A stretch of DNA of 64,000 bases, from contig JAFSSQ010000010.1 of assembly GCA_017450965.1 (NCBI GenBank), positions 6,424 through 70,423 of the forward strand, in the 5' to 3' direction. Position 1 is the first letter of the stretch, and each line of letters starts with the position of its first letter. The position numbers and the translations under genes were made by a program. Positions 1 through 64,000 of the stretch are shown here, piece by piece. Source of the DNA: Clostridia bacterium. Its GTDB lineage: Bacteria > Bacillota > Clostridia > Oscillospirales > CAG-272. The notes below the pieces were generated by a model. That model was given only the letters and a program-made list of their open reading frames with translations. It ran no database searches and was not told where the DNA came from.

Positions 1-1
1 C

Positions 2-559
2 AAGATCCGCTGCCGGAACACGAAGGACTCGGTCGAGTTTCTTCTCGACGGGGCAAAGGTGGATCACTATCTCTCCGTGACGATGGATTTCGTCGTCGCC
101 GGGTGCGATCTGGTCGGCGGCGTGGAAGTTACGGTGCTCGACGATTTCACCGGGATCGACGACGCGCTCGTCAAGGGAAAAACGGTCACGCTGACCGGCG
201 AGCAGGCGCTCCGGTACGTCCGCACGCGCTACGGACTGGAGGACAGCACCAACCTCCGGCGGATGGAGCGGCAGCGGCAGTATATCAACGCCTGGTACGC
301 GAAAGCCGTTTCCCGGATCAAAGAAGACTCGGCCTTTGCGCTTGAGCTGGTCGATACCCTCGGCGATTACGTCGTGTACGATTCTTCCGAACACCGGCTG
401 CAGAAGTTTGCGGAAAAGTTTGACCGGTACGAGTTTCTCGGGATCCGGGAACCGGAAGGCCGGACCGAAGTCGGCGAGGAGTTTCTCGAGTTTTATCCGG
501 ACGAGGAGTCGCTTCGGCAGCTTGTGATCGATCTCTTTTACGAGCCGGCGGGCGCATAA
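2..559 (+). CDS. LCP (LytR-CpsA-Psr) family polysaccharide-peptidoglycan transferase, 5'-truncated by window edge
   Basis: Frame open from position 2. LTGEQALRYVRTRY...RRMERQRQY matches the LCP catalytic-arginine region. Sits at the head of a polysaccharide locus. Confidence 0.9.
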   Translation, partial: KIRCRNTKDSVEFLLDGAKVDHYLSVTMDFVVAGCDLVGGVEVTVLDDFTGIDDALVKGKTVTLTGEQALRYVRTRYGLEDSTNLRRMERQRQYINAWYAKAVSRIKEDSAFALELVDTLGDYVVYDSSEHRLQKFAEKFDRYEFLGIREPEGRTEVGEEFLEFYPDEESLRQLVIDLFYEPAGA

Positions 560-825
560 CGAGTTCCCGCGGATCGCAAGCGTAAACGCAACGGGACGCG
601 CCGGGGCGGAGGACGCCGCGCGGAGAGAAAAAGGCAGGATACGTATTCTCCATAGAGATGATTCCTTTTGAATTGGTGCGTCGGACTCAATTCTGCCAAG
701 AATCTTTCGCTATGGACTCTTTTTTGCTGTTGGAGTTTGATCTGAAACAGCGGCCGGCGGGTTGATCGGTTGGGTCTCCGTCAGCGGGAGCGTTACAGTT
801 CATACGGGTAAAGGATTGCGCAAAT

Positions 826-1971
826 ATGATTAAGATTTGCTTTTGCACGACGGTTCCTTTCACAATCAAGTCGTTTCTTCTCGATTTTGTCGCCTATATC
901 CACGAGGAGAAAGGCTGGGATATCAGTTTTATTTGCGGCGAGGATGACGAGTTCGGAAAAAGCCTCCCCGAATATATCCACTACTATCCCGTAAAGATGC
1001 GGAGAGGAGTCAATCTTGACGGGCTCAGAGCCATTTGTGAGATAAAAAGAATATGCAAACGCGAAAAGTTTGATCTGATCCAGTATTCCACGCCGAACGC
1101 CTCGCTCTACGTTTCGCTTGCAAGCAAGTCCGCCAAAATACCGGTCCGCCTCTATTGTCAGTGGGGATTGGTTTACGTTGGGTTTCACGGGATAAAAAAG
1201 CGGGTATTTAAAGCCATTGAAAAAACGGTGTGCCGATCGTCCACGTGGATCGAACCTGACAGCAGGAGCAATCTGGAGTTTGCACACAAAGAGGGGCTCT
1301 ACCCCGCCGAAAAAGGATCTGTGATATGGAACGGCAGCGCTTGCGGAGTCGATCTGGACAAGTTTGATATTTCGAAAAAAGAAGAATATAGAAAACAGAT
1401 CCGGGAGGCGTATGCCGTTCCGCCCGATGCGTTCGTGTTCGGGTTTGTCGGGCGGATTACGCGCGACAAGGGGATAAACGAACTTCTGGAAGCCTATCGG
1501 AGGATCCGCGCGGAGCACCCAAACACGTATCTGATCATGGTGGGGCGCGAAGAGGAAGACGGTACGATCAACCGGGAGCTTTACGATTGGTCAAAAAACG
1601 ATCCGGGCATCCTCTATACCGGTTATTCAAGTACAGTGGAACAAATGCTTTCCGCGATGGACTGCTACGTCCTGCCAAGCTACAGGGAAGGCTTTGGAAC
1701 GGGAACCATCGAAGCGGAAGCCATGGGGCTCCCCGTCATTGTAACGAACATTCCCGGCTCAAAGGACGCGGTGCTTCCGGGCGAAACGGGACTGCTCGTG
1801 GAGAAGGCCGATACGGACGCATTGTACGACGCCATGAAGCAAATGCTTTTTGAGGCAAAGAAATACAGCGAAAAAGGTTATTCGTTTGTCAAAGAAAACT
1901 TTGAGCGGCAGCAGTTGTTCAAATATTTATTGGAAGATCGAGAGAAACTAATAAATCGGTATTTGCGGTGA
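826..1971 (+). CDS. GT4 glycosyltransferase
   Basis: FVGRITRDKGINELL and LPSYREGFGTGTIEAEAMGLPVI are GT4 C-terminal motifs. Confidence 0.92.
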   Translation: MIKICFCTTVPFTIKSFLLDFVAYIHEEKGWDISFICGEDDEFGKSLPEYIHYYPVKMRRGVNLDGLRAICEIKRICKREKFDLIQYSTPNASLYVSLASKSAKIPVRLYCQWGLVYVGFHGIKKRVFKAIEKTVCRSSTWIEPDSRSNLEFAHKEGLYPAEKGSVIWNGSACGVDLDKFDISKKEEYRKQIREAYAVPPDAFVFGFVGRITRDKGINELLEAYRRIRAEHPNTYLIMVGREEEDGTINRELYDWSKNDPGILYTGYSSTVEQMLSAMDCYVLPSYREGFGTGTIEAEAMGLPVIVTNIPGSKDAVLPGETGLLVEKADTDALYDAMKQMLFEAKKYSEKGYSFVKENFERQQLFKYLLEDREKLINRYLR

Positions 1972-1981
1972 GGAAAAAGTC

Positions 1982-2842
1982 TTGAGAGTTGTTATCCTTG
2001 GCAAACAAAGCTATATCGGTAACCATGTCGGAGACTGGCTTGCTTCGCGGGAAGAAAGCGTGAGTGTGGATTATGTGGATTCTTACACGCAATGGGAGAC
2101 GTATGATTTTTCCGGTGTTGACTCCGTGATCCACGTGGCCGGGATCGTACATCATCCGGAAATAACGGATTGGGACATTTACAGACAAGTCAATGTGGAT
2201 CTGCCCTTGGGTGTAGCGTCCAGGGCAAAAGCGGCCGGGGTACACCAGTTTGTTTTTTTTAGCACTATGGGGGTTTATGGCAGAGGGAAGAGACTAAAAC
2301 CCAACTATATAACAAAAGACGATACTCCAAACAGTAAGACTCCGTATGGAAAAAGCAAGTATATGGCCGAACAAGGGTTGCGGGAGCTTGAAGGCCAAGA
2401 CTTCAAAGTCGTCGTCATTCGGCCGCCTAATGTTTATGGGAAAGGGTGCCCGGGAGGCTATATTTCCGGGTTCATGTCTGTGGTAAAGCGGTTGCCGAGC
2501 ATTCCTGCCTGCTATGAAAATGTAAAACAGAGCATGATTTACATCGACAATCTATGCGAACTGGTGAGATATATCGTTAAGAAAAAGCTGGACGGAGTTT
2601 TTGAACCCCAAGACGAGAATGCCGTAAGTGCTGTTGAATTAATGATGGGAATCGCTTCGGGCATGGGGTTAAAGAGAAAAAAGTCCAGACTGCTTGGGAT
2701 CTGCGTAATGCTTTTCTCGTTTTTGCCGATTGTAAAAAAAGCTTACGGCGGAATAGAATATGAAAAAAACAAATCGGTATTCACCGGTTTCCATTACGTA
2801 GTGACTGCTTTTGATCAGGCAATAAAAAACACGGTTTCTTGA
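1982..2842 (+). CDS. NAD-dependent epimerase/dehydratase (extended SDR)
   Basis: GKQSYIG nucleotide-binding start, FFSTMGVYG, YGKSK (YxxxK), IRPPNVYG. TTG start with upstream GAGG. Confidence 0.88.
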   Translation: MRVVILGKQSYIGNHVGDWLASREESVSVDYVDSYTQWETYDFSGVDSVIHVAGIVHHPEITDWDIYRQVNVDLPLGVASRAKAAGVHQFVFFSTMGVYGRGKRLKPNYITKDDTPNSKTPYGKSKYMAEQGLRELEGQDFKVVVIRPPNVYGKGCPGGYISGFMSVVKRLPSIPACYENVKQSMIYIDNLCELVRYIVKKKLDGVFEPQDENAVSAVELMMGIASGMGLKRKKSRLLGICVMLFSFLPIVKKAYGGIEYEKNKSVFTGFHYVVTAFDQAIKNTVS

Positions 2843-2855
2843 GGGAGAACAAGGC

Positions 2856-3518
2856 ATGAAAATAATGGCGATCGGAGCACATCTTGACGATATTGAGATT
2901 GCGTGCGGAGGAACGCTGGCAAAGGCGCTTCAAGCGGGTCATGAAGTCAAAGTGCTTGTCATGAGCAAATCCGGATACACAAACAAAGAAGGAATTGTTC
3001 AACGGCCTGATGAACTTGCCGTGAAAGAAGGATTGGAAGCGCTTCAAACATTAGGTGTGTCAGACATTGAGATTCTTGATTTCCCGACAAAAGACATTCC
3101 GTTTTGCTCTGAGGTGGTAAATGCCATAGATGTACGGATGGCGAAGTTTAACCCAGACGTTATTTTTACTCATCATCCGTTTGATACTCATCAGGCGCAT
3201 GAAGGTGTGGCAAAGGCAACGATTGCGGCGGCACGAAGAAAGAACACCGTGTTTTTTTACGAACCGATTACTCCTTCCGGGCGTTCCTATGTTCCCTTTA
3301 AACCGTCGCTATACGTAGATATAGAATCCACGCTTGATAAAAAAATAGAATCTTTGAAGTGCCACAAGAGCGAGTACAATAAGTTTGGAGCCGAAGATTG
3401 GATCGAAGGTGTTCGGTGCCGTTGCGGATTCCGCGGATATGAAATCGGGAAGAAGTTTGCTGAAGCGTTTGAAATTCTGCGACTTGAATTGAGCTTTGAA
3501 AAAAGAGCGTTGATATGA
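2856..3518 (+). CDS. PIG-L/LmbE family de-N-acetylase
   Basis: GAHLDDIEIACGGTL and THHPFDTHQAH metal-binding motifs; SLKCHKSE; AEAF. Confidence 0.9.
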   Translation: MKIMAIGAHLDDIEIACGGTLAKALQAGHEVKVLVMSKSGYTNKEGIVQRPDELAVKEGLEALQTLGVSDIEILDFPTKDIPFCSEVVNAIDVRMAKFNPDVIFTHHPFDTHQAHEGVAKATIAAARRKNTVFFYEPITPSGRSYVPFKPSLYVDIESTLDKKIESLKCHKSEYNKFGAEDWIEGVRCRCGFRGYEIGKKFAEAFEILRLELSFEKRALI

Positions 3519-4741
3519 TAGATTTTCGCCGCCAAGATATACGTAAGCTTGAAACCGAGTTTGGTATTCCGTTATATGTATTTGACGAAGCTGCTTTTAT
3601 CCATAACTATTTCAAGCTTGAAACGGCTCTTAGACAATACTATCCGAAATACCGGGTATCATACTCCTTTAAAACGAACTATACTCCATATATGTGTTCC
3701 GTTGTAAACAGACTGGGCGGTTATGCCGAAGTGGTTTCGGGGATGGAATACGATATTGCCAAGAGAGTTGGATTCGCAGCCGAAAAGATAATCTTTAATG
3801 GTCCGAACAAGGGGGAAGACGGGGTTAAAGCGCTGCTGGATGGTTGCATTGTCAACGTTGATAATTTTGACGAGTTGGATTTGGTATGCCGGATAGTTAA
3901 TGAGCATCCGGAGACAAAGTTTGAGATCGGCTTGCGTGTTAATATTGACGTCGGTCAGACTTTTATTTCGCGCTTCGGTATGGATACCACGGAATTGGAT
4001 AGAGCTTTTGAGATTGTGGATCATGTTGATAATCTGGAGGTTGTCGGTCTCCACTGCCATATCAGCCGTTGCAGAGGTGTAGACGTGTGGCGGGAGCGCA
4101 CAAGGGTAATGTTGGAGCTGTCAGATCGTTATTTTTCAAACAGGCAACCGAAATATATTGACTTAGGAAGCGGAATGTTCGGGGAAATGGACGCTGAGCT
4201 GAAAGCGCAGTTCGGCGTAGTTCCTTCTTATGATGATTATGCAGAAGCGACAACAAAACAGATGGCAGAGCATTATAGCAGGTATACCGATCATCAGAAG
4301 CCCGTTTTGTTCACGGAGCCCGGAACAACGCTTATCAACAAGTACGTTGATTTCATAGGAAGGGTAGACGCTATTAAATCGATCAAAGGAAAGACTTTTG
4401 CCATACTGAATTGCAGCGAGCACAATTTAGGCGAGACTTGCACCCTTAAAAAGTTGCCCGTGAAGGTCGTGCATTCCGGACCGCGCTCAAAATATTACAA
4501 AGACGTTGATTTGGTCGGTTATACTTGCCTTGAGCAAGATGTTATGTATGCAGAATACAGCGGATATCTTGCGCCCGGAGATTATGTGCAGTTTGGTAAT
4601 GTGGGCGGTTACTCCAATGTTTACAAGCCGCCGTTTATATGGCCGAACTGTGCAATGGTAGTTAAGAAAGAGACCGGAGAGTATCAGGTAATAAAACGCA
4701 AAGAATCATATGCTGATATTCTTCACACATATGCGTTTTAA
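3515..4741 (+). CDS. PLP-dependent group IV (diaminopimelate/ornithine decarboxylase-like) decarboxylase
   Basis: YSFKTN (PLP lysine), FNGPNK, GLHCH, DLGSG, EPG, GYTCLEQD, GGYS. ATGA overlap with the PIG-L gene. Confidence 0.85.
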   Translation: MIDFRRQDIRKLETEFGIPLYVFDEAAFIHNYFKLETALRQYYPKYRVSYSFKTNYTPYMCSVVNRLGGYAEVVSGMEYDIAKRVGFAAEKIIFNGPNKGEDGVKALLDGCIVNVDNFDELDLVCRIVNEHPETKFEIGLRVNIDVGQTFISRFGMDTTELDRAFEIVDHVDNLEVVGLHCHISRCRGVDVWRERTRVMLELSDRYFSNRQPKYIDLGSGMFGEMDAELKAQFGVVPSYDDYAEATTKQMAEHYSRYTDHQKPVLFTEPGTTLINKYVDFIGRVDAIKSIKGKTFAILNCSEHNLGETCTLKKLPVKVVHSGPRSKYYKDVDLVGYTCLEQDVMYAEYSGYLAPGDYVQFGNVGGYSNVYKPPFIWPNCAMVVKKETGEYQVIKRKESYADILHTYAF

Positions 4742-4755
4742 GCGAGATTAGGAAG

Positions 4756-5796
4756 ATGGAACAGCTCAGAGATATAACGGTGATGATTACAGCTGCGGGC
4801 AACGTGTTTATGCCGGGAACAACCGCGTGCCTTACAGAGAACGGGGAGAGAAATCTTCGATTGATCGGTGTGGATATGAATCATGATCCCAGCATATTAC
4901 AGATGTGTGATACGTATTATCCCGTACCGCGCGGAGATGATCCGGGTTATATCGATACACTTTTCAATATCTGTGAAAAAGAGCATGTTGAGATTGTTTT
5001 GCCTATTATGACAATCGAGCTGAATGCTTTAGCTAGAAACAGAGCAGGATTTGAAGCAATCGGAACAAAGCTTTCTGTCTCGGATACAGCGGCCCTTGAA
5101 ATTGCAAATGATAAAATCAAGTTATTTGATTTTATGGTTCAGCACGGAATCCGTTGCGCAGATTACAAGAGCGTTCACAATATGGAAACGTTTGAGAAAG
5201 CGGTAAAGGAGCTCGGATATCCTTATAAACGTATCTGTGTAAAGGCAACGAACGGGAGCGGAAGCAGAGGATTCCGGATCATAGATGAAACGCGAACTCG
5301 CTTTCATGCGTATATGCATGAGAAACCGAGTTCGTGTTATATCAGACTGTCCGAGATGGAGGAGATACTGGCGGAAGCCGACGAGTTTCCCGAATTGATG
5401 ATAATGGAGTACCTTCCCGGAAACGAGTATACCGTAGATTTGTTGGCGGATAAAGGAAAGGTATTATACTGTTGCTGTAGAAAAAGTCTTGGTATGGATA
5501 ATGGCATCATGCTGAACAGCGAGGTCGTTGAGAACAATGCTGTCGAAGCGTTATGCAGGGAAGTAACCGAGGAATTGAAACTTGAGGGGAATATCGGATT
5601 TGACGTTTTAGAAAGAGAAGACGGCACTCCCTTTATAGTCGAATGTAATCCCAGACTTACAGCGGGAATCCCCGTGTTCAGAATGGCAGGAGTAAATCTG
5701 CCGTATTTGAATGTAAAAAGACTGTTGGGAGAAAAGCTCCCGGATTGCAAGCCAGAGGTTGGTAAGATTGTAAGGCGACGCTGGCTTGAAATGTGA
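4756..5796 (+). CDS. ATP-grasp domain protein (carbamoyl-phosphate synthase-like)
   Basis: ANDKIKL, VKATNGSGSRG, MEYLPGNEYTVD, FIVECNPRLTAG. Confidence 0.88.
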   Translation: MEQLRDITVMITAAGNVFMPGTTACLTENGERNLRLIGVDMNHDPSILQMCDTYYPVPRGDDPGYIDTLFNICEKEHVEIVLPIMTIELNALARNRAGFEAIGTKLSVSDTAALEIANDKIKLFDFMVQHGIRCADYKSVHNMETFEKAVKELGYPYKRICVKATNGSGSRGFRIIDETRTRFHAYMHEKPSSCYIRLSEMEEILAEADEFPELMIMEYLPGNEYTVDLLADKGKVLYCCCRKSLGMDNGIMLNSEVVENNAVEALCREVTEELKLEGNIGFDVLEREDGTPFIVECNPRLTAGIPVFRMAGVNLPYLNVKRLLGEKLPDCKPEVGKIVRRRWLEM

Positions 5797-5850
5797 TGAA
5801 GAGAGTTTTTTCTTAAGCGTTTCGTATGATTTTTGTATAGGATGGGAGCA

Positions 5851-6747
5851 ATGGACAATAAACTGGTTACCGTATTTACTCCTACATATAACCGCGCTGA
5901 CATTATTCACAGATGCTATGAAAGTCTGTGCAATCAAACTACGTTTAATTTCAAATGGTTGATCGTAGATGACGGGTCATCGGACGTCACGCGTGACATT
6001 GTTAAGCAATGGATAAAAAGAGATAACAAATTTGAGATTACATATATTTACAAAAAGAACGGAGGACTGCATACAGCCTATAATACAGCGCTTGAAGCGG
6101 CGGATTGTGAGTTGTTTGTTTGCTTTGAGTCAGACGATATCTTCGCTCCGGATGCCATGGAAAAAATAGAGAAGATCTGGGGAAAAATAAAGGAAAAAGG
6201 ATACGTGGGATTTATTACTTTATGTAAGGATATGTCGGGAAAACTAATCGGAACGAAGTATCCGGATGATCTTGAATGCGTATATTTTTGGAAGCATAGA
6301 CGAATTGCGCCGGGCGATAAACAGTATGTTTTTAAAACAGAGTTAATAAAAAAAGTATTTCCCATGCCTGTATATGAAGGAGAGAAGTTTTTTGATCCGG
6401 TATACAGTTTCTACGCTCTGGATCAATATGGGCCATTAGGTGTGACAAACGAGTCTTTTGATATAGTTGATTATCAAAAGGGAGGATTAACAGATACTGT
6501 TATGTATCACTACTGTAATAGTCCTAACAGTTTTGCAGAGTTTAGGAAGATGTATATGCAACTTCCCGAATCTTCCTTTGGTTATTTAATTCGGCAGAAC
6601 ATTCATTATGTATCGTCGTGCTTCTTGGCACGTCATAAACTTACAACAGCGATAGCGGATTCCCCCCGAAAAGCGTATACGATTTTATCTATCGTTCCGG
6701 GTATACTGTTTGCCATTTATATAAAAGTTTTTTATAATAAGTTGTAG
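5851..6747 (+). CDS. GT2 glycosyltransferase
   Basis: VFTPTYNRA, WLIVDDGSSD, KKNGGLHTAYN, FESDD. ATG 5851 chosen because GGAG precedes it. Confidence 0.9.
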   Translation: MDNKLVTVFTPTYNRADIIHRCYESLCNQTTFNFKWLIVDDGSSDVTRDIVKQWIKRDNKFEITYIYKKNGGLHTAYNTALEAADCELFVCFESDDIFAPDAMEKIEKIWGKIKEKGYVGFITLCKDMSGKLIGTKYPDDLECVYFWKHRRIAPGDKQYVFKTELIKKVFPMPVYEGEKFFDPVYSFYALDQYGPLGVTNESFDIVDYQKGGLTDTVMYHYCNSPNSFAEFRKMYMQLPESSFGYLIRQNIHYVSSCFLARHKLTTAIADSPRKAYTILSIVPGILFAIYIKVFYNKL

Positions 6748-6842
6748 AGAGAATATGCGTTTTTTATCATGCTGTTAACGATTGCTCCAAAACGCTTTTT
6801 GATTTGAACAGTTTTTATAAACTATCCACTCAAGGTAAGGAT

Positions 6843-7562
6843 ATGATACCGAAAATCATTCACTACTGCTGGTTCGGCGGAAATCCGCTGCCGAAGTCGG
6901 CGCGCAAGTGTATTGAAAGCTGGAAAAAGTTTTTCCCGGACTTTGAGATCCGGGAATGGAACGAATCCAACTACGACGTAAAAAAAATACCGTACGTCGC
7001 CGAGGCCTATGAAGCAAAAAAATACGCTTTTGTCAGCGATTACGCCCGCTTTGATATTCTCTGTCAGTATGGCGGCGTTTACTTTGATACCGACGTAGAG
7101 GTGATCCGCCCCTTTGACGATATTCTGGAGAGGGGCGCCTTTATGGGGTGTGAAACGGACGGAGAGGACGTAAATCCCGGGCTTGGTATAGCCGCTCCTC
7201 CCGGGCTCGGCATCTATCGGGAAATCCTGGATTATTACGCGACGCAGCATTTTCAAGACGCGGACGGCTCGCTCAATACGGAGACCGTGGTAACAAAGAC
7301 GACAAGGATCTTAAAAGAACACGGATGGCAAAACGGCCCGGGGATCCAGCGCGTTTCGGAAATCAGCGTGTACCCCAAAGCGTATTTCAACCCGATGGAT
7401 AACAACACGGGGAAGATGCGGATCACGGAACAGACGCATTCCATCCACTGGTATTCGATGTCCTGGATGCCGAAAAGACAGGTCCTGATCCGGGGCGTCA
7501 CGCGGGTGTTTCACCGTTTGTTCGGAGTGGATTGTTTTCGCTTCTTAAAAAAGAACGGATGA
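6843..7562 (+). CDS. GT32 (DXD, OCH1-like) glycosyltransferase
   Basis: MIPKIIHYCWFGG, AFVSDYARF, GGVYFDTDVE. ATG 6843 after AAGG. Confidence 0.92.
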   Translation: MIPKIIHYCWFGGNPLPKSARKCIESWKKFFPDFEIREWNESNYDVKKIPYVAEAYEAKKYAFVSDYARFDILCQYGGVYFDTDVEVIRPFDDILERGAFMGCETDGEDVNPGLGIAAPPGLGIYREILDYYATQHFQDADGSLNTETVVTKTTRILKEHGWQNGPGIQRVSEISVYPKAYFNPMDNNTGKMRITEQTHSIHWYSMSWMPKRQVLIRGVTRVFHRLFGVDCFRFLKKNG

Positions 7563-7575
7563 AAGGGACGGGGCT

Positions 7576-8439
7576 ATGATCACCGTTTTTACGCCGACGT
7601 ATAACAGAGCCGACAAGTTGGAACGGCTGTTTTCAAGTTTAATGAAACAGTCGGATCCGGATTTTGAATGGTTGGTGATCGACGACGGATCGGCGGATCA
7701 TACCGAACAGCTGATAACCCGCCTGTCAAAGGGAGCCCATTTTCCGGTCCGGTATTACCGGCAGGAAAACGGCGGAAAGCACCGCGCGTACAACCGGGCG
7801 CTGGAGATCGCTGCCGGAGAATGGTTTTTCTGTGTGGATTCGGACGACCGGCTTGCCGGGAACGCCCTGAAAACGCTGCGCGCCTATCTGGAAAACTGTG
7901 ATGCGCAGATCGTCGCCGCGTACAAGTCCGATGCAAACGGAACGATGCTGAGCGGCGCGTTTCCTTCCGGCGTACGGCGCGGATCCCTCTACGATCTGGA
8001 GCATCGCTGCCGCTGTACGGGTGAGTTTACCCTCGTTTTTCAAACCGCCTATGCGTCGCGTTTCCCCTTTCCGACGTTTGAAGGCGAGAGATTTATGACG
8101 GAGTCCGTCGTTTACGACAGAATGGCGAAGGACGAAACGGCAGGATTTCTCCCGGCGGTCATAACGGTCTGCGAGTATCAGGCGGACGGATTAACGGGAA
8201 ACATCCAAAAAAGCATGAAGGAAAACCCCGCCGGTTTTTGCCTTTATTTCATGCAAAGGATCGACTTGCAGGAAACCGGCCTGAAACGGTGGATCACAGC
8301 GGGAAAGTATCACGCTTTCCGTTTCTTTGCGGGCGCCCAAAAAAGCGTTTACAAAGGAACGCATACGGTACCGGTATTATTAGCGAAACCGCTCGGAGTG
8401 GTATTCCGGTTTTATTATCGATTCTTCAGAGGGTTTTGA
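7576..8439 (+). CDS. GT2 glycosyltransferase
   Basis: VFTPTYNRA, VIDDGSAD, ENGGKHRAYN, CVDSDD. Same subfamily as 5851-6747. Confidence 0.9.
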   Translation: MITVFTPTYNRADKLERLFSSLMKQSDPDFEWLVIDDGSADHTEQLITRLSKGAHFPVRYYRQENGGKHRAYNRALEIAAGEWFFCVDSDDRLAGNALKTLRAYLENCDAQIVAAYKSDANGTMLSGAFPSGVRRGSLYDLEHRCRCTGEFTLVFQTAYASRFPFPTFEGERFMTESVVYDRMAKDETAGFLPAVITVCEYQADGLTGNIQKSMKENPAGFCLYFMQRIDLQETGLKRWITAGKYHAFRFFAGAQKSVYKGTHTVPVLLAKPLGVVFRFYYRFFRGF

Positions 8440-8452
8440 TGGAGATTGTTCT

Positions 8453-9598
8453 ATGCGGAAATGGGTGAATACTGCCATTGTCGGCATGTTCTGGCTGCTG
8501 AGTCTGGTGAAAGCAACGGGATTTGACGACGCTCACCGTATCACCGATCGCGCCCGTATCGTTCTGCTTCTGATCACCGCGGCGGTGATCGTGCTGGAGT
8601 CAAAGGCAAACCACGGCGTCACGGTGAAAAAAAACGACTGTTTCTTGTTCGGCGGGATGGCGCTCGTTTTTCTGGCAAGCTCGTTTCTGAACGGAAAAGG
8701 AGCGCAGCCGCTTGAGTATCTTTATGCGTTTCTGGTCGTTTTTTTGATTTCCAGGCTTCGGCTCGACGAATCCGACTTTGAGCGAATCGGCTTTTGTTTC
8801 GGGCTGGCCGGATTTGCCGTGCTGTACATTTACAAACAAACGACGCTGCTCGACGGCTGGAACGAGAACTCCATCGCGATGATCGGTTTGTTCAGCTATC
8901 TCGTCTTTCTGATCCCGCTGTTTCGCGTCCGGGAGAAGAAGACGAAGGCGCTTATCGCTTTTACGGCGATCGCTTTTTCATATTTTATCAACTACACGGG
9001 ATCCAGATCGTGTATTGTTTTTCTGGCGATCGCGCTCCTCTTTGCCATCGGTCTTCTCGATCGGAAAATCCTTTACAGAGGGAGCGGTTTCATCTATATC
9101 ATTTTGCTCGCTCCGCTGTTCGTTGCCGTTTTTTTTGTGCTGATTCCTTCCGCAGATGTCTTCCGGAAGCTGGATATGTGGAGCATCGTTCGTTCCGGAA
9201 AAACGTTTTTGAACGGACGGAACATATTATGGCAATACGGGTTCCGGATTTTTTTCAAGGATCCGTGGCTGGGCTGCGGAAACTTGATGAGAGCAAACTG
9301 GCACAACAGCGCCGTTTGCGTTTTGACGGCGTACGGCGCGCTGGGATACTATTTCTGGATCCAATCCTTCCATACCCTGCTCGGGAAGGCAAGGCCTTTT
9401 TGGGACGACTATTTAATCCAGGGATGTATATGCGGTTTTATGGTCATCTACCTTCAGCAATCCGTTGAACTGGGGCTCGTATCCACAGCGCCCGATCTGA
9501 TCCCGTATATAATTCTGGGAATGATGTTCGGAAGGATCAATTATATCCGAAGCACAAGGAGTTATTCTAACGATGTGGTATGCTTGATTAAGGAATGA
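8453..9598 (+). CDS. wzy: Wzy-type polysaccharide polymerase
   Basis: Polytopic membrane protein with N-x-N-x-x-A, SRS, NGRNILW, PWLGCG and HNS motifs, inside a Wzx-containing locus. Confidence 0.8.
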   Translation: MRKWVNTAIVGMFWLLSLVKATGFDDAHRITDRARIVLLLITAAVIVLESKANHGVTVKKNDCFLFGGMALVFLASSFLNGKGAQPLEYLYAFLVVFLISRLRLDESDFERIGFCFGLAGFAVLYIYKQTTLLDGWNENSIAMIGLFSYLVFLIPLFRVREKKTKALIAFTAIAFSYFINYTGSRSCIVFLAIALLFAIGLLDRKILYRGSGFIYIILLAPLFVAVFFVLIPSADVFRKLDMWSIVRSGKTFLNGRNILWQYGFRIFFKDPWLGCGNLMRANWHNSAVCVLTAYGALGYYFWIQSFHTLLGKARPFWDDYLIQGCICGFMVIYLQQSVELGLVSTAPDLIPYIILGMMFGRINYIRSTRSYSNDVVCLIKE

Positions 9599-9862
9599 AG
9601 GTTTTTTTGAATCTGTTTTGAAAAACGCGGTTTTTTGTTGTCGCTTTTCAAAAAGAGAAATCAGTGTGAAATCGGTAAACGGATTAAGTTGCGCCGATTG
9701 ATATGCTGCCTTGCGGATGAAGAACTGAGAACAGGGAAGAATTTCTCCCGTTCTGCGCCATAGTTTGCCTTTTTCAAGTATATTATATCAGAAAGCGGAA
9801 AAATTTGCGGCTTTCGTTTTCGTTTTTATTTGCGCCGGCACCGCACCGTCGAGTGGATTGAT

Positions 9863-11008
9863 ATGAGAATTATTATGCCCTCTTTTGAACCTTTAGAATG
9901 GATGCCGCCGACAATTAATCTTTTGAAAAAACTTGACGCAGCAGGACACGAAGTTGTGTTTATAACCATTTTCCCGTGCGAATATCTAAAAAAAATGAAC
10001 CTTTCTCGCGCAAGCAATGTTTCGCTTTGCTCCAGAAGGATATCTTTTCAAGATAAGGTAAAATATACGCCGGTTTTATCAGGCTTTTTATATCGGGTCG
10101 ATACAATGATAAAGAAGAGCATCGCCAGACGCTTGAGAAACGTGATTGATGAGGAGCTGAATAAGGGCGGTAAGCTTTGGATAGTCAATGAAATGACAGT
10201 TCTTCTCGCGGGCGCTCATTGTATCAAAAATCACGAGTTTGCTTTTTTGATTTATGAATTGCATGAGGATCTATTCTATGCAAGAAACATAAAAAAAGTT
10301 GCGCAGAAAGCCTCGGCGGTTGTTGTTCCGGATTATTTCAGAGCACACATTATGAAAAGCCGGTATAACTTAAAGCAACTTCCATTTGTTTTGCCGAATA
10401 GGTCGGATATTGATTTTGAAAAAATGTTTGAGACGGAAAGGAACAAAAAAGCGATAGAACAGATAAAACTCTCCAAGGCTGAAGGAAATAGAATTCTTGT
10501 GTATATGGGTGGTGTAAATCAAGAACGTCCTCTTGAAGGCCTTCTTGAAGCAATACAAAGAATCGGCTCATGGAAACTTGCCATTATTGGCAAGCCATCG
10601 CAATATTTAGATGAATTACAGAGAGAATACAGCGAGTGTATCCTTAACCTTGGCGCTTTTTCTCCGCCCGATCATCTGACAATAGCACAGTTTTGCGATA
10701 TAGGCGTATTGAACTATGTCAGTATTAACAAAAAACAAGGATTGAACGCAATCTTTTGTGCGCCGAATAAGATTTATGAGTATACGGGGCTTGGTCTTCC
10801 GGTGATTGGCAACGATATTCCGGGTTTGCGGTTTTGTATTTCAACAAGTATGTGTGGCGAACTGGTAGATTATGATGATCCTTCTTCAATTGAAACGGCG
10901 TTAAATACTATCGTAAATCGATATGAGGAATACTCGGAAGCAGCAAGAGATTTTTATAGGGCCACCAATACCGATGAAACGCTAAAAAGAATAATAAGTG
11001 CGGTTTAG
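9863..11008 (+). CDS. GT4-like glycosyltransferase, visibly AT-richer than its neighbours
   Basis: LVYMGGVNQERPL and CAPNKIYEYTGLGLPVIGNDIPG. Start placed at ATG 9863 (MRIIMPSFEP). Confidence 0.82.
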   Translation: MRIIMPSFEPLEWMPPTINLLKKLDAAGHEVVFITIFPCEYLKKMNLSRASNVSLCSRRISFQDKVKYTPVLSGFLYRVDTMIKKSIARRLRNVIDEELNKGGKLWIVNEMTVLLAGAHCIKNHEFAFLIYELHEDLFYARNIKKVAQKASAVVVPDYFRAHIMKSRYNLKQLPFVLPNRSDIDFEKMFETERNKKAIEQIKLSKAEGNRILVYMGGVNQERPLEGLLEAIQRIGSWKLAIIGKPSQYLDELQREYSECILNLGAFSPPDHLTIAQFCDIGVLNYVSINKKQGLNAIFCAPNKIYEYTGLGLPVIGNDIPGLRFCISTSMCGELVDYDDPSSIETALNTIVNRYEEYSEAARDFYRATNTDETLKRIISAV

Positions 11009-11114
11009 AAGAGAAAGGTTAAGTATTTTCGCTGACCGATCTGCTGTTATATGGGGCGTTGAGCTATATAACGTTTGCCTTTTTTGAATGCGAATGTAGA
11101 GTTTCGCAATTCAA

Positions 11115-11399
11115 ATGTGGGTAAAAATTTGCTTTTTTGCATTTAAACTATCTTATATAGCCTATCTCGGCCAGCTGATCACGGGGGCGGAGATGGCGAT
11201 ATGCAACTATTATTATAAAACTTCTCCTTTGAGCCGCAAAGAACGGCTCGATGCGCTGCAAACCCTTTGCGGCGACGAGTATCTCCGGGCCGCGATAACC
11301 GAATACGGCGCGGACAGAAAGAGCAAATGGATTCTGGGCAGAAAATACCTTTCCCTGATCTTATACGCAAAACTTGCCAATCTGAAGCACGGGAGATAA
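11115..11399 (+). pseudogene. Probable C-terminal remnant of a glycosyltransferase
   Basis: AICNYYYKTSPLSRKERLDALQTLC...RKYLSLILYAKL resembles the helical tails of GT2 enzymes. No catalytic N-terminus and no convincing start/RBS. Composition changes near 11160. Confidence 0.45.
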
Positions 11400-11429
11400 G
11401 AAAGCGAGATTGACAGAAAGGAGCGGTCC

Positions 11430-12989
11430 ATGCCTAAAATCAGCGTTATTATGCCGGCGTATAACGCGGAAAAGTATATCGGAGAAGCTATTGACAGCAT
11501 TTTGAATCAGACTTTTACCGATTTCGAGTTTATTATTCTTGACGACGGATCTGTCGATCACACGGCGGAGCTTGTTGCGGGATATTCGGATCCCAGGATC
11601 CGTTTCCTGCAGAACGAGCGCAACTTGGGCGTGGCCGAGACCTTGAATAGAGGGCTACAGCTCGCCGCCGGGGAATACGTCGCCCGGATGGATGCCGACG
11701 ATATCGCGATGCCGACCCGCTTTGAGAAGCAGATTGCCTATATGGAGGAGCATCCGGACGTCGCCGTTTTGGGGACGGGGATCGAGGTATTCGGAGCGAA
11801 ACGTCATACGACCGTTTTTTCTCAATCATACGAGGAACTGAAGATCGATCTGCTTTTTGCGTGCTGCTTTGCGCATCCTACCGTTATGATGCGGACGGAG
11901 TTATTGCGAAACGGCGGTTACGCTTACGATCCTTCCTTTAACAGGATGGAAGACTATGACCTTTGGGACAGGATCTCGGAGAGATATTCCATCGCCTCGA
12001 TCCCGGACGTTTTATTGCGCTACAGAACGCATCCCCTGCAGGTCACGCACAAAAAAACGCCGGAAGACGTCCGGCAGATCCGGGAGATCAAGAAAAGGCA
12101 GCTTGCAAGGCTGGGGATCGAGACCGCCGGAGAGGGCGCGGAATGCTTTTTTGGCTGCTGCGACGGGAGTTTTTCGCCGACAAAGGAAAACGTTCTCCTT
12201 CTGAATCAATTCTTTCAAACCCTCAGGCGGAGCAACGCCGAAAGGCGGGTTTATCGCGTCAGTCTTTTAAAAAAGCATCTGAAGAGCGTTTCCGCCAATC
12301 TCCTGGATAAGCTGCCGCTTTCGGAGGCGATCGCTCTTTCGGGCCGCTGCGGAGTTTGCGGTATTCCTTATGCGGCCAAGCGATCAGTCCGCGGACTTTT
12401 TTCCCGGGTAAGGGGAAAAAGACAGCAAAAGAGGCGGCAGGCAAGACTGAAAACCAAGGATTTTTCCATCCTTTGCAATAACTGCTGGGGCGGTTTCCTT
12501 TATCAGTTTTTCGGGTTGCCGTATCGAACGCCGACGGTGGGACTTTTTTTTCTCGGAAGGGACTTTGTCAAGTTCGCCGCCGATTTTGAGCGCTATCTCG
12601 CGCAAGAGCTCGTCTTCATCCCATGGGAGAGCAGCGCGTACTACGACTTTCTGAAAGACGAGACCCCCTATCCGGTCGCAAAGCTGGATGATATCGAGAT
12701 CTATTTCATGCACTATCATTCCGAAGAGGAAGCGCGGGAAAAATGGAACAGGCGCAAAGAACGGATCAACCGCGATAAGCTGCTGTTCAAGCTTTCCGAG
12801 CGGGAGGGCTGCTCGAGAGAAGACGTTGAACGGTTCGTTGCCCTTCCCCTGAAAAACAAAATCTGTTTCAGTTACGACCGGGTGGAGGGAGCGATCCGCG
12901 TCCCGGAGCTGGAGGGATTTGTCGGCGATGAGACGCCGCTTGTCGAGCCTTACTACGACAAATTCGAACTGCTGAACGGTATTAGGTGA
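11430..12989 (+). CDS. GT2 glycosyltransferase fused to a DUF1919-like domain
   Basis: N-terminal ISVIMPAYNAEKY, DDGSVD, RMDADD, EDY. C-terminal FSILCNNCWGGFLY...TPTVGLF, FMHYHSEEEAREKWNRRKERIN. Confidence 0.85.
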   Translation: MPKISVIMPAYNAEKYIGEAIDSILNQTFTDFEFIILDDGSVDHTAELVAGYSDPRIRFLQNERNLGVAETLNRGLQLAAGEYVARMDADDIAMPTRFEKQIAYMEEHPDVAVLGTGIEVFGAKRHTTVFSQSYEELKIDLLFACCFAHPTVMMRTELLRNGGYAYDPSFNRMEDYDLWDRISERYSIASIPDVLLRYRTHPLQVTHKKTPEDVRQIREIKKRQLARLGIETAGEGAECFFGCCDGSFSPTKENVLLLNQFFQTLRRSNAERRVYRVSLLKKHLKSVSANLLDKLPLSEAIALSGRCGVCGIPYAAKRSVRGLFSRVRGKRQQKRRQARLKTKDFSILCNNCWGGFLYQFFGLPYRTPTVGLFFLGRDFVKFAADFERYLAQELVFIPWESSAYYDFLKDETPYPVAKLDDIEIYFMHYHSEEEAREKWNRRKERINRDKLLFKLSEREGCSREDVERFVALPLKNKICFSYDRVEGAIRVPELEGFVGDETPLVEPYYDKFELLNGIR

Positions 12990-12993
12990 AAAT

Positions 12994-13977
12994 ATGGCAA
13001 AGGTATCGGTCATCGTTCCTGTATATAACGTTCGGGACTATCTTTCCGGCGCGGTGGAGTCTTTGCTGCGGCAGACGGAACGGGATATTGAGATCATTTT
13101 GGTAGACGACGGCTCAACGGACGGTTCCGGCGCTCTCTGCGATCGGTTTGCCGAACGGGATAAGCGGATCAAAGTGCTCCACAAGGAAAACGGCGGCCTC
13201 TCTTCCGCAAGGAACGCCGGCGCAAAAGAAGCGTCGGCGGCGTACGTGCTGTTTTTGGACGGGGACGATTACCTCTGCGACGACGCCGTGGAGACGCTTG
13301 CGCTTGCTTCCGACCGGTATCACCCGGACGTTGTCCAGTTTCTTTACAAAGAGGTCGAAACAACGGGACGGCAGTCCCGGCACGAGACGGAAAGCTGGAC
13401 GGCTTTTACGGCGAGCGAGCCGGCGGCGCTGTTTGAAAATCTGTACCGGCTCGGCGGCGTGGCCGCTTCCGGCTGCACAAAGCTGATCAAAAGGCAGCTC
13501 GTTTTGGACTTTCCGTTTGAAAAGATCCGCCACGAAGATGAGATGTGGTGTACCAGAGTTTTTCCTACCGGTATTACGGTACTCTACCTTCCCGACGTTC
13601 TCTATTGCTATGTGATGCGGGAAGGCAGCATCATCCACGCGGAGTTTCATTCAAGCAAGCTGGATGCTTTCAAGGTGCAGGAGGAACGGATCCGAGTATT
13701 GAGCGATCTGTCTTTGCACAATTTGGTTGAAAGAGAATATGCGAAGATGTTTCTTTCGGTGCTGCTTTTATACCGCGAAGCCTTTCGGTGCGGTGACGAA
13801 CACGGCTGCAGCGCCATGAAAGAGCAGTTTCAAAAAAACAAAAAAGCAATGCTGCGCAGCAGATACATAAAAGGGAAATATAAGATCCTGCTGATGCTTA
13901 TGACACGGAGCTTTTCTTCGGTTAAGTTGTTTGTAAAGCAACAACGACTATCAAACGCTGAAAAAGCCGAAATATGA
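12994..13977 (+). CDS. GT2 glycosyltransferase
   Basis: VSVIVPVYNV, VDDGSTDGS, ENGGLSSARNAG, FLDGDD, HED. Confidence 0.93.
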   Translation: MAKVSVIVPVYNVRDYLSGAVESLLRQTERDIEIILVDDGSTDGSGALCDRFAERDKRIKVLHKENGGLSSARNAGAKEASAAYVLFLDGDDYLCDDAVETLALASDRYHPDVVQFLYKEVETTGRQSRHETESWTAFTASEPAALFENLYRLGGVAASGCTKLIKRQLVLDFPFEKIRHEDEMWCTRVFPTGITVLYLPDVLYCYVMREGSIIHAEFHSSKLDAFKVQEERIRVLSDLSLHNLVEREYAKMFLSVLLLYREAFRCGDEHGCSAMKEQFQKNKKAMLRSRYIKGKYKILLMLMTRSFSSVKLFVKQQRLSNAEKAEI

Positions 13978-14090
13978 TCCATGCAGGAAACTTCTGCCTA
14001 TCAGACAAAAAGGAAGGATTATCATTTTCCGAGGAAGATGCAGTCTGTTGACGTTTTCCAAGCAACAAGAAACGAGCGTTTTGAGTAAAA

Positions 14091-15653
14091 ATGAGAACGA
14101 AAAACTCAATTATCAATATTTTCACCGGTCTGGTCGGTCAAATCGTGGTTGCGATAGCCGGTTTCGCCGGCAGAACGGTTTTTATCCACGTATTAGGGTC
14201 AACGTATCTTGGCGTCAGCGGCTTGTTCAGCAATATCCTTACCTTACTTTCGTTTGCCGAGCTGGGAATCGGACAGGCCATCGTTTTCAGTCTATATAAG
14301 CCGATCGCCGAAAACGACGAAGACAAGATCTGCGCTTTGATGCGGCTGTACGAAAAGGCGTACCGGTTTCTTTTCTTTCTTGTGTTGGGCATCGGCTTGT
14401 TTATTCTTCCGTTCCTTCCTTATATCATAAAGGATATCGATTCCATTCCCAACATACGAACGATTTATTGTTTGTACGTGATCAACTCGGCGGCGTCGTA
14501 TCTGTTTTCTTATCGCAGCACCTTTATCACGGCCAGCCAGAAGAACTATATTATCAATATCTTTTACGTTGCAAGCACGATTTTGATGACGGTATTCCAG
14601 ATTGCCGGTCTTCTGCTTTTCAAAAACTATTTCGTTTATTTAGGGATTCAAATCGCTTTCGGTGTGATCCAGAACGTCTTTTCTTATATCTACTCCAGCC
14701 GGAAATACCCGTTTTTGAAAAGAAAAGACGTGCCGCCGCTGCCCGACCAAGAGTTCAAAAGTATCAAGAAAAACGTCGGTGCCCTGATCATCTATAAAAT
14801 CGGAACGCTTGCGCTGAACTCGACGGATAACATTATCATCTCCGCATACGTAGGGCTCATCGCGGTAGGACTGCATTCCAACTACGTTTTGCTTACCTCC
14901 GTCGTAGGAGCCTTTCTTTCTACGATTTTCGGAAACTTAACGGCCAGCATCGGCAATCTGAACGCTACGGAGACGACAGAAAAGAGAGTTCATATTTTCA
15001 ACGTCCTTAATTTTGCAACGTTCTGGTTCTATTCCGTTTGCTCCATTTGCCTGTTCGTGTGTATGACTCCCTTTATTTACGCGTGGATCGGGGAGGAGTA
15101 CGTTCTGCCGCTTTCCGTATCGTTGATCGTGGCGATCAATTTCTATATAGCCGGGATGCTGTTCGCTCCCTTCAATTTCAGGCAGACCATGGGATTGTTC
15201 GTACAGGGGAGAATGCGCCCGATTATTTCAGCGGTGATCAATATCGGGGTATCCATTTGGTTTGCTATCCTTTGGGGACTGCCCGGCGTTCTCTGGGGTA
15301 CGGCCGTAGCGCGGCTTACGACAAACGTGTGGTTTGACCCCTATCTGATATTCAAAAAAGGACTAAACGTTTCGCCGGTCCCCTATTTTATCGATTATAT
15401 CAAGAAGTTTTTGCTTTTCCTTTTGATGGGCTTTGTTTGCTGGTACGTTTCAAGCAAGATATTGCTTACAAGTATTCTGGGGGTCCTGATAAAGGCCATC
15501 GTTTCTTTCGTGATATGCAACGGCGTGATTTTGGCGCTTTATTCCAGGACAAGCGAGTTCCGATACCTGAAAAGCGTGCTGGTAAACATCAGATCGATTG
15601 TGGCGAGGAAAAAGAATGACTCTGATTCAACGGTTGAAAAAACTCAGGATTGA
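14091..15653 (+). CDS. wzx: Wzx polysaccharide flippase
   Basis: MRTKNSIINI...LSFAELGIG...LYKPIA; about 12-14 hydrophobic segments. Confidence 0.88.
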   Translation: MRTKNSIINIFTGLVGQIVVAIAGFAGRTVFIHVLGSTYLGVSGLFSNILTLLSFAELGIGQAIVFSLYKPIAENDEDKICALMRLYEKAYRFLFFLVLGIGLFILPFLPYIIKDIDSIPNIRTIYCLYVINSAASYLFSYRSTFITASQKNYIINIFYVASTILMTVFQIAGLLLFKNYFVYLGIQIAFGVIQNVFSYIYSSRKYPFLKRKDVPPLPDQEFKSIKKNVGALIIYKIGTLALNSTDNIIISAYVGLIAVGLHSNYVLLTSVVGAFLSTIFGNLTASIGNLNATETTEKRVHIFNVLNFATFWFYSVCSICLFVCMTPFIYAWIGEEYVLPLSVSLIVAINFYIAGMLFAPFNFRQTMGLFVQGRMRPIISAVINIGVSIWFAILWGLPGVLWGTAVARLTTNVWFDPYLIFKKGLNVSPVPYFIDYIKKFLLFLLMGFVCWYVSSKILLTSILGVLIKAIVSFVICNGVILALYSRTSEFRYLKSVLVNIRSIVARKKNDSDSTVEKTQD

Positions 15654-16770
15654 TGGGAAAATCGCGTTTTATCGCGCGCTTCCTCTCCGCAAAAACAAAA
15701 TCATCATGTGGGCCAACAGCTTCAAGCAATACGGGGACAGCCCCAAATACGTTACGGAATACCTTCTCCAAAACGTTCCTGGAACTTTTGATATCGTTTG
15801 GGTGTTTGAAACGGACAGGGACATACCGGCGGAACTGCCGGATTCGGTTCGCGTCGTCCGTTATTTCTCGATCGGGTATCTGAAAGAATTACATACGGCA
15901 AAGTATATTATCTGCAATATGCGGACCGGCCCGGCGCATTACTGGAAAAAAAGGAAAGGGCAGTTTTATATCCAAACCTGGCACAGCTCTCTCCGCTTGA
16001 AGAAGATAGAGCGGGACGCGGAGGATCATCTCCCGGAGAGTTATATCGAAACCTGCAAGGAAGATTCCCGGAGAATCGATCTGATCCTCTCCGGGTGTAA
16101 GTTCAGCACGGAGATATTCCGCCGTTCCTTCTGGTATGACGGCGAGATTTTGGAAAGCGGCACGCCCCGGTGCGACGTTCTGCTCTCGCCGACCGACGAG
16201 AACAGAAAAAAAGTCAGAGCGCGTTACGGGATACCGGCAGAAGAGAAGCTCGCTCTCTACGCTCCCACCTTCCGGCAAAACCGCGCCTCCGATTTTCAGG
16301 GACTGGATTTCAACCGGTTGAGAGCCGCGCTGGAAGAAGGCGGAGAGCGGTGGACCGTGGGAGCAAGGCTGCACCCGAACGTTCTGTCGGATGCGGCCTG
16401 CGAAGGCGCCGTTCCGATGTCCGATTATTCGGATATGCAGGAATTGATCGCCGCGGCCGATCTTCTGATCACCGACTATTCGTCCTGTATGTTTGATATG
16501 GCTATTGCCGGGAAGCCCTGTATTCTCTACGTTCCGGATCTGGAAGAGTATCTGGAAAAAGAGCGCGGGCTGTACTTTGAGATCGGATCGCTTCCGTTTC
16601 CCACCGCCGGGAATATGGAAGAACTTGTCGGCGTGATCCGCCGTTTTGACCGCGGCGAATACCAAAAACGGCTCGGATCTTTCCTCGACTCCATCGGAAG
16701 CTTTGAAGACGGCAACGCGGCAAAGCGCGTTTGCGAGTATATTCTCAGACAAGAGGCGACAAAAAGATGA
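15616..16770 (+). CDS. CDP-glycerol glycerophosphotransferase (TagB/TagF family)
   Basis: QTWHSS, G-T-PRCD, LYAPTFR, RLHP, LITDYSSCMFD. Confidence 0.9.
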   Translation: MTLIQRLKKLRIDGKIAFYRALPLRKNKIIMWANSFKQYGDSPKYVTEYLLQNVPGTFDIVWVFETDRDIPAELPDSVRVVRYFSIGYLKELHTAKYIICNMRTGPAHYWKKRKGQFYIQTWHSSLRLKKIERDAEDHLPESYIETCKEDSRRIDLILSGCKFSTEIFRRSFWYDGEILESGTPRCDVLLSPTDENRKKVRARYGIPAEEKLALYAPTFRQNRASDFQGLDFNRLRAALEEGGERWTVGARLHPNVLSDAACEGAVPMSDYSDMQELIAAADLLITDYSSCMFDMAIAGKPCILYVPDLEEYLEKERGLYFEIGSLPFPTAGNMEELVGVIRRFDRGEYQKRLGSFLDSIGSFEDGNAAKRVCEYILRQEATKR

Positions 16771-17225
16771 AGAAGATCATCGGATATACGACCGGCGTCT
16801 ACGATATGTTCCATATCGGGCATCTCAACGTGATCCGCCGGGCAAAAGAACAATGCGACTACTTGATCGTCGGCGTCAGCACGGATGAACTGGTCGAAAA
16901 GGATAAGGGAAAACGGCCGGTCATCCCGTTTGAGGAACGCGCCGAAATCATCAAAGCTCTGCGTTTTGTGGATGAGGTCGTTGCGCAGCCGGACAAAAAC
17001 AAGTTTGCCGCGTGGGAACGCTATCATTTCCAGAAAATGTTTGTCGGCGACGATTGGAAAGGAACCCCGCAGTGGAACGCGTTTGAAAAGCAGTTTGCGC
17101 CGGTCGGCGTGGAGATCGTGTATCTTCCGCACACGGACGGCGTTTCCAGCACGAAGCTGACGGGCGTGATCAAGGAAATGCTTGACGAGCATCCGGACTT
17201 TAACGGCAACGCCGACAAGAGGTGA
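16767..17225 (+). CDS. tagD: Glycerol-3-phosphate cytidylyltransferase
   Basis: GYTTGVYDMFHIGH (HxGH), VGVSTDE, VGDDW, YLPHTDGVSST. ATGA coupling to the TagF-family gene. Confidence 0.9.
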   Translation: MKKIIGYTTGVYDMFHIGHLNVIRRAKEQCDYLIVGVSTDELVEKDKGKRPVIPFEERAEIIKALRFVDEVVAQPDKNKFAAWERYHFQKMFVGDDWKGTPQWNAFEKQFAPVGVEIVYLPHTDGVSSTKLTGVIKEMLDEHPDFNGNADKR

Positions 17226-17231
17226 TAGGAT

Positions 17232-17816
17232 TTGAAAAACTGGTTACTCGCCCTGAAGATCCTGTTTCCGGAATATATGACGCTGATTTTGCTTGCCGGC
17301 GGCAGCTTCGTTCTCTGGCGCTTGCTCGCGGCAAAGTTCCGCGGCCGCGCCGCGTGGAGGGGCGTCCATATCGTTTTGTCTGTCCTGGCTGTCGCGGGGA
17401 TCCTCCGGTTTTCCGTGTTCGGCAGAGAGAGCGACGGGGCGCGCCGGTTCATTCTGTTTGCGGACAGCGAACCGTGGGATTTTATTCCGGAGTTATACCG
17501 GAACCTATTCCTTTATTATCCGCTGGGGCTTTTCCTGCCGCACGCGATCGGCGGGGAAAAGACCGCCCGGCGGCGCGGGATCTGCGTTTTGTCGGCGTTT
17601 TTGCTCTCGGTTGCGGTGGAGGCGTGGCAATACGCCTTCGGGACCGGGGTCGCTCAGCTTTCGGACGTGCTGATGAATACGGCGGGCGCGGCGATCGGGG
17701 CGGCGTCTTGCGCCGGAGTATCCCGCGCGGGAGCGAAAACCCGGCTTGTCCTCTGCAAACGTCAGAGTACGGGCGGCATCGGCAACGAAAACGTTTCAAG
17801 AGAGAATCTGTCATGA
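17232..17816 (+). CDS. VanZ-like membrane protein
   Basis: NLFLYYPLG...SVAVEAWQY...DVLMNTAGA motif set. Confidence 0.8.
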   Translation: MKNWLLALKILFPEYMTLILLAGGSFVLWRLLAAKFRGRAAWRGVHIVLSVLAVAGILRFSVFGRESDGARRFILFADSEPWDFIPELYRNLFLYYPLGLFLPHAIGGEKTARRRGICVLSAFLLSVAVEAWQYAFGTGVAQLSDVLMNTAGAAIGAASCAGVSRAGAKTRLVLCKRQSTGGIGNENVSRENLS

Positions 17817-18845
17817 AACAAAAGAACCGGACCATATCCGCGATCCGTATGCTGGCGACCTTGATGGTTGTGACGTTACATATTACCCAGCGTTTGGAGG
17901 GTCGCTTTGACCGTCTCCACTATGCGACAGACTGGCTGAACCTCGGTCTTGTGATGTTTTCAGCATTTCCGGATTCTTATACGCCAATCGGGACGTGGAA
18001 AACCGGGGCCGGTGGTTTCGGCACAGACTCGTCGAATTGATTGTGCCCGGCGAGATCACCGTTGTCCTGACCGTTGTTTTCTATTCTTTGCTGGTGGGGA
18101 AAATCAGTTTCGGGAAGATCCTGATCTCTCTTGCCTCCGGTCTCGGTCTGGAAGCGTTTCTCCCCGACGGCTGGATGTTTATCCAGTTGTGGTTTTTGAC
18201 ATACATCATAGTCTGTTACGCTACCGTCCCCTGGATACAGAAGATCGACGTAAAACGGATGCGCCCGCTCGCGTTTTGGGGGATGCTGGGCGGAATGACC
18301 GTTTTGCTGCAGGGGACCGGCTCGCTGCTTTCCCTGCGGTTTGGTTTTCCCTCCCTGAGTTGGGGCGTTTTGCTGCGGTTTTATCTTGCCTATTTTGTTT
18401 TCCGGCGTTATCCGATCGAAAGCAAAACGTGCAGGAAGGTGATGACCGCGCTCTCCGTTGTTTCCGCGGCGCTCATAGCGGGCGTGAGCTTTGTTCGCTA
18501 CGGCATAGCTCCCGCGGGGGGGGGGGGACAGGCGCGCCGGCGGAACTGTTCTTTATTTACACGCAGACCTTTGCGGGAACCGTCCTGTTTTACTGGCTGT
18601 TTCAGGCGTTCAACAAAGCAAGGCCGCCCGAGATCATTCTCGAGATCTCCGATCGGTATTCGTTCCCGGTCTATTTAACACATTGTCTTTTCATCGGATA
18701 CAGCACCTCGGTCATAGATAAAGCGCCCGGCGTGGGATCGGGAATACTTCTGGCGCTCGGATGCACCGCGATCGCAAGCGTGATTTTGGAGTATCTGAAT
18801 CGCTTGGCGCATCGCTTGATCAAACGCGGCGACAAGAGCGGCTGA
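17813..18845 (+). pseudogene. Acyltransferase-3 (OafA-like) polysaccharide O-acyltransferase with two frameshifts
   Basis: Starts MKQKNRTISAIRMLATLMVVTLH. One more T in the T4 run at 17957-17960 restores MFFSISGFLY. The G12 run at 18516-18527 is out of frame; G10 or G13 joins it to ...YSFPVYLTH... and the stop at 18845. Confidence 0.85.
18516..18527 (+). repeat. G12 homopolymer tract (candidate slipped-strand switch)
   Basis: cccgc-GGGGGGGGGGGG-acaggc, exactly at the frame junction of the acyltransferase. Confidence 0.85.
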
Positions 18846-18923
18846 ACTTCCCCTTGAATAATCTCTGCCGCAAGTCCCCGCGCTTGGCAAAGGACAAAAA
18901 ACATCCGGCAGGCGCTCTCACAC

Positions 18924-18976
18924 AAAAAATCTCCCGTCCGGCGGACCTGCAAGCGTCCGCCGGACGGGAGTTTTTT
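18924..18976. terminator. Bidirectional intrinsic terminator
   Basis: 16-bp perfect stem ctcccgtccggcggac/gtccgccggacgggag, with an A-run before and T6 after, between convergent genes. Confidence 0.88.
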
Positions 18977-18984
18977 ATCGTTTC

Positions 18985-20493
18985 TCAGGGCAGGGTGATC
19001 TCGGCGCTGACCGTGCCGCTCACAGCGTCCCAGGAGTCGACCGCTTTGACAAGGACGCGGTAGGACCCGGCTTTGTCCATCGTGATCGAATAGGTAAAGG
19101 TCTTCTGCATCTCCGCCGCGGTCGCGCGGGCGTAGAAATCGCTGACGGCGAGGACGGTCTTTTCCGTTTTGCCCGTGGCGGTATCCACGACCTGCATTTC
19201 GTAGTGGTGGACGAAGTCGTCGTCCGTGCCCGCCGGGAGGGAGAGAGTCAGGGTGTGCCCGTCGCCGGCCGTCAGCGTGAGCGGGCCGGAGAGGGAGGGC
19301 GCGGCGTTCGCCGCTTCCCGTTCGGCTCTGCGGTAGAGGGTGAGGTGCGAGCCGTCCGCCTGCGGAGCGGGGAGCTCCCACGCCGTTTTGATCTCCTTCT
19401 TTTCGGAGAAGAGCAGGCGGGTGATCCGGACGTTGCCGCCTTCGTCGATCTGGACGAGCAGCCCGGTCGAAACGTCTCCGTTGGGGACGGCGAGCTGCGT
19501 CTTGTCGTTTTCCATGTTGTCGTACTTTTCGAGCTCAAAGGCGGTGTTCGAGGTGGAGCCGCAGTTGACCGCGGTAAAGGCGGTCTGCATGATGGAGCGC
19601 TCGTCGAAGACCGGCGTGTGGGTGTGTCCGGTGAAGACGATGACCTGCGGATATTTTTCCAGGACCGCCCCGAGGTTTTCGGTGCGCCAGCGGCTGTGCC
19701 CCGGCTCGTGATCCGCCTCGCTGCCGTAGGTCGTGTCCGCGATCGTCGGATGCGTTACCACAAAGACGTAAGAGGAGGGATCCTTTGCCGTGAGATCGGC
19801 AAGCGTATGGTCGATCCAGGTCAAAACCTCCGCGGCAAAGGGCGTGCCGTAGCCGTAGCTCGCCGGCTCCACGATGAGGAAATGATACCCGAAGAGGACG
19901 CTGTGCCGGTATCCTTTTTCCAGATCGGAGTCAACGTCCATCGCGTAGTAGTCCGCGCCGAGGTACGTTTCCTTCAGCGAGGGCTGGAAGGTCAGGGTAG
20001 AGCGGGTGTCGTGATTGCCGACGGCGACCAGCACGTTCGTTCCGAGCGATTTTGCTTTGTAATCGGAGAGGATCGTCGCAAAGCGCGAGATCTCCAGGTT
20101 GGCCGACTTGTCGCCTTTCGAGGTGTTGGAGACCATATCGCCCGCGACCACGAGCCCGCGCAGACCGTTCGGGTCGGACTTGGCGGCCTCGGCCAGCAGC
20201 TGGTTCAGCGCGTTGGTGAACATCCCCTTGTTTTTGGTCGCGCTGACGCTGATATGCACGTCGGAGATCGCGCCGAAGGAGAAGACGATCTTCGTTTCGT
20301 CAAACGACGGCAGGGGCTCTTTTTCCGCGGGAGCGGTCTCCTCCGGCGCCGTCTCGGCGGGGGCGGTCGAGGGCGTTTCCGTCAGCGCGCCGGTCTCTTC
20401 CGGCGGGAGGGCCGGATCGGCGGCGCAGCCGCAGCAGCCGATCATAGCGGCAAAGGACAGCAGGATAAAGAAAAGCGGGTGTTTGTGTTTCAT
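18985..20493 (-). CDS. Lipoprotein, calcineurin-like metallophosphoesterase with C-terminal beta domain
   Basis: Signal peptide ending MIGCCGC, PETA-rich linker, then ISDVH, AGDM, GNHD, THP, GHTH motifs. Confidence 0.85.
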   Translation of the reverse strand: MKHKHPLFFILLSFAAMIGCCGCAADPALPPEETGALTETPSTAPAETAPEETAPAEKEPLPSFDETKIVFSFGAISDVHISVSATKNKGMFTNALNQLLAEAAKSDPNGLRGLVVAGDMVSNTSKGDKSANLEISRFATILSDYKAKSLGTNVLVAVGNHDTRSTLTFQPSLKETYLGADYYAMDVDSDLEKGYRHSVLFGYHFLIVEPASYGYGTPFAAEVLTWIDHTLADLTAKDPSSYVFVVTHPTIADTTYGSEADHEPGHSRWRTENLGAVLEKYPQVIVFTGHTHTPVFDERSIMQTAFTAVNCGSTSNTAFELEKYDNMENDKTQLAVPNGDVSTGLLVQIDEGGNVRITRLLFSEKKEIKTAWELPAPQADGSHLTLYRRAEREAANAAPSLSGPLTLTAGDGHTLTLSLPAGTDDDFVHHYEMQVVDTATGKTEKTVLAVSDFYARATAAEMQKTFTYSITMDKAGSYRVLVKAVDSWDAVSGTVSAEITLP

Positions 20494-20560
20494 CGTTTTT
20501 TCCTCTGTTCTACCTTCCGGGCGGTTTCGCCCGGCGGATCGTTTCAATTGATTTCAGTTT

Positions 20561-20589
20561 ATCATATCACAAACCGGCGGGAAAAGCAA
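20561..20589 (-). promoter_or_regulatory. SigA-type promoter for the phosphoesterase
   Basis: TTGCTT-N17-TATGAT with a TG extension, on the minus strand. Confidence 0.6.
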
Positions 20590-20698
20590 TTTTTTTCTTC
20601 CCGCCCGGGCAACAAGCGGTAAAAAGACGCCAAGAATAGGCAAAAAAGCCGCCGCCGCTTTCCGCTTTGGCATATCTTGCAAAACTGCGGGAAGGCCC

Positions 20699-20727
20699 TT
20701 GCGTTTTCCGCCCGGCGGTGGTATACT
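20699..20727 (+). promoter_or_regulatory. SigA-type promoter for rbsK-SIS
   Basis: TTGCGT-N17-TATACT with extended -10 (TGn). Confidence 0.65.
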
Positions 20728-20766
20728 GGACGCAAAGAAAACGATAACCGAAAAGAGGGAAAGAAT

Positions 20767-21741
20767 ATGACAAAACGGAAACCTCGGATCCTCGTGGCGG
20801 GGAGTTTGGTGATGGACCTGATCTGCTCCGCGCCGCGCTTTCCGCAGAGCGGGGAGACGGTGATCGGCACGGATTTTTCCACCGCGCCGGGCGGAAAAGG
20901 CGCCAACCAGGCGGTCCAGGCCGCCCGCCTCGGCGCCGAGGTCGCGATGGTCGGCAAGATTGGGCGCGACGACTTCGGCCGGCAGATCCTTTCGTCGCTC
21001 CGGGAGTCCGGCGTCGATACGTCGGGAGTGCGCCTCTCGGAGAGCCGCCCCACCGCGATCGGCAATATCCAGCTTGAGGTGACGGAGGCGGGGACCGCCA
21101 ACCGGATCCTCGTCATTCCCGGCGCCAATATGGACTGGGAGGAGCGCGATCTCGCCCTGCTCGAGGAAAAGATCCCCGGCTGCGGGATGCTGATTTTGCA
21201 GCTGGAGATCCCGACGGAGGTCGACCTTGCCGCGGCGCGGATCGCCCGCCGCTACGGCGTTCCCGTGATGCTCAATTCCGCGCCCTCCGCGCCGATCCCG
21301 GAGGAGCTGCTTTCCGGACTTGACTATATCTCGCCGAACGAGCACGAGGCGTACGACCTCACCGGCGTGCGCGTGAGCGACCTTTCCTCCGCCCGCGAGG
21401 CGGCGGATATTCTGCTCCGGCGCGGAGTGAAAAACGTGATCATCACCCTCGGCAGCCGCGGCGCCGTCTTCTCGGACGGGACGCGCTTTCTGCACGGGCC
21501 GTGCGTGGACTTTGCGCCGACCCTCGACCCCACCGCCGCGGGAGACAGCTTCGTCGGCGCGTTCTCCGTCGCCGTCTGCCTCGGCGCGGAGCCGGAGGAG
21601 GCGCTCACCTTCGCCAACCACACCGCGGCGATCACCGTCTCCCGGATGGGCGCGCAGCCCAGTCTCCCCGCGCTGCCGGAGGTAACGGACTTTCTGAAAC
21701 GAAACGGACACGACGTGTCCCGCTATACGGAGGATCTTTGA
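20767..21741 (+). CDS. rbsK: Ribokinase-like PfkB kinase
   Basis: GSLVMD, PGGKGANQAVQAARLG, QLEIP, PNEHE, DPTAAGDSFVGA, AAITVSRMGAQPS. Substrate may not be ribose. Confidence 0.85.
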   Translation: MTKRKPRILVAGSLVMDLICSAPRFPQSGETVIGTDFSTAPGGKGANQAVQAARLGAEVAMVGKIGRDDFGRQILSSLRESGVDTSGVRLSESRPTAIGNIQLEVTEAGTANRILVIPGANMDWEERDLALLEEKIPGCGMLILQLEIPTEVDLAAARIARRYGVPVMLNSAPSAPIPEELLSGLDYISPNEHEAYDLTGVRVSDLSSAREAADILLRRGVKNVIITLGSRGAVFSDGTRFLHGPCVDFAPTLDPTAAGDSFVGAFSVAVCLGAEPEEALTFANHTAAITVSRMGAQPSLPALPEVTDFLKRNGHDVSRYTEDL

Positions 21742-21742
21742 G

Positions 21743-22339
21743 ATGGACGCTGTCGCCAGATTTACCGAAACCGTCCGCAGGGAGCTGGACGCTTTCCTCG
21801 CGGACATGAAAACGGAGGACTTTCTCCCCGCCGCCCGACTGATCCGGGAGGCGGAGGAAGCGGGCGGCCGCCTGCACGTTACGGGGATCGGCAAGCCGGC
21901 GCATATCGCCGCCTACGCCGCCTCCCTCTTTTCCTCCACCGGAACGCCCGCCTACTTCCTGCACGGCACGGAGGCGGTCCACGGCTCCTGCGGGCAGCTC
22001 GCGCCCGGGGACGCGGTGATCTGCATCTCCAACAGCGGGGAGACGGCGGAGCTGAAGGCGACCGCCGCGGCGATCCGCCGCAACGGCTGCAAGGTGATCG
22101 CCGTAACGGGCAACCCGGACTCCTGGCTCGGCCGCTTTGCGGACGTAACGCTCGCCGCGCCCGTCCGGGAGGAGGGCGGACCGCTCAACCGCGCGCCGCG
22201 CGCCTCCTTCCTCGTGGAAACGATCGTTTTGCAGGGGCTCTCGATCGTATTGCAGGAAAAGCGAGGGCTCACCCCGCAGGAGTACGTCCTGCGCCACCCC
22301 GGCGGCTCGCTCGGGCAGCTGCGGGAAAACGAAAAATAA
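21743..22339 (+). CDS. Single-domain SIS sugar-phosphate isomerase, KpsF/GutQ (arabinose-5-phosphate isomerase)-like, no CBS domains
   Basis: TGIGKPAHIA, STGTPAYFLHGTEAVHG, ISNSGET, HPGGSLG. Confidence 0.82.
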   Translation: MDAVARFTETVRRELDAFLADMKTEDFLPAARLIREAEEAGGRLHVTGIGKPAHIAAYAASLFSSTGTPAYFLHGTEAVHGSCGQLAPGDAVICISNSGETAELKATAAAIRRNGCKVIAVTGNPDSWLGRFADVTLAAPVREEGGPLNRAPRASFLVETIVLQGLSIVLQEKRGLTPQEYVLRHPGGSLGQLRENEK

Positions 22340-22360
22340 AAACGCCGCGTTCGCGGCGCA

Positions 22361-22402
22361 AAAGAGGACCGGTCCCCACTGGCGGCGGGGACCGGTCTTT
22401 TC
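22361..22402. terminator. Bidirectional intrinsic terminator
   Basis: 11-bp stem gaccggtcccc/ggggaccggtc followed by tttt, between convergent genes. Confidence 0.8.
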
Positions 22403-24046
22403 TCATTTGTTTAAGGTGATCTCAAGCAAAAAGGTATTGTAGCAAGGATCCCAGGTCGACATCACAAAGGCGATCTTCCGGCCGCCGTCCCGCGAGAGGG
22501 CGGGGCAGCTGAAGCCGCCGTACACGCCCGCCCCGACCGAGGGGAAGGTGATGTCGGCCGAGAGGGCGTAGGGCCCTTCCGGCTTTTTGGCGGTGTAGAG
22601 GTGGAAGACGTTGTCCTTTTTGAAGGAGACGATCCACTCGCCGAGGTACTCGTTATAGAAGATCGTGTTCTCCGATACGCGCGCGTCGATCAGCGGGAAC
22701 TCGCTCCGGATCCCCGCCTCGCCCGCCGTCCAGACGGCGCTGCCGTCCGCGTCGTAGCCGGTGAGGTACTCGTAGGCGGAGAGCGTTTCGATCTTGTCCG
22801 CGTCCACCCGCATCATCCGGGCAAAGCCGAGCCGCCCGCCGGTGATCCCGGTCAGGTAGACCTTGCCGTCCGCGGGGTTGTAGGCGGGCGAGATCTGGCA
22901 GAACTTCGTGTCTCCTTCCCAGCGGATCCCGTCGACGATCTGCCACGTCTTGCCGTCGTCAGCGGATTTGGCGAGCCCGCCGTAGTTGCAGTCCCAGCCG
23001 TTGTCGGTGCTCCACTCGCGCACCGACATAAAGTAGAAGTAGAGGTTATCGCCGAGGGAGATCGCGCCCGTCGGGATCTTCGAATACTCGGTTTTCGGCT
23101 TTTTCATCCCGGGGATCAGCTCGGTCGCAAAGTCGCCGGAGGAGGCGTACATCCCGTCGAAGACGATGCCGTTGGTGTAATCGAGGTCGGTCGTGTAGGC
23201 GGCGGTGTTGGTGCGCCAGCCGTCCTTGCGCTCCCCGCCGGAGAAGGTATCGCCGAAGAAGAACCAGAGCGTGTCCTTGTGCAGAACGGGGAAGCCGAGG
23301 TCAAGCCCGCACACGTTGTAGAGAGAATGGGTGCGGTTGACCGAATACTCGCCCGTCAGCATGGCGATCGTCCTCACGCCCGTCACGGCGCGGAGGGGGG
23401 AGGAGGCGTTCCCGGTCACGGCGGTCGAGATCACGGCGGTATGCAGCTTTTCCACGACCGCGGTCCCCTGCTTTTCGTAGTCGTTGTAGGAGGAGAAACG
23501 GCTGACCGAGAGGGTGCGGCTGAGGGAGAGCCCGTCCCCGTCCCGCTCGAGGCACCGGCCGACCAGCCAGTCGACCGCGTTCAGTACCTCCGCGTCGCTG
23601 CCGCCGAGCAGGTAGATCGCCGTGCGGCCGTCCGTTTCCTCGACGAAAACGGAAAACTCCGTTTCCCGCAGGCGGGTCTCGTTTTTCTCCTTGCGGGAGG
23701 AAAACCCGACGACGATCTCCGCCTCGCCCGGCTCCGGCGTTTCGCGGTCGGTCGAGGCGGCCAGCCGCACCCCGGTCGCGTCCCGGACGTACTCCCGCAG
23801 AGAGGAGACGGCCGCTTTGACGGAGGCGGAGGCGTTATCCGCCCGGATCAGGGTAAAGGCGGAGGCGCCGCCCGAAACGAGCCGGATCCGCCCGTCGGCG
23901 GGCGCGGCGGGAGCCGCCGTTTCGCTTTCCGCCGGAGCGGAGGTCTCACCGGTCGCCGCGGGGGCCTTGTCACAGGCAAGGAGAAAAAGAAAAGGGAAGA
24001 GGGAGATCAGAAAGAGGGAAAACAGTTTCACAGAAAAACGGTTCAT
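22403..24046 (-). CDS. Lipoprotein with N-terminal alpha/beta accessory domain and DUF4185 (GH183-like endo-D-arabinofuranase) domain
   Basis: Lipobox LLAC; GLDLG, FFGDTF, WRTN, IPTGAI, YFYFMSV, S-x-D-x-G-x-T-W box, VSE. Confidence 0.75.
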   Translation of the reverse strand: MNRFSVKLFSLFLISLFPFLFLLACDKAPAATGETSAPAESETAAPAAPADGRIRLVSGGASAFTLIRADNASASVKAAVSSLREYVRDATGVRLAASTDRETPEPGEAEIVVGFSSRKEKNETRLRETEFSVFVEETDGRTAIYLLGGSDAEVLNAVDWLVGRCLERDGDGLSLSRTLSVSRFSSYNDYEKQGTAVVEKLHTAVISTAVTGNASSPLRAVTGVRTIAMLTGEYSVNRTHSLYNVCGLDLGFPVLHKDTLWFFFGDTFSGGERKDGWRTNTAAYTTDLDYTNGIVFDGMYASSGDFATELIPGMKKPKTEYSKIPTGAISLGDNLYFYFMSVREWSTDNGWDCNYGGLAKSADDGKTWQIVDGIRWEGDTKFCQISPAYNPADGKVYLTGITGGRLGFARMMRVDADKIETLSAYEYLTGYDADGSAVWTAGEAGIRSEFPLIDARVSENTIFYNEYLGEWIVSFKKDNVFHLYTAKKPEGPYALSADITFPSVGAGVYGGFSCPALSRDGGRKIAFVMSTWDPCYNTFLLEITLNK

Positions 24047-24102
24047 AACGGCCTCACAAGGGGGCCGGGCGCCGCCCGGTCCCGGTTTTTTAGAGGAAGA
24101 AA

Positions 24103-24138
24103 GCGGGACCGTAGGCGCGAAAACGCCTGCGGTCCCGC
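24103..24138 (-). terminator. Internal stem-loop (partial terminator or stabiliser)
   Basis: gcgggaccg.aggcg/cgcct.cggtcccgc stem followed by tttctt on the minus strand, between two co-oriented genes. Confidence 0.55.
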
Positions 24139-24146
24139 GCGTTTTG

Positions 24147-25490
24147 TCAGTTTTCGTTTGCGGAGCGGCAGCGGAAGAAGAGGATCGCAGAGGCAACGCA
24201 CCCGCAGAGAGAAACGATCAGGAGGATAATGGCGTAGACGGGAACAGAGGAGGAGCCGGAGCCGCTGCTCGCGGGGGTCGTTTCCGCGGCGGTCTCGGCG
24301 GGCGCCTTGGTCTCGGCGGCCTGCGTTTCGGCGGGCTTGGTCTCGACGGTCGCCTGGGTCTCCGCCGCGTCCGTTTCACCGGGCGCTGCGGTCTCGGGGG
24401 CGGCCGTTTCGGGCGCTTCGGTCTCGACCGGGACCTTCGACGCGTCGTAGAGGACCTGGTCAAAGCCGGTCGCTTTCGTCAGGAGGTCGGCGTTGGGCGT
24501 CTCCCAGGCGGAGGCGTCCAGGGTAATCCCCTGCGAGAACTTTTCGTGCTCGCCGACGTCGCCGGTGACGATCATTCCCTTTTTCGCGAAGGTGCCGCCG
24601 TTGATCTTCAGGACGGCGGTCCCTTTGATGCTGCCGGAGCCGGCAACGGCGCCGGTGATTTCCGTCGTGTCGATGAAGTCGCCGCCGTTGATGACGACGG
24701 TGGCGTTGCCTTCGACCGTCCCGGTGCCGAGGACGCGGATCGACTTTTTGAAGGTACCGCCGTTGATGGTCAGCAGGACGTCGCCCTTGATCGTGCCGTC
24801 GCCCGCGGCAAAGACTTCCGCGTTGATCTCGCCGCCGTTGATGGTAACGGAAACGCTTCCTTCATTGACGCAGTTGAGCTTCTGGTTGTTCCGGGTGCCG
24901 CCGCGGATCATCTGCCAGGAGCCGCCGTTGATGGTCAGATCGCCGCCGTGCGCGGCGTCCTGCGCGGCGTCGTCGTTACGGCCGGCGGTGATGCCGATGT
25001 AGTTGGAGCTGCCGTCTTTGACGCACTCCACGTCCTCGCCGATCACGACCTTGTTGCCGTTGCAGCAGTAGAGCGAGGTGCTCTTCTGGACGCGGATCTT
25101 CAGATGGTCGAGCGTGTGCGCGCTGTTGAAGTAGAGCCACATATCGGAGAGCAGCGCGGCTTCCGCCGTCGTACGGTAGTCGGTCCCGTTCCAGACGCTG
25201 GTCAGCGTATAGGCGCCCGTGGCGGTTTCCGGCGTGCGGTAGTCGGAGCCGTCGGCGGAGCGGGAGAGGGTCAGCGGTCCGCAGATCACGATCATGCCGC
25301 CGTTCGGCAGCGCGGCGTAAGCGGCGTTCAGAGAGGCCTTCGCCTTCTCGGGGGAGGAGCCGTCGGAGAGGTCGCTTCCGTTATCGCTGATAAAGCAGAC
25401 GTCATCCGCCGCCGCCGCGGGCGCGGCGGCGAGGGGGACGAGGAGCGTCAGGACAAGGAGAAGAGAGAGAAGATAACAAATCTTTTTCAT
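24147..25490 (-). CDS. Secreted, C-terminally anchored surface protein with a probable beta-solenoid domain
   Basis: Signal peptide; FISDNGSDLSDGSSPEKA start motif; repeated (L/V)xINGG units; PETAAP linker; C-terminal TM plus basic tail; AAAGGAG RBS. Confidence 0.7.
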   Translation of the reverse strand: MKKICYLLSLLLVLTLLVPLAAAPAAAADDVCFISDNGSDLSDGSSPEKAKASLNAAYAALPNGGMIVICGPLTLSRSADGSDYRTPETATGAYTLTSVWNGTDYRTTAEAALLSDMWLYFNSAHTLDHLKIRVQKSTSLYCCNGNKVVIGEDVECVKDGSSNYIGITAGRNDDAAQDAAHGGDLTINGGSWQMIRGGTRNNQKLNCVNEGSVSVTINGGEINAEVFAAGDGTIKGDVLLTINGGTFKKSIRVLGTGTVEGNATVVINGGDFIDTTEITGAVAGSGSIKGTAVLKINGGTFAKKGMIVTGDVGEHEKFSQGITLDASAWETPNADLLTKATGFDQVLYDASKVPVETEAPETAAPETAAPGETDAAETQATVETKPAETQAAETKAPAETAAETTPASSGSGSSSVPVYAIILLIVSLCGCVASAILFFRCRSANEN

Positions 25491-25522
25491 GATAGGTACT
25501 CCTTTCTGAAATCCCGGCGGGA

Positions 25523-27037
25523 TCAGTTGCCGAGTGTTTCGCGGAGCTTGACGTACTCGGCTTTCGCGGCGTCCACGTTCGCGGCGTAGACAGAGGCGAA
25601 GCCGTTGGTTCCGCGGATCGCTTCGGTGCGCAGATTGGTGATGATCTTAGCGGGATCGAGGGTAACGCCGAGGTCAAAGGTGCGATCCTGCAGGATCAGG
25701 GTCAGCATGTCGACGTTGAGGTCGTGGTCGCGCACGCTGCGGGTCCCGAAGACGTGATCAAAGAACACCGTCTTGATGTCGCGCTGATTGAGATAGCCCA
25801 TCGCGTTGATCACGGCGACGGTCTCGGTCTGATGCTCGGTCGCGCCGTAGGGGATCGTAACGATCGACATCTGCGGGCTCTGGATCAGAGAGTTGTAGCT
25901 TTCCTGCTTTTCGTCGAATTTGGGGAAGGGCAGGAAGCCGTAGTCGTCCTGCATATCCCAGAGCTGGAAGGAGCCGCAGATCGTCTCGGCGAAGAAGAGG
26001 AAGCGGCCGGTGGAGAAATAGATGCCGGATTTGCCGGCCAGGCTCGTGCCGCCGGAGTAGGAGGTGTCGTGCACGTTGAGGGTGGTGTCGTGAGAGAAGA
26101 CGCGGGTCAGCTGCTCCAGAGCGGCGACCTTCCGGTCGGTCAGCTCGAAGAGCGTCGGCCAGTTCTCGTCGTCGGACGCCGCGCAGGTCTCGTCCATGCC
26201 GTTGAGCGTGTACTCAAAGGTCTGGTTGCCGCAGACAAGGCCGTACTGGTCGTATTCGTAATCCATCTTGTCGTTGGCGTTCAGGTCATCGGTGCCGGCG
26301 GCGATCATTTCGTTCCACTTGTCGATCGTCCACTTGCCCTCGCGGACGAGCTGGAAGGCGTCCTCGAGGTTGAGAGTCTTCCCGAGCGTGTAGTTGTACA
26401 TGATGCAGGCGGTGGATTTCCAGGCCATGATGTTCATTTCGCCCATCGCGAAGTAACGGTACTTGCCGCCCCAGTTGAGGGTGTCGTTGACCGTCTTGTT
26501 CCACCAGGGATCGTCGAAGTTGAGCCCTTCCACCTCGTTGAGGTTGGTGACAAGCGCGCCGGAGAGGAGTTTGGTCATCTGGGTCCCGTTGGAGAAGTAG
26601 GAGTCGTAGGTGTGGTCGCCGGAGTTGACCTCCCGGCGGATCGTGTCGCCCGCGTTGGTGTGGGTCTTCTGGTCGTGGAGAATGGTGCAGTCAAAGGTGT
26701 CTTCGATCTCGCTGTTGCGGCGGTAGAGCGCCTCGGAGAGGACTTCTCCGTCCGAGTTGCCGGCGATATCGTAGTTGATCCACCAGTTCGTGTCGCCGCC
26801 GGTCAGGAAGTAGATGGTGGCGCCGTCAAAGTTCTTTTTGCCGAATTTTTCCTCAAGAGAGAGGTTCGAGGCCGCCGCGTTGTCGGTCTCCGTGGAGCCG
26901 GCGGGCGTCGTGCCGGAGGGGCCGGCCGGAGAAGGATTGCGGGCCGCTCCCGCGATGATGACCGTCATCCAGACGGCCACGGCGAGGAAGACGACAAAGA
27001 GCGCGGCGAAGATAGGGCTGCTTTTTTTAGAAAGCAT
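25523..27037 (-). CDS. Extracellular solute-binding protein (carbohydrate ABC SBP-like)
   Basis: N-terminal TM anchor; WWNKTVN, GKWTIDKW, DDYGFLPFPKFDEKQ features typical of clostridial sugar SBPs; AGGAGG RBS. Confidence 0.8.
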   Translation of the reverse strand: MLSKKSSPIFAALFVVFLAVAVWMTVIIAGAARNPSPAGPSGTTPAGSTETDNAAASNLSLEEKFGKKNFDGATIYFLTGGDTNWWINYDIAGNSDGEVLSEALYRRNSEIEDTFDCTILHDQKTHTNAGDTIRREVNSGDHTYDSYFSNGTQMTKLLSGALVTNLNEVEGLNFDDPWWNKTVNDTLNWGGKYRYFAMGEMNIMAWKSTACIMYNYTLGKTLNLEDAFQLVREGKWTIDKWNEMIAAGTDDLNANDKMDYEYDQYGLVCGNQTFEYTLNGMDETCAASDDENWPTLFELTDRKVAALEQLTRVFSHDTTLNVHDTSYSGGTSLAGKSGIYFSTGRFLFFAETICGSFQLWDMQDDYGFLPFPKFDEKQESYNSLIQSPQMSIVTIPYGATEHQTETVAVINAMGYLNQRDIKTVFFDHVFGTRSVRDHDLNVDMLTLILQDRTFDLGVTLDPAKIITNLRTEAIRGTNGFASVYAANVDAAKAEYVKLRETLGN

Positions 27038-27061
27038 CGTGGTTTCCTCCTTTTTTTTGTT

Positions 27062-29203
27062 TTATTTGCGGAAAAGAACAACTTTCTTTTCCTTGGCTTT
27101 CAGGGTGAGGGGGAAGGAAAGACGCTTGCCGCTCTCCGCGTCGTAGGCCTTCAGGGAGGCGGGCAGGGAGAGGAGCTCGGTATCCAGGACGGGGGAGACG
27201 GTCTCGTCGTGGTAAGCGGTGTTGTAAAGGTGCAGGATCGCGCTCCCGCCCCCGGCGGCGCGCTTCACCCCGCGGCGGACGGTCTCCGGGATCCCGGAGA
27301 GGCCGACGGTGTCGGTAAAGGTGCCGTCCCGGTAGATCTCCGGATACTTCGCCCAGAGCGCGTGCAGACGCTTGGAGGTGGGGTAAACGTAGGGGTGCTC
27401 CAGCAGGGGAGAGAAGACGGAGAAGGCGTAGCCCGCCATATTGTCTCCGATCTCGCCGCTGGCCTGCATACCGAGCATCGGGCGGTGCATTACGTAGGTA
27501 AGCGCCTCCGGACGCGCGTAAGAGGCCTTGGGGTTGCCCCATTTCCGCCACCAGTGCATGCACATGATGTCGATGTACGGATCGTAGGCGTCGCCCACGC
27601 CCTCGCAGCCGCAGATGTAATCGTCCGGACGGTATTTTTTGATCATCCGGTAGACCTTCGAGAAGAAGCGGCGATAGCCCTCGTTGAACGCGGTGGCCGG
27701 CGTTTTGTGGCCGTGGGTGCGGTCGTAGCAGAGGTAGGCGGGCATCGTCATCAGCTCGTCAAAGTAGATCCCGTCCGCGCCGAGCTTCATCACCGTTTCC
27801 ATCGCGCGCACCGCGGCGTTCGTCCAGGCGTCGGACATCGGGCACTGCGCGACGAAGTACTGGCGCGAGGTGCCGGGATACCGCTCGATCCAGACGTTGC
27901 CGTCCGGCTTCTTGATCGCGCAGTCGATGCCGATGCGGTCGGCGACCTTGCCGGGGCGGCGGAACCATTTCGACTCGCGGTCGGCGATGTGGACGTTGAC
28001 GTAGAAGATCGCCTTCATCCCCGCCTCGTGGACCTGGCGGATCGCCTCGCGGAGGCCTTCCTTGCCGCCGAGCTCCTTGACCGGCTCGTAGTCGGGATAC
28101 CAGGCGTCAAGCCCGCCGACGTGCCAGCCGATGAAGAGGACGAGGTCGGAGCCGCCTTCGTCCCTTGCGCGGACGGCGGCCTTGAGGAAGGTGTTAAAGT
28201 CCGGGGAGCCCATCCCGTCCGCGTTCAGGCAGCGGCAGGACATATCGGCGGGCGCCGTCACGGTCTTGGCCGGCGCGTCCTCGGTGTATTTGAGATGGTA
28301 ATAGGAAGGGAAGGAAACGCACTGATACACCGCCATCCCGCGGACGTTCTTTCCCGCCTGCGTCCGGCCGGGACCCTTTTCCGGGGCCGAAGCGCGGAAG
28401 CGGTTGTAAACGTCGGCGGCGAAATGCCAGTCGCCCTCGCCGGCGCCGAGGCAGATCGGAGCGAGCGTGGAGCCCTGACCGGGCGCGAGGAAAGGCCAGT
28501 GGCGGATGTAGAGCTTGCCGCTCTTTTCAAAGCCGAACTGCTTGTAGGAGTGGTCCTTGTCGTGGTGGCCGAGATAGAGGTGCTCCTTCTCGTTGTAAAC
28601 GGCGCAGCACTGCGCGGAGAAGGGAACGGGGTAGTTGGTGACGATCACGTTTTCGGTATACGTGTCGTTGTCGCCGATGGTGGAACGGAACTGGATGCGG
28701 TTCTCGGTCGTGAAGTCGCTGCCCTCGGCCGGGGAACGGAAGGCCTTTTTGAAGAGGGAGCCGTCCTGGATCGGCCAGTAGAGGGAGTCGTCCCCGCCTT
28801 CGACCCCGGAGAGGTCGGGATAGCGGAGACTGACGAGCACGCCCTTTTCGGAGCGGTTCTCCGTCCGGAGAGAGGCCTCGACGCAGCGCCCGCCTTCGGT
28901 GAAGCGGAGTTCTTCCTCGAAGACGACGAGCATGCCGTTTTCCGCAACGGTGCGGCGGATCACGAGACGGTCCTTTCCTTTCTTTTCAAAAGCGGCGGGC
29001 CGGCCCTTCACCGTGAAGGTCGCGGCGGTCTCGGCGTCGGGACGGCTGTCCCAGATGTCAGACACGCCGGAGTCAAACACAAAGCTGATCCAGCTGTCGG
29101 CGCGCCGCAGGTACTCCCGGCCGGTGGTCTTGTTCTTGAGACCGGTCAGGCACCCGTCCGAGTTCCGGAAAGACAAGCGAAGATACTGAGATTCAAAAAT
29201 CAT
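27062..29203 (-). CDS. Cytoplasmic DUF6259-like putative glycoside hydrolase (TIM barrel)
   Basis: IGW...DAWYPDY, LGGKEGLREAIRQVHEAG, YVN, QCP, DGIYFDEL, EG...D. No signal peptide. ATG 29203 with AAGGA RBS. Confidence 0.6.
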   Translation of the reverse strand: MIFESQYLRLSFRNSDGCLTGLKNKTTGREYLRRADSWISFVFDSGVSDIWDSRPDAETAATFTVKGRPAAFEKKGKDRLVIRRTVAENGMLVVFEEELRFTEGGRCVEASLRTENRSEKGVLVSLRYPDLSGVEGGDDSLYWPIQDGSLFKKAFRSPAEGSDFTTENRIQFRSTIGDNDTYTENVIVTNYPVPFSAQCCAVYNEKEHLYLGHHDKDHSYKQFGFEKSGKLYIRHWPFLAPGQGSTLAPICLGAGEGDWHFAADVYNRFRASAPEKGPGRTQAGKNVRGMAVYQCVSFPSYYHLKYTEDAPAKTVTAPADMSCRCLNADGMGSPDFNTFLKAAVRARDEGGSDLVLFIGWHVGGLDAWYPDYEPVKELGGKEGLREAIRQVHEAGMKAIFYVNVHIADRESKWFRRPGKVADRIGIDCAIKKPDGNVWIERYPGTSRQYFVAQCPMSDAWTNAAVRAMETVMKLGADGIYFDELMTMPAYLCYDRTHGHKTPATAFNEGYRRFFSKVYRMIKKYRPDDYICGCEGVGDAYDPYIDIMCMHWWRKWGNPKASYARPEALTYVMHRPMLGMQASGEIGDNMAGYAFSVFSPLLEHPYVYPTSKRLHALWAKYPEIYRDGTFTDTVGLSGIPETVRRGVKRAAGGGSAILHLYNTAYHDETVSPVLDTELLSLPASLKAYDAESGKRLSFPLTLKAKEKKVVLFRK

Positions 29204-29498
29204 AACGTTATCCTTTGATCCTTCTTTAAGATATGGTACGCTGAGTCTATTGTAGCATCGGCGAAAAAAGAGGGGAATATCATTTATTGGGCGATCGCTT
29301 GTCATTTCTTGCCGTCGGACGGGGGGAAGGGCCGCGCCCGGCTCCGGGAGCGGGGAGATCGGCCGAAAAAAGACAAAGCGATATATAAAATATAGAAATA
29401 ATAGGAAAAACCGGATTAAAGAAGATAAAAAGGGAGAGATAGAGAAAAAGGTTTTTTGTCTTTTTCTTTACAAAAATTGGCATATCAAGGAGAAAGTC

Positions 29499-29527
29499 TT
29501 GCGTTTACGCGCGAGCGGTGCTATTCT
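29499..29527 (+). promoter_or_regulatory. SigA-type promoter for the PfkB-ADH-FSA operon
   Basis: TTGCGT-N17-TATTCT with extended -10; closely resembles the promoter at 20699. Confidence 0.6.
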
Positions 29528-29561
29528 TTTGCTGAACAATCAGGCAAGGAGGCAGACCCTC

Positions 29562-30509
29562 ATGGCGACAGTTTACGGATTCGGTACGGCGGCGGTGGAT
29601 TTCCGCATCCGCACCGCGGATTTCGGCGATCTTTACAAGGACAAGCTCCTGGCGCAGACCATCGCGGAGATGGGCGGCGGCGCCGTGGCAAACTTCCTTT
29701 CCCAGGTCTCCCGTCTCGGCGGCAAGACCGCGTTTCTCGGCAAACTCGGCAGGGACGTGCCGGGGAAGAAGATCGTTTCTCTCCTGGAAGCGGAGGGGAT
29801 CGACTGCTCGCATATCCTGTATTCCGACACGCTCTGCTCTCCCTTCAACGTGGCCGCCTATTCCGGCGAGGGGATGCGCCGCCGCTGCGGCTTTCTGCTC
29901 CCGAACAGTCTTGCGTCGCTTGACGGGGAGGATATTTCCGCTCTGACGGAGGCGATCCGCCCGGAGGATCTGGTGATGGTCGAGATCGGAGAGATCCCGC
30001 CGGCCGCCGTGCTGTCCTTTATGCGGAAGGTGCGCGCGAAAGGGGCCAAACTCTTTATCGACGTGGACCTCGACCCCATCCGCCAGTGCGGCTTTACCCC
30101 AAAAGAGTTCGACGAGGTCTGCCGGCTCTCCGACGTCCTGATCCCGAACGTGGTCTCCCTCGGGGCGCTCTACCCCGATATGACGGCGCCCGCTTTGGCG
30201 GAAACGCTGTTTAAGATCTACGAAAAGCCCTGCGTGGTTTCCGCCGGACGGGACGGCGCCTTCTTCGCGGACCGGCCCGGTCCCGCGCAGAACGTCCCGG
30301 TCTACGAGGTCGAGGTGGTCGACACCGTCGGCGCGGGGGACGCGTTCCACGGCGGATTTGTTTACGGAATGCTTTCCGGCCTGCCGATCGGAGAGGCGGT
30401 GCGCTGCGGCTGCGTCTGCGGCGCGCTCAACTGCCGTACCTTCGGCGCGCGGGAAGGGATGGCGCGCAGGGAAGACCTGGACCGCGCCCTGAAAGGAGAA
30501 AACGGATGA
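29562..30509 (+). CDS. PfkB family carbohydrate kinase
   Basis: GGGAVAN, GKLGRD, PN, VDTVGAGDAFHGG, CGALNC...GAR. AGGAGG RBS. Confidence 0.9.
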   Translation: MATVYGFGTAAVDFRIRTADFGDLYKDKLLAQTIAEMGGGAVANFLSQVSRLGGKTAFLGKLGRDVPGKKIVSLLEAEGIDCSHILYSDTLCSPFNVAAYSGEGMRRRCGFLLPNSLASLDGEDISALTEAIRPEDLVMVEIGEIPPAAVLSFMRKVRAKGAKLFIDVDLDPIRQCGFTPKEFDEVCRLSDVLIPNVVSLGALYPDMTAPALAETLFKIYEKPCVVSAGRDGAFFADRPGPAQNVPVYEVEVVDTVGAGDAFHGGFVYGMLSGLPIGEAVRCGCVCGALNCRTFGAREGMARREDLDRALKGENG

Positions 30510-31717
30510 GTTCTTATTACAGCTTGCTCGAGACGGCGACCGACGCGCAAAAGCAGATCGCCGCGCTCCGGTTCCCCGGAGACGACGCCGCGGAAAAGGG
30601 GATCTTCCTCGGCTGCGGCGCCGCGCTGAAGGCCGGAGAGTTTCTGAAAAAGAGAGGAGCGTCCCGGGTGGCGGTCGTCGCCGACCGGATCCTCGAAAAG
30701 GTCGGGCTGCTCACGCCCGTCCTCGATTCTCTGAAGGAAAACGGCCTCGCGTACGACGTGTTTTCCGATATCGCGCCCGAGCCGCATACCGACGATCTGG
30801 CCGCGGCGGAGGCGTTTGCCCGCGCTCTTGCGGCGGACGCGGTGCTCGGCTTCGGCGGCGGCAGCTCGCTCGATACCGCAAAGGTCACGGCCTGCGCCCT
30901 GTCCGGCGCGGCGTCTTCTGTCGATCTGATCACCGGCAAAGCGCCGGTTTCCCGCGCCGTCCCGCTGATCCTGCTGCCCACGACCTCCGGTACGGGGAGC
31001 GAGGTCAGCCCTTACGCCGTGGCGAGCCACGAGGGCAAAAAGGTCTTTATTTCCTCGCCCGCCGCGATCGCGGACGCCGCTCTCGTCGACCCGCTGATGA
31101 CGGTCACGATGCCGCCGTCCGTTACCGCCTGCACCGGGCTTGACGCTCTCACGCACGCGGTGGAGGGCATGTGCGGCTGCCCCAACCCCTTCACGAAAGC
31201 GCTGGCCAAAGAGGCGACGGAGATCGTCTTCTCCTCTCTCCCGGCGGCGGTCGCGGAGCCGGAAAACCTCGACGCGCGTACGAAAATGTCCTACGCCTCG
31301 GTGCTCGGGATGATGGCGTACACGCAGGGAGGCGGGCTCTACGCGCACAGCGCCTCGTATATCATCACCCTGCAAAAGAACAAACCCCACGGGCTCGGCT
31401 GCGGACTGACGCTGCCGTACACGCTCGCGCTCAACCTCGCCGAGATCCGGGATCTGCTCACGGGCCTGATCCCCGCGATCAAAGCAAGCGGGCTCGCGGC
31501 GCCGGCAAGCGCCGATGAGGTGCCCGCCGCCTTCCTTGCGCTGGTGAAGAAGGTCGGCGTTCCCGCCACGCTGGCGGAGATCGGCTATACCGAAGCGGAC
31601 GTTCCCGCCTTCGGCCACGCCCTCTTTGCCGATTACTACCGCGCGAAAAATCCGAAAAAAGCCGACGAAGCCGACCTTGTCGCGCTGGCCGGCCGGATGC
31701 TGACCGGGACGATCTGA
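30506..31717 (+). CDS. Iron-containing alcohol dehydrogenase
   Basis: GGGSSLDTAK, PTTSGTGSEVS, DALTH, H...PHG metal ligands. Confidence 0.88.
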   Translation: MSSYYSLLETATDAQKQIAALRFPGDDAAEKGIFLGCGAALKAGEFLKKRGASRVAVVADRILEKVGLLTPVLDSLKENGLAYDVFSDIAPEPHTDDLAAAEAFARALAADAVLGFGGGSSLDTAKVTACALSGAASSVDLITGKAPVSRAVPLILLPTTSGTGSEVSPYAVASHEGKKVFISSPAAIADAALVDPLMTVTMPPSVTACTGLDALTHAVEGMCGCPNPFTKALAKEATEIVFSSLPAAVAEPENLDARTKMSYASVLGMMAYTQGGGLYAHSASYIITLQKNKPHGLGCGLTLPYTLALNLAEIRDLLTGLIPAIKASGLAAPASADEVPAAFLALVKKVGVPATLAEIGYTEADVPAFGHALFADYYRAKNPKKADEADLVALAGRMLTGTI

Positions 31718-31772
31718 TCCCGCTGAAACCGCTCTCAAAAAAATTGATATATTTTTCAGGAGGAAACAAGTT

Positions 31773-32486
31773 ATGGAAATTTACGGTGCCGGTTCTCTCG
31801 AGGACGTGCGGATTTGCACGGAGCTCGGCGTCACGGGGATCCTCACGAATCCCCAGGGCTTTGAGCAGTATTATCAGGGCAAGATGACGCTCCGCGAGAT
31901 CACCGAAGCTCTCCTCAAAGCGAGCGACGACGGCCGCGACATCCCGGTCTTCATCCAGGTCCACGGACGTGACGCGGAGGAGATCGCCCACCGCGTGGAG
32001 GAGCTGCACGAGCTCAACCCCCGCCGCGTCTGCGGCAAGATCATCGCGGACGAAAAGGGCTTCCGCGCGATCAAAAAACTGCACGACGAAGGCATCCGCT
32101 GCGTCGCGACCTGCCTCTTCTCGCTCTCTCAGGCGGCGGTCGCCGCGATGGTCGGCGCTTACGCGATCTGCCCGTTCGTCTCCCGCGCGACCGCGATGGA
32201 GATGGATATGTTCGGCATCATCCGCAGCATCAAAGAGTGCTACCGTGACACGCCGAACGCGCCCCGCATCCTCGCCGCCAGCATCAAGAGCACCGCGGAC
32301 GTCAACGGCGCTTACGCCGCCGGTACGGACGCCGTCGCGCTCCGCTATCCGATGCTCCAGCAGATGATGGACCACGTCCTCACCACCCGCGCGGAAGCGC
32401 TCTTCGCCAAGAACTGGGCGAACGTCAAGGGCGAGGACATGAGCTACATGAAGGAAAAGATCAAACTCGAAGGCATCGCGGAATAA
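31773..32486 (+). CDS. Fructose-6-phosphate aldolase/transaldolase family protein, atypical active site
   Basis: TNP, FIQV, Schiff-base K (VCGKII), T-x-LFS, PFVSR, LAASIK. Confidence 0.8.
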   Translation: MEIYGAGSLEDVRICTELGVTGILTNPQGFEQYYQGKMTLREITEALLKASDDGRDIPVFIQVHGRDAEEIAHRVEELHELNPRRVCGKIIADEKGFRAIKKLHDEGIRCVATCLFSLSQAAVAAMVGAYAICPFVSRATAMEMDMFGIIRSIKECYRDTPNAPRILAASIKSTADVNGAYAAGTDAVALRYPMLQQMMDHVLTTRAEALFAKNWANVKGEDMSYMKEKIKLEGIAE

Positions 32487-32500
32487 AGCGAAAAAAAGCG

Positions 32501-32536
32501 AAAAAAGGACGGGAAGCAGCGCTTCCCGTCTTTTTT
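32501..32536. terminator. Bidirectional intrinsic terminator
   Basis: gacgggaagc/gcttcccgtc stem flanked by A6 and T6. Confidence 0.85.
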
Positions 32537-32542
32537 ATTCTC

Positions 32543-33451
32543 TTATCCGATCTCAAACGCCGCCAGCAGCCGCCGGAACGTGTCCTGCCCGTCGAGACAG
32601 GTGTCGGTAAGCCAGCCCTTTTCGTTCTCCCATTCGGCGAGCCCGCGATAATAAAATGCCTTTTTGCCGTCCTCGATGAGGAAGGGAACGATCCGGTACC
32701 GCAAGCACTCCTTGAGCGCGATCAGCCGCCCGACGCGGCCGTTTCCGTCCTGGAACGGATGGATCTTTTCAAACGCCGCGTGGAAGGCGACGATATCTTC
32801 CACGGAGATTTCCGGTTTCGCGTTGTAACCGGCGAGCAGCTCTTTCATCCGCGCCGGCACGTCTTTCGGCTTCATCGTTTCCCGCCCTCCCACAACGTTG
32901 GGGCGTTTTTTGTACTCTCCCACGGCAAACCAGGCAAGCGTGGAATCTTTTGTGTCGTGTTTCAGGATAAAGTGCAGTTTTTTGATGATCGCCTCGGAGA
33001 GCGGTTCCTCGGCGCAGTCGATCACGTAATCGATGGCGCGGAAGTGATGTACCGTCTCCAGAACGTCGTCGACCGGAACGCCGTCGCCGATAGTCAGCGT
33101 GTTCGTTTCGTAGATCAGACGCGTCTGATCCTCGGTCAGACGGCTGCCTTCGATATGGTTGGAGTTGTAGGTCATACGCACCTGCAGCTCGTGATACAGA
33201 CCGCCCGAGAGTTTCGCTTCTTTTTCTTCGCGCAGGGTCTGCAGGATCGGATTGTCCGAGATTTCACGGACGAGGTCTTCCGGACGGCACACAAAGAAAG
33301 CGGCGAGCTTTTTCATCACGGCAGGGGAAAGTTTTTCGCCCTTGCCGATCTTGGCGACCGTCCGCGACGAGAGCCCGAGCAGCCGTGTCAGATCCGATCG
33401 CCCGATCCCGCGCTCCTTCAGTTTTTCTTCAAGCCCATGGTAGGAAATCAT
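32543..33451 (-). CDS. Fic family protein with N-terminal Cro/C1-type HTH
   Basis: Canonical HPFQDGNGRVGR and TYNSNHIEG; N-terminal HTH (LTRLLGLSSRTVAKI). Confidence 0.93.
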   Translation of the reverse strand: MISYHGLEEKLKERGIGRSDLTRLLGLSSRTVAKIGKGEKLSPAVMKKLAAFFVCRPEDLVREISDNPILQTLREEKEAKLSGGLYHELQVRMTYNSNHIEGSRLTEDQTRLIYETNTLTIGDGVPVDDVLETVHHFRAIDYVIDCAEEPLSEAIIKKLHFILKHDTKDSTLAWFAVGEYKKRPNVVGGRETMKPKDVPARMKELLAGYNAKPEISVEDIVAFHAAFEKIHPFQDGNGRVGRLIALKECLRYRIVPFLIEDGKKAFYYRGLAEWENEKGWLTDTCLDGQDTFRRLLAAFEIG

Positions 33452-33475
33452 AGCTATCCCCCTTCATCTTTACTT

Positions 33476-33504
33476 ATTATAGCACAAAGGACGCAAAAAG
33501 TAAA
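33476..33504 (-). promoter_or_regulatory. Promoter of the Fic gene
   Basis: TTTACT-N17-TATAAT with extended -10. Confidence 0.55.
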
Positions 33505-33580
33505 GATTTCAGGCAAAAAATCCTCTGAAAAGGAAAGATTCCCTCCGGCCGCGGCGAAACCGCGCCCGGAGGGAGGGAAG

Positions 33581-33620
33581 AAGCCCCCGGCTGCCCGATG
33601 AACGAGCCGGGGGCTTTTGC
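33581..33620 (-). terminator. Hairpin ending the RM-island operon
   Basis: aagcccccggct/agccgggggctt stem; a second hairpin lies at 33539-33579. Confidence 0.6.
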
Positions 33621-33638
33621 TTTTATACGTTATAATTA

Positions 33639-34403
33639 CTAGGCTCTTTGCGCTGAGGCATAGAAATTTGCTTTTTCCGGGCATAAGGAAGCAACCTCAA
33701 TGATTATAAGCCGCGGGGTTTTTCCGAACGGGGGCGAAATATAGGGAGAAAACCACAAAACAAAATCAGCTCCACATTGTTTTATTTTTTTTAAAAAATC
33801 AATGTCGTAACATGGATGATGGAGTGCCTTGCTGGTTTTTCCGTTTTTGTTGATGACGCGAAAATGCTCATGTTCGGATATATCGCACACTACAAAAGCA
33901 AGGTGGTCACATTCCGGATGATTCTTTTTATAATATGATATTTTGTTCTTGTGGCTATCGATCACGCGGCAAAAATTCTGATAGTATTGGTCATAATCCG
34001 GTTCCATTTTGTCTTCATACTCGAACATTATGTTAGTAACAGCTGGGAATTGGTTTGTAATACTTGATTTTATAATCTCCTTTGCTGAAAAAGCGCCTTC
34101 TCTTGCAGGGGGATTATCCGGGCTTCCGCCGGGCTTTGTCTTTTCATAATCATTGACACTCATGAATTCAAGCATCAGTTTCTTTTCGGAATTGATGTAA
34201 TCGGGCGGATTGCTTGTGTTTTCAGAGTTGTCAAGCCAACCGTTCGATTCTTTCAAAGTTTTGAAACACTTTTTTTCAAGAGGGGATCCGGTAAGATAAA
34301 CGACTTGTTTTTTTGTTGTTTTAATTAAATGTTCAAAAGCATACTTTTCTTTTTGGAAAAGATCATGAACAAATTTCCCGTTTTGAATCATTCCAAAAGC
34401 CAT
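33639..34403 (-). CDS. Hypothetical protein, possible PD-(D/E)xK-like nuclease
   Basis: AT-rich 254-aa ORF 8 bp after res; PPDY...LMLEF motif. Confidence 0.55.
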   Translation of the reverse strand: MAFGMIQNGKFVHDLFQKEKYAFEHLIKTTKKQVVYLTGSPLEKKCFKTLKESNGWLDNSENTSNPPDYINSEKKLMLEFMSVNDYEKTKPGGSPDNPPAREGAFSAKEIIKSSITNQFPAVTNIMFEYEDKMEPDYDQYYQNFCRVIDSHKNKISYYKKNHPECDHLAFVVCDISEHEHFRVINKNGKTSKALHHPCYDIDFLKKIKQCGADFVLWFSPYISPPFGKTPRLIIIEVASLCPEKANFYASAQRA

Positions 34404-34411
34404 TTTTTCAT

Positions 34412-36565
34412 TTATCCGCCTGATTTAATGATCGGAGATTTCATAAACCTCTGAAACTGTTCCAGCGTCATATTCCTTTCGTTTCCGTTTGCCAACTGTG
34501 TGATATGCCATTCATCGCCCTTATAAACTGGAAGGTAGAACATATATTCAGTAAGAAGCGATGCTTGTTTATAACACCTTTTAAGTTCCTCAACTTTGAC
34601 CTTGTAGGCGGTGGAGTCAAACGCCGTCGGCGTTGCATTAGATATGTTAACGCTCTTTACTTCAAACAAATGAATTCTATCAAAAGAATCCTTCATAATG
34701 AAATCCGGATACGACGAGTGAACGCCGCCTAAGCAGTATTCAAACTTTATTTCGGAGTTTAATAAAAAGTTTTTACCCCATAAGTATTTTTGTGCGGCAT
34801 CTATCCTTTCCGGCTCGATTTCGCCAAAAAGATCAACTTGACCGGCTTTCGGATTTCGTTTACCCGTCAACACACGTTTTCCGACGCGCTTTCCGTCAAA
34901 CCCCTCTGTATCAGACGAAACGAGTTCTTTGATAATGCTTGCCCATTCGCGTTCAGCTTCACTATCAAACGAGAACTTATCCTTGCCGTCTCTTCTTCTC
35001 CATACCCAGTCTCCGATGTTTACATAATTGCGATTATCAACATAGGAAGAGGTAACGGGGAACGATACTTCGCGCGGTGTGCCGGCGTCATCGGTTGTTA
35101 ACTCCATACTCTCCGCATAATCGCAAGAGTAACGGTTACTTTCCGCCTCGATTTTCTCCGCGTGCTCGGCAACTCTCCACCATTTTTCGATATTGTTGCC
35201 AATGTATTCATAGCAGAGATCCCTTGCAGCGTTATCCAGCTTTTGAGTTGCCTTGTATAGATCAAAAATGTTTGAATAACTGGATACGTTCGGCTGGCTC
35301 GACAAAAACTCCTCAAGATCAAATCCGGTTTTTTTCGTGAGCGGCTTCAAGCGTGTAGTATGTATTCTGATTGCGTTTGTAATATCCTCCGGCTCGTCCC
35401 ACAAACGAACGCCGATGGTTTTTCTAACGTTATCATCGATGTTTGCCCATATCCAAGCCGTCATTGCAAGTTCTTGCGCTTGCGGAGAAAGATGCTCATA
35501 ATCAAGCAACCTCGGATTCCTTCTGACTCTGCCTATAACCTGCTCGCCGAGGATGGGACTTTGTACAGATCTGACTTGATATAACATACAAGCTCTTGGA
35601 ATATCCCATCCCTCGGATATAACCATCTTGAAAATGATAACATCAATGCCACTTGTGTTTTCTTTAGCATAGTCTTTCCATTTGGAAACAGGGAGGACAC
35701 GACACTTATCGGTAGTTTCGCTTTTTATGCCGTTTTCTTTTTTTTCGTCGACAATAAGCATCCAGTTCAAGTTTCGTCTTTTGAGTTCAGGGAAAACTAA
35801 ATTGTTTAACTCATCAACCCCTTGTTCGCCATTGGATATTTGAATAATAAGGCACGGATTAATATTAAGAAGGTCAAGGTAGTTTTGCTTAATTTCTTCA
35901 AACTTGTTGATCGCGTCGCCAAGATTATCTTTTTCTTCTCCCTCAACAATATGTTTGATCAATTTTGCGTTTTCCGCATCGGTTGATTTGATCTCTACAT
36001 CGGGGTACTGTCCTTTTGTGGGATCCGGTGTTGCAGAGAAGTTCAACACTTTTGCAAAATAAGTGTGAGATAGAATATCAAGATTGTTTGTTGCGCTGTG
36101 GCACTCGTCTTTGATAAGATATACTTCCTTGTGGTTTTTCCAAGAATAGCAGCCGGTTATTTCCTGAAAAAACGCATCCATTGCTGCCCCTTGCATCAAT
36201 CTGCTTCCTTCTCTGTAAAGGTCGCGAGGAAGAACATATACATTGTAATCCGTGGGAATATACAACCGTTCTTCTCCCGAAAGTTCGGATGAAATCAGAT
36301 ACGGATTCAGATGCGGGAATGCCCCTGTTTGTTGATACTCGCAAAACTTTGAATAGTTCTGTCCTGCAAGATCGCCTTTCGATAACGAGGATACCAAAAA
36401 TACTATATCATCATTTTGTTCGAGAACACGATTCATCAAATCAGCCATCATATATGTTTTGCCGCTGCCGGTAGGAGCTTTGAACGTGATCTCGTTTTTG
36501 TCACGGAGCTGTTCAACCAGTTCCAAAACAGCGTTGAGTTGAAGATCTTTCGCTTCCTGTAACAT
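34412..36565 (-). CDS. res: Type III restriction endonuclease subunit (SF2 helicase + PD-(D/E)xK)
   Basis: APTGSGKT, DECH, SAT, EGWD, QVIGRVRR, C-terminal YPDF...FEVK. TAATG coupling to mod. Confidence 0.9.
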   Translation of the reverse strand: MLQEAKDLQLNAVLELVEQLRDKNEITFKAPTGSGKTYMMADLMNRVLEQNDDIVFLVSSLSKGDLAGQNYSKFCEYQQTGAFPHLNPYLISSELSGEERLYIPTDYNVYVLPRDLYREGSRLMQGAAMDAFFQEITGCYSWKNHKEVYLIKDECHSATNNLDILSHTYFAKVLNFSATPDPTKGQYPDVEIKSTDAENAKLIKHIVEGEEKDNLGDAINKFEEIKQNYLDLLNINPCLIIQISNGEQGVDELNNLVFPELKRRNLNWMLIVDEKKENGIKSETTDKCRVLPVSKWKDYAKENTSGIDVIIFKMVISEGWDIPRACMLYQVRSVQSPILGEQVIGRVRRNPRLLDYEHLSPQAQELAMTAWIWANIDDNVRKTIGVRLWDEPEDITNAIRIHTTRLKPLTKKTGFDLEEFLSSQPNVSSYSNIFDLYKATQKLDNAARDLCYEYIGNNIEKWWRVAEHAEKIEAESNRYSCDYAESMELTTDDAGTPREVSFPVTSSYVDNRNYVNIGDWVWRRRDGKDKFSFDSEAEREWASIIKELVSSDTEGFDGKRVGKRVLTGKRNPKAGQVDLFGEIEPERIDAAQKYLWGKNFLLNSEIKFEYCLGGVHSSYPDFIMKDSFDRIHLFEVKSVNISNATPTAFDSTAYKVKVEELKRCYKQASLLTEYMFYLPVYKGDEWHITQLANGNERNMTLEQFQRFMKSPIIKSGG

Positions 36566-38205
36566 TACTTGTCTTCCTCCAGACGCTTTTTCCAATCAGC
36601 GTCACTTTCAAGAACCTTTTGAGTTCCTTCAAAGTTCCGACAAATCCACTCGATCTTTTCTTTCAACGTGCTGAATTTCTCTTGACCGTACAACGTTTCA
36701 TCAATCACGTCAAAAGCCGTCTGCCCCGGAACACTTTCAAAATTAGCAACCTCCGCAATCTCATACACGTCAAGACTGCCGCCTAAAGGTTCATTGTCAT
36801 TAGCCCATTTGAAGTCGGTTGATCCGTCATAACAACTGCCAGTCATTGTTCTTTTTAACCTTTTTGAAGTAACATCATAGGCAATGCCGTGTGGATTTAC
36901 AGGTGTTTTTTCGTTTATTTGGCAGAGAACAAATCGTCTCTTTCCGTCATCTTGTTTATTCAATTCAAGAACCGCTTGACCTGTAGTTCCGCTTCCTGCA
37001 AAAAAGTCTAAAACCGTTGCTTCCTTTTTCCAATAAGTAGTCGATTTTAATAAGAGCTGGACAAGACCGACAGGCTTTGGATTGTCAAATGTATCGTCCA
37101 AAATCTCTTCTAATTGTGCGGTGCCATCTTCGTTTGTTTCACAGTTATAAAATACTTGAGATAGCATATTCCCCATTTTTTTGATTTCGCCGCCATCCTT
37201 TACAAGGTTGGGTCTAAATGGCACTTGGCTAATCGTAATAATGCTTCCTTTTGAGATCTCGTCATCAAGCGTTTCTTGACTATATCTCCATTCGCCTTCA
37301 AGCACCATCTCATTTATGTTTGTTCCATCCTCAATTACAACATCATTTAGTAGTCTTGTAATGATATTCCCGTTTGACATATCTTGTGCCTTGACTGTGC
37401 CATCAGGCATATTGAACCTAACGCGATTGGGTGGGAAATGCAATTTCCCCATAGTGTTTCCTGCGTTATTGAAAGGGTATTTTTTTCCAACAGTTGTTGT
37501 TTCAACAGAAAACGGAAAAGTTTCTTGATAATTAGCCACATAGCAAAGAATGTACTCGAACATTGTCCCAAAGTTCTTTGACAAGAATGACGGTTTTTTC
37601 TTTTTTTGCCAAATAATTGTTCCCGAGTAGTTTCTCTCTTGAAACACTTCATCCATTAGGCATTTTACATACGCATAATTACGATCATCAATACTACAAA
37701 ATATCACACCTGTTTCAGATAACAACATCTTCGCAAGTGTCAATCTGGAATAAAGCATGGACAATAAATTATCACGTGTCAATGCATTCTCATAATTTGT
37801 CTGAGCAAATTCGCCCATGCTGTCTTTCCCATACGGTGGATCAATATAAATAACATCAATTTTGCCCTTGTACTGAATAAGCAAATTGAGCAAACCGTCG
37901 TAATTATCGCCAATAATCAATTTGTTCGGCGACTTATCCGACCCATCTGAAAAACTCAATTCTTCGTTTTTCTTGAAATACTTTATAGCGGGCTCGGTTT
38001 TTTCAAGGCGTTTATCAAAATGGAATCCCGTCCTCTTATAAGTTGTACCGAGTTCGGCAATAAAAATTGCTTCCGTCAGCGTGTCGGCGTTTTGAATAAG
38101 CTTTTTAAGAAGATCAGCGTTGCTCTTTTCGATAATACCGTCTTCCATACGGCGATCCAGTTCGTTTATCAGTTCCTGCCGGCTTTGTTCAAAAACTGTT
38201 TTCAT
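36565..38205 (-). CDS. mod: Type III DNA methyltransferase subunit
   Basis: IYIDPPY and VLDFFAGSGTTG in beta-class order. ATG 38205 with GGAG RBS. Confidence 0.92.
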   Translation of the reverse strand: MKTVFEQSRQELINELDRRMEDGIIEKSNADLLKKLIQNADTLTEAIFIAELGTTYKRTGFHFDKRLEKTEPAIKYFKKNEELSFSDGSDKSPNKLIIGDNYDGLLNLLIQYKGKIDVIYIDPPYGKDSMGEFAQTNYENALTRDNLLSMLYSRLTLAKMLLSETGVIFCSIDDRNYAYVKCLMDEVFQERNYSGTIIWQKKKKPSFLSKNFGTMFEYILCYVANYQETFPFSVETTTVGKKYPFNNAGNTMGKLHFPPNRVRFNMPDGTVKAQDMSNGNIITRLLNDVVIEDGTNINEMVLEGEWRYSQETLDDEISKGSIITISQVPFRPNLVKDGGEIKKMGNMLSQVFYNCETNEDGTAQLEEILDDTFDNPKPVGLVQLLLKSTTYWKKEATVLDFFAGSGTTGQAVLELNKQDDGKRRFVLCQINEKTPVNPHGIAYDVTSKRLKRTMTGSCYDGSTDFKWANDNEPLGGSLDVYEIAEVANFESVPGQTAFDVIDETLYGQEKFSTLKEKIEWICRNFEGTQKVLESDADWKKRLEEDK

Positions 38206-38305
38206 TTTTATTATCTCCAATTCTTACTATTCGTTCAGTATTTGAGTATTTCAACGGATAGAACAAGTTTCATTTTGCAGAGAGCGGCGAGGACAACGCG
38301 GTAAA

Positions 38306-38695
38306 TCAAGAATTACTTTCGTGTACACTATCAATTGAATGAAAATAGCCAGAAAAAAAGACGATTGGGAAAAACAGAAAGCCGCAATAGACTTCAACAA
38401 TCATACATTTTGTTTTTTGGTACCAAGAAATGTGAATGTTCTCATTATCTCTTTTTATAGGCAAAGGAGGCAATTTGTTGCTGACCTTTTGGCACAGAAT
38501 GACGAAAGTGGTCTCTTCATTATCGATTTCTTTCACAAACTCAATTCTAATAGCATCAGTACTTTTTTCTTCTTTTATTTCGATCCTGCGAATGTTTTTA
38601 ATTACAATAGCCGCATCCCCCAATTCAATGGCTTTGCCTCGCTTTCTATCAGTTGGATCATTTTGCCATTCTTTACAGATGTTTTCAGCATTCAT
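38306..38695 (-). CDS. Hypothetical protein (AT-rich)
   Basis: AAAGGAG RBS and a TTGCTT-N17-TATAAT promoter upstream. No recognisable family. Confidence 0.55.
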   Translation of the reverse strand: MNAENICKEWQNDPTDRKRGKAIELGDAAIVIKNIRRIEIKEEKSTDAIRIEFVKEIDNEETTFVILCQKVSNKLPPLPIKRDNENIHISWYQKTKCMIVEVYCGFLFFPIVFFSGYFHSIDSVHESNS

Positions 38696-38766
38696 ATCAG
38701 TATCTCCTTTTTGATTTTTGTTACAGCGGGTTCAACCCCGAAGTTTTTAACAGTATTCTTTTTTGT

Positions 38767-38795
38767 ATTATACCATAAAACGTTCGAAAAAGCAA
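38767..38795 (-). promoter_or_regulatory. Promoter at the head of the RM island
   Basis: TTGCTT-N17-TATAAT with extended -10. Confidence 0.65.
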
Positions 38796-38841
38796 GCGTG
38801 ACCTTCCGCATAGGCGCGGCGCGGGACGGCTTTGCCGGCCG

Positions 38842-38877
38842 AAAAAATCTCCCTCCCGCCGGATCGGCGGGAGGGAG
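38842..38877 (-). terminator. Intrinsic terminator after the GRE activase
   Basis: 12-bp stem ctccctcccgcc/ggcgggagggag followed by atttttt on the minus strand. Confidence 0.8.
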
Positions 38878-38885
38878 GTTGGTTG

Positions 38886-39794
38886 TTACCGGAACCGTAC
38901 CGGTTTGTCGGTTTGCTTTTTGAGCGCCTCGAGGAAGGCGAGGTTTTCCTCGCGGGAGGCGAGGGGGGTATCGGCGAGGGCGTAGGGCCTGCCGAGCTCG
39001 CGGTATTTGCCGACGCCGAGCCGGTGATAGGGGAGCAGCTCCACGGCGGCGACGGGGAGGGGGGCGAGGAGGGCCGCCAGGTCCGCTGCAAACGCCCCGG
39101 TCATATTGACGCCGGGGATGAGGGGGACGCGGACGACCGTCTCGGTGAGCTTTGCCGCCGTCCGGAGATTTTCGAGGATCGGCTTGTTGCTTTGTCCGGT
39201 ATAACGGATATGTTCGGCCTCGTCGAGAAGCTTCACGTCAAAGTAGACGCGGTCGACCATGCCGGCGATCCGGGCAAAAACGGCGGGATCCGCGAAGCCG
39301 CAGGTTTCGATCATCACGTTGATCTTTTCCCGTTTGAGGCGTTCGATCAGCGCGAGAACGAAGTCCGCCTGGGCGGTTACCTCGCCGCCGGAGAGGGTGA
39401 CCCCGCCGCGAGAGTCCTCGTAGTAGTCCCGGTCCTTCAGTATGAGCTCGGTCAGCTCGTCGACGGTGTAGGGCTTGCCCGCCTCCCGGATCCGGTCAAA
39501 CGGGCATAGCGTTTCGCACCTTCCGCAAAAAACGCACTTGTCCGGGTCGGCCGACACGCCCTGTTCCGAAAGGGAGAGCGCGCCCTGCGGGCAGGCGGAA
39601 AGGCATTTTCGGCAGTCGGCGCACGCGCCGGCGGGCTTGATCATCAGCTCGGAGGAAAAACTCTGCGACTCGGGGTTGCAGCACCACGCGCAACGCATCG
39701 GACAACCCTTGAAAAAGACGGTCGTCCGGATGCCGTCCCCGTCGAACAGGCAGAAACGCTGAACGTCGAAGATCAGAGCAGTCGTTTTCACCAT
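38886..39794 (-). CDS. Glycyl-radical enzyme activating enzyme (radical SAM, with 2x[4Fe-4S] insert)
   Basis: DGDGIRTTVFFKGCPMRCAWCCNPES, CxxCxxCxxxCP twice, GVTLSGGE, LLPYH. Confidence 0.95.
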   Translation of the reverse strand: MVKTTALIFDVQRFCLFDGDGIRTTVFFKGCPMRCAWCCNPESQSFSSELMIKPAGACADCRKCLSACPQGALSLSEQGVSADPDKCVFCGRCETLCPFDRIREAGKPYTVDELTELILKDRDYYEDSRGGVTLSGGEVTAQADFVLALIERLKREKINVMIETCGFADPAVFARIAGMVDRVYFDVKLLDEAEHIRYTGQSNKPILENLRTAAKLTETVVRVPLIPGVNMTGAFAADLAALLAPLPVAAVELLPYHRLGVGKYRELGRPYALADTPLASREENLAFLEALKKQTDKPVRFR

Positions 39795-42130
39795 TTTTTA
39801 CCGCCCGATTCCTGGCAGGTCCTGCGGATGATGTCGTCCTGAAGCGCCCGCTCGATCGTGGTGAAGAGAACGGAGAAGCCCGCCACCCGGACCATCAGCG
39901 TGGGGTATTTTTCCGGGTGGATCTGCGCGTCGCGCAGGACCGCCTCGTCGAAGACGTTGAACTGGATATGCTGTCCGCCGTGCTTGAAGTAGGTCCGGAC
40001 GAGGTCGGCGATCTTCTCCTTGTTTTCGTCGGTGAGGAAGTTGGGGGTCAGCCGGAGATTGAGAAGACTGGAGCCGAGGACCTTCGTCGGGGTGAGTTTG
40101 ACCACCGAGTTGAGCAGCGCCGTCGCGCCGAGCTGATCCCTGCCGTGTCCCGCGGAAACGCCGCCGTCGGCGAGGTTGTCGAACGCCTTTCTCCCGTCCG
40201 GCGTCGCGCCCGTGTACTTGGCAAAGAGGACGTTCGAGGCGATGGTATAAAGCGCCAGGCGGTACTTGCCGCCGCGGGGAGAGGTGTACTTTTCCACCTC
40301 GCCGTAGAGGAAGTCGACAAGGTCCCGGCCGATCAGATCGACCGAATCGTCGTCGTTGCCGTACTTCGGCGATTTGTTTTTCAGCAGCGAGCGGAGATCC
40401 TCGCGGCCCTCAAAGTTGGAGAGGAGCGCGTCCTTCAGCTCGGAGAAGGAGACCGTTTTTTCGTCGTAGACGAACTTTTTCATCGCGCGGAGACTGTCGA
40501 TCACGTTGGGAACGGCAACCATCTGCAGGGTGGTCGAGTTGTACTTGGCGCCGCCCTCGAGATTTGTTTTGCCCGCGTCGAGACAGCCGCGGATAAAGGC
40601 GGAGACGAACGGCGTGGGGCAGAGCGAGCCGTGCAGCTCGTCGAGGACGTCGTCGCCCTTGATATTGAGCATCAGATAGTGGGCGAGCTGCGTCTTGAAG
40701 GCGGCGTAAAACGCCTCCCACGTCATCGTTTCCGCGTCTCCGGTGCGGAAGGGGAACTGCCGCTTGGCGACGGGATCGTACCCGTCGAAGAGCGTCAGCT
40801 CCAGCACCTTCGCCACGTTGAGGAAGCCCCCGGTGAGCCAGGGCTCCACGTTCCCGTTCCCCGTCGTCTCGGAGCAGCCGACGATGGTGTAGTCGTTCGC
40901 TTCCTTTTCGTCGTAGCCCATCGTCCGCATATTGGCGATGAGCGTTTTGTCGTTGAACATGGCGGGCATCCCGCCGCCGATGCGGACGGTGTCGAGAGCC
41001 GCGAGCAAAAACCGCTTGCTCGATTTTTCCTCGTTCCAGCGGATGGAGAGGGAGGGCTGGGGCAGAGCGATCTGCCGCGTCGCCGCGAGACAGAGGTAGG
41101 AGAGCTCGTTTTCCGCCGGGTTTCCGTCTTCGTCGATCCCGCCGACGATCAGGTTCTGGAACATGGGGTATCCGCCGAAGGCGATCGTGGAGACCTTATC
41201 CCGGATCTTGTTCAGCTCAAAGAACTTCAGCCACAAGAAGTGCAGCGTTTCCTCCAGCTCCTCGACCGGCACCCCTCTCTCGAGGTCGTGCTTGAAGTAG
41301 GGGAGCATATACTGGTCGAAGCGCCCGGGGGACATACTGTGGCCGCTCGCCTCGAGATGGAGCGCGAGATGCACGAGCCAGAAGGACTGCACCGCCTCGG
41401 CAAACGTTTCAGCGGGGCGGGCGGGGACTTTATGGAGGATGCGGGCGATCTCGGAGAGCTCCGCTTTCCTTTCTTCGTTTTCCTCCGTTTCCGCTTTTTC
41501 CCGCGCCAGCGCGGCGTAGCGCTCCGCGTAGGCGCAGATCGCCCGGAGAGAGATCTCGACCGCGTCGTAGTAGGCGGCGTGCTCTTCGGTGCGTTTTTCT
41601 TTTACTTCCTCCAGGATCCCGAGGATCCCCCGTTCGAGGAAGGAGCGGTAGTCGATCACGAGGTGCCCGATCCCGGAGCGCATCGCCGTGAGGATATACA
41701 CCAGCGAGGAGGCCGCGTCCTTCTGCTCGTCGGAGAGACGGAGGAAGGCGCGGTAGGCGATCGTTTTATCCTGCCAGTAGGGATAGATCGCGCGCAGCCG
41801 GGCTTTCGTCTCCTCGGAGATGAGGAAACGGTCGGTATTCCGGTCCGCGAGTCCGTCCATCTCGTTGATCACGAAGGTCATATCGTATTCGGGGTAGACG
41901 GGGCATCCCCTCGCCTTGCCGCAGAGCGAGCCGACGACCCGCTCAAGATCCCCGATGTGGATATCGGTCTTCCCGAGGATCTCGCGGAAGGCGACAGCGC
42001 GCCGAAGGACAGAGGGCATGCCCTCTGTCCTTTGGTAGCTTTCGGTGATGATCTCCGCCCGGTCCGCAAAGACCTCGGGCGGGAAGGAGCAGATAAAGTC
42101 CTTCAGTTTCCGGATCCGTTCTGTCATCAT
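39788..42130 (-). CDS. Glycyl radical enzyme, glycerol/diol-dehydratase-like clade, substrate unknown
   Basis: Gly loop RVAGFS, single-Cys loop GCSE, GIGH, ESGHS-like EASGHS, FGGYPMFQN, GATPDGR. Confidence 0.93.
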   Translation of the reverse strand: MMTERIRKLKDFICSFPPEVFADRAEIITESYQRTEGMPSVLRRAVAFREILGKTDIHIGDLERVVGSLCGKARGCPVYPEYDMTFVINEMDGLADRNTDRFLISEETKARLRAIYPYWQDKTIAYRAFLRLSDEQKDAASSLVYILTAMRSGIGHLVIDYRSFLERGILGILEEVKEKRTEEHAAYYDAVEISLRAICAYAERYAALAREKAETEENEERKAELSEIARILHKVPARPAETFAEAVQSFWLVHLALHLEASGHSMSPGRFDQYMLPYFKHDLERGVPVEELEETLHFLWLKFFELNKIRDKVSTIAFGGYPMFQNLIVGGIDEDGNPAENELSYLCLAATRQIALPQPSLSIRWNEEKSSKRFLLAALDTVRIGGGMPAMFNDKTLIANMRTMGYDEKEANDYTIVGCSETTGNGNVEPWLTGGFLNVAKVLELTLFDGYDPVAKRQFPFRTGDAETMTWEAFYAAFKTQLAHYLMLNIKGDDVLDELHGSLCPTPFVSAFIRGCLDAGKTNLEGGAKYNSTTLQMVAVPNVIDSLRAMKKFVYDEKTVSFSELKDALLSNFEGREDLRSLLKNKSPKYGNDDDSVDLIGRDLVDFLYGEVEKYTSPRGGKYRLALYTIASNVLFAKYTGATPDGRKAFDNLADGGVSAGHGRDQLGATALLNSVVKLTPTKVLGSSLLNLRLTPNFLTDENKEKIADLVRTYFKHGGQHIQFNVFDEAVLRDAQIHPEKYPTLMVRVAGFSVLFTTIERALQDDIIRRTCQESGGKKW

Positions 42131-42160
42131 AATAGGTTCCGACCCTTCCGACGCGCAGGA

Positions 42161-43177
42161 TCAGGGGTTCTGCGCGGCTTTTTTCTTCTGCGCGAGCTCG
42201 TAGGCGACCTGGATGCAGATCTGCTCCTGCCCCTCGGTGCAGCCGCGGAGGCCGATCTCCTTGATGATGTCGCGGGTGTCGACGCCGAACTTCGCCGCCG
42301 CGCGCCGCGCAAAGAGGATAAAGCTGGAGTAGACGCCGTAGCCGAGCATGATCTGGTCGCTCGTCAGCTCCATCGGGCGCGGCATCAGCGGTTTGAGGTA
42401 CTCGTCGCCCACGTCCATCGCCTTGTACATATCCACATTGGTGCGGTAGCCCTTGCGGTCCAGCGCGAGCAGCAGCGGCTCGACGGGGCAGTTGCCCGCG
42501 CCGGCGCCGAAGCCCTTGATGCAGGTGTCCACGTAGGTCGCGCCCGCGTCGATCGCCGCGAGGGTGTTGGCGACGGCAAGCTGCATATTGTTGTGCGCGT
42601 GGAAGCCGAGCGGAACGTCGATGTGCTTCTGGAGGGTGAAGATGCGCTCGTAGACTTCCTCCGGCAGGGCGGATCCGCCGCCGTCGAGGAGGTAGATCAC
42701 CTCGGCGCCGAATTTCTCGGAGATCTGGGCGTAGCGGAGCGTCTCCTCCACCGAGAGGAACTTGGCGAGCGGGAGGACCGCCCACGGGATCAGGCCCATC
42801 TCTTTCGCCATGCCGATATGCTGACGCGCGATGTCGCACTCGGACATCTGGGTGGCGAACCGGGCGACGGTGATGCCGTTTTCCTTCGCCATCTTCAGAT
42901 CGTACCGCGTCCCGATACCGGGGAGGGTGATGATCGCGAGCTTCGCGTTTTTCACCTTCGGGCGGACGGCTTTCATATACTCCTCGTCCGTCGCGGCGCC
43001 GAATCCGTACTGGATGGAGGAACCGCCGACGCCGTTTCCGTGGCCGAATTCGATGAAGTCGACGCCGGTGCTGTCGATCTGTTCCGCGAGCATCGCCATC
43101 TGCTCCGTCGTGTACTTGTGGCTCATCGCGTGCGAGCCGTCGCGGAGCGTGGAATCGAGAATGTTGATCCGTTTCAT
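42161..43177 (-). CDS. mhpE: 4-hydroxy-2-oxovalerate aldolase-like (DmpG/MhpE, DRE-TIM)
   Basis: LRDGSH, HGNGVGGSS, GFHAHNN, GFGAGAGN, GVYSSF. ATG 43177 with GGAGG RBS. Confidence 0.9.
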   Translation of the reverse strand: MKRINILDSTLRDGSHAMSHKYTTEQMAMLAEQIDSTGVDFIEFGHGNGVGGSSIQYGFGAATDEEYMKAVRPKVKNAKLAIITLPGIGTRYDLKMAKENGITVARFATQMSECDIARQHIGMAKEMGLIPWAVLPLAKFLSVEETLRYAQISEKFGAEVIYLLDGGGSALPEEVYERIFTLQKHIDVPLGFHAHNNMQLAVANTLAAIDAGATYVDTCIKGFGAGAGNCPVEPLLLALDRKGYRTNVDMYKAMDVGDEYLKPLMPRPMELTSDQIMLGYGVYSSFILFARRAAAKFGVDTRDIIKEIGLRGCTEGQEQICIQVAYELAQKKKAAQNP

Positions 43178-43179
43178 AA

Positions 43180-44061
43180 TCAGTGATTGCCTCCTTGTTT
43201 CAAGAGATGTTCGGCGATCCCTTCGCCGACCGCCAGCGCAGCGCTCGTCTCGATATCGAGATTGCCGCTGTATTTGGGGAGATAGTCGCCCGCGCCCTCG
43301 ATCTCGACCATGGTCGTGACCTGGTTGCCGTCGATCGTCGGCGGGAGCTTGAGGGAGTAACCGGGAACGTACTGCCGGACCCGTTCCACCATCCGGTTGA
43401 CCGCGTCGTTGATCTTCACCGGGTCGGGATCTTCCACGAGGCAGTAGATGGTGTTGCTCATCATGATGGGGGGCTTGGAGGGGTTGAGGAGAATGATCGC
43501 CTTGGATTTTTCCGCGCGGCCGACCACCCTCAGCGCCCGCGCCGTCGTGATGGTGAACTCGTCGATGCTGTCGCGGGTGCCGGGGCCGGCGCTGTCGCGC
43601 GCGATGCACGCCACGATCTCCGCGTAGTTGACCTTCGTCACCTCGCTGAGGGCGTACACGATCGGGATCGTCGCCTGTCCGCCGCAGGTGATCAGGTTGA
43701 GGTTCGGCTCGTTCTTGTACCCTTCCAGGTTGACGGGAGGGCAAACGTAGGGACCGATCGCGGCGGGGGTGAGGTCGACCGCGATCTTGCCGGCCGCCTT
43801 CAGGAGCGGCGCGTGCACCATGTGCGCGCTGGCGAGGGTGGCGTCGAAGACGATCTTGATGTCGTCATGCTCGAGGAGCCCTTCGATCCCGCGGTCGGTG
43901 GTCGGCACGCCGGCCGCCGCGGCGACGGGAAGGTGTTTCGAGGTGTCGTTGCCCACCATCAGCTTGAGCTCCATATACTTCGAGCGCTTGAGGATCTTGT
44001 ACATCAGGTCAAGCCCGATGTTGCCGGGACCGATGATTGCGACGGGGATTTTCTTTTCCAT
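43180..44061 (-). CDS. mhpF: Acylating acetaldehyde dehydrogenase (DmpF/MhpF)
   Basis: [44 protein letters not shown]. Confidence 0.93.
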
Positions 44062-44124
44062 ATGTTTTCTCCTTCTTTTGAGGTATTTTGGAACCGGTTG
44101 TAAAAGCGGAAGGCGCCGGCGGGG

Positions 44125-45009
44125 TCAGGGGGTCTGTTTGCCGCGCAGCTCCCGGAGGTAAGCGGAGGGACTCTGCCCGCACTGCATCTTGAAGAAACGG
44201 CTGAAGGAATAGATATCGGGGAACCCGAGCAGATCTCCCACCCGGGAGGGGGAAAGTCCCTCCTCCAGCTTCTTTTTGGCGTATTCGGAGCGCAGGGAAT
44301 TGCAGTATTTGATCAGCGAAACGCCGTAGGTGGAGCGGAACTTTTTGACCAGATAGAACTTGTTGTAGTGGAACTGCTCCGAGAGGTCGTCCAGATTGAA
44401 GCGGGAGTTGAGGAAGTTTGCGTCGATAAAACTCTTGACGCTGCTGATGAAGTCCGGCTCCTCGTGCGCGAAGCTGCGCAGCTCGGAGATGTTGTCGCGG
44501 ATGATCATGCGCAGAAGCGCCGTCATCTGCTCCTTGCAGATCAGCTGATAGAGGACCGGCTTGTTGTGATAGGTGCGGATCACGTCCTCCACCAGAGAGA
44601 GGAAGACCTTGCGGTTGCTGACGTTGAGGAAGGGGTATTCCAGCTCCCCGCCGAAAAAGTCCGGCTGGACGCAGCGCCGCTCCTCCTCGGTGAAATCGGC
44701 GAGGTTTTTGTAAGAGACGTAGGAAAGCTCGCTGGAGGGCGTGTAGGTCACGTCGAAATGGATATGCGCGTGGAGCGGAGAGGAGTCCGGCGGAACGACG
44801 ATCGTGTGGTTGACGCCGGGCGGGATCAGGATGATATCGCCCTGCTTCGTTTCGTAGGTCTTTTCGTTCATCAAAAGAGTAAAGCCGCTGGAGATGAACC
44901 AGATCAGCTCGTAGTCAAAGAGCGCCCGCTCCTTGAAGACAAGTCCGGGACGGAGGGTCGAGGTGAGCGCGGCCCGGACGTAAGGGGAAACGGCGTTGAC
45001 GTTCAGCAT
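44125..45009 (-). CDS. AraC/XylS family transcriptional regulator
   Basis: N-terminal cupin (YELIW, GDIILIPPG); C-terminal double HTH ending GFPDIYSFSRFFKMQCGQSPSAY. Confidence 0.93.
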   Translation of the reverse strand: MLNVNAVSPYVRAALTSTLRPGLVFKERALFDYELIWFISSGFTLLMNEKTYETKQGDIILIPPGVNHTIVVPPDSSPLHAHIHFDVTYTPSSELSYVSYKNLADFTEEERRCVQPDFFGGELEYPFLNVSNRKVFLSLVEDVIRTYHNKPVLYQLICKEQMTALLRMIIRDNISELRSFAHEEPDFISSVKSFIDANFLNSRFNLDDLSEQFHYNKFYLVKKFRSTYGVSLIKYCNSLRSEYAKKKLEEGLSPSRVGDLLGFPDIYSFSRFFKMQCGQSPSAYLRELRGKQTP

Positions 45010-45036
45010 ACTAAAACCCTCCTTTCGGACAAGCGG

Positions 45037-47718
45037 TCATTTTTTTGAAACTTCGATCTCCCACACAAACGACTGATAGAGGGTCGCCCGGGAGGTGATG
45101 ACCATCATGTAGCGGCCGCCCTCCCGCGTGTAAACGGAGGAGACGCGCGGCTCGTAGACCGCGCCCATCACGCCGCCCTGCTTGATGATCAGGACCGGAT
45201 CCGACCAGACGCCGTCCAGGGTCTTGGCCGTCCGCATCACGATACTGTTTTTCAGGTCGCCCGCGTAGGCGGTGCAGTAGAGGATGACCCACTCGCCGAG
45301 GTATTCGTTATACATCACGCCGACGCCGCCGACCGCGGCTTCGACCGCCGCGTAGTTGCTCATCATCGCGTCGTACCCGCGCTCGAAGATCCCGTTGCCG
45401 TTTTCGTCCCGCCCGGTCATGTACTCGTAGGCGGAGAAATCCTCGATCTGAGACGCCTTTACGCGCATGATGCGGCAGGCGCCCTTGCGCCCGCCGGGAA
45501 CGCCGAAGACGTAGACCCACTCCCCGTCAAGGACGGGATAGAGCTGGGCAAGCCCGTAGAGGGGGACCTGCGCCACGGGATCGGAAACGTCCGTTCCCGC
45601 CGGCCAGCGCAGATCGGAGGAGATCTCCCAGCTGCGGCCCATATCGGTCGACTTGGCGAGCGCGCCGTAGTTGCAGGGCCAGCAGCCGTTGCGGCCCGTG
45701 GTGCCCCACGCGTTGACCGACATATAGTAGAAATAGAGGGTATCGCCGATCTTCAGCCCGCCCGTCGGGATCTTCGACTCCTCCGTTCCCTTTTTGTGCA
45801 GGGAGGGGAGGAACTCTCCGGCAAAGGGCTTGCTCTGGTAGCTGTCGCCCATGTAAAAGCCGTCGATCCGGATCCCGTCGGTGTAGTCAAAGTCGCTGGT
45901 AAAGGCAAGACTGTTCGCGCGCCAGGTCTTGCCGAGGCCGTCTTCGGAGTTGCTGTCCCCGAACGCCAGCAAAACCGAGTCGCCGCAGTCGATCATATAG
46001 CCGCCGCCCACGCGCGCGATATCGTAGTTCGAGAGGGTGCGGTTGTCTGAGTATTCCCCGGTAAGGAGGGAAACGAAGCGCAGACTTTCGACCCGGTAGA
46101 GGGAATAGGCGGGGTCGTCCAGGGTGCGCGATTTTTCGCTGTAAAGACCGGCGAGCTGCGCCGGGCTGTTTTCCCGCTTTTTCTGCTCGGCGATCAGGGC
46201 GTCGACGTCCGCGATGCGGGTCTTCGCGTCGGGGCCGAGCGCGTCTTTCTCCGCGTCGGTCAGCGGCGTCGTCGCGGAAAGCGTAACGGAGGGCGGATCG
46301 GTATAGCGGATCCCGTTTGCGGTGAGGGCGGGCGCCCGTACGGCAAGGCAGGAGGCGTCGTTTTTCTCGGTGACGGTAAAGGCGCTGCCCGTGAGGGATA
46401 CGGCGCTTCCGAGGAGGAGACGGGCGCCGGGGTTGCCCTTGGCGACGGTCCCGGCGGGGAAGCTCCCGCCCGTGACGCAGAGGACCGTCTTCGCGTAGGT
46501 GGAAACGGTGATCGCGTCGGAGGTTACCTGGCGGACGGCCAGATCCTTTGAGAGGAAGGTGCCGCCGGTGATCTTGAGCGTGACGCTGCCGGTGACCGCG
46601 ACGGGATTGCGGTTCGGGTTGCTCTCGGTGCGGGAGAGGAGGTAGACCGGACCATCAAAGGTCCCGCCGCTGATCTCCATATAGACCGTGCCGGCGACGC
46701 TGTTCATCCCGGAGGCGGAGTTGAAATCCTGTCCCGAGGAGGCAATAAAACGTCCGCCCTTGACATAAACGCAGAAGGAGACGCCCTCGTCGACCGTGCC
46801 GAACGCGGACTTCGCGTCCATCCGGCTGTTGCCGCCGCGCAGATACTGCCAGGTCCCGGATTTCACCGTAACGGCGGCGTCCTTGTGGCAGCCGATCTGG
46901 TAGGCGTTCATATGGAGCGAGGAGGGGGCGTTGTAGCCGCCGAGCAGCGCGATATAAGTCGAAACGCCGCTCGCCCGGGAACACTCAACGTCCGCGCCGA
47001 CCGTAACGTTGTTGTACTGGAAACAGAAGAAGAGGTTGTTCTTTTCGGCGGAGACGGCCAGTCCCTCGAGAAGATAGTCGCCGTAGAAGTTCGCGTCGGC
47101 GGAGAAGGAGAGCTTCGCGCCGCTTGTCTTCCGGTAGTCGATCCCGTCCCGGACCGAGGTCAGGGTAACGGTCGCTTCGTTGGAGGGAAAGTAGTAGGTC
47201 TCGGGGAAGGTAAGCGGGCCGCAGACGACGACCGTGCCGCCCGTTTTTTTGGTTTTGCCGAGGCCGTCGGCAAGGGCGGCGGCGTTCTCGGGCGAGGAGC
47301 CGTCCTTTTTCCCGGCGCCTTTCTCTGTGACGAAGACGACCGGCGCGGCGGGATCCCCGCCCTGCAGCCCTTCGGGCGCTTCGGTCTCCGGCGCCGCCGT
47401 TTCGGGCGCCGCGGTCTCCGCCGATCCGCCCTGAGGGGGGGCGGTCTCCGGCGTTTCGGTCTCTGCGGGCTCCGTTTCCCGGCCGGCCGTCTCCGGCGCG
47501 GCGGTTTCCGTCTCACCGGTCTTTTTCGTTTCCGGCGCGGCGGTCTGCGGGACCTCCGTTTGTTCGGCGGTCCCGGCGGGCAGAGGCGCTTTTCCCGTTT
47601 CCGCCGTTTCTGACGAGACGGGGGAGGACGGCGCGGCGGGCGCGCAGCCGATCGGCAGAAGGGAGCAGAGCAGGACCAAAGCAAGCAAAGAGTGTCCGGT
47701 GCGACTCGTTCGTTTCAC
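45037..47718 (-). CDS. Lipoprotein: beta-solenoid-like domain + DUF4185/GH183-like domain lacking predicted catalytic residues
   Basis: Lipobox PIGC, ETAAP linker, DGSSPENA domain; FGD, WRAN, IPTGG, YYMSV, STDMGRSW. GxDLG replaced by RVGGG and VSE by VGG. Confidence 0.72.
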   Translation of the reverse strand: MKRTSRTGHSLLALVLLCSLLPIGCAPAAPSSPVSSETAETGKAPLPAGTAEQTEVPQTAAPETKKTGETETAAPETAGRETEPAETETPETAPPQGGSAETAAPETAAPETEAPEGLQGGDPAAPVVFVTEKGAGKKDGSSPENAAALADGLGKTKKTGGTVVVCGPLTFPETYYFPSNEATVTLTSVRDGIDYRKTSGAKLSFSADANFYGDYLLEGLAVSAEKNNLFFCFQYNNVTVGADVECSRASGVSTYIALLGGYNAPSSLHMNAYQIGCHKDAAVTVKSGTWQYLRGGNSRMDAKSAFGTVDEGVSFCVYVKGGRFIASSGQDFNSASGMNSVAGTVYMEISGGTFDGPVYLLSRTESNPNRNPVAVTGSVTLKITGGTFLSKDLAVRQVTSDAITVSTYAKTVLCVTGGSFPAGTVAKGNPGARLLLGSAVSLTGSAFTVTEKNDASCLAVRAPALTANGIRYTDPPSVTLSATTPLTDAEKDALGPDAKTRIADVDALIAEQKKRENSPAQLAGLYSEKSRTLDDPAYSLYRVESLRFVSLLTGEYSDNRTLSNYDIARVGGGYMIDCGDSVLLAFGDSNSEDGLGKTWRANSLAFTSDFDYTDGIRIDGFYMGDSYQSKPFAGEFLPSLHKKGTEESKIPTGGLKIGDTLYFYYMSVNAWGTTGRNGCWPCNYGALAKSTDMGRSWEISSDLRWPAGTDVSDPVAQVPLYGLAQLYPVLDGEWVYVFGVPGGRKGACRIMRVKASQIEDFSAYEYMTGRDENGNGIFERGYDAMMSNYAAVEAAVGGVGVMYNEYLGEWVILYCTAYAGDLKNSIVMRTAKTLDGVWSDPVLIIKQGGVMGAVYEPRVSSVYTREGGRYMMVITSRATLYQSFVWEIEVSKK

Positions 47719-47763
47719 GGCGTTCTCCTTTTCAATCCGGATCGGGAAATGCGTTATCCGTTT

Positions 47764-50205
47764 TCAGCCTTTTTTGGAGAGTTCGATTTCCCAGATGATG
47801 GAATTGTAGATATCCCAGCGCGAGGTGATGAGCATCATATAGCGCCCGCCCTCCCGCGTGTAAGCGGAACAGACGCGCGGCTCGTAGACGGCGCCGAAGG
47901 TCGCCTGCGACATAACGAGGACCGCCTCGGACCACTTGCCGTCAAGGGTCTTCGCGGCGCGCATCACGATGCTGTTTTTCAGGCTGCCCGTCTCCGGCGT
48001 GCAGTAGAACATCAGCCATTCGCCGAGGTATTCGTTGTACATCACGCCGACGCCGCCGACGCACTTGTCCACCGCGGCGCAGTTGGTCATCATCGCCTTC
48101 TCGCCGCGCTCGAAGATCGCGTTGCCGTTTTCGTCCCGCCCGGTCATATACTCGTAGGCGGTGAAGTTTTCGATCTGGGACTGTTTCACGCGCATCAGAC
48201 GGCAGTAGCCCCTGCGTCCGCCCGGTACGCCGAAGAAGTAGACGAAATCTCCGCTGAGGACGGGATAGAGCTGCGCAAAGCCCCATTCCGGGATCTCCTC
48301 GACGGGGTCGTCGACGTCGGTCCCCGCCGGCCAGCGCAGGTCGGAGGGCGTTTCCCAGCTGCGGCCGAAGTCGGTCGACTTGGCGATCCCGCCGTAGTTG
48401 CAGGGCCAGCAGCCGTTCCGGTCGGTCTCCCGCCAGCTCGCGACGGACATATAGCAGAAGTAGAGGGTATCGCCGATCTTTATCCCGCCCGTCGGGATCT
48501 TCGACTCTTCGGTCTTGTTCTTCGTGTCGTGCCCCGAAAGGAGGAACTCGCCGGAGAACGGCGCGCTCTGATAGGTATCGCCCATATAGAAGCCGTCCAG
48601 CGTGATCCCGTCGGTGTAGTCCCGATCGGTCGTGAAGGCGAGGGCGTTCGCGCGCCACGGTTTGCCGAGCTCGCCCTCGGGGTTGCAGTCGCCGAACGCG
48701 AGGAGGGTCGTATCGCCGCAATCGATCATATAGCCGCCGCCCGCGCCCGCGATATCGTAGTTGGTGATCGTTTTATTGATCGAATACTCGCCCGTCAGCA
48801 TCGAAACGAACTTCACGCTGCGCAGCGCGTCGAGGGAGTAGAGTTTATCGGGGTCGCGCAGACGCATCGAGGACGCCGGCGTGTTCTGTTCCAGCTTCCG
48901 GACCTTCGCCAGCGCGGCGGCGGTCTCGGAGATCAGGCTCTTTTCCTCTTCCGCGGTGAGGGGGCCGGTTTTCGGCTTCGTCTCGGGGAAGGGAGGCTCG
49001 GTGTAGGAAGGGGCGTTCGCCTTCAGGGTCGGCGCGGCGATCTGATCGGCGCTGCCGGAGAGGGTCTTTGTAAAGGACTTCGCGGTCACGCCCACGCCGT
49101 CGCTGAGGAGGACGCTGCTGCCCGATTCGCCCGTGGCGACCGTTCCCGCCGGGAAGGCGCCGCCGGAGACGCAGAGAACCGTTTCCGCGTGAGAGGAGAG
49201 GGCGGTCTTGTCGGAGGTGGTCTGGCGGACGGCCAGCTCCTTCGAGCGGAAGGTGCCGCCGGTGATCTTCAGCGTGACGCTGCCGGTAACGGACACGGGA
49301 TAGAGCTCCGTGTTGCTCCCGGTGCGGGAGAGGAGATAGACCGGGCCCTCAAAGGTCCCGCCGCTGATCTCCATATAGACCGTACCGGCGACGCTGTTCA
49401 TGCCGGAGGCGGAGTTGAGATCCCGTCCCGAGGCGGCGGAAAAGCTCCCGCCCTGCACGAAGATCGCAAAGGTGACGCCCTCGTCCACGGTGCCGAAGGT
49501 GGACTTCGCCTGGGTGCGGCGGTTGCCGCCGCGCAGGTACTGCCAGGAGCCGCCCTTCACCGTGACGGCGGCGTCCGCATGGCAGCTGACCTGTTCGACG
49601 TTGCGGTAGGCGCTGGAGGGGACGTTGTAGCCGCAGATCAGCGCGATGTCGGTCGAAACGCCGGACGCGCGGGTGCACTCTACGTCCGCGCCGAAGGTCA
49701 CGTTGTTGTACTGGAGGCAGAAGAGCAGGTCGGCTTTCTCGGCGGAGATCGTCAGGCCGTCAAAGAGATAGTCGCCGTAAAAGAAGGCGTTCGAGGAGAA
49801 GGCGAGCTTCGCGCCCGCCGCCGTCCGGTAGTCGACGCCCTCCCAGACGGAGGTCAGGGTAACGGAGGCGCCGTTGGAGGGGAAGAAATAATCTTCGTCA
49901 AAGGAAAGCGGCCCGCAGACGACGACGGTGCCGCCCGCTTTTTTGGTTTTGCCGAGGCCGTCGGCGAGGGTGGCGGCGTTCTCGGGCGAGGTGCCGTCCT
50001 TTTCGCCGGCGCCGTCCTGCGTCACGAAGACGGTCGCCGCTTCCGCGGCAAAATCGTCCTCGGGAAGGGCGGTGGTGCTGTCCTCCGGCGGGACGGACGG
50101 CTTATCGCAGGAGCCGAGCGCCGCGGCGCAGAAAAGGAGCGAAAGGATCATCGAAAGGATCCGGAAAAGCGGAGACGTGCGGGAGGCGTTTTTTGGTTGC
50201 TTCAT
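47764..50205 (-). CDS. Tandem paralog: lipoprotein with beta-solenoid-like + DUF4185/GH183-like domains lacking predicted catalytic residues
   Basis: Lipobox LGSC; colinear with 45037-47718; GAGGG and VGG at the catalytic positions. ATG 50205 with GGAG RBS. Confidence 0.72.
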   Translation of the reverse strand: MKQPKNASRTSPLFRILSMILSLLFCAAALGSCDKPSVPPEDSTTALPEDDFAAEAATVFVTQDGAGEKDGTSPENAATLADGLGKTKKAGGTVVVCGPLSFDEDYFFPSNGASVTLTSVWEGVDYRTAAGAKLAFSSNAFFYGDYLFDGLTISAEKADLLFCLQYNNVTFGADVECTRASGVSTDIALICGYNVPSSAYRNVEQVSCHADAAVTVKGGSWQYLRGGNRRTQAKSTFGTVDEGVTFAIFVQGGSFSAASGRDLNSASGMNSVAGTVYMEISGGTFEGPVYLLSRTGSNTELYPVSVTGSVTLKITGGTFRSKELAVRQTTSDKTALSSHAETVLCVSGGAFPAGTVATGESGSSVLLSDGVGVTAKSFTKTLSGSADQIAAPTLKANAPSYTEPPFPETKPKTGPLTAEEEKSLISETAAALAKVRKLEQNTPASSMRLRDPDKLYSLDALRSVKFVSMLTGEYSINKTITNYDIAGAGGGYMIDCGDTTLLAFGDCNPEGELGKPWRANALAFTTDRDYTDGITLDGFYMGDTYQSAPFSGEFLLSGHDTKNKTEESKIPTGGIKIGDTLYFCYMSVASWRETDRNGCWPCNYGGIAKSTDFGRSWETPSDLRWPAGTDVDDPVEEIPEWGFAQLYPVLSGDFVYFFGVPGGRRGYCRLMRVKQSQIENFTAYEYMTGRDENGNAIFERGEKAMMTNCAAVDKCVGGVGVMYNEYLGEWLMFYCTPETGSLKNSIVMRAAKTLDGKWSEAVLVMSQATFGAVYEPRVCSAYTREGGRYMMLITSRWDIYNSIIWEIELSKKG

Positions 50206-50278
50206 TTTTGGTTTTTCTCCTTGGGTTATTCGCAGAAAGAGCGGATTTTCCCTCTTCATCACTATCTTACCCTATTTC

Positions 50279-50308
50279 ATTATATTTGAGGAGAACGGAA
50301 GTTGTCAA
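50279..50308 (-). promoter_or_regulatory. Consensus SigA promoter for the DUF4185-AraC-mhpFE-GRE run
   Basis: TTGACA-N18-TATAAT on the minus strand. Confidence 0.75.
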
Positions 50309-50313
50309 GATGT

Positions 50314-50326
50314 TTGGCATTTCTTG
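50314..50326. promoter_or_regulatory. Candidate operator TTGGCATWTCWWG (also at 20667-20679 and 29477-29489)
   Basis: Three copies, each in an upstream intergenic region of the catabolic locus. Confidence 0.5.
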
Positions 50327-50445
50327 GTTTTGTTTTCTTTTTTTCTTTGCCTGAGAGCGCCGCGGGGAGAACGCTTCGGATCGCTGCGGCGGAAAAAGCG
50401 GCGTTTTTTTGTTAATAAAAGGGAAAAAACGATACGCCGGGCGGA

Positions 50446-50474
50446 TTGACAAAAGAGGACGCGGGCGATATAAT
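50446..50474 (+). promoter_or_regulatory. Consensus SigA promoter for the partner-switching operon
   Basis: TTGACA-N17-TATAAT. Confidence 0.8.
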
Positions 50475-50550
50475 GGCATTATCATGCGGAAAGATGAACC
50501 GGAGAGCGGCGCCGCGGTTCCGCGGCGCCGACCGGAAAAGGAGAAGCAGT

Positions 50551-52698
50551 ATGCCTGAGAAAAGCATTCGGGATATGAACCGGCTCGAGCGGCAGCATTA
50601 TTCGCTTGCCGCCCGAACCTTCCGCGCCACGGTCATGGGGGCGATCCTCCTGGGGCTCGCGGCGCTCGTGTTCGGGCTCGGACTCTACGCGTACGCGCTG
50701 GGAGAACAGTGCGTCGCGGAAGCGTTCAATCTTTCCCGCACGACGGCGGCTCTGATGGAGCAGACCGTTGACGTCGGTCCCCTTGCCGAGGAGGTCATCA
50801 CGCGCTACCGCGCCCTTCCGGAGGAGCGCCGGCAGGAGATGGGAACAGACGCTTACCGGGCGGCGTTCGCCGATATTACCGAGCGCGAGGATTACCGGTA
50901 CGTGCGCGAGTTTCTTGCCGCCTTCCGGGAGACGAGCGAGGTCTACGATATCTATCTCGCCGCCTACGACCGCGAGAACTGCGCGATCGTCTATATCGCC
51001 GATCCCGAGGAGGACGAGGCGTACGTTTGCCTGCCCGGCGACTGGGAAAGCGTCCCGGAGCGGGAGGTAAACAAGTTCCTTTCCTGGGACGGCAGCGGCC
51101 GTCTCTACGACATCGGCAGCACGGAGAAATACGGCTGGCTCGCGACGAGCGGCGTCCCGATCAAAAACGCCGAGGGCGAGGAGGTCGCGTTCGTTCTCGC
51201 CGACGTTTCGCTGACCAGCATCGCGGGCAGGATGAAGAGCTTTCTCCTCCGGTACGCGATTACGATGTTCGTTCTCGTCAATCTGGTGGCGGTCTTTATG
51301 ACCCGGCACATGAAAAAAACGCTCGTCGCTCCGATCAACCGGATCGCGGAGGCGGCAAAAGAGTATATCCGGGACAAACAGGAAGGGAAGACCGATATCG
51401 ATCACTTCTCCAATCTGAAGATCGCGACGGGCGACGAGGTCGAAAACCTCGCGCTTCTGATGGCGGATATGGAAAAGGGCCTTTCCGACTACGAGGAGAA
51501 TCTCACGAAGATCACCGCAGAAAAGGAGCGCGTCGGCACCGAGCTGGCGCTGGCGACCCGGATCCAGGCGGATATGCTCCCGAACATTTTCCCCGCGTTC
51601 CCCGAGCGTCCCGACTTTGACGTGTACGCCTCGATGACCCCGGCGAAGGAGGTCGGCGGCGACTTCTACGACTTCTTCCTCGTGGACGACGAACACCTGG
51701 CGCTCGTGATGGCGGACGTTTCCGGCAAGGGGGTCCCGGCGGCGCTGTTTATGATGATCTCGAAGATCCTCGTGCAGAATTACGCGATGATGGGCCGCAG
51801 CCCGAAAGAGGTGCTGGAAGCGGTGAACGCGCAGATCTGCGCCAACAACCGCGAGGAAATGTTCGTCACGGTATGGTTCGGCATCCTCGATCTCACGACA
51901 GGCACCCTGACGGCCGCCAACGCCGGCCACGAGTATCCGGTGCTCAAGCAGCCGGACGGCGATTTTGAGCTGATCAAAGACAAGCACGGGTTCGTCATCG
52001 GCGGGATGGAGGGCGCGCGCTACAAGGAGTACGAGCTGAAGCTCGATCCGGGCGCCAAGCTCTTCCTTTATACCGACGGCGTTGCGGAAGCGACCGACAG
52101 CGCGGACGCCCTCTTCGGCACGGCGCGGATGCTGGAAACGCTGCGCGCCGCCCAGAACGAAGAGCCGAAGGAGATCCTCGAGGCCGTCGACCGCGCGGTC
52201 GCCCGCTTCGTCGGCGACGCGCCGCAGTTCGACGATCTGACGATGCTGTGTATGCATTATATCGGAAAGGAGCCCGGGAACATGAAGGATACGAAGGAAA
52301 TGACCGTGGAAGCGACCGTGGAAAACATTACCGCGGTGACCGACTTCGTCAACGCCGAGCTGGAGCGGCTCGACTGCCCGCTCAAGGCGCAGATGCAGAT
52401 CGACGTGGCGATCGACGAGCTCTTCGGCAACATCGCGCAGTACGCCTACCATCCCGAAACGGGATCGGCGACCGTGCGGGTCGAGGTGGAAAAAGAGCCG
52501 CTCGCCGTGGTGATCTCCTTTATCGACAACGGCAAGCCCTACGATCCGCTCGCGGCAGACGATCCCGACGTTACCCTTTCCGCGGAGGAGCGGAAGGCGG
52601 GCGGGCTCGGCGTCTTCCTCGTCAAGAAGACGATGGACGCCGTGAGCTATGAGTATAAAGACGGAAAAAACATTCTGAAGATCAAGAAAAACATCTGA
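50551..52698 (+). CDS. Membrane sensor-HAMP-SpoIIE/RsbU PP2C phosphatase fused to a C-terminal RsbW-like HATPase
   Basis: Two TMs, HAMP, EVGGDFYD, ADVSGKG, NAGH, YTDG, DDLT; then DELFGNIAQYAY, DNGKPYDP, GGLG. Confidence 0.9.
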   Translation: MPEKSIRDMNRLERQHYSLAARTFRATVMGAILLGLAALVFGLGLYAYALGEQCVAEAFNLSRTTAALMEQTVDVGPLAEEVITRYRALPEERRQEMGTDAYRAAFADITEREDYRYVREFLAAFRETSEVYDIYLAAYDRENCAIVYIADPEEDEAYVCLPGDWESVPEREVNKFLSWDGSGRLYDIGSTEKYGWLATSGVPIKNAEGEEVAFVLADVSLTSIAGRMKSFLLRYAITMFVLVNLVAVFMTRHMKKTLVAPINRIAEAAKEYIRDKQEGKTDIDHFSNLKIATGDEVENLALLMADMEKGLSDYEENLTKITAEKERVGTELALATRIQADMLPNIFPAFPERPDFDVYASMTPAKEVGGDFYDFFLVDDEHLALVMADVSGKGVPAALFMMISKILVQNYAMMGRSPKEVLEAVNAQICANNREEMFVTVWFGILDLTTGTLTAANAGHEYPVLKQPDGDFELIKDKHGFVIGGMEGARYKEYELKLDPGAKLFLYTDGVAEATDSADALFGTARMLETLRAAQNEEPKEILEAVDRAVARFVGDAPQFDDLTMLCMHYIGKEPGNMKDTKEMTVEATVENITAVTDFVNAELERLDCPLKAQMQIDVAIDELFGNIAQYAYHPETGSATVRVEVEKEPLAVVISFIDNGKPYDPLAADDPDVTLSAEERKAGGLGVFLVKKTMDAVSYEYKDGKNILKIKKNI

Positions 52699-52710
52699 AA
52701 GAGGTAGGAT

Positions 52711-53007
52711 ATGACGATCGAAAAAACCAAAACCGGAACGGCCCTTACCCTTGCCCCGGAAGGCCGCCTGGATACCGTGACGGCGCCGGAGTTCGAGGCG
52801 GCGATCGCGGAGAACGCGGAGGGCGTGACGGAGCTTTCCCTCGACTTTGCAAAACTTGACTACATCTCCTCGGCGGGACTCCGCGTGCTTCTTTCCGCGC
52901 AGAAACGGATGAACGCCGTCGGGAAGATGACCGTGAAAAACGTGAACGAAACGATCGCCGAGATCTTTGAGATCACCGGCTTTTCCGACATTCTTACGAT
53001 CGGGTAA
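52711..53007 (+). CDS. STAS anti-anti-sigma factor (RsbV/SpoIIAA-like)
   Basis: GRLDT, LDYISSAGLRVL, IFEITGF. Confidence 0.93.
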   Translation: MTIEKTKTGTALTLAPEGRLDTVTAPEFEAAIAENAEGVTELSLDFAKLDYISSAGLRVLLSAQKRMNAVGKMTVKNVNETIAEIFEITGFSDILTIG

Positions 53008-53019
53008 ACGGGCGGCGCG

Positions 53020-54774
53020 ATGATCAGAAAGATTTTCAGACAGATGCTCGTCACGCAGATCATCTCCGCGATGACGGTGATGCTTTGTATGCTGGTGGAC
53101 AGCATCATGATCGGCCGCTTCCTCGGCGTGAACTCGATGACCGCCTACGGACTGGCCACGCCGGTCCTCCTCGTCTTCGCCGCCTTCGGCAGTATGCTTT
53201 CGGCGGGGATCCAGGTGATGTGCGGCAAAACGATGGGCAGCGGCGATATGGAAGCGACCAACGGCTGCTTTTCCGTTTCCGTCGCGCTCGCCGCGGCGAT
53301 CTCTCTTGTCGGCACCGCGGCGGTGCTGCTCTTCACCGATCCGATCTGCGTTCTCCTCGGCGCCGGGCAGAATACGCCGGACAACGAGGTGTTCCGCCTT
53401 ACGCGCGACTATCTGCGCGGCTTTATCATCGGCGCGCCCGCGTTCATCTTCGCGCAGATCATGGTGCCTTTTATGCAGATCTCCGGCAGCCGGACCCGGC
53501 TCGTCGCCGCGGTCGCGGCGATGACGGTCGCGGATATCGCCCTCGACGTTCTCAACGTTTTCGTCGTGCACGAGGGGACCCTCGGCATGGGGCTTGCGTC
53601 GAGCATCAGCTATTATATCGCCTTCGTGATCGGCGCGCTTTACTTCTTCAAAAAGAGCTGTATCTTCCGTTTCCGCCCCGCGCTCCTGCGGAGGAAGACC
53701 GCGCTTGACCTGATCCGCTACGGGCTGCCGACGGTGATCAACCAGATCAGTCTGGTGCTGTTGGTGTTCGTACTCAACAAGGTGCTGCTCGAGGTCGGGC
53801 AAAACCTCGCCGTCGCCGCCTATTCGGTGATCTCGACGGTCGGCAATCTCTGCTACTGCTTCGGCTCCGGCATCGCGTCCGTCGCGCTGCTCCTCTCCTC
53901 GATCTTTTACAGCGACGAGGATAAGACCGAGCTGCGCGCGCTGATCAAAACCATGTTCTTCTACGCCGTCGCGCTGGACCTTGCGATGATCGCCGCCGTG
54001 CTGATCCTTGCCCCGCTGCTTGTCGGACTGTTTCTGACCGGGGAGCCGGAGGCGGCGGATATGGCGATCCTCGGGCTGCGGCTTTTCTCCCTCTCGCTGC
54101 TCCCCTGCTCGCTGAATACCTCCTACAAGAATTACCTGCAGGGGGTAAACCAAACAAAGTTCACGCAGGCGATCTCGGTGATGCAGAACTTTGCTTTCAC
54201 CGCGCTTTTCGCCTTCCTTCTCAGCCGGTTTCTCGGAACGACCGGCGTCTGGCTCGGCTATCTCTGCGGCGAAACGCTGACCCTTCTCGTCATCGTGATC
54301 GCGGTATGGAAGCGCTGCGGCCGCGTTTCCTTCTCCGCCGAGGCGTTCTCCTATCTCCCGCCCTCGTTCGGCGCGGGGGAGGGGGACTGCATGGAGGAGA
54401 CCCTCACCGATCTCGACGGCGCCGTGGCCGTTTCCGCGAAGGCGGCGGAGTTCTGCCGTCTGCACGGGGAGAACGCGCGCAACGGCGCGATGATCGCGCT
54501 CTGTATCGAGGAGATGGTCTCCAATATCGTGGAGCACGGCTTCACGAAGGATAACCGGGAGCACAGCGTCGACGTCCGGCTCCTTTTCAAGGGGGAAAAA
54601 CGCATGATCCGCATCCGCGACAACTGTCTCCATTTCGACCCGCTGCGCTATCTCGATCTCCACAAAACGGACGACCCGACCGCGCATATCGGGATCCGGA
54701 TGGTGATGAAAACGGTCAAAAACGCAAACTACGTCAACTCGCTCGGTCTGAATAACCTGACGCTGGAGATGTGA
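53020..54774 (+). CDS. MATE family transporter fused to a C-terminal RsbW-like HATPase
   Basis: VDSIMIGRFLG, two MATE repeats; tail IEEMVSNIVEHG...IRDN...FDP...IGIRMV. Confidence 0.85.
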   Translation: MIRKIFRQMLVTQIISAMTVMLCMLVDSIMIGRFLGVNSMTAYGLATPVLLVFAAFGSMLSAGIQVMCGKTMGSGDMEATNGCFSVSVALAAAISLVGTAAVLLFTDPICVLLGAGQNTPDNEVFRLTRDYLRGFIIGAPAFIFAQIMVPFMQISGSRTRLVAAVAAMTVADIALDVLNVFVVHEGTLGMGLASSISYYIAFVIGALYFFKKSCIFRFRPALLRRKTALDLIRYGLPTVINQISLVLLVFVLNKVLLEVGQNLAVAAYSVISTVGNLCYCFGSGIASVALLLSSIFYSDEDKTELRALIKTMFFYAVALDLAMIAAVLILAPLLVGLFLTGEPEAADMAILGLRLFSLSLLPCSLNTSYKNYLQGVNQTKFTQAISVMQNFAFTALFAFLLSRFLGTTGVWLGYLCGETLTLLVIVIAVWKRCGRVSFSAEAFSYLPPSFGAGEGDCMEETLTDLDGAVAVSAKAAEFCRLHGENARNGAMIALCIEEMVSNIVEHGFTKDNREHSVDVRLLFKGEKRMIRIRDNCLHFDPLRYLDLHKTDDPTAHIGIRMVMKTVKNANYVNSLGLNNLTLEM

Positions 54775-54790
54775 CAAGGAGGAGAGAGAT

Positions 54791-55357
54791 ATGGATCTTT
54801 TCAATAAAGCGATCGCGTTCGCGGCGGAGGCGCACGCCGGGACGCGGCGGAAAAACACGGATACGCCGTACATCCTGCATCCGCTGGAGGTCGCCGCGAT
54901 CGCGGGAACGATGACAAGCGACCCGGAGGTGCTCGCCGCCGCCGTGCTGCACGATACGGTGGAGGATACGCCGACCGAGCCCGGCGAGATCCGGGAGCGG
55001 TTCGGGGAGAGGATCGCCGCGCTCGTCGCGTCGGAAACGGAGGACAAGCGCCCCGGCGTCCCGCCGGAGGAAAGCTGGCAGATCCGCAAGGAGGAATCGC
55101 TTGAGAAGCTGAAAAACGCCGCCGATCCCGGCACAAAGATCCTCTGGCTTTCCGATAAACTCTCGAATATGCGCTCGTTTGCCCGGCTCCGCCGCCGGGA
55201 GGGCGACGGGCTCTGGGCGCGTTTTAACCAGAAGGATCCCGCCGGACAGGCGTGGTATTACCGGACCGTGGCCGCCTATACGGAAGAACTTTCCGATACC
55301 GACGCATGGCGCGAATACACCGATCTGATCGAAACGGTTTTTGAAGGAGTGGAATAA
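54791..55357 (+). CDS. HD-domain hydrolase, small alarmone hydrolase (Mesh1/SpoT-HD)-like
   Basis: AHAGTRRK, PYILHP, AAVLHDTVEDT, ETEDK, SDKLSN. Confidence 0.82.
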   Translation: MDLFNKAIAFAAEAHAGTRRKNTDTPYILHPLEVAAIAGTMTSDPEVLAAAVLHDTVEDTPTEPGEIRERFGERIAALVASETEDKRPGVPPEESWQIRKEESLEKLKNAADPGTKILWLSDKLSNMRSFARLRRREGDGLWARFNQKDPAGQAWYYRTVAAYTEELSDTDAWREYTDLIETVFEGVE

Positions 55358-55359
55358 GT

Positions 55360-56544
55360 ATGATGAACCTTACGCACGCAAGCGATAACGGCGCTCTGAC
55401 GATCGGGATCGCCGGGCATATCGACTCGACGAACGCCGCGGAGCTGGAAAAAGAGGTCTCGGCGCTCTGCGAGCGGTTTCAGCCGACCTCCGTTTCTCTC
55501 GATTGCGACAAGCTCGCTTATATTTCCTCGGCGGGGCTCCGCGTTGTGCTCCGCCTGAAAAAGGCGATCGCCGATACCAAACTGATCAACGTCAGCCCGG
55601 AGGTATACGAGGTCTTCGATATGACCGGGTTTACCGAGATGATGGAGATCCGCAAGGCGTACCGCGTGATCTCGGTCGAAGGGTGCGAGGTCATCGGGCA
55701 GGGCGCAAACGGCAAGGTGTACCGCATCGATCCGGACACGATCGTCAAGGTCTATCTTAACCCGGACGCGCTGCCGGAGATCCACCGCGAGCGCGAGCTG
55801 GCGCGCTCCGCGTTCGTCCTCGGCGTGCCGACGGCGATCCCCTACGACGTTGTCCGCATCGAGGGAGGCGGCTACGGCTCGGTGTTCGAGCTGCTCAACG
55901 CGACCAGCTTTGCCAAACTTCTTATCCGCGGGGAAAAGACCGTGGACGAGATCGCCGCCATGAGCGTGGATCTGCTCAAGCTGATCCATTCCACCGTCGT
56001 CAAGCCCGATACGATGCCCGATATGCGCGCCGTCGCGCTCGACTGGGCGGCGTTTCTCCGGGATTATCTGCCCGCCGACCAGTACGAAAAGCTCCATGCG
56101 CTGATCGCCGCCGTGCCGGAGGACGATCACATGATGCACGGCGACTATCATATCAAAAACGTCATGCTCCAGAACGGGGAGACCCTCTTGATCGATATGG
56201 ACACCCTCTGCCACGGGCACCCGGTCTTCGAGCTGGCGAGTATGTATAACGCCTACGTCGGGTATTCCGAGCTGGATCCCGACATCATCCGGAACTTCCT
56301 CGGCATCTCGCAGGAGACCGGCCGCGAGCTCTGGAGCCGGATGCTGGCGCTCTATTTCGCCGGAGCGGACGAAAACGCCCTGAAGCAGGCGGAGGAAAAA
56401 GCGATGATCGTGGGGTATACGCGCATCATGCGCCGCACGATCCGCCGCGGCGGGCTGAACAGCGAAGAGGGCAGAGCGGTCATCGAAAACTGCCGCCGGC
56501 GCTTCTCCGACCTTCTCCCGAGAACGGAGACCCTTACCTTCTGA
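55360..56544 (+). CDS. STAS domain fused to an APH/choline-kinase-like phosphotransferase
   Basis: N-terminal YISSAGLR STAS; IGQGANGKVY, VKVY, HGDYHIKNV, IDMD. Confidence 0.85.
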   Translation: MMNLTHASDNGALTIGIAGHIDSTNAAELEKEVSALCERFQPTSVSLDCDKLAYISSAGLRVVLRLKKAIADTKLINVSPEVYEVFDMTGFTEMMEIRKAYRVISVEGCEVIGQGANGKVYRIDPDTIVKVYLNPDALPEIHRERELARSAFVLGVPTAIPYDVVRIEGGGYGSVFELLNATSFAKLLIRGEKTVDEIAAMSVDLLKLIHSTVVKPDTMPDMRAVALDWAAFLRDYLPADQYEKLHALIAAVPEDDHMMHGDYHIKNVMLQNGETLLIDMDTLCHGHPVFELASMYNAYVGYSELDPDIIRNFLGISQETGRELWSRMLALYFAGADENALKQAEEKAMIVGYTRIMRRTIRRGGLNSEEGRAVIENCRRRFSDLLPRTETLTF

Positions 56545-56576
56545 CGCGCTCCGCGCCGCCGGAACAAAACATACGG

Positions 56577-56616
56577 AAAACGCCCGTCTGCAGGAAACAG
56601 ACGGGCGTTCTTTTCT
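56577..56616. terminator. Bidirectional intrinsic terminator
   Basis: aacgcccgtctg/cagacgggcgtt stem followed by a T-rich tail. Confidence 0.82.
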
Positions 56617-56631
56617 TTGTCCGGCGACGGA

Positions 56632-58041
56632 TCAGGAGGCCGGCGGCGTTCGGTCTTTCGCGCCGTTTTTCTTTTTTGCCGAGAGGACGAGGAAGACGGT
56701 ATAGGCGACGAAGAGGAGAAAGAAGATCCCGAGGGAGAGAAAGCATCCTTTCAGGCTCCCCGCGCTCAGATTGAGCAGAAGGAGGAGCGGGGCGACCGCC
56801 GCCATGGCGGGGAACTGAGAAAGGATGAAGATGCTGCCGGTCGGGGTTTCGTAGTTCGGATCCGTCTCGCGCAAGAGGATCATCCCGTTGGAGGCGGTGC
56901 CGGTCAGGGTGCCGAAGTTTACGAGAAACGCCTCGTGCTCGAAGCCCGCAAAGCACCGCTTGCAGATAAAGCGGACGTAAAAAACGGTCGCGGCCGCGCC
57001 AGCCGCCGAAAGGGCGGCGATCATCCACGCGTACTTGGCCACCATGCGGATATCGATGGCGGCGACGCCGGCGATGATCATCATATCGAAGGCAAAGCCG
57101 GAGATACGGTCCATCTGGTAGTTGTTGATGTAGCGGCTCGTGACGACTTTTTTGCGCTCAAAGCCGCGCATGGCCGCTTTGATCGCCGTGGCGCTGATCA
57201 CGCCCCAGATGAAATTGAAGCCCCAGGCGATATCGTTGAAGAGCTTGACGCCCGTCGCGTCGCTGAGCATGGCGAACAGGAACATGATCCCGAAGGCGCC
57301 GGCGTAGGCAAGCGCGACGAATGCGAACTGGATCGAGATCTTATCGACCGACTCGCAGTCCTCGATCTCGTTTTTTCCTTCAAAATCCTCCACCGTCCGG
57401 ACGGCGACGCCGGTTTTCGGGACGATCTGCCCCTTCTTTTTGAAGACGTTGATGTAAGCCACGCCGACCACCGAAGCGACGATAAAGCCGATCGAGGCGA
57501 TCGTCAGCCCGAAGCTGCCGTTGCCGTCAAAACCGTAGGCGCCGAAGTTGACGTCCCAGGTCAACGCGTTCCCCGGCCCCTGGCCGAAGCCGAGGGGAAG
57601 CAGCACGCCCGCGTCGTAAAAGAGCGCCGCGCCCGCCGCGTAAAAGAGGAGGGAGACCACGATCCCCACGACCGCCTGCAGCATATAGGTCCCGCCGGTG
57701 AGTAAGCCGTTTTGCACTGCGAGGAGCCCGAGCTTGCGGTTTTTGTTCTTTTCCACCGTCTTGAGCGCCATGGCGATAAAGCCGATCCCGAGCGCGTGGT
57801 AGGTCACGACCTGCATGATCCGCGCGTCGGTCAGCGGAGAGCCGCTCACCTTTTCGGCGATGAGATTGGCAAAAAAGAGCAAAAGCCCCCCGATCAGGGC
57901 GCTGGGGATAAACGCCTTCCGCAAAAACGGCACGCTCCGCCTCAGCGCGTTGCCGATAAGCAGCGCGATGAGGAGAAGGCCGAGGTTGACCGCAACGCTC
58001 CATACGGCGTCGTACTGGGTCAGATCAAATCGCCACGTCAT
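56632..58041 (-). CDS. gltS: Sodium/glutamate symporter family protein
   Basis: IPSALIGG, LGFGQGPGNA, NFGTLTGTASNG; about 12 TMs. Confidence 0.75.
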   Translation of the reverse strand: MTWRFDLTQYDAVWSVAVNLGLLLIALLIGNALRRSVPFLRKAFIPSALIGGLLLFFANLIAEKVSGSPLTDARIMQVVTYHALGIGFIAMALKTVEKNKNRKLGLLAVQNGLLTGGTYMLQAVVGIVVSLLFYAAGAALFYDAGVLLPLGFGQGPGNALTWDVNFGAYGFDGNGSFGLTIASIGFIVASVVGVAYINVFKKKGQIVPKTGVAVRTVEDFEGKNEIEDCESVDKISIQFAFVALAYAGAFGIMFLFAMLSDATGVKLFNDIAWGFNFIWGVISATAIKAAMRGFERKKVVTSRYINNYQMDRISGFAFDMMIIAGVAAIDIRMVAKYAWMIAALSAAGAAATVFYVRFICKRCFAGFEHEAFLVNFGTLTGTASNGMILLRETDPNYETPTGSIFILSQFPAMAAVAPLLLLLNLSAGSLKGCFLSLGIFFLLFVAYTVFLVLSAKKKNGAKDRTPPAS

Positions 58042-58042
58042 A

Positions 58043-59233
58043 TCAGTCTCCCGGATAAACAGATTTTTCCGTTTCGGTTTTTTGCGTTTTTTCGCCGAGC
58101 CGGTTCAAAAGAAAGAGGTATTTGACAGGATTAAAGCGTTTTCCGCCGCGCAGGGTATAGTCGTTTTCTTCATAGCGGAAGGTGAGGTTCCGCCCCGATA
58201 CGGCGGAGACCGAAGCGATCTTCGCCGTCTCGAAGACGCGCCCGCCGCACCGCAGCTGCGCACCGGTCAGGGTCAGCTTGCCCACGGCAAGCCGTTTTTT
58301 CTTTTCAAAGGGGGTCGAGAAGAAGAGCGTTACCCCCTCGTCGCTGAAAACCGTACCGTCCGGCAGGATCTCCATCTTCCGCACGGCGTTTTTCTGGAAG
58401 TTCCACCAGTCCACCAGCCGCCCGTACCCCTCAAGCCCGTGAAGGCGCAGATCCTCGCCGTACTCCGCGCGCAGACCGCAGCTCCGGCAGGTAAGGAAGG
58501 CGCCCTCGGAAAAAAGCGTTTCCGTTTGGCCGCAGCGCGGACAGGCAAAGAGCATCCGTTCGAGGTATTCCGCGCGCCGGCGGCTTTTGTAGCGGGCGCC
58601 GCTGTCGCTGTCAAAGACGGTCAGGGTCTCGGCGATCAGGCGGGAGAGCGCCCCGTCCTCCATCCCGGCGTATTCCGCGTACGGCAGCACGCGCCGGATC
58701 TCTCCGGTAAAGGGGCCGCGCCGCTTTTTGTGTTTGAAGCGAGGACTGACGCCGGTGCCGCCGCGGATGTTGAAGAGGACGAGGGTCGCCTTCGTCTTTT
58801 TGAAAAAAGAGGGAAGGCCCGGCGCGATCGGATAGCAAAACTCCGCGTAAGTGCGGTTCCCCTCGGGAAAGAGGAGGATCGACGCGCCGCTTTTCAGGAG
58901 CCGGAACATTTTGAGGACCGTTTTGGCGTCGGAGGCTTCCTTTTTTTTCGGAATGACCGAAAAATAAGAAAAAAGACGGCTCCGGAGCTTTCCCGAAAAG
59001 ATATGATCGGTCGCGACGGGATAGACGGGGGCGTCAAAAACGGGGAAGAGGCAGAAGGGGTCTTCGTCGGTCTGGTGATTGCTGAGGACGATCACGGGCT
59101 CCCCCTTTTTGATCCGGTACCGGTCGCGGCACCGGAAGCCGAGAAAGAGCCGCGTGTAGAGAAAGGAAAGCCGCCGTATGAAGAAAAACCACAGCTTATG
59201 CGATGGTTTTGCGTACCGTTCGTCTCGTTTCAT
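58043..59233 (-). CDS. Lysophospholipid acyltransferase (PlsC-like) with C-terminal extension
   Basis: NHQTDED (HxxxxD) and FPEGNRT. Start at MKRDERY (59233). Confidence 0.82.
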   Translation of the reverse strand: MKRDERYAKPSHKLWFFFIRRLSFLYTRLFLGFRCRDRYRIKKGEPVIVLSNHQTDEDPFCLFPVFDAPVYPVATDHIFSGKLRSRLFSYFSVIPKKKEASDAKTVLKMFRLLKSGASILLFPEGNRTYAEFCYPIAPGLPSFFKKTKATLVLFNIRGGTGVSPRFKHKKRRGPFTGEIRRVLPYAEYAGMEDGALSRLIAETLTVFDSDSGARYKSRRRAEYLERMLFACPRCGQTETLFSEGAFLTCRSCGLRAEYGEDLRLHGLEGYGRLVDWWNFQKNAVRKMEILPDGTVFSDEGVTLFFSTPFEKKKRLAVGKLTLTGAQLRCGGRVFETAKIASVSAVSGRNLTFRYEENDYTLRGGKRFNPVKYLFLLNRLGEKTQKTETEKSVYPGD

Positions 59234-59309
59234 GGGATGTTCGGAGCCGTTCTTCGCCCTTTCGTGTGGGATGCCCGCCGCCGCGGGAACGGAGGAAAAC
59301 GATAATGCT

Positions 59310-59338
59310 ATTCTAACACAGCGACAGCCTTTTTGCAA
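59310..59338 (-). promoter_or_regulatory. Promoter for acyltransferase-gltS
   Basis: TTGCAA-N17-TAGAAT with TG extension. Confidence 0.6.
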
Positions 59339-59444
59339 GGTTTTGGTGAAAAATTGCGCCGCCGCGCCGTCGGACCGGGAAAAAAGGCGGCGCCGGAGAA
59401 CGTTCCGGCGCCGTTTTTCGGTTTCTTTTTTTACGGGACGGCGG

Positions 59445-60032
59445 TCAGCCGCCGTAGGTCGTGATGATCTCCTCCGCGACCTGGCGCTTCGGAACACAGC
59501 GGTCCATCGCCTGCTTTTCCACGAACCGGTGCGCGTCCGGCTCGGTCATTTTCAGCTCGCTGATGAGCAGCCACTTCGCCCGGTTGACGAGCCGGATCTC
59601 GTTCATTTTTTCCTCGATGGAAAGCGTTTTGCTTTCCGTCTGCCGGATCCGCTCCCGCGCGCTGATCAGCCAGCCGGCCGCCGTCTGGAAGAGGGACCTC
59701 GCGATCGGCTTCTGCATCAGGAACACCCCGTGCCCGACCAGCCTGTCGTAAACGTCGGGATAGTGTTCGGCTTTGGCGAGGAAGAGGACCACGGTGCCGC
59801 CGGAGGAGACCGAGTCGACGGCAAAGCGGACGCCTGGGTCGTCGGGGAGCGGGGAATTGACGATGATAAAATCGAAATCCCGCTCCGCCGCGGCGCGCTT
59901 GGCCGCGCTGACGGCGCTTACCGTGCGGACCGGGGAAAAGGAGGCGGCGGGGAATAGCTCACCCAGAGCCTGATTGAAGCGTTCCGCCGAAGAAACGACA
60001 AGGACGCTGTAACACTGTTCTTGCAGACTCAA
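59445..60032 (-). CDS. ANTAR antitermination regulator with a pseudo-receiver domain (NitR/AmiR-like)
   Basis: C-terminal VNRAKWLLI...EPDAHRFVEKQAMD. Receiver has VVSS and IIVN where acidic residues are expected. TTG start after AAGGAGG. Confidence 0.85.
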   Translation of the reverse strand: MSLQEQCYSVLVVSSAERFNQALGELFPAASFSPVRTVSAVSAAKRAAAERDFDFIIVNSPLPDDPGVRFAVDSVSSGGTVVLFLAKAEHYPDVYDRLVGHGVFLMQKPIARSLFQTAAGWLISARERIRQTESKTLSIEEKMNEIRLVNRAKWLLISELKMTEPDAHRFVEKQAMDRCVPKRQVAEEIITTYGG

Positions 60033-60068
60033 ACGCTCTCCCTCCTTTCCGCCGGCGGACACGCGCCG

Positions 60069-61280
60069 TTATTGACAGTAGGCTTTTAAGATCTCGGCCG
60101 GAACGCTCTCCCGGATAAAGGCGTCGGACGCCGCCGCGGCGCGCGCCTCGGTCAGATCGGCCGGCAGCTTTTGCAGGCCGGAGAGAACGTCCTCGCCCGC
60201 CCGGTAAAGGTTGAGATCGAACGGCTCCGGCAGGGCGATCTTCTCTCCGATCCCGCGCAGCCCCGCCCGGATCATCAGCGTCATGGCGAGATAGGGATTG
60301 GCCGTCGGGTCGGGGGAGCGGAGCTCCGCCCTCCGGTATTCGCCGTTCGCCGCGGGGAGGCGGATCAGCTGGGAGCGGTTTTCCGCCGAAAAGGAAACGT
60401 AGCGCGGCGCCTTCATCTCCCCGAGCCGGGCGTAGGACGCGGCGGTGGGGTTAAAGAAGAGCGTGCAGGGAACGGCCTTGTCCAGCACCCCCGCGATCAC
60501 CCGGAAGAGATGTTCGGAGGAGGGGTCGGGCCGGACGGAGCAGTTGATATGAAAGCCGTTTCCCGGCGCGTTTTCCAGCGGCTTCGGCGAAAAGTCGGCA
60601 AAAAGGCCGCTTCGCTGCGCCGCCGTTTTCACAACGGTCCGGAAGGTCATCACGTTGTCGGCGGCGGTCAGCGCCGTCGTATAGCGGAAGTCGATCTCGT
60701 TCTGTCCGGGTCCCTCCTCGTGATGGGAGCTTTCCGGGCAAATGCCCATCTTCTCGAGCGTCAGGCAGATCTCGCGGCGGACGTTTTCCCCCTTGTCCTC
60801 CGGCGCGATATCCATATAGCCGGCGCGGTCGTAGGGCGTTTTGGTCGGAAGACCGCGTTCGTCGAGCTCAAAGAGGTAAAACTCTTCTTCCGCCCCGAAG
60901 TAAAAGGTCAGGCCCGCCGCCGCGGCGTCGTCTTCCGCTTTTTTCAAAAGACTTCTCGTATCGCATTCAAACGGTCTGCCGTCCGGATAGGCGATCCGGC
61001 AGAACATCCGCACGACCTTGCCCTGCTCCGGCCGCCACGGGAGCCAGGTGAGCGTTTCCGGCTCGGGATGGAGGAACAGGTCGGAGCGGGCTTCGTCCCC
61101 GCCGAACCCGGCGACGGCGGAAGCGTCGAACGCGATCCCGTATTCAAACGCGCGCGGCAGCTCGTCCGGCATGATCGAGATATTTTTCTGTTTGCCGAAC
61201 ACGTCGCAGAACGCGAGCCGGATAAACTTCACGTCCTCCTCCGCCACGTACTGAAGGACCTCGTCTTTTGAATATTTCAT
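60069..61280 (-). CDS. glnA: Glutamine synthetase type I-like protein
   Basis: FDAS, EEEFYLF, HHEEGPGQNEI, PKP...GNGFHIN, NRSQLIRLP, ELRSPDPTANPYL. Confidence 0.85.
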   Translation of the reverse strand: MKYSKDEVLQYVAEEDVKFIRLAFCDVFGKQKNISIMPDELPRAFEYGIAFDASAVAGFGGDEARSDLFLHPEPETLTWLPWRPEQGKVVRMFCRIAYPDGRPFECDTRSLLKKAEDDAAAAGLTFYFGAEEEFYLFELDERGLPTKTPYDRAGYMDIAPEDKGENVRREICLTLEKMGICPESSHHEEGPGQNEIDFRYTTALTAADNVMTFRTVVKTAAQRSGLFADFSPKPLENAPGNGFHINCSVRPDPSSEHLFRVIAGVLDKAVPCTLFFNPTAASYARLGEMKAPRYVSFSAENRSQLIRLPAANGEYRRAELRSPDPTANPYLAMTLMIRAGLRGIGEKIALPEPFDLNLYRAGEDVLSGLQKLPADLTEARAAAASDAFIRESVPAEILKAYCQ

Positions 61281-61296
61281 CTCATTCTCCTGTTTT

Positions 61297-62016
61297 TCAA
61301 TTTGCCGTGTAGAGCTGTTTGTAGGGATTTTTGCTGTCCGGCGTTACGACCGTGAAGGGGGCGTCCATGATCTCGGACGCGTCCGCGCCGAAGAGTGCTG
61401 CGTACTCGGATACGTAGCGGAAGATCTCTTCCCGGTCCGCTTCCGTCGCGGGCCGCGCCGTGACCTGCGCGGGGAAGAGAACGTCCGTCCCGTCGGAGCG
61501 CAGGATCATCTTTCCGCCGTGCATCCCCGTGCAGGGGAAGTTGCCGACGATCCGCCCGCTCCCCCGCCCGAGCCCGAGCACCGCGATCACGCCGCCCGCC
61601 TGGTACTCGCCGAGGAAGCTGCCCGCCGTACCGCCGATCACCATCACCGGCACCTTTTCCCGGTATTCCTTCATGTGGATCCCGGCGCGGTATCCGGCGT
61701 TTTCCTTCACGTAGATCGCGCCGCCGCGCATCGCGTATCCCGCGGCGTCCCCGACGTTGCCGTGGACGACGATTTTGCCGTTGTTCATCGTATCGCCGAC
61801 GGCGTCCTGGGCGTTGCCCCGGACGGTGATCTCCGCGCCGTTGAGATAGGCGCCGAGCGCGTTGCCGGGGATCCCCCCGATCGTAACGGAGCCGCCGGAC
61901 ATCCCGGCGCAGAGAAACCGCTGGCCGAGACAGCCGGTCACCTCGCTGTCCCCCTCCGCCCGGCGGAGCGCGTCGTTGACGGCGCGATACCCGAGATCTT
62001 TTGCGTTGATTACCAT
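61297..62016 (-). CDS. Glutamate synthase alpha-subunit C-terminal (GXGXG) domain protein
   Basis: PGNALG, VGDTMNNG, AGYAMRGG, LGEYQAGG, GMHGG. Confidence 0.9.
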   Translation of the reverse strand: MVINAKDLGYRAVNDALRRAEGDSEVTGCLGQRFLCAGMSGGSVTIGGIPGNALGAYLNGAEITVRGNAQDAVGDTMNNGKIVVHGNVGDAAGYAMRGGAIYVKENAGYRAGIHMKEYREKVPVMVIGGTAGSFLGEYQAGGVIAVLGLGRGSGRIVGNFPCTGMHGGKMILRSDGTDVLFPAQVTARPATEADREEIFRYVSEYAALFGADASEIMDAPFTVVTPDSKNPYKQLYTAN

Positions 62017-62017
62017 A

Positions 62018-63250
62018 TTATACTACGCCTCCGAACTTTTGTCTACGGATTTCCGGTGAAAAGATCAAACTGGTGGCGGTTTTTTTCGTCAGCTCGAAGT
62101 CGACGGTGTCAAGCGGGATCCGCTCCCGGATCAGCGAGGTGTAGATCCCCGCCCGTTCCAGCGCGCCGACGAGGATAAAGCCCTTTAAGAGCCCGTCTTT
62201 GACAAAGAAACGCTTGATCGCGCCGCCCTCCCTTTCCGTTGTCATCTCGCCGTCGCAGACGCCGGCGGACATCACGGAAAGACCGAAAAAGCCGATCGCG
62301 TTCATCGGGATCGCGTTGTCAAGCGCCGCGTCGCCGCCCGCCATATTGACGCCGGCGGTCCGTCCCTGCAGAGAGGCGTTCGGGAGGATCGCGAGGACGC
62401 GGTTTGCGCCGAGGGAAGCGTCGTACCCCTCCGCGCAGTCGCCCGCGGCGTAAACGTCCGGCAGGCTCGTTTCCCCTTTTTCGTTGATCACGACGCCGTG
62501 GTTTACCCTGCCGCCGGCGTCTTTTACAAGCTCCGCGTTCGCCTTCACGCCGACGGCGAGCACGAGCAGATCAAAATCCGCCGTGTCGCCGTTTTTCATA
62601 TACGCGCGGTTTTCTTCAAAGCGTACGGCGGTATCGCCGAGCAGAAAGCGGATCCCGCGCGTTTCCAGATGCGCCTGCACCGGCGCGGCAGAGTCCCCGT
62701 CGAGGATGCTGGAGAGTACGCGGTCGGCGAGGTCGCACACCGTCACGCTGCCGACGCGCGCAAGGATCCCCTCGGCGCACTTCAGCCCGATCAGACCGGC
62801 GCCGACGATCAGGACGCGCGCGTCCGGCGTCAGGGCGCCTTCCAGCGCCAGCGCGTCGTCAAGCGTCATAAAAGTAAACTTCCGTTTGACCGTCTCCAGT
62901 CCCGCAAAAGGCGGTACAAACGGCCGCGACCCGGCGGCGACGCAGAGCGCGTCGTAGGGGAGGGAGGAGCCGTCGTCGAGCGATACGGTCTTTTTTTCCG
63001 GATTTATGGCGGCGGCGCGTCTTCCGTAGAGCGCGCGGCAGCCGTTTTCCTCATAAAATCCGTCGGGGCGGTATTTCATCCGTTCGGGATCGGTTTTGCC
63101 TTCCAGATAGTAGGAGATCAGCGGACGGCAGTAAACGGGACGGGCCTCCTCCGAGATCACGGTGATCCCGCCCTCGCCGTCAAGCGAGCGGATCCCCTCG
63201 ATACAGCCGACCGCCGCCGCTCCGTTGCCGATGATCACGTAGCGTTTCAT
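62018..63250 (-). CDS. FAD/NAD(P)-dependent pyridine nucleotide-disulphide oxidoreductase (partner of split GOGAT)
   Basis: IIGNGAAA, GAGLIGL, TSLPDVYAAGDC. Start at MKRYVII (63250). Confidence 0.88.
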   Translation of the reverse strand: MKRYVIIGNGAAAVGCIEGIRSLDGEGGITVISEEARPVYCRPLISYYLEGKTDPERMKYRPDGFYEENGCRALYGRRAAAINPEKKTVSLDDGSSLPYDALCVAAGSRPFVPPFAGLETVKRKFTFMTLDDALALEGALTPDARVLIVGAGLIGLKCAEGILARVGSVTVCDLADRVLSSILDGDSAAPVQAHLETRGIRFLLGDTAVRFEENRAYMKNGDTADFDLLVLAVGVKANAELVKDAGGRVNHGVVINEKGETSLPDVYAAGDCAEGYDASLGANRVLAILPNASLQGRTAGVNMAGGDAALDNAIPMNAIGFFGLSVMSAGVCDGEMTTEREGGAIKRFFVKDGLLKGFILVGALERAGIYTSLIRERIPLDTVDFELTKKTATSLIFSPEIRRQKFGGVV

Positions 63251-63684
63251 TCGGACTCGCTCCTTTCTTCGTAAACGATGGCGCCGTTCGGGCACCCGGC
63301 GACGCAGGCGGGCTCCCCGCGGCCGCTGCCGAGGCAGAGCTCGCACTTCTGCATGGCGCCGTCCTCCCCGGGCGCCAGCGCGCCGTAGGGACAGACGAGA
63401 ACGCAGGTCAGACACCCCACGCACTTCTGCCGGTCGATCACGACCACGCCCTCCCGCCTGGAGATGGCGCCGGCGATGCAGCTTTTCACGCAGAGGGGAT
63501 CAAGACAGTGGCGGCAGGAAACGGCAAAGGTGATCCGCTCGCCGCCTTCCACGTGGATCCGCGGGAAGATCTTTTTCCCCTTGAGGGAGGTCATGGCTTC
63601 CAGGTTGGAGTTCGCGAAGGCGCAGTTGTATTCGCACAGGTGACAGCCGAGGCACCATTCTTCTTTCACGTAGACGCGTTTCAT
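63247..63684 (-). CDS. 4Fe-4S dicluster ferredoxin-like protein
   Basis: CLGCHLCEYNC, CRHCLDPLCVKSC, CVGCLTCVLVCPYG, KCELC. Confidence 0.92.
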   Translation of the reverse strand: MKRVYVKEEWCLGCHLCEYNCAFANSNLEAMTSLKGKKIFPRIHVEGGERITFAVSCRHCLDPLCVKSCIAGAISRREGVVVIDRQKCVGCLTCVLVCPYGALAPGEDGAMQKCELCLGSGRGEPACVAGCPNGAIVYEERSESE

Positions 63685-63688
63685 CTCA

Positions 63689-64000
63689 TCATTCCCCCGC
63701 GTGGGAGATCCCGAGGATCTCCAGCTCTTTTTCGTTCAGTCCGACGCCCCGCAGCATCAGGCGGTTGCCGCGCAGCGCCTCGACGGAGTTGATCCCCATA
63801 CCGCCCATGATCTCCATGATCTCGTGCCGCCAGGCGGTCATCAGATTGACGAGCCGCGCGGAGCCGATATCGGGGTTGAGGCGCTTGACGAGGTCGGGGC
63901 GCTGGGTGGCGATCCCCCAGTTGCACCGGCCGGTCTGGCAGGTGCGGCAGAGGTGGCAGCCGAGCGCCAGCAGCGCCGCCGTGGCGACGTAGCAGGCGTC
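63689..64000 (-). CDS. Glutamate synthase FMN-binding subunit (GltB2-like), 3' end only
   Basis: Translating the minus strand from 64000 gives DACYVATAALLALGCHLCRTCQTGRCNWGIATQ...HAGE*, which carries the 3Fe-4S cysteine motif. This frame is absent from the ORF track because its start is outside the window. Confidence 0.9.
   Translation of the reverse strand, partial: DACYVATAALLALGCHLCRTCQTGRCNWGIATQRPDLVKRLNPDIGSARLVNLMTAWRHEIMEIMGGMGINSVEALRGNRLMLRGVGLNEKELEILGISHAGE

Follow-up and report, generated by a model that had tools for sequence, protein, structure and literature searches.

The window, the whole stretch of 64 000 nucleotides that was analyzed, comes from a rumen-type Clostridia genome and carries a Wzy-type locus of low GC for a wall or capsule glycan. 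In this locus, three genes lie tightly packed on the plus strand at positions 2856–5796. The first (2856–3518) encodes a soluble zinc de-N-acetylase of the PIG-L/LmbE family (PF02585; 220 amino acids), the second (3515–4741) a LysA-like PLP decarboxylase of fold type III, the alanine-racemase fold, with Orn_Arg_deC_N and Orn_DAP_Arg_deC domains (408 amino acids), and the third (4756–5796) an ATP-grasp amide ligase of the PRK12767/PylC-like_N/ATPgrasp_Ter type (346 amino acids). The PIG-L and decarboxylase reading frames overlap by 4 nt, and a gap of 14 nt separates the decarboxylase gene from the ligase gene. Upstream on the same plus strand are the genes of a short extended SDR resembling RmlD and GalE (1982–2842; Pfam Epimerase/RmlD_sub_bind) and of a GT4 glycosyltransferase (826–1971; Pfam Glycos_transf_1/Glyco_trans_4_2). 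Between 1982 and 5796, one gene follows directly on another; no gap exceeds 14 nt, and none holds a small open reading frame. The locus also encodes a glycerol-phosphate transferase and an LCP ligase; given the LCP ligase gene, the polymer may be wall-anchored rather than a 'capsule'. A UDP-sugar dehydrogenase gene was found neither in the locus nor in the 6.4 kb upstream, and the single one of this genome is on a different contig. A DegT aminotransferase and a 4,6-dehydratase are both absent from the locus. The decarboxylase gene sits in an island of 44–47% GC in a genome of 62% GC, and this glycan island is horizontally acquired.

The PIG-L protein scores 81.4 bits against PF02585, compared with a gathering threshold of 28.2, and its metal-binding and catalytic motifs are intact (AHLDD at residues 8–12 and HHPFDTHQAH at approximately residues 106–115). 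Its best NCBIfam model is BshB1 (TIGR04001), where the score of 82.2 bits is under the equivalog cut-off of 182.5. The SDR retains the GxxxxIG, S-T-M and YGKSK motifs, and its top PDB matches are GalE and Cap5F; it is a candidate nucleotide-sugar epimerase or 4-reductase that would act as an accessory member of the cassette. Close homologues of the GT4 protein (505 bits) are encoded directly 5′ of the PIG-L gene in two other loci, L012 and L013, with weaker ones in L059 and L073.

The decarboxylase exceeds the cut-offs of both of its Pfam domains, with 80 bits for Orn_Arg_deC_N (PF02784) and 24 bits for Orn_DAP_Arg_deC (PF00278). It has the N-terminal PLP-binding barrel, the C-terminal beta domain and the catalytic residues of fold-type III (group IV) decarboxylases, and the catalytic set K53, H182, E268, C338, D342 and Y366 is invariant in its family. 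The closest NCBIfam model is lysA (TIGR01048); however, the score of 142.9 bits is below the equivalog cut-off of 297.9, whereas genuine LysA proteins from five congeneric genomes reach 389–428 bits. The sequence-only reading had pointed to three departures from the LysA consensus, HCHISR, DLGSG and EPGT. These departures are real. They lie in the segments GLHCHISRCRG, YIDLGSGMFG and FTEPGTTLIN, and H182, I183, S184 and R185, D216, G218, S219 and G220, and E268, P269, G270 and T271 are invariant in 28 family members. Although LysA has the same fold, the residues with which it binds DAP (DxxRPxxY and the Glu of GPxCESGD) are missing from the decarboxylase in the alignment. The segments at these positions are SEHNLGETCTLK and GYTCLEQD, in which CESGD is changed to CLEQD, and these substitutions vary little or not at all within the family. 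Searched against the PDB, the family profile matches FigC (7kh2) with 157 bits, ahead of DAPDC (137), BtrK (98) and SbnH (66), whereas a single-sequence search with the window's decarboxylase put DAPDC at the top. Judged by its sequence, the decarboxylase belongs to a distinct DAPDC-related family that is not LysA, in line with the earlier reading.

Two other assignments of the decarboxylase were considered. Weak Ala_racemase_N matches in some homologues had prompted a racemase reading, which was dropped in view of an invariant Cys loop and an invariant C-terminal domain of the decarboxylase type. Regarding a substitution for lysA, the window's own genome (98% complete) has no canonical lysA, and the decarboxylase gene is its sole TIGR01048-like gene. 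However, a genome of the same genus that is also 98% complete (G002) has neither lysA nor the cassette, so the cassette is not a compensation for lysA loss; the missing DAP motifs likewise led us to reject this assignment.

The ligase is composed of PylC-like_N, ATP-grasp_3 and ATPgrasp_Ter domains, and the matches to PF15632, PF02655 and PF21360 are all above their cut-offs. The Lys expected of an ATP-grasp enzyme, K120, does not vary among 121 homologues, and E296, N298 and R300, which make up the E-x-N-x-R motif for Mg/ATP, hardly vary. The AF2 model calculated with the 121-sequence alignment has a pLDDT of 96.6. With this model, Foldseek ranked 2pn1, a structure with no assigned function, first and PurK, biotin carboxylase and L-amino-acid ligases next, with E values down to 1e-24; apart from 2pn1, these are generic ATP-grasp folds that give no clue to the substrate. 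The ESM Atlas search returned only the ligase's own unnamed family, and no characterized close relative of the ligase was found. Longer proteins with an ATP-grasp domain (P0332, P0372, P0341 and P0269) lack an informative extra domain. In L012, an ATP-grasp protein in a Pyl-like context has the same Pfam architecture as the window's ligase and is homologous to it at 81 bits, as a distant paralogue.

To follow the triad through other genomes, as the sequence-only reading had proposed, we compared 87 related loci, of which 65 have room downstream of the decarboxylase and 26 are well flanked. A scan of genome contigs with one protein had given three loci only, and an alignment-based scan of metagenomes was more productive. 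Metagenomes of the rumen and the human gut frequently contain the cassette, with at least 539 confirmed matches. Ruminococcus sp. JL13D9, a carrier in culture, has the ATP-grasp homologue WP_407725174.1; for protein P0140 of this strain, no contig position was found. The ligase gene is directly 3′ of the decarboxylase gene in 64 of the 65 loci, across phyla, and 25 of the 26 well-flanked loci contain a PIG-L gene. The other frequent partners are a small SDR (a homologue in 11 of the 26) and a transferase, which is either a small PGT (21 of the 26) or a GT4. DegT occurs in only four of these loci and a UDP-sugar dehydrogenase in only three, with L010, L074 and L080 having one near the cassette. 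The order PIG-L, decarboxylase, ATP-grasp is seen again in unrelated contigs and is thus not due to chance; together with the tight packing, it bears out the earlier view that the three coupled genes inside the glycan locus form a functional unit. The cassette occurs in Wzy-type and in ABC-transporter-type clusters. All of the loci examined are glycan loci in which it lies beside a dedicated PGT or GT4, and no other transferase class, such as a phosphotransferase or an acyltransferase, recurs in them. A TagF-like glycerophosphotransferase was considered as a regular partner, which would have given a design rule for zwitterions, and was rejected since it is present in three loci only.

A tree of the decarboxylases unites the ligase-linked genes in a single clade (73 rows; support, 100), within which the PIG-L-adjacent genes, the window's included, group as a clade of their own (16 rows; support, 97). 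In the clade closest to the window, a PIG-L orthologue (>370 bits) is encoded immediately 5′ of the decarboxylase. The PIG-L proteins of more distant loci are remote homologues only (35–70 bits), sometimes encoded several kilobases away, so they could be tied more loosely to the decarboxylase–ligase pair. SDR homologues are directly 3′ of the ATP-grasp gene in many distant loci. As a correction to the three-gene view, the conserved unit also takes in the SDR gene at 1982–2842, and its invariant core is the decarboxylase–ligase pair. The sister clade of decarboxylases has no ligase and is found beside a class IV aminotransferase and an HpcH-like aldolase; these relatives may therefore act on free small molecules.

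The window's decarboxylase has the same fold as the FigC/FslC N-citrylornithine decarboxylase, SbnH, AcsE, MccE and BtrK, and the PLP lysine, the stacking His, the EPG Glu and the Cys loop are common to all of them. FigC and the window's enzyme also have in common the motifs NGPxK and SRFG, a short loop and the pattern C-hydrophobic-polar-polar-D in the Cys loop. Both lack the DAP-binding residues, and each has the gene of an amide-forming ligase as a neighbor. There are also differences. The partner of FigC is an NIS synthetase, and that of the window's enzyme is an ATP-grasp ligase. FigC-type enzymes are encoded in siderophore, antibiotic or microcin clusters, whereas the window's enzyme is encoded in a glycan locus. 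In the window's family, the EPGR motif invariably has Thr in place of its arginine, and the glycine loop invariably reads GSG, in contrast to the FigC group. Finally, the predicted substrate of the window's enzyme is a sugar conjugate. All of the characterized DAPDC-related decarboxylases that are unrelated to polyamines take conjugated amino acids (PMC7857480).

The butirosin system (BtrI/BtrJ/BtrK) pairs an ATP-grasp enzyme with a DAPDC-like decarboxylase, as in the window. BtrK reportedly converts a γ-linked glutamyl group to 4-aminobutyrate. The butirosin enzymes use an acyl carrier protein, whereas the window's cassette encodes none; no carrier protein gene was found between the cassette genes or among the called genes of L010–L013, and the tether that we propose is the sugar amine. 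Of the butirosin-type logic suggested in the sequence-only reading, the decarboxylation of an already ligated amino acid therefore fits, with FigC as the best solved match of the family profile and with conjugates as the substrates of all characterized members of that clade other than DAPDC (PMC7857480), and the strict analogy to BtrJ/BtrK fails because a carrier protein is not encoded. The Pyl pathway resembles the predicted role of the cassette, since its ATP-grasp enzyme is encoded beside a small phosphoglycosyl transferase and N-acylates an amino sugar. In Bacillus cereus, Pyl is said to N-acylate a UDP-amino sugar with a dicarboxylic acid, 2-oxoglutarate, to give UDP-yelosamine. However, the amine of the Pyl pathway is introduced at C4 by a DegT-type aminotransferase, and that of the window would be exposed by PIG-L de-N-acetylation; the Pyl pathway also has no decarboxylase. 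The mycothiol (MshA/B/C) and bacillithiol (BshA/B/C) pathways group a GT4, a PIG-L and an amide-forming enzyme in the same way as the window, although all scores lie far under the cut-offs of these families, the class of ligase differs and the product is a thiol and not, as predicted here, a polymer decoration. In both thiol pathways, the amide-forming step comes after deacetylation. To our knowledge, the deacetylase acts after GlcNAc transfer in all of the characterized PIG-L pathways (GPI, mycothiol, bacillithiol and paromamine).

We propose that the SDR, PIG-L, decarboxylase and ATP-grasp genes (1982–5796), probably with the upstream GT4 gene, constitute a cassette that edits, in the cytoplasm, the N-substituent of one hexosamine in the wall or capsule polysaccharide. 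By 4-epimerization or 4-reduction, the SDR would determine how the nucleotide sugar is configured. First, PIG-L would strip the N-acetyl group from a HexNAc, either as a UDP-sugar or as an undecaprenyl-PP-linked intermediate, leaving a free amine. Second, the ATP-grasp ligase would convert a carboxylate into an acyl phosphate and then form an amide with the freed amine. The acid is most likely to be L-Glu or L-Asp, joined through its side-chain carboxyl so that a free α-amino-acid end remains. Third, the PLP decarboxylase would take the α-carboxyl off the tethered amino acid, acting on a conjugate in the way of FigC, SbnH, AcsE, MccE and BtrK. The product would be an N-(4-aminobutanoyl)- or N-(β-alanyl)-type substituent with a primary amine. 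In a variant of this scheme, the decarboxylase would act first, on free Glu or Asp, with an identical end product. The GT4 is a candidate transferase for the sugar that undergoes editing or for the edited donor. With the glycerol-phosphate transferase of the locus, the aminoacyl group would make the polymer cationic or zwitterionic. The replacement of acetyl by a GABA- or β-alanine-like acyl group, one of two branches offered by the sequence-only reading, fits the near-universal presence of PIG-L (25 of 26 well-flanked loci). We favor this route to a cationic N-acyl group, from the amine freed by PIG-L through Glu or Asp ligation to decarboxylation, as a quite plausible but tentative reading.

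The other branch of the sequence-only reading placed a decarboxylated amine on a uronic acid. In its wider form, the decarboxylase would make an amine or a diamine, with which the ATP-grasp ligase would amidate a sugar carboxyl (a uronic acid, pyruvate ketal, lactyl ether or nonulosonic acid), and PIG-L would be separate, for example merely exposing GlcN. Such chemistry has parallels. In methanofuran synthesis (MfnA/MfnD), the decarboxylase acts first and the ATP-grasp enzyme then uses the resulting amine, so the reverse polarity also has precedent. ATP-grasp amidoligases reportedly amidate glucuronate in the Campylobacter jejuni HS:2 capsule, and the decarboxylase of that system is said to have another fold. 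However, a glucuronamide system of the HS:2 type needs a UDP-glucose dehydrogenase, which the window's locus lacks. The UDP-sugar dehydrogenases elsewhere in the genome and near the cassette in L010, L074 and L080 are consistent with a uronic acid acceptor, but three of 26 well-flanked loci is a low count, and the uronamide alternative is disfavored. The amidation of a sugar carboxyl also leaves the PIG-L genes unexplained, and the decarboxylase profile is nearest to the conjugate-acting FigC and not to ODC, LDC or ADC. We consider this explanation unlikely.

The acyl group could also be a diamino acid joined through its α-carboxyl. Here, meso-DAP or a related acid would be ligated to the freed sugar amine and then decarboxylated distally, or Lys would first be made from DAP, and an N-lysyl-type substituent would result. 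DAPDC is the second-best relative of the decarboxylase profile, canonical lysA is missing from the genome, and the structural search with the ATP-grasp model also brought up L-amino-acid ligases; these three points would suit such a substituent. However, the binders of the distal carboxylate and amine of DAP (RPxxY and the Glu of CESGD) are gone, with replacements that are invariant in the family, the ligation of DAP and its decarboxylation to lysyl would be an odd detour, and G002 argues against a compensation for lysA. A diamino acid is thus unlikely too, and slightly more so than the amidation of a sugar carboxyl. It is less probable still that the decarboxylase and the ligase produce a soluble small molecule (for example, an amine joined to an acid as an amide) that a further enzyme puts on the glycan or that is never linked to it; the aminotransferase and aldolase beside the sister clade suggest small-molecule chemistry, but every locus examined is a glycan locus with a flanking PGT or GT4 and no further recurring transferase. 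Lastly, a housekeeping enzyme, the cell's own diaminopimelate decarboxylase or another, placed in the locus by accident is highly improbable, since against the lack of a second TIGR01048-like gene stand the score of 143 bits (cut-off, 298; LysA of congeners, approximately 390–430), the absent DAP-binding motifs, the low-GC island and the linkage to ATP-grasp across phyla.

With somewhat less confidence than the chemistry itself, we put forward as a possibility that ligation followed by decarboxylation on a de-N-acetylated sugar yields a novel substituent and is a horizontally mobile, widespread route to cationic charge on the capsules and wall polysaccharides of Bacillota and Bacteroidota from gut and rumen. 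In the literature, no papers on a deacetylase–decarboxylase–ligase cassette came up in searches for the gene triad, and a search for polysaccharides with a β-alanyl or 4-aminobutanoyl N-acyl group gave only carnosine papers and no report of such a polymer. The charge of surface polysaccharides helps to set how the immune system recognizes them, how phages adsorb and how well cells resist cationic peptides, and zwitterionic capsules from gut commensals are known immunomodulators. The cassette is spread over several phyla and passes between loci of the Wzy and ABC-transporter types, with a function predicted from its genes. If the proposal is true, it would provide a second, amide-based route to zwitterionic glycans, alongside free-amine sugars such as AATGal. 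It would add a new sugar substituent, make sugar conjugates a new class of substrates for DAPDC-related decarboxylases and supply the first function for the large PRK12767 'carbamoyl-phosphate-synthase-like' ATP-grasp family, and it would correct the routine annotation of such genes as 'diaminopimelate decarboxylase'.

The window (G000:C72:6424–70423) derives from the source genome G000, an assembly of 2.07 Mb that is 98% complete, and it begins with an island of 44–47% GC (1 to ~19000), against ~60–65% GC in the rest of this genome region. Taken with the adjoining 6.4 kb upstream, this island makes up a glycan locus of the Gram-positive Wzy type. It encodes, in order, Wzz/CpsC, a CpsD-like ATPase, a CpsB phosphatase and an LCP ligase (window 2–559), followed by a GT4 (826–1971), a short SDR (1982–2842), a PIG-L deacetylase (2856–3518), a fold-III PLP decarboxylase (3515–4741) and an ATP-grasp ligase (4756–5796). 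The last three genes lie where the sequence-only reading had placed them, which confirms that observation; PIG-L overlaps the decarboxylase by 4 nt, and the ligase follows after 14 nt. Three glycosyltransferases, a Wzy-like polymerase, three further glycosyltransferases, a 520-aa protein without a Pfam match and a TagF-like glycerophosphotransferase come next. The locus ends with a broken acyltransferase-3 in two frames (17222–18040 and 18012–18845), of which a weak C-terminal Pfam match is all that remains. A GT2 domain and DUF1919 are fused in one 519-aa protein (11430–12989), and no Pfam match was obtained for ORFs 14091–15653 and 19204–20622 or for a 251-aa ORF in the upstream sequence (L017:5195–5950). 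Pfam scans detected no initiating phosphoglycosyl transferase (PGT) of the Bac_transf type in the window or in the upstream ORFs; most related loci carry one, and initiation here may rely on a gene located elsewhere. A second low-GC island (~40% GC, 32543–38220) encodes an HTH-Fic protein, a 254-aa protein without a Pfam match, a type III restriction Res helicase and an N6/N4 DNA methylase.

The decarboxylase retains the catalytic set of the alanine-racemase-fold decarboxylases (Lys53, His182, Glu268, Cys338, Asp342 and Tyr366). Its sequence identifies it as an enzyme other than LysA. It scores 143 bits on the LysA model TIGR01048, against a cut-off of 298, and the true LysA proteins of five same-genus genomes score 389–428 bits. 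In place of the LysA motifs DxxRPxxY and GPxCESGD, the window enzyme has SEHNLGETCTLK and GYTCLEQD, respectively. The departures HCHISR, DLGSG and EPGT, pointed out earlier from the sequence, are indeed present and are invariant in 28 family members. When these 28 members are used as a profile, the top match among solved structures is FigC (7kh2; 157 bits), followed by diaminopimelate decarboxylases (DAPDC; 137 and 127 bits), BtrK (98 bits) and SbnH (66 bits). The window enzyme shares NGPxK, SRFG, a short loop ahead of SRFG and a similar Cys loop with FigC/FslC. DAPDC falls in one clade with FigC, SbnH, AcsE, MccE and BtrK, and each of the latter five decarboxylates an amino acid whose side chain is already joined to a larger molecule (PMC7857480). 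No canonical lysA (TIGR01048 above cut-off) was found in G000, G002 or G005, the sole genomes of the genus that are >90% complete (97–98%); five less complete congeners carry one. Since G002 has neither lysA nor the cassette, the cassette decarboxylase is no replacement for lysA. The absence of lysA from these three genomes may reflect a lineage-specific lysine auxotrophy.

The ligase belongs to the PRK12767/PylC-like_N/ATPgrasp_Ter group. An AF2 model built from an alignment is of excellent quality (pLDDT 96.6), and among 121 homologues Lys120 is invariant and Glu296-x-Asn298-x-Arg300 nearly so. The nearest structure is 2pn1, a protein of unknown function, with PurK, biotin carboxylases and L-amino-acid ligases next in line, so structure gives no clue to the substrate. 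The PIG-L protein has the AHLDD and H-x-x-H motifs and no membrane segment, and is BshB-like, yet it scores far under the BshB cut-off. The SDR has intact NAD and YxxxK motifs and a weak likeness to GalE and Cap5F.

The decarboxylase family is large, with more than 100 clusters at 55–72% identity to the window protein, nearly all unnamed metagenome proteins; of the first 600 pattern matches in a metagenome scan, at least 539 were confirmed as relatives. It is rare in species representatives, where a match (E ≤ 1e-60) came from 4 of the 398 other genomes of the class that were scored, all paralogues of ~42% identity. We compared the neighbourhoods of 87 loci; because several are near-duplicates, the counts do not represent independent observations. 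The ligase lies directly 3′ of the decarboxylase in 64 of the 65 loci with room downstream. Among the 26 loci whose sequence extends 2.5 kb or more upstream and 6 kb or more downstream, PIG-L occurs in 25, a small monotopic PGT in 21, a homologue of the window SDR in 11, a 4,6-dehydratase in nine and a DegT aminotransferase in four. More distant ligase-linked loci have the order PIG-L, PGT, decarboxylase, ligase, SDR, or have PIG-L a few kb downstream. One of them, L067, also carries UDP-L-FucNAc-type genes and is probably from Bacteroidota, as a TonB-dependent receptor adjoins it. The cassette is found in both Wzy-type and ABC-transporter-type clusters. Two of the latter have a second PIG-L, a CapE/FnlA-like 4,6-dehydratase and an NTP_transf_5 protein near the cassette (L010:10449–13391; L011:6632–7306 and 10315–13567), which hints at a second edited sugar.

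In a quick maximum-likelihood tree, 73 decarboxylases, nearly all ligase-linked, form a clade with support of 100. Nested within it is a group of 16 (support 97) whose genes lie immediately downstream of an orthologous PIG-L gene; the window protein falls in this group, beside contigs of rumen Clostridiales and Oscillospiraceae. Six others form a separate clade (support 100) that lacks the ligase; a small PGT accompanies them, joined in most loci by a class IV aminotransferase. The sister-clade loci (L003, L004, L095, L097, L099, L100 and L103) encode a paralogous decarboxylase of ~41–43% identity and have neither ATP-grasp nor PIG-L. In the five metagenome loci the decarboxylase is followed by the PGT and aminotransferase; in L003 and L004 these two lie beside it, with an HpcH/HpaI-like aldolase on the opposite side. 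The sister clade could represent another, equally uncharacterised way of placing an amine substituent on glycans.

From the observed gene families, motifs and linkage, we infer each step of the cassette chemistry. PIG-L would de-N-acetylate a sugar to give an amine, which the ligase would acylate; the near-constant PIG-L partner points to this amine as the ligase nucleophile. Because the PLP decarboxylase needs a free α-amino acid end, the acid would most simply be Glu or Asp joined through its side-chain carboxyl, and its decarboxylation would leave a 4-aminobutanoyl or β-alanyl amide. Decarboxylation of free Glu or Asp before ligation would give the same product. Editing could take place on a UDP-sugar or on a lipid-linked sugar, and the adjoining dedicated PGT or GT4 fits both. 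The predicted decarboxylation would match the BtrK reaction, with a sugar in place of the carrier protein. Precedent for acylation of this kind comes from Pyl of Bacillus cereus, an ATP-grasp enzyme encoded next to a small PGT, which makes UDP-yelosamine by joining a dicarboxylic acid to an amino sugar. In L012 (1677–4153), a DegT aminotransferase gene and a small PGT gene precede a second ATP-grasp, which is shorter (314 aa) and scores 81 bits against the window ligase; this layout resembles the Pat/Pyl/PGT arrangement of UDP-yelosamine synthesis.

Amidation of an amine onto a uronic acid, the second branch of the sequence-only reading, is disfavoured: the source genome does have one dehydrogenase, but on another contig, and a UDP-sugar dehydrogenase is found in 3 of the 26 loci and is absent from the window locus. 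N-aminoacylation with a diaminopimelyl or lysyl group is unlikely, as the decarboxylase is missing the diaminopimelate motifs, and synthesis of a soluble small molecule by the cassette is also an unlikely alternative. A housekeeping LysA is, for practical purposes, ruled out by the bit score and the same missing motifs.

A literature search, thin on subscription journals, found no papers on this gene set or such a sugar substituent. The enzyme families and their logic are already known from butirosin, NIS siderophores and yelosamine. What appears to be new is the combination of enzymes, together with its predicted sugar substrate and its predicted product.

Follow-up and report, generated by a model that had tools for sequence, protein, structure and literature searches.

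Every DUF4185 enzyme assayed to date is an endo-D-arabinanase (PMC10115798), and the roles assigned to the catalytic residues of family GH183 have been reported (PMC10509167). In Escherichia coli, FsaA is an arabinose-5-phosphate aldolase, FucO a glycolaldehyde/ethylene glycol oxidoreductase and KdsD an isomerase (PMC9947464). The E. coli glycyl radical enzymes (GREs) YbiW/PflD are described as working together with an FSA aldolase and a dehydrogenase on anhydro-alditol-6-phosphates (PMC13450708), a partnership that the initial annotation of the locus studied here had given correctly. It had also regarded the combination of GH183-like proteins with a GRE as undescribed, and our literature search likewise found no paper naming both "glycyl radical" and "DUF4185".

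We analyzed a window of 64,000 nucleotides from an uncultured Clostridia bacterium of the ruminant gut (genome 2,068,180 bp), whose congeners' metagenome-assembled genomes are filed under Ruminococcus sp., Oscillospiraceae and Eubacteriales. With a probability of about 0.5, the locus would be one regulon for harvesting a bacterial envelope glycan of the D-arabinofuranose type and fermenting its sugar; the choice of D-arabinan as target rests on homology.

Organization of the locus

Promoter and terminator scans support five transcription units (four or five had been proposed), including a single 11.4-kb operon that contains DUF4185_C-B-AraC-mhpF-mhpE-GRE-activase (Table 1). The observation of the locus was confirmed: searches with Pfam and NCBIfam HMMs detected all families named before, including DUF4185, at their positions, apart from the substrate-binding protein (SBP), which gave no HMM hit and was recognized by its AlphaFold model and Foldseek fold matches. 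The locus is interrupted by a restriction-modification island with a GC content of 40% compared with about 62%, which encodes a hypothetical protein, a ResIII helicase, an N6/N4 methylase and a second hypothetical protein. It is present in G002 and missing from the sister genome G006, where the Fic side and the activase side are 63 bp apart; it is an insertion and lies outside the system. Bovine gut metatranscriptome contigs with 96-98% identity map to the GRE and DUF4185_B genes and are weak evidence of expression.

Table 1. Features of the locus, with positions in the window.
Feature	Position	Strand	Evidence
Calcineurin-like phosphoesterase (Metallophos), secreted or lipoprotein	18985..20493	-	Pfam PF00149
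rbsK promoter	20667..20727	+	motif TTGGCATATCTTG 20667-20679; -35 TTGCGT 20699; 17-nt spacer; -10 TATACT 20722
Ribokinase-type PfkB kinase (rbsK)	20767..21741	+	TIGR02152 308.7 bits, cut-off 299.65
SIS protein, single-domain, CBS-less, KpsF/KdsD-like	21743..22339	+	TIGR00393 129 bits
DUF4185_A, lipoprotein	22403..24046	-	PF13810 210 bits
Surface protein	24147..25490	-	sequence; no Pfam hit
SBP-fold protein, membrane-anchored	25523..27037	-	AlphaFold pLDDT 89.8; no HMM hit
DUF6259 protein, cytoplasmic	27062..29203	-	PF19773 104 bits; weak DUF5696, GH66, GHL6 hits
pfkB2 promoter	29456..29527	+	half-sites TTGTCTT 29456, TTGGCAT 29477; -35 TTGCGT 29499; 17-nt spacer; -10 TATTCT 29522
PfkB-family sugar kinase (pfkB2)	29562..30509	+	PF00294; synteny
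Group III iron alcohol dehydrogenase (Fe-ADH)	30506..31717	+	top scores to FucO-type lactaldehyde reductase, all below cut-off
TAL/FSA-family protein, divergent	31773..32486	+	PF00923 85 bits; TIGR00875 94 bits, cut-off 246
Type III-like restriction-modification island, inserted	33560..38800	-	GC; Pfam; absence in sister genome
Intrinsic terminator, strong; end of 11.4-kb operon	38849..38877	-	terminator scan
GRE activase (radical SAM)	38886..39794	-	TIGR02494 297 bits, above cut-off
Glycyl radical enzyme (GRE)	39788..42130	-	HMM; alignment
MhpE/DmpG-type 4-hydroxy-2-oxoacid (pyruvate) aldolase	42161..43183	-	TIGR03217 386 bits, cut-off 286
MhpF/DmpF-type acylating acetaldehyde dehydrogenase	43180..44061	-	TIGR03215 409 bits, cut-off 282
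AraC-family regulator	44125..45009	-	Pfam
DUF4185_B, lipoprotein	45037..47718	-	beta-helix-like domain and DUF4185 domain
DUF4185_C	47764..50205	-	architecture as DUF4185_B
DUF4185_C promoter	50279..50326	-	sigma-70-type, perfect: TTGACA-18-TATAAT at 50308-50279

Proteins predicted to act on the glycan

DUF4185_A is a distant relative of EndoMA1 (PDB 8hhv; E 1e-33, 120 bits) that retains the GH183 catalytic set Asp33, Asp51 and Glu243 in the alignment, which makes it a candidate GH183-like endo-D-arabinanase. In the alignment, DUF4185_B and DUF4185_C each have Gly where the nucleophile Asp would stand, and Gly again in place of the essential Glu; therefore, these two are not ordinary GH183 hydrolases, and the GH183-type assignment made earlier for all three stands for DUF4185_A. 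The genome has five DUF4185 copies, and four of them deviate from the catalytic triad.

The surface protein has a predicted repetitive beta-helix-like domain, which aligns with the N-terminal part of DUF4185_B and DUF4185_C, followed by a Pro/Thr/Glu/Ala linker and a C-terminal membrane anchor; a tblastn search of the genome returned at least 40 hits for its family. The model of the SBP-fold protein matched carbohydrate ABC substrate-binding proteins with a Foldseek probability of 1.0, and the protein, with 6394 relatives and 11 paralogues in the genome, is a probable oligosaccharide binder. ABC permease genes were not found within the locus. The DUF6259 protein is predicted to be a glycoside-hydrolase-like TIM barrel. 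The signal sequence of the phosphoesterase terminates in a Cys-rich, lipobox-like stretch, and in four distant congeners its gene closes the operon mhpF-mhpE-GRE-activase-Metallophos; the G003 homologue (955 aa, the sole larger one scanned) is fused to CBM4_9 and GDSL esterase domains. By homology, the enzymes of the locus look like degraders of actinobacterial cell-wall D-arabinan.

The kinase-isomerase pair and the nature of the sugar

The SIS protein, encoded by a single-copy gene, is nearest to the SIS domain of the arabinose-5-phosphate isomerases KpsF/KdsD/GutQ (KdsD 127 bits, HxlB only 45 bits), from which it differs by the absence of the CBS pair. In three species (G003, G007 and G008) its orthologues (62-64% identity) are flanked by two GH172 genes in a GH172-SIS-GH172-rbsK operon, with the rbsK orthologue (52-53% identity) as last gene; both GH172 genes have orthologues in G000. 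Against ExoMA1, an exo-alpha-D-arabinofuranosidase of solved structure, the small GH172 protein of the genus scored 413 bits, compared with 114 bits against a fructofuranosidase. Since DUF4185_A has kept its triad and an ExoMA1-like GH172 protein is encoded in the SIS-rbsK operon of three species, the D-arabinan reading gains weight. The rbsK-like kinase is a candidate D-arabinose (furanose) 5-kinase.

The GH172 scores and the wide margin by which the SIS protein matches arabinose-5-phosphate isomerases argue against a target other than D-arabinan, as does the uniform activity of the assayed DUF4185 enzymes. We consider such a target quite unlikely; the substrate of DUF4185, GH172 and DUF6259 would then be some other furanoside or ruminal polymer, such as alpha-D-fructofuranosides or a wall glycan carrying phosphate and acyl groups, and the kinases and isomerase would handle a different sugar. 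It would be consistent with the distant relationship between DUF4185_A and EndoMA1, the deviating triads, and the phosphoesterase-CBM-GDSL fusion, which suggests a decorated polymer. GH172 also includes difructose-dianhydride/alpha-D-fructofuranosidase enzymes (PDB 7v1v was among the hits), and organisms that make D-arabinan are a minor part of the rumen community.

A shared predicted operator

The 13-bp motif TTGGCATWTCWWG, noted before in three promoter regions, occurs exactly three times in the genome (at 20667, 29477 and 50314), always in the locus, and is kept in orthologous promoters of other species; the expected count is approximately 0.5 per genome of this size, by our own estimate and for a pattern set after the sites had been seen. 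The rbsK and pfkB2 promoters share one design, and the rbsK layout is also found in G006. The two half-sites of the pfkB2 promoter form a direct repeat with a spacing of 21 bp. No other site in the genome has this tandem, and it recurs in all orthologous pfkB2 promoters of a six-species alignment (proteins 64-98% identical). This layout is that expected for an AraC-type activator, and the motif appears to be one half-site of a predicted AraC-type operator that six species share. The third copy (50314-50326) lies directly upstream of the -35 box of the DUF4185_C promoter and is inverted relative to it. The AraC protein is the candidate binder of the TTGKCAT half-sites; its orthologues are located within the DUF4185 clusters of G003 and G007 (62% identity) and of contig L049 (40% identity).

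Gene linkage in other genomes

The mhpF/mhpE genes adjoin GRE-activase in all seven genus genomes and in nine of nine places outside the reference genus genomes, with GRE identities of 48-82%, and pfkB2 accompanies the FSA-like gene invariably across phyla. PfkB-FeADH-TRAP-FSA-MhpF-MhpE-GRE-activase is found as one operon on three contigs, of which two are filed under Ca. Limiplasma and Feifaniaceae; Victivallales have the full module minus TRAP and a Spirochaete a partial one. Elsewhere the module is widely found without DUF4185, beside TRAP transporters, DHDPS-type aldolases, sulfatases or SusCD. In relatives whose proteins are 82% identical, DUF4185 is also absent within 10 kb of the GRE operon (L030) and of pfkB2-FeADH-FSA (L052). 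The module, free-standing and TRAP-coupled elsewhere, is therefore not arabinan-specific, and its sugar need not derive from arabinan.

These distributions bring up the alternative that GRE-MhpFE-PfkB-FeADH-FSA serves as an autonomous pathway for a small sugar acid taken up from outside, for instance a 3-deoxy-2-ulosonic acid such as KDO, which MhpE or a DHDPS-type aldolase would split into pyruvate and an aldose. It would then have come to lie beside the glycan genes by gathering of niche genes and would receive nothing from arabinan breakdown. The TRAP binding protein of other taxa groups with sugar-acid and sialic-acid binders, and the module without DUF4185 is accompanied there by DHDPS aldolases and an IclR regulator closest to KdgR/BhcR. 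A core of transporter, GRE, activase and MhpE/F occurs in two genomes, one of them that of a Desulfovibrio sp., and in four congeners one contig carries the GRE operon and another the DUF4185 cluster. We nevertheless regard an acid-fed pathway as unlikely, since no TRAP or other acid transporter was found within the window, the GRE genes share an operon with two DUF4185 genes and AraC, and the common operator motif points to co-regulation. Furthermore, PfkB-FeADH-FSA is embedded in DUF4185 clusters in five lineages: the more distant congeners G003, G004, G007 and G008 (DUF4185/AraC clusters) and the unrelated metagenomic contig L049 (47% GC), with DUF4185-EamA-FeADH-DUF6259-FSA-PfkB-DUF4185-AraC on one strand. 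Multi-copy DUF4185 (4-7 copies) co-occurs perfectly with the orthologous GRE, being present in exactly the seven genus genomes that encode it and absent from G005 and 31 other genera.

Taken together, synteny within and outside the genus, co-occurrence and the common predicted operator bear out the functional linkage of the units. Of the arabinan system with a radical branch suggested by the initial annotation, the linkage holds and the D-arabinan reading is strengthened by homology; arabinan specificity of the GRE module is not upheld.

A model for arabinan utilization

In the regulon that we favor, an AraC-family activator would bind the TTGKCAT half-sites that lie immediately upstream of each -35 box in the rbsK, pfkB2 and DUF4185_C promoters and would turn on the set as a whole. 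Judged by homology, the lipoproteins DUF4185_A, B and C, the beta-helix protein and the phosphoesterase would attack and bind the polymer outside the cell, the SBP-fold protein would capture oligosaccharides, and DUF6259 together with GH172 homologues encoded elsewhere in the genome would free D-arabinose inside the cell. Family and synteny suggest a first route, in which the ribokinase-like kinase would form D-arabinose-5-phosphate and the CBS-less SIS isomerase would convert it to ribulose-5-phosphate.

The second route is based on conserved gene linkage, from which we infer the chemistry. The sugar would be phosphorylated by PfkB2 and cut by the FSA-like aldolase, giving triose phosphate plus a small hydroxy-aldehyde, which would be glycolaldehyde with arabinose-5-phosphate as substrate; the iron alcohol dehydrogenase would reduce the latter to a 1,2-diol, the GRE would dehydrate this to an aldehyde, and MhpF would convert the aldehyde to acyl-CoA in a redox-neutral sequence that may yield ATP. 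Our best guess for the GRE substrate is thus the diol from the cleavage product of D-arabinose-5-phosphate; a radical branch for a pentose-derived product can be inferred, and the glycyl-radical pathway probably converts the remaining piece of the sugar to acetyl-CoA. MhpE, the partner of MhpF, might draw on a 4-hydroxy-2-oxo acid to supply the same pool of aldehyde, a role weakly supported in this scheme. Two kinases for one sugar look redundant, which counts against the scheme.

Comparison with known aldolases and glycyl radical enzymes

The FSA-like protein (160 relatives) belongs, by sequence, to a divergent subfamily. Aligned to E. coli FsaA and FsaB, it retains the Schiff-base Lys85, Asn28, Gln59, Thr109 and Arg134/Ser166/Lys168, the last three of which we take to be the phosphate site. 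Asp6, which presumably contacts the donor hydroxyl, is lost and Tyr131 is replaced by Phe; we assume both to be catalytic in FSA, and the reaction may therefore differ from that of FsaA.

The GRE retains His164, Ser282 and Cys433-x-Glu435 and has RVAGFSV as its glycyl motif. Its closest matches among solved structures are glycerol dehydratase at 612 bits and propanediol dehydratase at 582; it scored lower against PflD (500 bits) and YbiW (471 bits). These scores argue against a YbiW/PflD-like C-O lyase (isomerase) that opens an anhydro-sugar phosphate made by PfkB2, with the resulting deoxy-keto sugar phosphate cut by the FSA-like aldolase. Loss of Asp6 would suit a deoxy donor, if its presumed role is correct, and DUF4185_B and DUF4185_C, conserved though nucleophile-less, could supply the anhydro-sugar as intramolecular transglycosylases. 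We know of no DUF4185 protein that forms an anhydro-pentose, most lineages have the module without any DUF4185, and MhpE and MhpF would be left without a role. Despite the E. coli precedent of GRE, FSA and dehydrogenase, we consider a C-O lyase improbable.

The enzyme of our preferred diol route appears to represent a rare, uncharacterised clade that lies close to the diol dehydratases and has a remodelled pocket. Unlike in these dehydratases, His446 and Asp447 are lost, WHD(447) being changed to WLTGG. Position 159 is occupied by a conserved Arg/Lys, a hint that the substrate may be anionic and not a neutral diol. With YbiW the clade has in common Thr-Gly where Asp447 would be, and with PflD a one-residue loop deletion, features that would also suit the C-O lyase. 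The GRE of this locus thus resembles YbiW/PflD less closely than it does the glycerol and propanediol dehydratases, and in its pocket it fits neither group.

Organization of the locus and its transcription units

The locus is probably a polysaccharide-utilisation regulon combined with a glycyl radical enzyme (GRE) eliminase pathway, and it contains three protein subfamilies without a characterised member: a GRE clade paired with MhpE/MhpF, a TAL/FSA subfamily paired with PfkB, and nucleophile-less DUF4185 proteins. Each of the three is well defined by conserved residues and neighbours. The locus is located on contig C72 of a 2.07-Mb MAG consisting of 89 contigs. The GC content is approximately 62% across 18.9-50.3 kb, except for a stretch of 40% at ~33.6-38.8 kb.

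HMM scans of the locus proteins recovered every family named in the initial annotation, including a phosphoesterase that is secreted and calcineurin-like, DUF4185_A, DUF6259, a second PfkB, an iron alcohol dehydrogenase (FeADH), the TAL/FSA protein, AraC and two large DUF4185 proteins. The rbsK product passes the equivalog cut-off of the ribokinase model TIGR02152 (308.7 vs 299.65 bits). The 198-aa SIS protein matches the SIS halves of the arabinose-5-phosphate isomerases KpsF (129 bits) and KdsD (127 bits) by far the best, followed by HxlB with 45 bits. Compared to the arabinose-5-phosphate isomerase model, the SIS domain matches over positions 1-151 (E 2e-37, 129 bits, cut-off 204); the score stays under the cut-off because the CBS half is missing from the protein, and CBS-less arabinose-5-phosphate isomerases exist. 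MhpE (TIGR03217, 386 bits, equivalog cut-off 286) contains the DmpG communication domain PF07836, and MhpF reaches 409 bits with TIGR03215 (equivalog cut-off 282). The two genes overlap by 4 nt, which suggests translational coupling.

The 447-aa protein has no Pfam match; it is a surface protein of repetitive sequence, anchored at its C-terminus, and alignments showed that its domain is also the N-terminal half of DUF4185_B and DUF4185_C. This beta-helix-like surface domain yields at least 40 tblastn hits in the 2.07-Mb genome. PDB sequence searches with the 504-aa protein and with DUF6259 gave no match. The AlphaFold model of the 504-aa protein (pLDDT 89.8) has the fold of carbohydrate ABC substrate-binding proteins, matching Lmo0181, RafE, UgpB and AbnE with a Foldseek probability of 1.0, and the earlier naming as SBP is thus correct at the level of the fold; no permease gene is located nearby. 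Eleven paralogues of this protein are encoded in the genome, often beside 447-type surface proteins, and the family comprises 6394 representatives in a 50%-identity protein library and has no Pfam model. For DUF6259 only four homologues were found, and its AlphaFold model has a pLDDT of 54.

The genes DUF4185_C-DUF4185_B-AraC-mhpF-mhpE-GRE-activase are separated by gaps of 27-63 nt or overlap. Since a perfect sigma-70-type promoter precedes DUF4185_C and the only strong minus-strand terminator before the RM island lies behind the activase gene, we assign the stretch from DUF4185_C to the activase to one 11.4-kb operon. Terminators are also present 3' of the FSA, DUF4185_A and phosphoesterase genes.

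The island of restriction-modification (RM) genes encodes a 254-aa hypothetical protein, a ResIII helicase, an N6/N4 methylase and a 129-aa hypothetical protein. In the sister genome G006 (~87% nucleotide identity), the locus is collinear throughout without the island, and the Fic side is joined to the activase side by 63 bp. The second sister genome, G002 (~94% nucleotide identity), contains the island and lacks the Fic gene; its island methylase is only 64% identical to that of the genome studied here. The RM island is an insertion into a once-continuous locus. Both sister genomes contain an extra segment of ~1.7 kb, in G006 between the SIS and DUF4185_A genes and in G002 between the phosphoesterase and rbsK genes.

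Just past the locus lie a second perfect sigma-70-type promoter and genes for a SpoIIE-phosphatase/HATPase fusion, a MatE-HATPase fusion, an HD protein and a STAS-APH kinase fusion, which look like an unusual partner-switching-type signalling set. The genes on the other side seem to serve the cell's own envelope: they encode a CDP-glycerol glycerophosphotransferase (teichoic-acid type), a VanZ-like protein and an acyltransferase-3 fragment, and in distant congeners they do not accompany the locus.

Coordinates of features in the window and in the genomes and loci used for comparison
Feature	Position	Strand	Remark
Envelope genes	15598-18678
13-bp motif	20667; 29477; 50314		TTGGCATWTCWWG
rbsK	20767-21741	plus
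SIS	21743-22339	plus
DUF4185_A	22403-24046	minus
pfkB2	29562-30509	plus	second PfkB
FeADH	30506-31717	plus
FSA-like	31773-32486	plus	subfamily member in the window
HTH-Fic gene	32543-33451		in window genome and G006, missing from G002
RM island	~33560-38800		type III-like, GC 40%, between Fic gene and activase terminator
Terminator	38877-38849	minus	only strong minus-strand one before RM island
Activase	38886-39794	minus
GRE	39788-42130	minus
mhpE	42161-43183
mhpF	43180-44061
DUF4185_B	45037-47718	minus
DUF4185_C	47764-50205	minus
Promoter	50308-50279	minus	TTGACA-18-TATAAT
Second promoter	50446-50474	plus
Signalling-type genes	50446-56544
Extra segment, G006	C19:9504-11217		SIS/DUF4185_A gap
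Extra segment, G002	C5:31570-33312		phosphoesterase/rbsK gap
Second GRE locus, window genome	C64:4900-24100
122-130-aa protein copies	L027:6999-7367; L028:6932-7309; L032:6894-7286		TRAP operons
Other FSA-like members	L027, L028, L032, L033, L047-L049, L050-L081

Glycan genes and radical module are linked in relatives

Six other genomes of the genus contain GRE orthologues with 79-95% identity. The four more distant congeners G003, G004, G007 and G008 (49-50% GC) show another gene arrangement than the window. Here, pfkB2-FeADH-FSA is located inside a DUF4185 cluster, divergent from DUF4185_A and flanked by more DUF4185 genes and the AraC orthologue, with SBP-DUF6259 alongside. The GRE genes of these four genomes form the operon mhpF-mhpE-GRE-activase-phosphoesterase; the G003 phosphoesterase is a 955-aa lipoprotein that contains CBM4_9 and a GDSL esterase domain, and the next gene encodes a GDSL/beta-helix lipoprotein. 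On L049, an unrelated metagenomic contig with 47% GC, the genes DUF4185-EamA-FeADH-DUF6259-FSA-like-PfkB-DUF4185-AraC lie on one strand and encode proteins with 37-61% identity to the window proteins.

Multiple DUF4185 copies (4-7) are present in exactly the seven genus genomes with an orthologous GRE and were found neither in the congener G005 (97% complete) nor in 32 other genera searched, apart from one weak hit; this co-occurrence lies inside one genus and is not phylogenetically independent. The proposal of a single catabolic locus had been made to depend on the units being linked in relatives, and they are linked by synteny and co-occurrence in the congeners and on L049. A chance juxtaposition of the units was rejected on the basis of the same synteny and co-occurrence. 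Exceptions with no DUF4185 within 10 kb are a GRE operon (L030, GRE 82% identical) and a pfkB2-FeADH-FSA cluster (L052, FSA 82% identical), both from relatives; the genomes are MAGs throughout, and their contig breaks restrict what can be said on non-linkage.

The genome was detected in bovine and sheep gut metagenomes. Metatranscriptome data contained a few 200-nt contig matches with 96-98% identity to GRE and DUF4185_B; according to these few matches, the genes of relatives are transcribed in cattle.

A shared promoter motif with the layout of an AraC operator

The 13-bp motif that had initially been noticed in three promoter regions is indeed common to them, and no other copy is present on either strand of the 2,068,180-bp genome; the pattern was defined post hoc from these sites, and by our own estimate ~0.5 copies are expected by chance. 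It is conserved in the orthologous promoters of G006, G002 and G003. The upstream regions of pfkB2 were aligned for six species (PfkB2 64-98% identical), showing a direct repeat TTGTCAT-N14-TTGTCAT with a 21-bp period (TTGTCTT...TTGGCAT in the window). In all six species, this tandem repeat abuts the -35 box (TTGCGT/TTGCAT), which is followed by a 17-nt spacer and the -10 box (TATTCT/TATACT). The arrangement TTGKCWT-N14-TTGKCAT is unique within the genome and was found in every orthologous pfkB2 promoter. The -35 and -10 boxes of rbsK are of this design as well, with the motif shifted upstream by one helical turn, and in the DUF4185_C promoter an inverted motif touches the -35 box.

A sigma-54 reading of TGGCATATCTTGC was rejected, since the GG-to-GC spacing is two bases short of TGGCAC-N5-TTGC and ordinary -35/-10 boxes are located downstream. 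In the araI layout, direct-repeat half-sites lie ~21 bp apart against the -35 box, and the putative site has this AraC-type operator layout in six species. From the promoter sequences we infer that the units may be co-regulated by the AraC protein encoded in the locus.

DUF4185 proteins, GH172 and the question of D-arabinan

The DUF4185 domains score 210 (A), 173 (B) and 180 bits (C) against a Pfam gathering threshold of 39.5. In the endo-alpha-D-arabinanase EndoMA1, Asp33 is the nucleophile, Asp51 the acid/base and Glu243 an essential residue (PMC10509167). DUF4185_A matches EndoMA1 (8hhv) with E 1e-33 and retains all three residues in GLDLG, FGDTF and VSEN. DUF4185_B, DUF4185_C and a 1601-aa paralogue encoded on contig C19 have Gly, Asp and Gly at positions 33, 51 and 243, and the Gly/Gly substitution is kept in all orthologues of B, C and the C19 copy from three other species (G003:C33, G007:C25, G008:C147). 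The assignment of the DUF4185 proteins to the GH183 enzymes can thus be upheld for DUF4185_A, which keeps the catalytic set, but not for B and C, which lack the nucleophile and the essential Glu. Judged by these residues, DUF4185_A is a candidate endo-alpha-D-arabinofuranan enzyme, and DUF4185_B, C and the C19 copy form a stable non-canonical subfamily and are not ordinary GH183 hydrolases; their role may be in binding or in a different type of catalysis. A third DUF4185 type (Asp, Asp, Asn; no signal peptide) is represented by a copy on contig C30 and by L049.

GH172 genes are present in the genus outside the window. G003, G007 and G008 contain the operon AraC<>GH172-SIS-GH172-rbsK, in which SIS (62-64% identity) and kinase (52-53%) are orthologues of the rbsK-SIS pair of the window; the pair therefore travels with either GH172 or GH183. 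The small GH172 protein from G007 scores 413 bits (E 8e-123) with ExoMA1 (8ic8), an exo-alpha-D-arabinofuranosidase of solved structure, compared to 114 bits with the fructofuranosidase alphaFFase1. On contig C60, the window's own genome has orthologues of both GH172 genes, the small one being 62% identical to that of G007. Homology and synteny of the kinase-SIS pair fit a predicted conversion of D-arabinose via arabinose-5-phosphate to ribulose-5-phosphate.

GRE and FSA-like protein represent separate subfamilies

The GRE matches PF02901 (652 bits), PF01228 (96 bits) and TIGR01774 (721 bits, cut-off 678) and contains the RVAGFS and GCSE motifs; the adjacent radical-SAM activase scores 297 bits with TIGR02494. 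The nearest solved structures are glycerol dehydratase (612 bits), propanediol dehydratase (582), the unnamed GRE 9rco (565), PflD (500) and YbiW (471). The wider clade comprises 76 cluster representatives with identities of at least 47%. All of them retain His164, Ser282, Cys433-x-Glu435 and Tyr640, and the clade shares with the propanediol enzyme a Phe at position 339 and a hydrophobic residue at position 642. His446-Asp447 is replaced by Leu-Thr (Leu/Thr in 75 of the 76 members), followed by Gly-Gly. In addition, the loop before His164 has lost one residue, Arg or Lys is found at position 159 in 68/76 (Arg151 in the GRE of the window), and the glycyl motif is RVAGFSV. Thr-Gly is common to the clade and YbiW, the loop deletion to the clade and PflD.

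We take the active-site set of diol dehydratases to be His164, Ser282, Cys433, Glu435 and Asp447 (glycerol dehydratase numbering), of which Asp447 is absent and the other four residues are retained. The score with the PflD model PRK09983 is 593 bits, with an equivalog cut-off of 1109. The remodelled pocket and the lower PflD/YbiW scores set the GRE apart both from typical diol dehydratases and from YbiW/PflD orthologues.

The FSA-like protein scores 94 bits with TIGR00875 (cut-off 246). We assume that the FSA residue set consists of Asp6, Gln59, Lys85, Thr109 and Tyr131. Lys85 (Schiff base), Gln59, Thr109 and the phosphate-site residues are retained, and Asp6 is deleted and Tyr131 replaced by Phe in all module members. 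The subfamily (~232-237 aa, 160 representatives) occurs in Clostridia, Spirochaetes, Verrucomicrobiota, Planctomycetota, Bacteroidota and Atribacteria, almost always beside a PfkB kinase, and often with genes for a DHDPS-type aldolase, an iron alcohol dehydrogenase, TRAP or SusCD.

A second GRE locus of the same genome, on contig C64, encodes two GREs (27-30% identical to that of the window; one with RVCGWNE, an unusual glycyl motif) and an activase. These genes are surrounded by those for a beta-helix surface protein of 1827 aa, two surface proteins of the 447 type, a paralogue with the SBP fold, an SDR and an iron alcohol dehydrogenase, and the locus looks like another glycan-capture set tied to radical enzymes.

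The module is conserved in other taxa

In nine of nine places outside the reference genus genomes, mhpF/mhpE adjoin the GRE-activase genes (GRE identity 48-82%). A single operon IclR / PfkB-FeADH-DctPQM-small protein-FSA-MhpF-MhpE-GRE-activase is found on three contigs, of which two are filed under Ca. Limiplasma and Feifaniaceae; its proteins are orthologous to those of the window (identities: FSA 55-68%, MhpE 59-72%, MhpF 58-69%, PfkB 45-47%, FeADH 42-43%). A Victivallales genome shows the order GntR-FSA-PfkB-FeADH-...-MhpF-MhpE-GRE-activase, and a Spirochaete contig is similar. Operons of orthologous proteins in other taxa thus bear out the earlier pairing of pfkB-FeADH-FSA with mhpF-mhpE-GRE-activase as a conserved functional module. 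DUF4185 was found in none of these looked-up loci outside the genus.

A genome-wide scan found FSA-like protein and PfkB as an invariant pair over ~30 loci, with FeADH in ~18 and a DHDPS-type pyruvate aldolase in 9; MhpFE-GRE joins them in four lineages outside the genus. These loci belong to anaerobic glycan degraders from many phyla. No GRE orthologue at E <= 1e-200 was found in 398 other genomes (399 scored, sampled across Clostridia), thus the GRE clade is rare. For the TRAP binding protein no ligand was singled out, since many sugar-acid/sialic-acid binders match about equally (~150 bits). Between the TRAP genes and the FSA-like gene, these operons encode a conserved protein of 122-130 aa with the motifs HWRV, PWESWY and EWTEERPDEVIG, for which neither a Pfam match nor a homologue in the window's genome was found.

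A proposed route from sugar to acyl-CoA

The simplest scheme using all parts would comprise five steps. The sugar would be phosphorylated by the kinase, the sugar phosphate would be cleaved to a triose phosphate and a small hydroxy-aldehyde, and FeADH would reduce the aldehyde to a diol, the end product in loci without GRE; the diol would then be dehydrated by the GRE, and MhpF would make the acyl-CoA. If the sugar is D-arabinose, the aldehyde would be glycolaldehyde and the diol ethylene glycol. In detail, the new FSA subfamily would cleave arabinose-5-phosphate to glyceraldehyde-3-phosphate and glycolaldehyde, and glycolaldehyde would be converted via ethylene glycol to acetaldehyde by the new GRE clade and further to acetyl-CoA. 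We give a probability of roughly one in five to the reading that PfkB, FSA-like protein, FeADH, GRE and MhpF constitute a natural, undescribed anaerobic D-arabinose pathway with these steps, and the specific chemistry via glycolaldehyde and ethylene glycol is likewise rather doubtful. The basic residue in the remodelled GRE pocket and the missing FSA acid/base residues imply that the true substrates may differ.

As a sub-variant only, pentitol-5-phosphate could be dehydrated to 2-deoxyribose-5-phosphate, which the Asp6-less FSA homologue would split in a DERA-like cleavage; this is chemically attractive, but FeADH looks like small-aldehyde reductases. A role of the GRE as an aldonate 2,3-dehydratase feeding MhpE was rejected for the full module (core-only clusters of transporter, GRE, activase and MhpE/F apart), as it leaves PfkB, FSA and FeADH unused; aldonate 2,3-dehydration does not require radical chemistry. 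With a pyruvate aldolase (MhpE or DHDPS type) in front, the D-arabinose module would also be the missing route for KDO (pyruvate + D-arabinose), which would explain the TRAP/SusCD/DHDPS contexts in many anaerobic glycan degraders and the coupling to GH183/GH172 genes in the genus.

D-arabinan is a hallmark polymer of mycobacterial and corynebacterial walls, and enzymes cutting it were not identified until 2023, when they were described from Bacteroidota and Actinomycetota. With this locus, strictly anaerobic gut Clostridia would join the D-arabinan scavengers, and its genes suggest a way in which this unusual sugar is fermented. Gene neighbourhoods suggest arabinose-5-phosphate, glycolaldehyde, ethylene glycol and KDO as candidate substrates. 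If true, the pathway would show how anaerobes handle glycolaldehyde-yielding sugars and would provide natural parts for engineered ethylene-glycol/glycolaldehyde pathways. Our literature search found no description of a GRE clade invariably coupled to MhpE/MhpF, of the FSA-like/PfkB module or of nucleophile-less DUF4185 proteins. It also found no paper linking GH183/DUF4185 with a glycyl radical enzyme, no mention in a 2026 GRE review (PMC13450708), and nothing relevant on GRE combined with 4-hydroxy-2-oxovalerate aldolase, transaldolase and TRAP.

Comparison with known systems

GH183 and GH172 D-arabinan enzymes have been described in Actinomycetota, Bacteroidota, Myxococcus and phages (PMC10115798, PMC10509167). 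The Microbacterium arabinogalactanolyticum cluster encodes EndoMA1/2 (GH183), ExoMA1 (GH172) and ExoMA2 (GH116), and Dysgonomonas gadei uses PUL42 and a route of the fucose-isomerase type, which includes the most abundant carbohydrate-active protein on D-arabinan (PMC10509167, PMC10115798). Like these, the genus combines a predicted secreted GH183-type endo-enzyme with homologues of GH172 exo-alpha-D-arabinofuranosidases. However, the host is a strictly anaerobic member of the Clostridia, and most DUF4185 copies are nucleophile-less and fused to a beta-helix-like domain. Downstream, a kinase, an arabinose-5-phosphate-isomerase-like SIS protein and the GRE pathway are found in place of the fucose-isomerase-type route of D. 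gadei.

Good descriptions exist for each of the GRE diol dehydratases, the YbiW/PflD-FSA system and the DmpFG-type complexes (PMC13450708). The GRE shares the glycyl and Cys loops, His164, Ser282 and Glu435 with the glycerol (C. butyricum, 1r8w) and propanediol (R. inulinivorans, 5i2a) dehydratases, and differs from them in Leu-Thr-Gly-Gly, the loop deletion, Arg/Lys159 and RVAGFSV. As for B12-independent dehydratases, genes for an acylating aldehyde dehydrogenase and an iron alcohol dehydrogenase lie alongside; the aldehyde dehydrogenase is MhpF together with MhpE, not the PduP/EutE type, and no microcompartment genes were found among the locus genes.

E. coli YbiW/PflD, FsaA/FsaB and GldA form a pathway for 1,5-anhydroglucitol/mannitol-6-phosphate (PMC13450708). 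The locus resembles this system in that a phosphorylating step and an alcohol dehydrogenase accompany a GRE and an aldolase of the FSA family; in the island-free G006, the Fic gene alone separates the FSA gene from GRE-activase. In contrast to the E. coli system, the GRE scores lower with PflD and YbiW (500 and 471 bits), the kinase is PfkB instead of a PTS, the aldolase lacks Asp6/Tyr131, and MhpE and MhpF are added. With DmpFG/MhpEF/BphIJ of aromatic meta-cleavage, MhpE and MhpF share scores above the equivalog cut-offs and overlapping genes, whereas hydratase, dioxygenase and hydrolase genes are absent from the locus, the host is strictly anaerobic and the invariant partner is the GRE.

The engineered SAGA pathway employs E. 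coli FsaA (arabinose-5-phosphate aldolase), FucO and KdsD for reactions of these types (PMC9947464), and the locus encodes comparable enzyme types, with a FucO-type iron alcohol dehydrogenase, an FSA-family protein and a candidate arabinose-5-phosphate isomerase. While SAGA is engineered, runs in the direction of synthesis and ends at phosphoketolase, the set encoded here is natural, joined to a GRE and MhpF, and probably runs in the direction of cleavage.

Follow-up and report, generated by a model that had tools for sequence, protein, structure and literature searches.

The question raised by this locus is what becomes of D-arabinose once it has been released by a Gram-positive degrader, an unsettled issue that may be addressed by a pair of adjacent genes encoding a kinase and a sugar phosphate isomerase. 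D-Arabinose is a signature sugar of the mycobacterial and corynebacterial cell walls, and enzymes able to cut D-arabinan were first found in 2023. The window analysed here is a 64,000-nucleotide stretch of contig JAFSSQ010000010.1 from a Clostridia bacterium of ruminant-gut type whose genome assembly (GCA_017450965.1) is 98% complete; the shares of its sequence words in sheep and bovine gut metagenomes were small. A preliminary description of this DNA proposed that the pair converts D-arabinose to D-arabinose 5-phosphate (A5P) and then to D-ribulose 5-phosphate (Ru5P), bypassing the usual fucose-isomerase route. Comparative genomics supports this reading, and we consider it fairly probable that the pair is such a catabolic entry module. 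The analysis establishes how the genes are built, which families and clades they belong to, which residues they conserve, and their fusions and neighbours; which sugar the kinase takes, what the isomerase converts and where the sugar comes from are what we infer.

The kinase gene (20767-21741, forward strand) opens with an ATG at 20767 preceded by an AGAGGGA ribosome-binding site, encodes 324 aa and ends in a TGA at 21739-21741. The isomerase gene of the SIS family (21743-22339, forward strand, 198 aa) starts with the ATG at 21743, about 10 nt downstream of a GGAGG located within the 3' end of the kinase gene. The single base 21742 separates the two genes, as described previously, and the pair is translationally coupled. 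The intergenic region 5' of the kinase gene (20548-20766) is bordered on its other side by a divergent metallophosphoesterase gene, and a simple scan of it found no sigma-70 consensus. On the 3' side, a 63-bp spacer (22340-22402) lies before a convergent GH183 gene and contains a strong hairpin (22367-22397; 13 pairs, 10 of them G-C), which is predicted to end the transcription units on both the SIS side and the GH183 side. Given this hairpin, the kinase and SIS genes look like a two-gene transcription unit.

The SIS protein has SIS as its sole domain (75.5 bits; overlapping SIS and SIS_2 matches), and this domain is of the KpsF/GutQ type. The protein scored 129.4 bits against the KpsF/GutQ model TIGR00393 over model positions 1-151 of 268, and since the match stops at position 151, the tandem CBS domains are absent, in agreement with the earlier description of the protein as CBS-less; the whole-protein cut-off of 203.7 is missed because the CBS half is not there. 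Against model NF008141 it scored 127 bits (positions 29-200). Tandem CBS domains are a trait of the KdsD/GutQ/KpsF type only, represented by the E. coli arabinose-5-phosphate isomerases (APIs) of Kdo biosynthesis, and the known single-domain APIs are without them. The PDB matches were 5uqi (E=5.5e-33, spanning SIS residues 29-191), 2xhz (6.2e-27), which is the SIS domain of E. coli KdsD, and 3etn (1.5e-26), which is a Bacteroides fragilis API; 5uqi/5vhu we take to be the E. coli CFT073 metV-island protein c3406. In length and in its single SIS domain the window protein resembles the single-domain APIs, namely 5uqi/5vhu (198 aa), 3etn and CtAPI of Clostridium tetani, the last being a single-domain API according to Cech (2017) as cited in PMC11301363. 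All of its nearest characterised relatives are APIs.

Not only the Lys and both His positions of API enzymes, as had been noticed before, but also two Glu positions are kept in the SIS protein. Thus, K59, H88, E111, E152, and H193 of E. coli KdsD, presumably the API catalytic residues in view of the mutagenesis literature, correspond to K51, H80, E103, E144, and H185, and the likeness to 5uqi extends to the same Lys, both His and both Glu. By homology the protein is API-like, and it is predicted to interconvert A5P and Ru5P. However, the canonical GKS, HGDLG(M), and APT(S/A)S loops are not present, and the alignment to E. coli KdsD bore out the reading of GKP and HGSCG in place of GKS and HGDLG. 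Among the best 120 homologues of the SIS protein, 117-120 carry GxGKP and VHGSCG, which indicates that these motifs are not due to chance. In an exhaustive representative search, matches with E below about 1e-38 mostly had GxGKP with HGS-x-G, while those beyond it had GKS with HGDLG.

When 57 members of this clade were aligned with 21 canonical sequences on the reference of E. coli KdsD, the five catalytic residues were found in all 57 and were invariant in the canonical sequences as well. In contrast, G84T, D90S, M93Q, and T161R occurred in 57/57 clade members and 0/21 canonical sequences, and S60P in 50/57 and 0/21, respectively. The clade loops read GKP, THGS-x-GQ, and APR-x-S, whereas 5uqi, 2xhz, and 3etn have HGDLG together with GKS, or with GAS in the case of 2xhz. 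In the tree the clade was monophyletic (SH-aLRT 100), on a long branch apart from the sampled HGDLG-type KdsD-like sequences. In short, these single-domain, API-like isomerases are a clade of their own that is coupled to a kinase. The clade shares SIS homology and the catalytic residues with E. coli KdsD/GutQ/KpsF and differs from them in the five-position signature, in the missing CBS pair, in the lack of a Kdo pathway in the genome and in the catabolic direction proposed; it differs from the single-domain APIs in being coupled or fused to a kinase.

Such a signature could mean that the SIS clade has changed its substrate and that the pair acts not on A5P but on some other furanose or sugar phosphate; keto-sugar phosphates, deoxy-sugar phosphates, and compounds that arise when fructofuranosides or sugar acids are broken down would be examples. 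D90S and M93Q are at the second and fifth positions past the catalytic His, and other changes fall in the Ser/Thr-rich loops, which bind phosphate in other SIS enzymes. With an Asp lost beside the catalytic His and an Arg gained in the presumed phosphate loop, both foreign to the canonical APIs, the substrate of the SIS protein could indeed differ from A5P. Further points in the same direction are that a GH32N protein adjoins the module in one relative (L001), that GH172, a family found beside the module elsewhere, also includes alpha-D-fructofuranosidase/DFA enzymes, and that other branches of the SIS clade have as neighbours PTS, DHDPS, and Eda aldolase genes, or else kinases without K43 and E143. 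Nevertheless, we regard a changed substrate as unlikely. The five catalytic residues are intact, the characterised relatives are APIs without exception, and fructose 6-phosphate requires no isomerase; moreover, the loss of Ser in S60P and the gain of Arg in T161R may together be a compensated change in phosphate binding. D-Arabinose alone explains both of the recurrent gene contexts of the module, the one with GH183/GH172 and the one with a TRAP transporter and an aldolase, and the only activity known for GH183 is that of a D-arabinanase (PMC10115798, PMC10509167).

The kinase belongs to the ribokinase family (PfkB, 212 bits in a Pfam profile search) and is here the candidate D-arabinose 5-kinase. 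It narrowly passed the ribokinase equivalog TIGR02152 (309.2, cut-off 299.65) and failed the second ribokinase model NF008353 (264.5, cut-off 341); solved ribokinases are 37-45% identical to it. With E. coli RbsK (1rkd) it shares the PfkB fold, the GGKGANQ motif, the equivalent of E143 and the catalytic D255. The residues N14, D16, G42, K43, N46, E143, and D255, which we take to be the ribose-contacting residues of 1rkd, are all retained except for N14, which is Val in the window kinase and Val or Met across the SIS-linked kinases. Human ribokinase is also without Asn at this position, so that Val14 is not decisive on the identity of the kinase. The clade-specific positions relative to RbsK are A50Q, Q128L, T250P, and T256S. 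The choice between ribose and arabinose cannot be fixed from the pocket residues, and both the pass of TIGR02152 and the retention of the polar ribose ligands other than N14 count against the D-arabinose reading.

The same observations favour the view that the kinase is a plain ribokinase and that the pair serves D-ribose, with the SIS protein as an extra ribose-5-phosphate isomerase or in an unrelated role. This view also draws on an RbsD/FucU-family gene that follows the pair in 10 relatives, and on the fact that the window kinase is the only ribokinase-like gene of its own genome, the next best match being 29% identical. It seems improbable for several reasons. In the tree, the SIS-linked kinases grouped together (SH-aLRT 99), with E. 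coli RbsK and the order's 24 other ribokinase-like genes outside the group, and the window kinase falls in this separate clade rather than being orthologous with rbsK genes. Two genomes (G122 and L012) carry both kinds of kinase, and in L012 both copies pass TIGR02152. The RbsD-like proteins beside the module fall below both the RbsD and the FucU cut-offs, and known ribose-releasing enzymes were not found nearby, while the GH183, GH172, and DHDPS contexts recur. No rbsACB transporter stands alongside the window kinase, in contrast to RbsK. When E. coli RbsA/B/C/D served as search seeds, the order's other ribokinase-like genes likewise had no rbs-like transporter next to them, and for this reason context could not define the "true" ribokinases in the order. 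Finally, RpiB is encoded in the genome, and ribose 5-phosphate, as a central metabolite, would need no dedicated isomerase, coupled or fused.

This last argument gains from the fact that the kinase-SIS pair is conserved or fused across phyla. Among 62 non-redundant SIS-clade loci, mostly one per species, a PfkB kinase was adjacent to the SIS gene (within 300 bp) or fused to it in 43, and in 21 of these 43 the two were fused. In group A, the Firmicutes branch which holds the window, a kinase of the ribokinase-like clade was directly beside the SIS gene in 21/21 loci. The fusions in the clade comprise PfkB-SIS (about 530-610 aa), DHDPS-PfkB-SIS (895 aa), and DHDPS-SIS proteins. Cultured carriers of the module include Lientehia hominis, Pseudoflavonifractor phocaeensis, and an Oscillibacter. 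The tight coupling argues against ribose 5-phosphate, or any other central metabolite, as the product of the kinase. One genome (G021) carries an orphan copy of the clade kinase, which grouped with the SIS-linked kinases in the tree, and has no SIS gene; this counts against the reading of the pair as a D-arabinose module.

The genome background is consistent with a catabolic role. The preliminary description had found no Kdo genes in the window, and this holds genome-wide, as neither KdsA (TIGR01362) nor CTP_transf_3/KdsB was matched in the 98%-complete genome, which makes a biosynthetic role for A5P unlikely. The genome also agrees with the proposed bypass: Fucose_iso_C, the fucose-type isomerase, had no match genome-wide, so the usual fucose-isomerase-first route for D-arabinose is not encoded. 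RpiA had no match in the genome-wide search, and RpiB and Rpe are present, which gives Ru5P an exit into central metabolism. The SIS protein as a stand-in for a missing ribose-5-phosphate isomerase was rejected because of RpiB.

The SIS protein could also be thought to work in the opposite direction, from Ru5P to A5P, to supply a surface glycan that is Kdo-like or contains D-arabinose. APIs have this direction as their canonical role, and the first 18 kb of the window do contain capsule or teichoic-acid genes, including one for a CDP-glycerol glycerophosphotransferase, along with other envelope genes upstream of the pair. However, a divergent gene stands between the pair and these envelope genes, a biosynthetic route would have no need of an A5P-forming kinase, and the companions of the module in relatives are catabolic genes, transporters, and AraC regulators and not envelope genes. 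Together with the absence of KdsA and KdsB-type matches from the 98%-complete genome, on which ground a Kdo or capsule biosynthetic role was rejected, these points leave the biosynthetic direction highly improbable.

The adjacent DUF4185 gene, named earlier as the supplier of the pathway, is real. It encodes a homologue of GH183 endo-D-arabinanases (22403-24046, reverse strand; DUF4185, 210 bits), and its start is most likely at 24046, where the N-terminus resembles a signal peptide. We propose that it supplies D-arabinose oligomers, although the gene is convergent to the pair and outside its transcript, which counts against the D-arabinose reading. Of the five GH183 matches in the genome, three fall in the window and the other two outside it, while the matches to GH172, two to three in number, are located on another contig (C60) and none within the window.

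Under the D-arabinose reading, secreted GH183 together with GH172 or other exo-enzymes would release D-arabinofuranose from the D-arabinan of actinobacterial cell walls, and the ribokinase-family kinase would phosphorylate it at O5 to give A5P. The SIS enzyme would then convert A5P to Ru5P via the usual ene-diol mechanism, with Lys51, His80, Glu103, Glu144, and His185 from the neighbouring subunit, and Ru5P would enter the pentose phosphate pathway via Rpe and RpiB.

Gene neighbours of the module vary, and a supply of D-arabinose fits most of them. GH183 or GH172 lies near the module in this genome and in at least seven other loci, and same-genus relatives also have GH183 beside the pair. In a human-gut-type relative (L007) an AraC regulator precedes a kinase-SIS-GH172 array, in two further loci (L015 and L021) GH172 adjoins the pair, and in a member of the Acidobacteriota (L039) a fused kinase-SIS gene is followed by GH172. 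A horse-gut member of the Bacilli (L030) has, in one operon with an AraC regulator, the kinase-SIS fusion, SBP_bac_8 and two permeases that make up an ABC importer, GH172, an 826-aa protein and two GH183 genes. Within the same order, GH172 and SIS form a two-gene operon next to an AraC regulator in G046, and the same adjacency is found in G017; in each of these two genomes the sole ribokinase-like gene lies away from this site and is a relative at the 37-39% level. Of the 151 genomes sampled from the order, the SIS clade was present in 6, and GH172 was found in 5/6 of these and in 24/145 of those without it, the related genomes not being independent. The 24 genomes that bear GH172 without the module count against the D-arabinose reading.

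In a second context, which recurs, the genes for a TRAP transporter (DctPQM), a DHDPS-family aldolase, the kinase, SIS, and a protein of the RbsD/FucU family occur together (in L020, where Pfam verified them, and in L023, where they were deduced from similarity and gene sizes). TRAP systems carry carboxylates, and neither DapA nor NanA is a fitting model for the aldolase. This arrangement would fit the splitting of Kdo into pyruvate and D-arabinose, after which a pyranase would provide the furanose form on which a 5-kinase depends. It is therefore conceivable, at somewhat less than even chances, that the kinase and the GKP/HGS/Q/R SIS protein form a trunk shared by the breakdown of D-arabinan and of Kdo. 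The Kdo feeder, a pathway to which genes have yet to be assigned, would consist of a TRAP or PTS importer and then an aldolase of the DHDPS family, which would cleave Kdo to pyruvate and D-arabinose, or Kdo 8-phosphate to pyruvate and A5P. If so, there would be genes for both the D-arabinokinase (EC 2.7.1.54) and the Kdo aldolase (EC 4.1.2.23), the presence of an "LPS-type" isomerase in bacteria without an outer membrane would be explained, and the wider SIS clade would open a testable way into how gut bacteria and predatory bacteria of the soil catabolize Kdo.

A route of this kind has a biochemical precedent. Propionibacterium pentosaceum is said to possess a D-arabinokinase (EC 2.7.1.54) and a phosphoarabinoisomerase, reportedly described by Volk in about 1960-62, and the route proposed for the window would proceed by these two reactions, in that order. 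To our knowledge, this D-arabinokinase is defined by its reaction only and no sequence is known for it. The literature that we searched gave no assigned sequences for the two P. pentosaceum enzymes, and a 2007 survey of orphan activities included that of the kinase (PMC1940265). In the literature searched there was likewise no gene assignment for Kdo catabolism or for a route in which a kinase precedes an A5P isomerase, no description of a bacterial gene for a D-arabinose 5-kinase or of a gene cluster with a Kdo aldolase, and no paper linking an A5P isomerase with GH172.

Loci for D-arabinan utilization have been described in Dysgonomonas gadei (PUL42; PMC10115798) and in Microbacterium arabinogalactanolyticum (PMC10509167), together with the endo-D-arabinanase activity of GH183 (PMC10115798, PMC10509167). 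They share GH183 endo-arabinanases with the present system, and the likeness may extend to the accompanying exo-enzymes (D-arabinofuranosidases of GH172 or GH116), importers, and downstream sugar-processing genes. For the released sugar, these papers suggest an enzyme of the fucose-isomerase type or an "isomerase and a kinase" (PMC10115798, PMC10509167), words which we read as isomerization first and phosphorylation second; the supplements of Shimokawa do not name the families of the "isomerase and kinase". The window differs in that the kinase would act first and a phosphosugar isomerase second, with no Fucose_iso_C match in the genome. Should the kinase-then-isomerase route be correct, it would assign genes to EC 2.7.1.54 and give APIs a physiological role in bacteria that make no Kdo, and the kinases of this clade should no longer be annotated as "ribokinase".

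The remaining surroundings of the pair also deserve mention. A second operon nearby, with kinase, aldolase-like and Fe-ADH genes, could be the real or a parallel route for D-arabinose. Beyond the convergent GH183 gene, its operon continues on the reverse strand with three genes (24147-29305), two of which encode proteins (447 aa and 504 aa) that matched no Pfam family and the other a DUF6259 glycosidase-like protein of 747 aa, and this gene order was also found in same-genus relatives. Further along the reverse strand, at 44125-50262, lie an AraC regulator and two large GH183 paralogues of 893 and 832 aa (tblastn match).

The isomerase gene of the kinase-SIS pair and its partner kinase are also found apart. 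In two genomes of the sample from the same order, G046 and G017, a GH172 gene (D-arabinan hydrolase family) is directly followed by a SIS gene of the GKP/HGS/Q/R-signature clade (locus L098, 8197-9875, in G046; locus L097, 8295-10214, in G017), and no member of the SIS-linked ribokinase-like clade was found anywhere in either genome. The G046 pair forms a two-gene operon, with an AraC regulator divergently oriented upstream. The reciprocal arrangement occurs in G021, a genome of the same family, where a 53% identical kinase of the SIS-linked clade stands alone (locus L102, 9377-10360); a clade SIS gene was not found in this genome at E<=1e-30, despite the presence of two GH172 genes.

Elsewhere the SIS clade occurs in several other genomic contexts. 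At locus L012 (2972-10597), a second ribokinase-like kinase, a FucU-like mutarotase (78.9 bits) and a CUT2 monosaccharide ABC importer precede the clade kinase and SIS gene in one operon-like row. Another branch of the SIS clade (L027, L032-L038, L043, L047 and L056; Atopobiaceae, Enterococcus and others) has as neighbours a DeoR regulator, PTS EIIA/EIIC-Gat or mannose-type PTS components, a DHDPS-like gene and an Eda-type aldolase. Loci L049-L067, from Myxococcota, Binatia, Spirochaetes and others, carry a PfkB-SIS fusion downstream of a DHDPS-family gene. In the kinase half of the fusion the E. coli ribokinase (RbsK) ligands K43 and E143 are replaced by Val/Leu and by Gln, respectively; its substrate is probably a different one. 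A further arrangement, in which genes for TRAP DctPQM, an unassigned aldolase of the DHDPS family and an RbsD-like protein accompany those for the kinase and the SIS protein, is present at L020 (4655-11846) and L023 (2538-8776), the gene content of the former having been verified by Pfam and that of the latter deduced from similarity and gene sizes. We regard this row as a candidate Kdo catabolic operon. The L020 locus additionally contains an alpha/beta hydrolase of a type also found at locus L007, after GH172.

The window itself carries, consecutively on the plus strand (29499-32486), the genes for a second PfkB kinase of 336 aa, a 403-aa Fe-alcohol dehydrogenase and a 237-aa member of the transaldolase/FSA family. 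Since the interconversion of A5P with glycolaldehyde and G3P is within reach of FSA-type aldolases, these genes could open a parallel route for D-arabinose.

The first gene of the minus-strand operon encoding GH183, the endo-D-arabinanase family, specifies a 747-aa DUF6259/DUF5696-like protein (27062-29305, minus strand) with weak GH66/GHL6 similarity, a possible exo-acting glycosidase. Two further proteins of this operon, of 447 and 504 aa (24147-27037, minus strand), have no Pfam match; the 2.07-Mb genome contains about 20 paralogues of the former and about 11 of the latter. Adjoining the GH183 paralogues is a 1550-aa ORF (50482-55134, minus strand) for which Pfam likewise gave no match. The minus strand also encodes a glycyl-radical-enzyme activase, a 780-aa PFL-like glycyl radical enzyme, a DmpG-like aldolase and a DmpF-like acetaldehyde dehydrogenase (38886-44061), after which come an AraC regulator (44125-45009) and two large GH183 genes. 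Finally, a low-GC island (32543-38220; about 40% versus about 62% elsewhere) contains a Fic/HTH protein, a type III restriction helicase-like gene and an N6/N4 DNA methylase.
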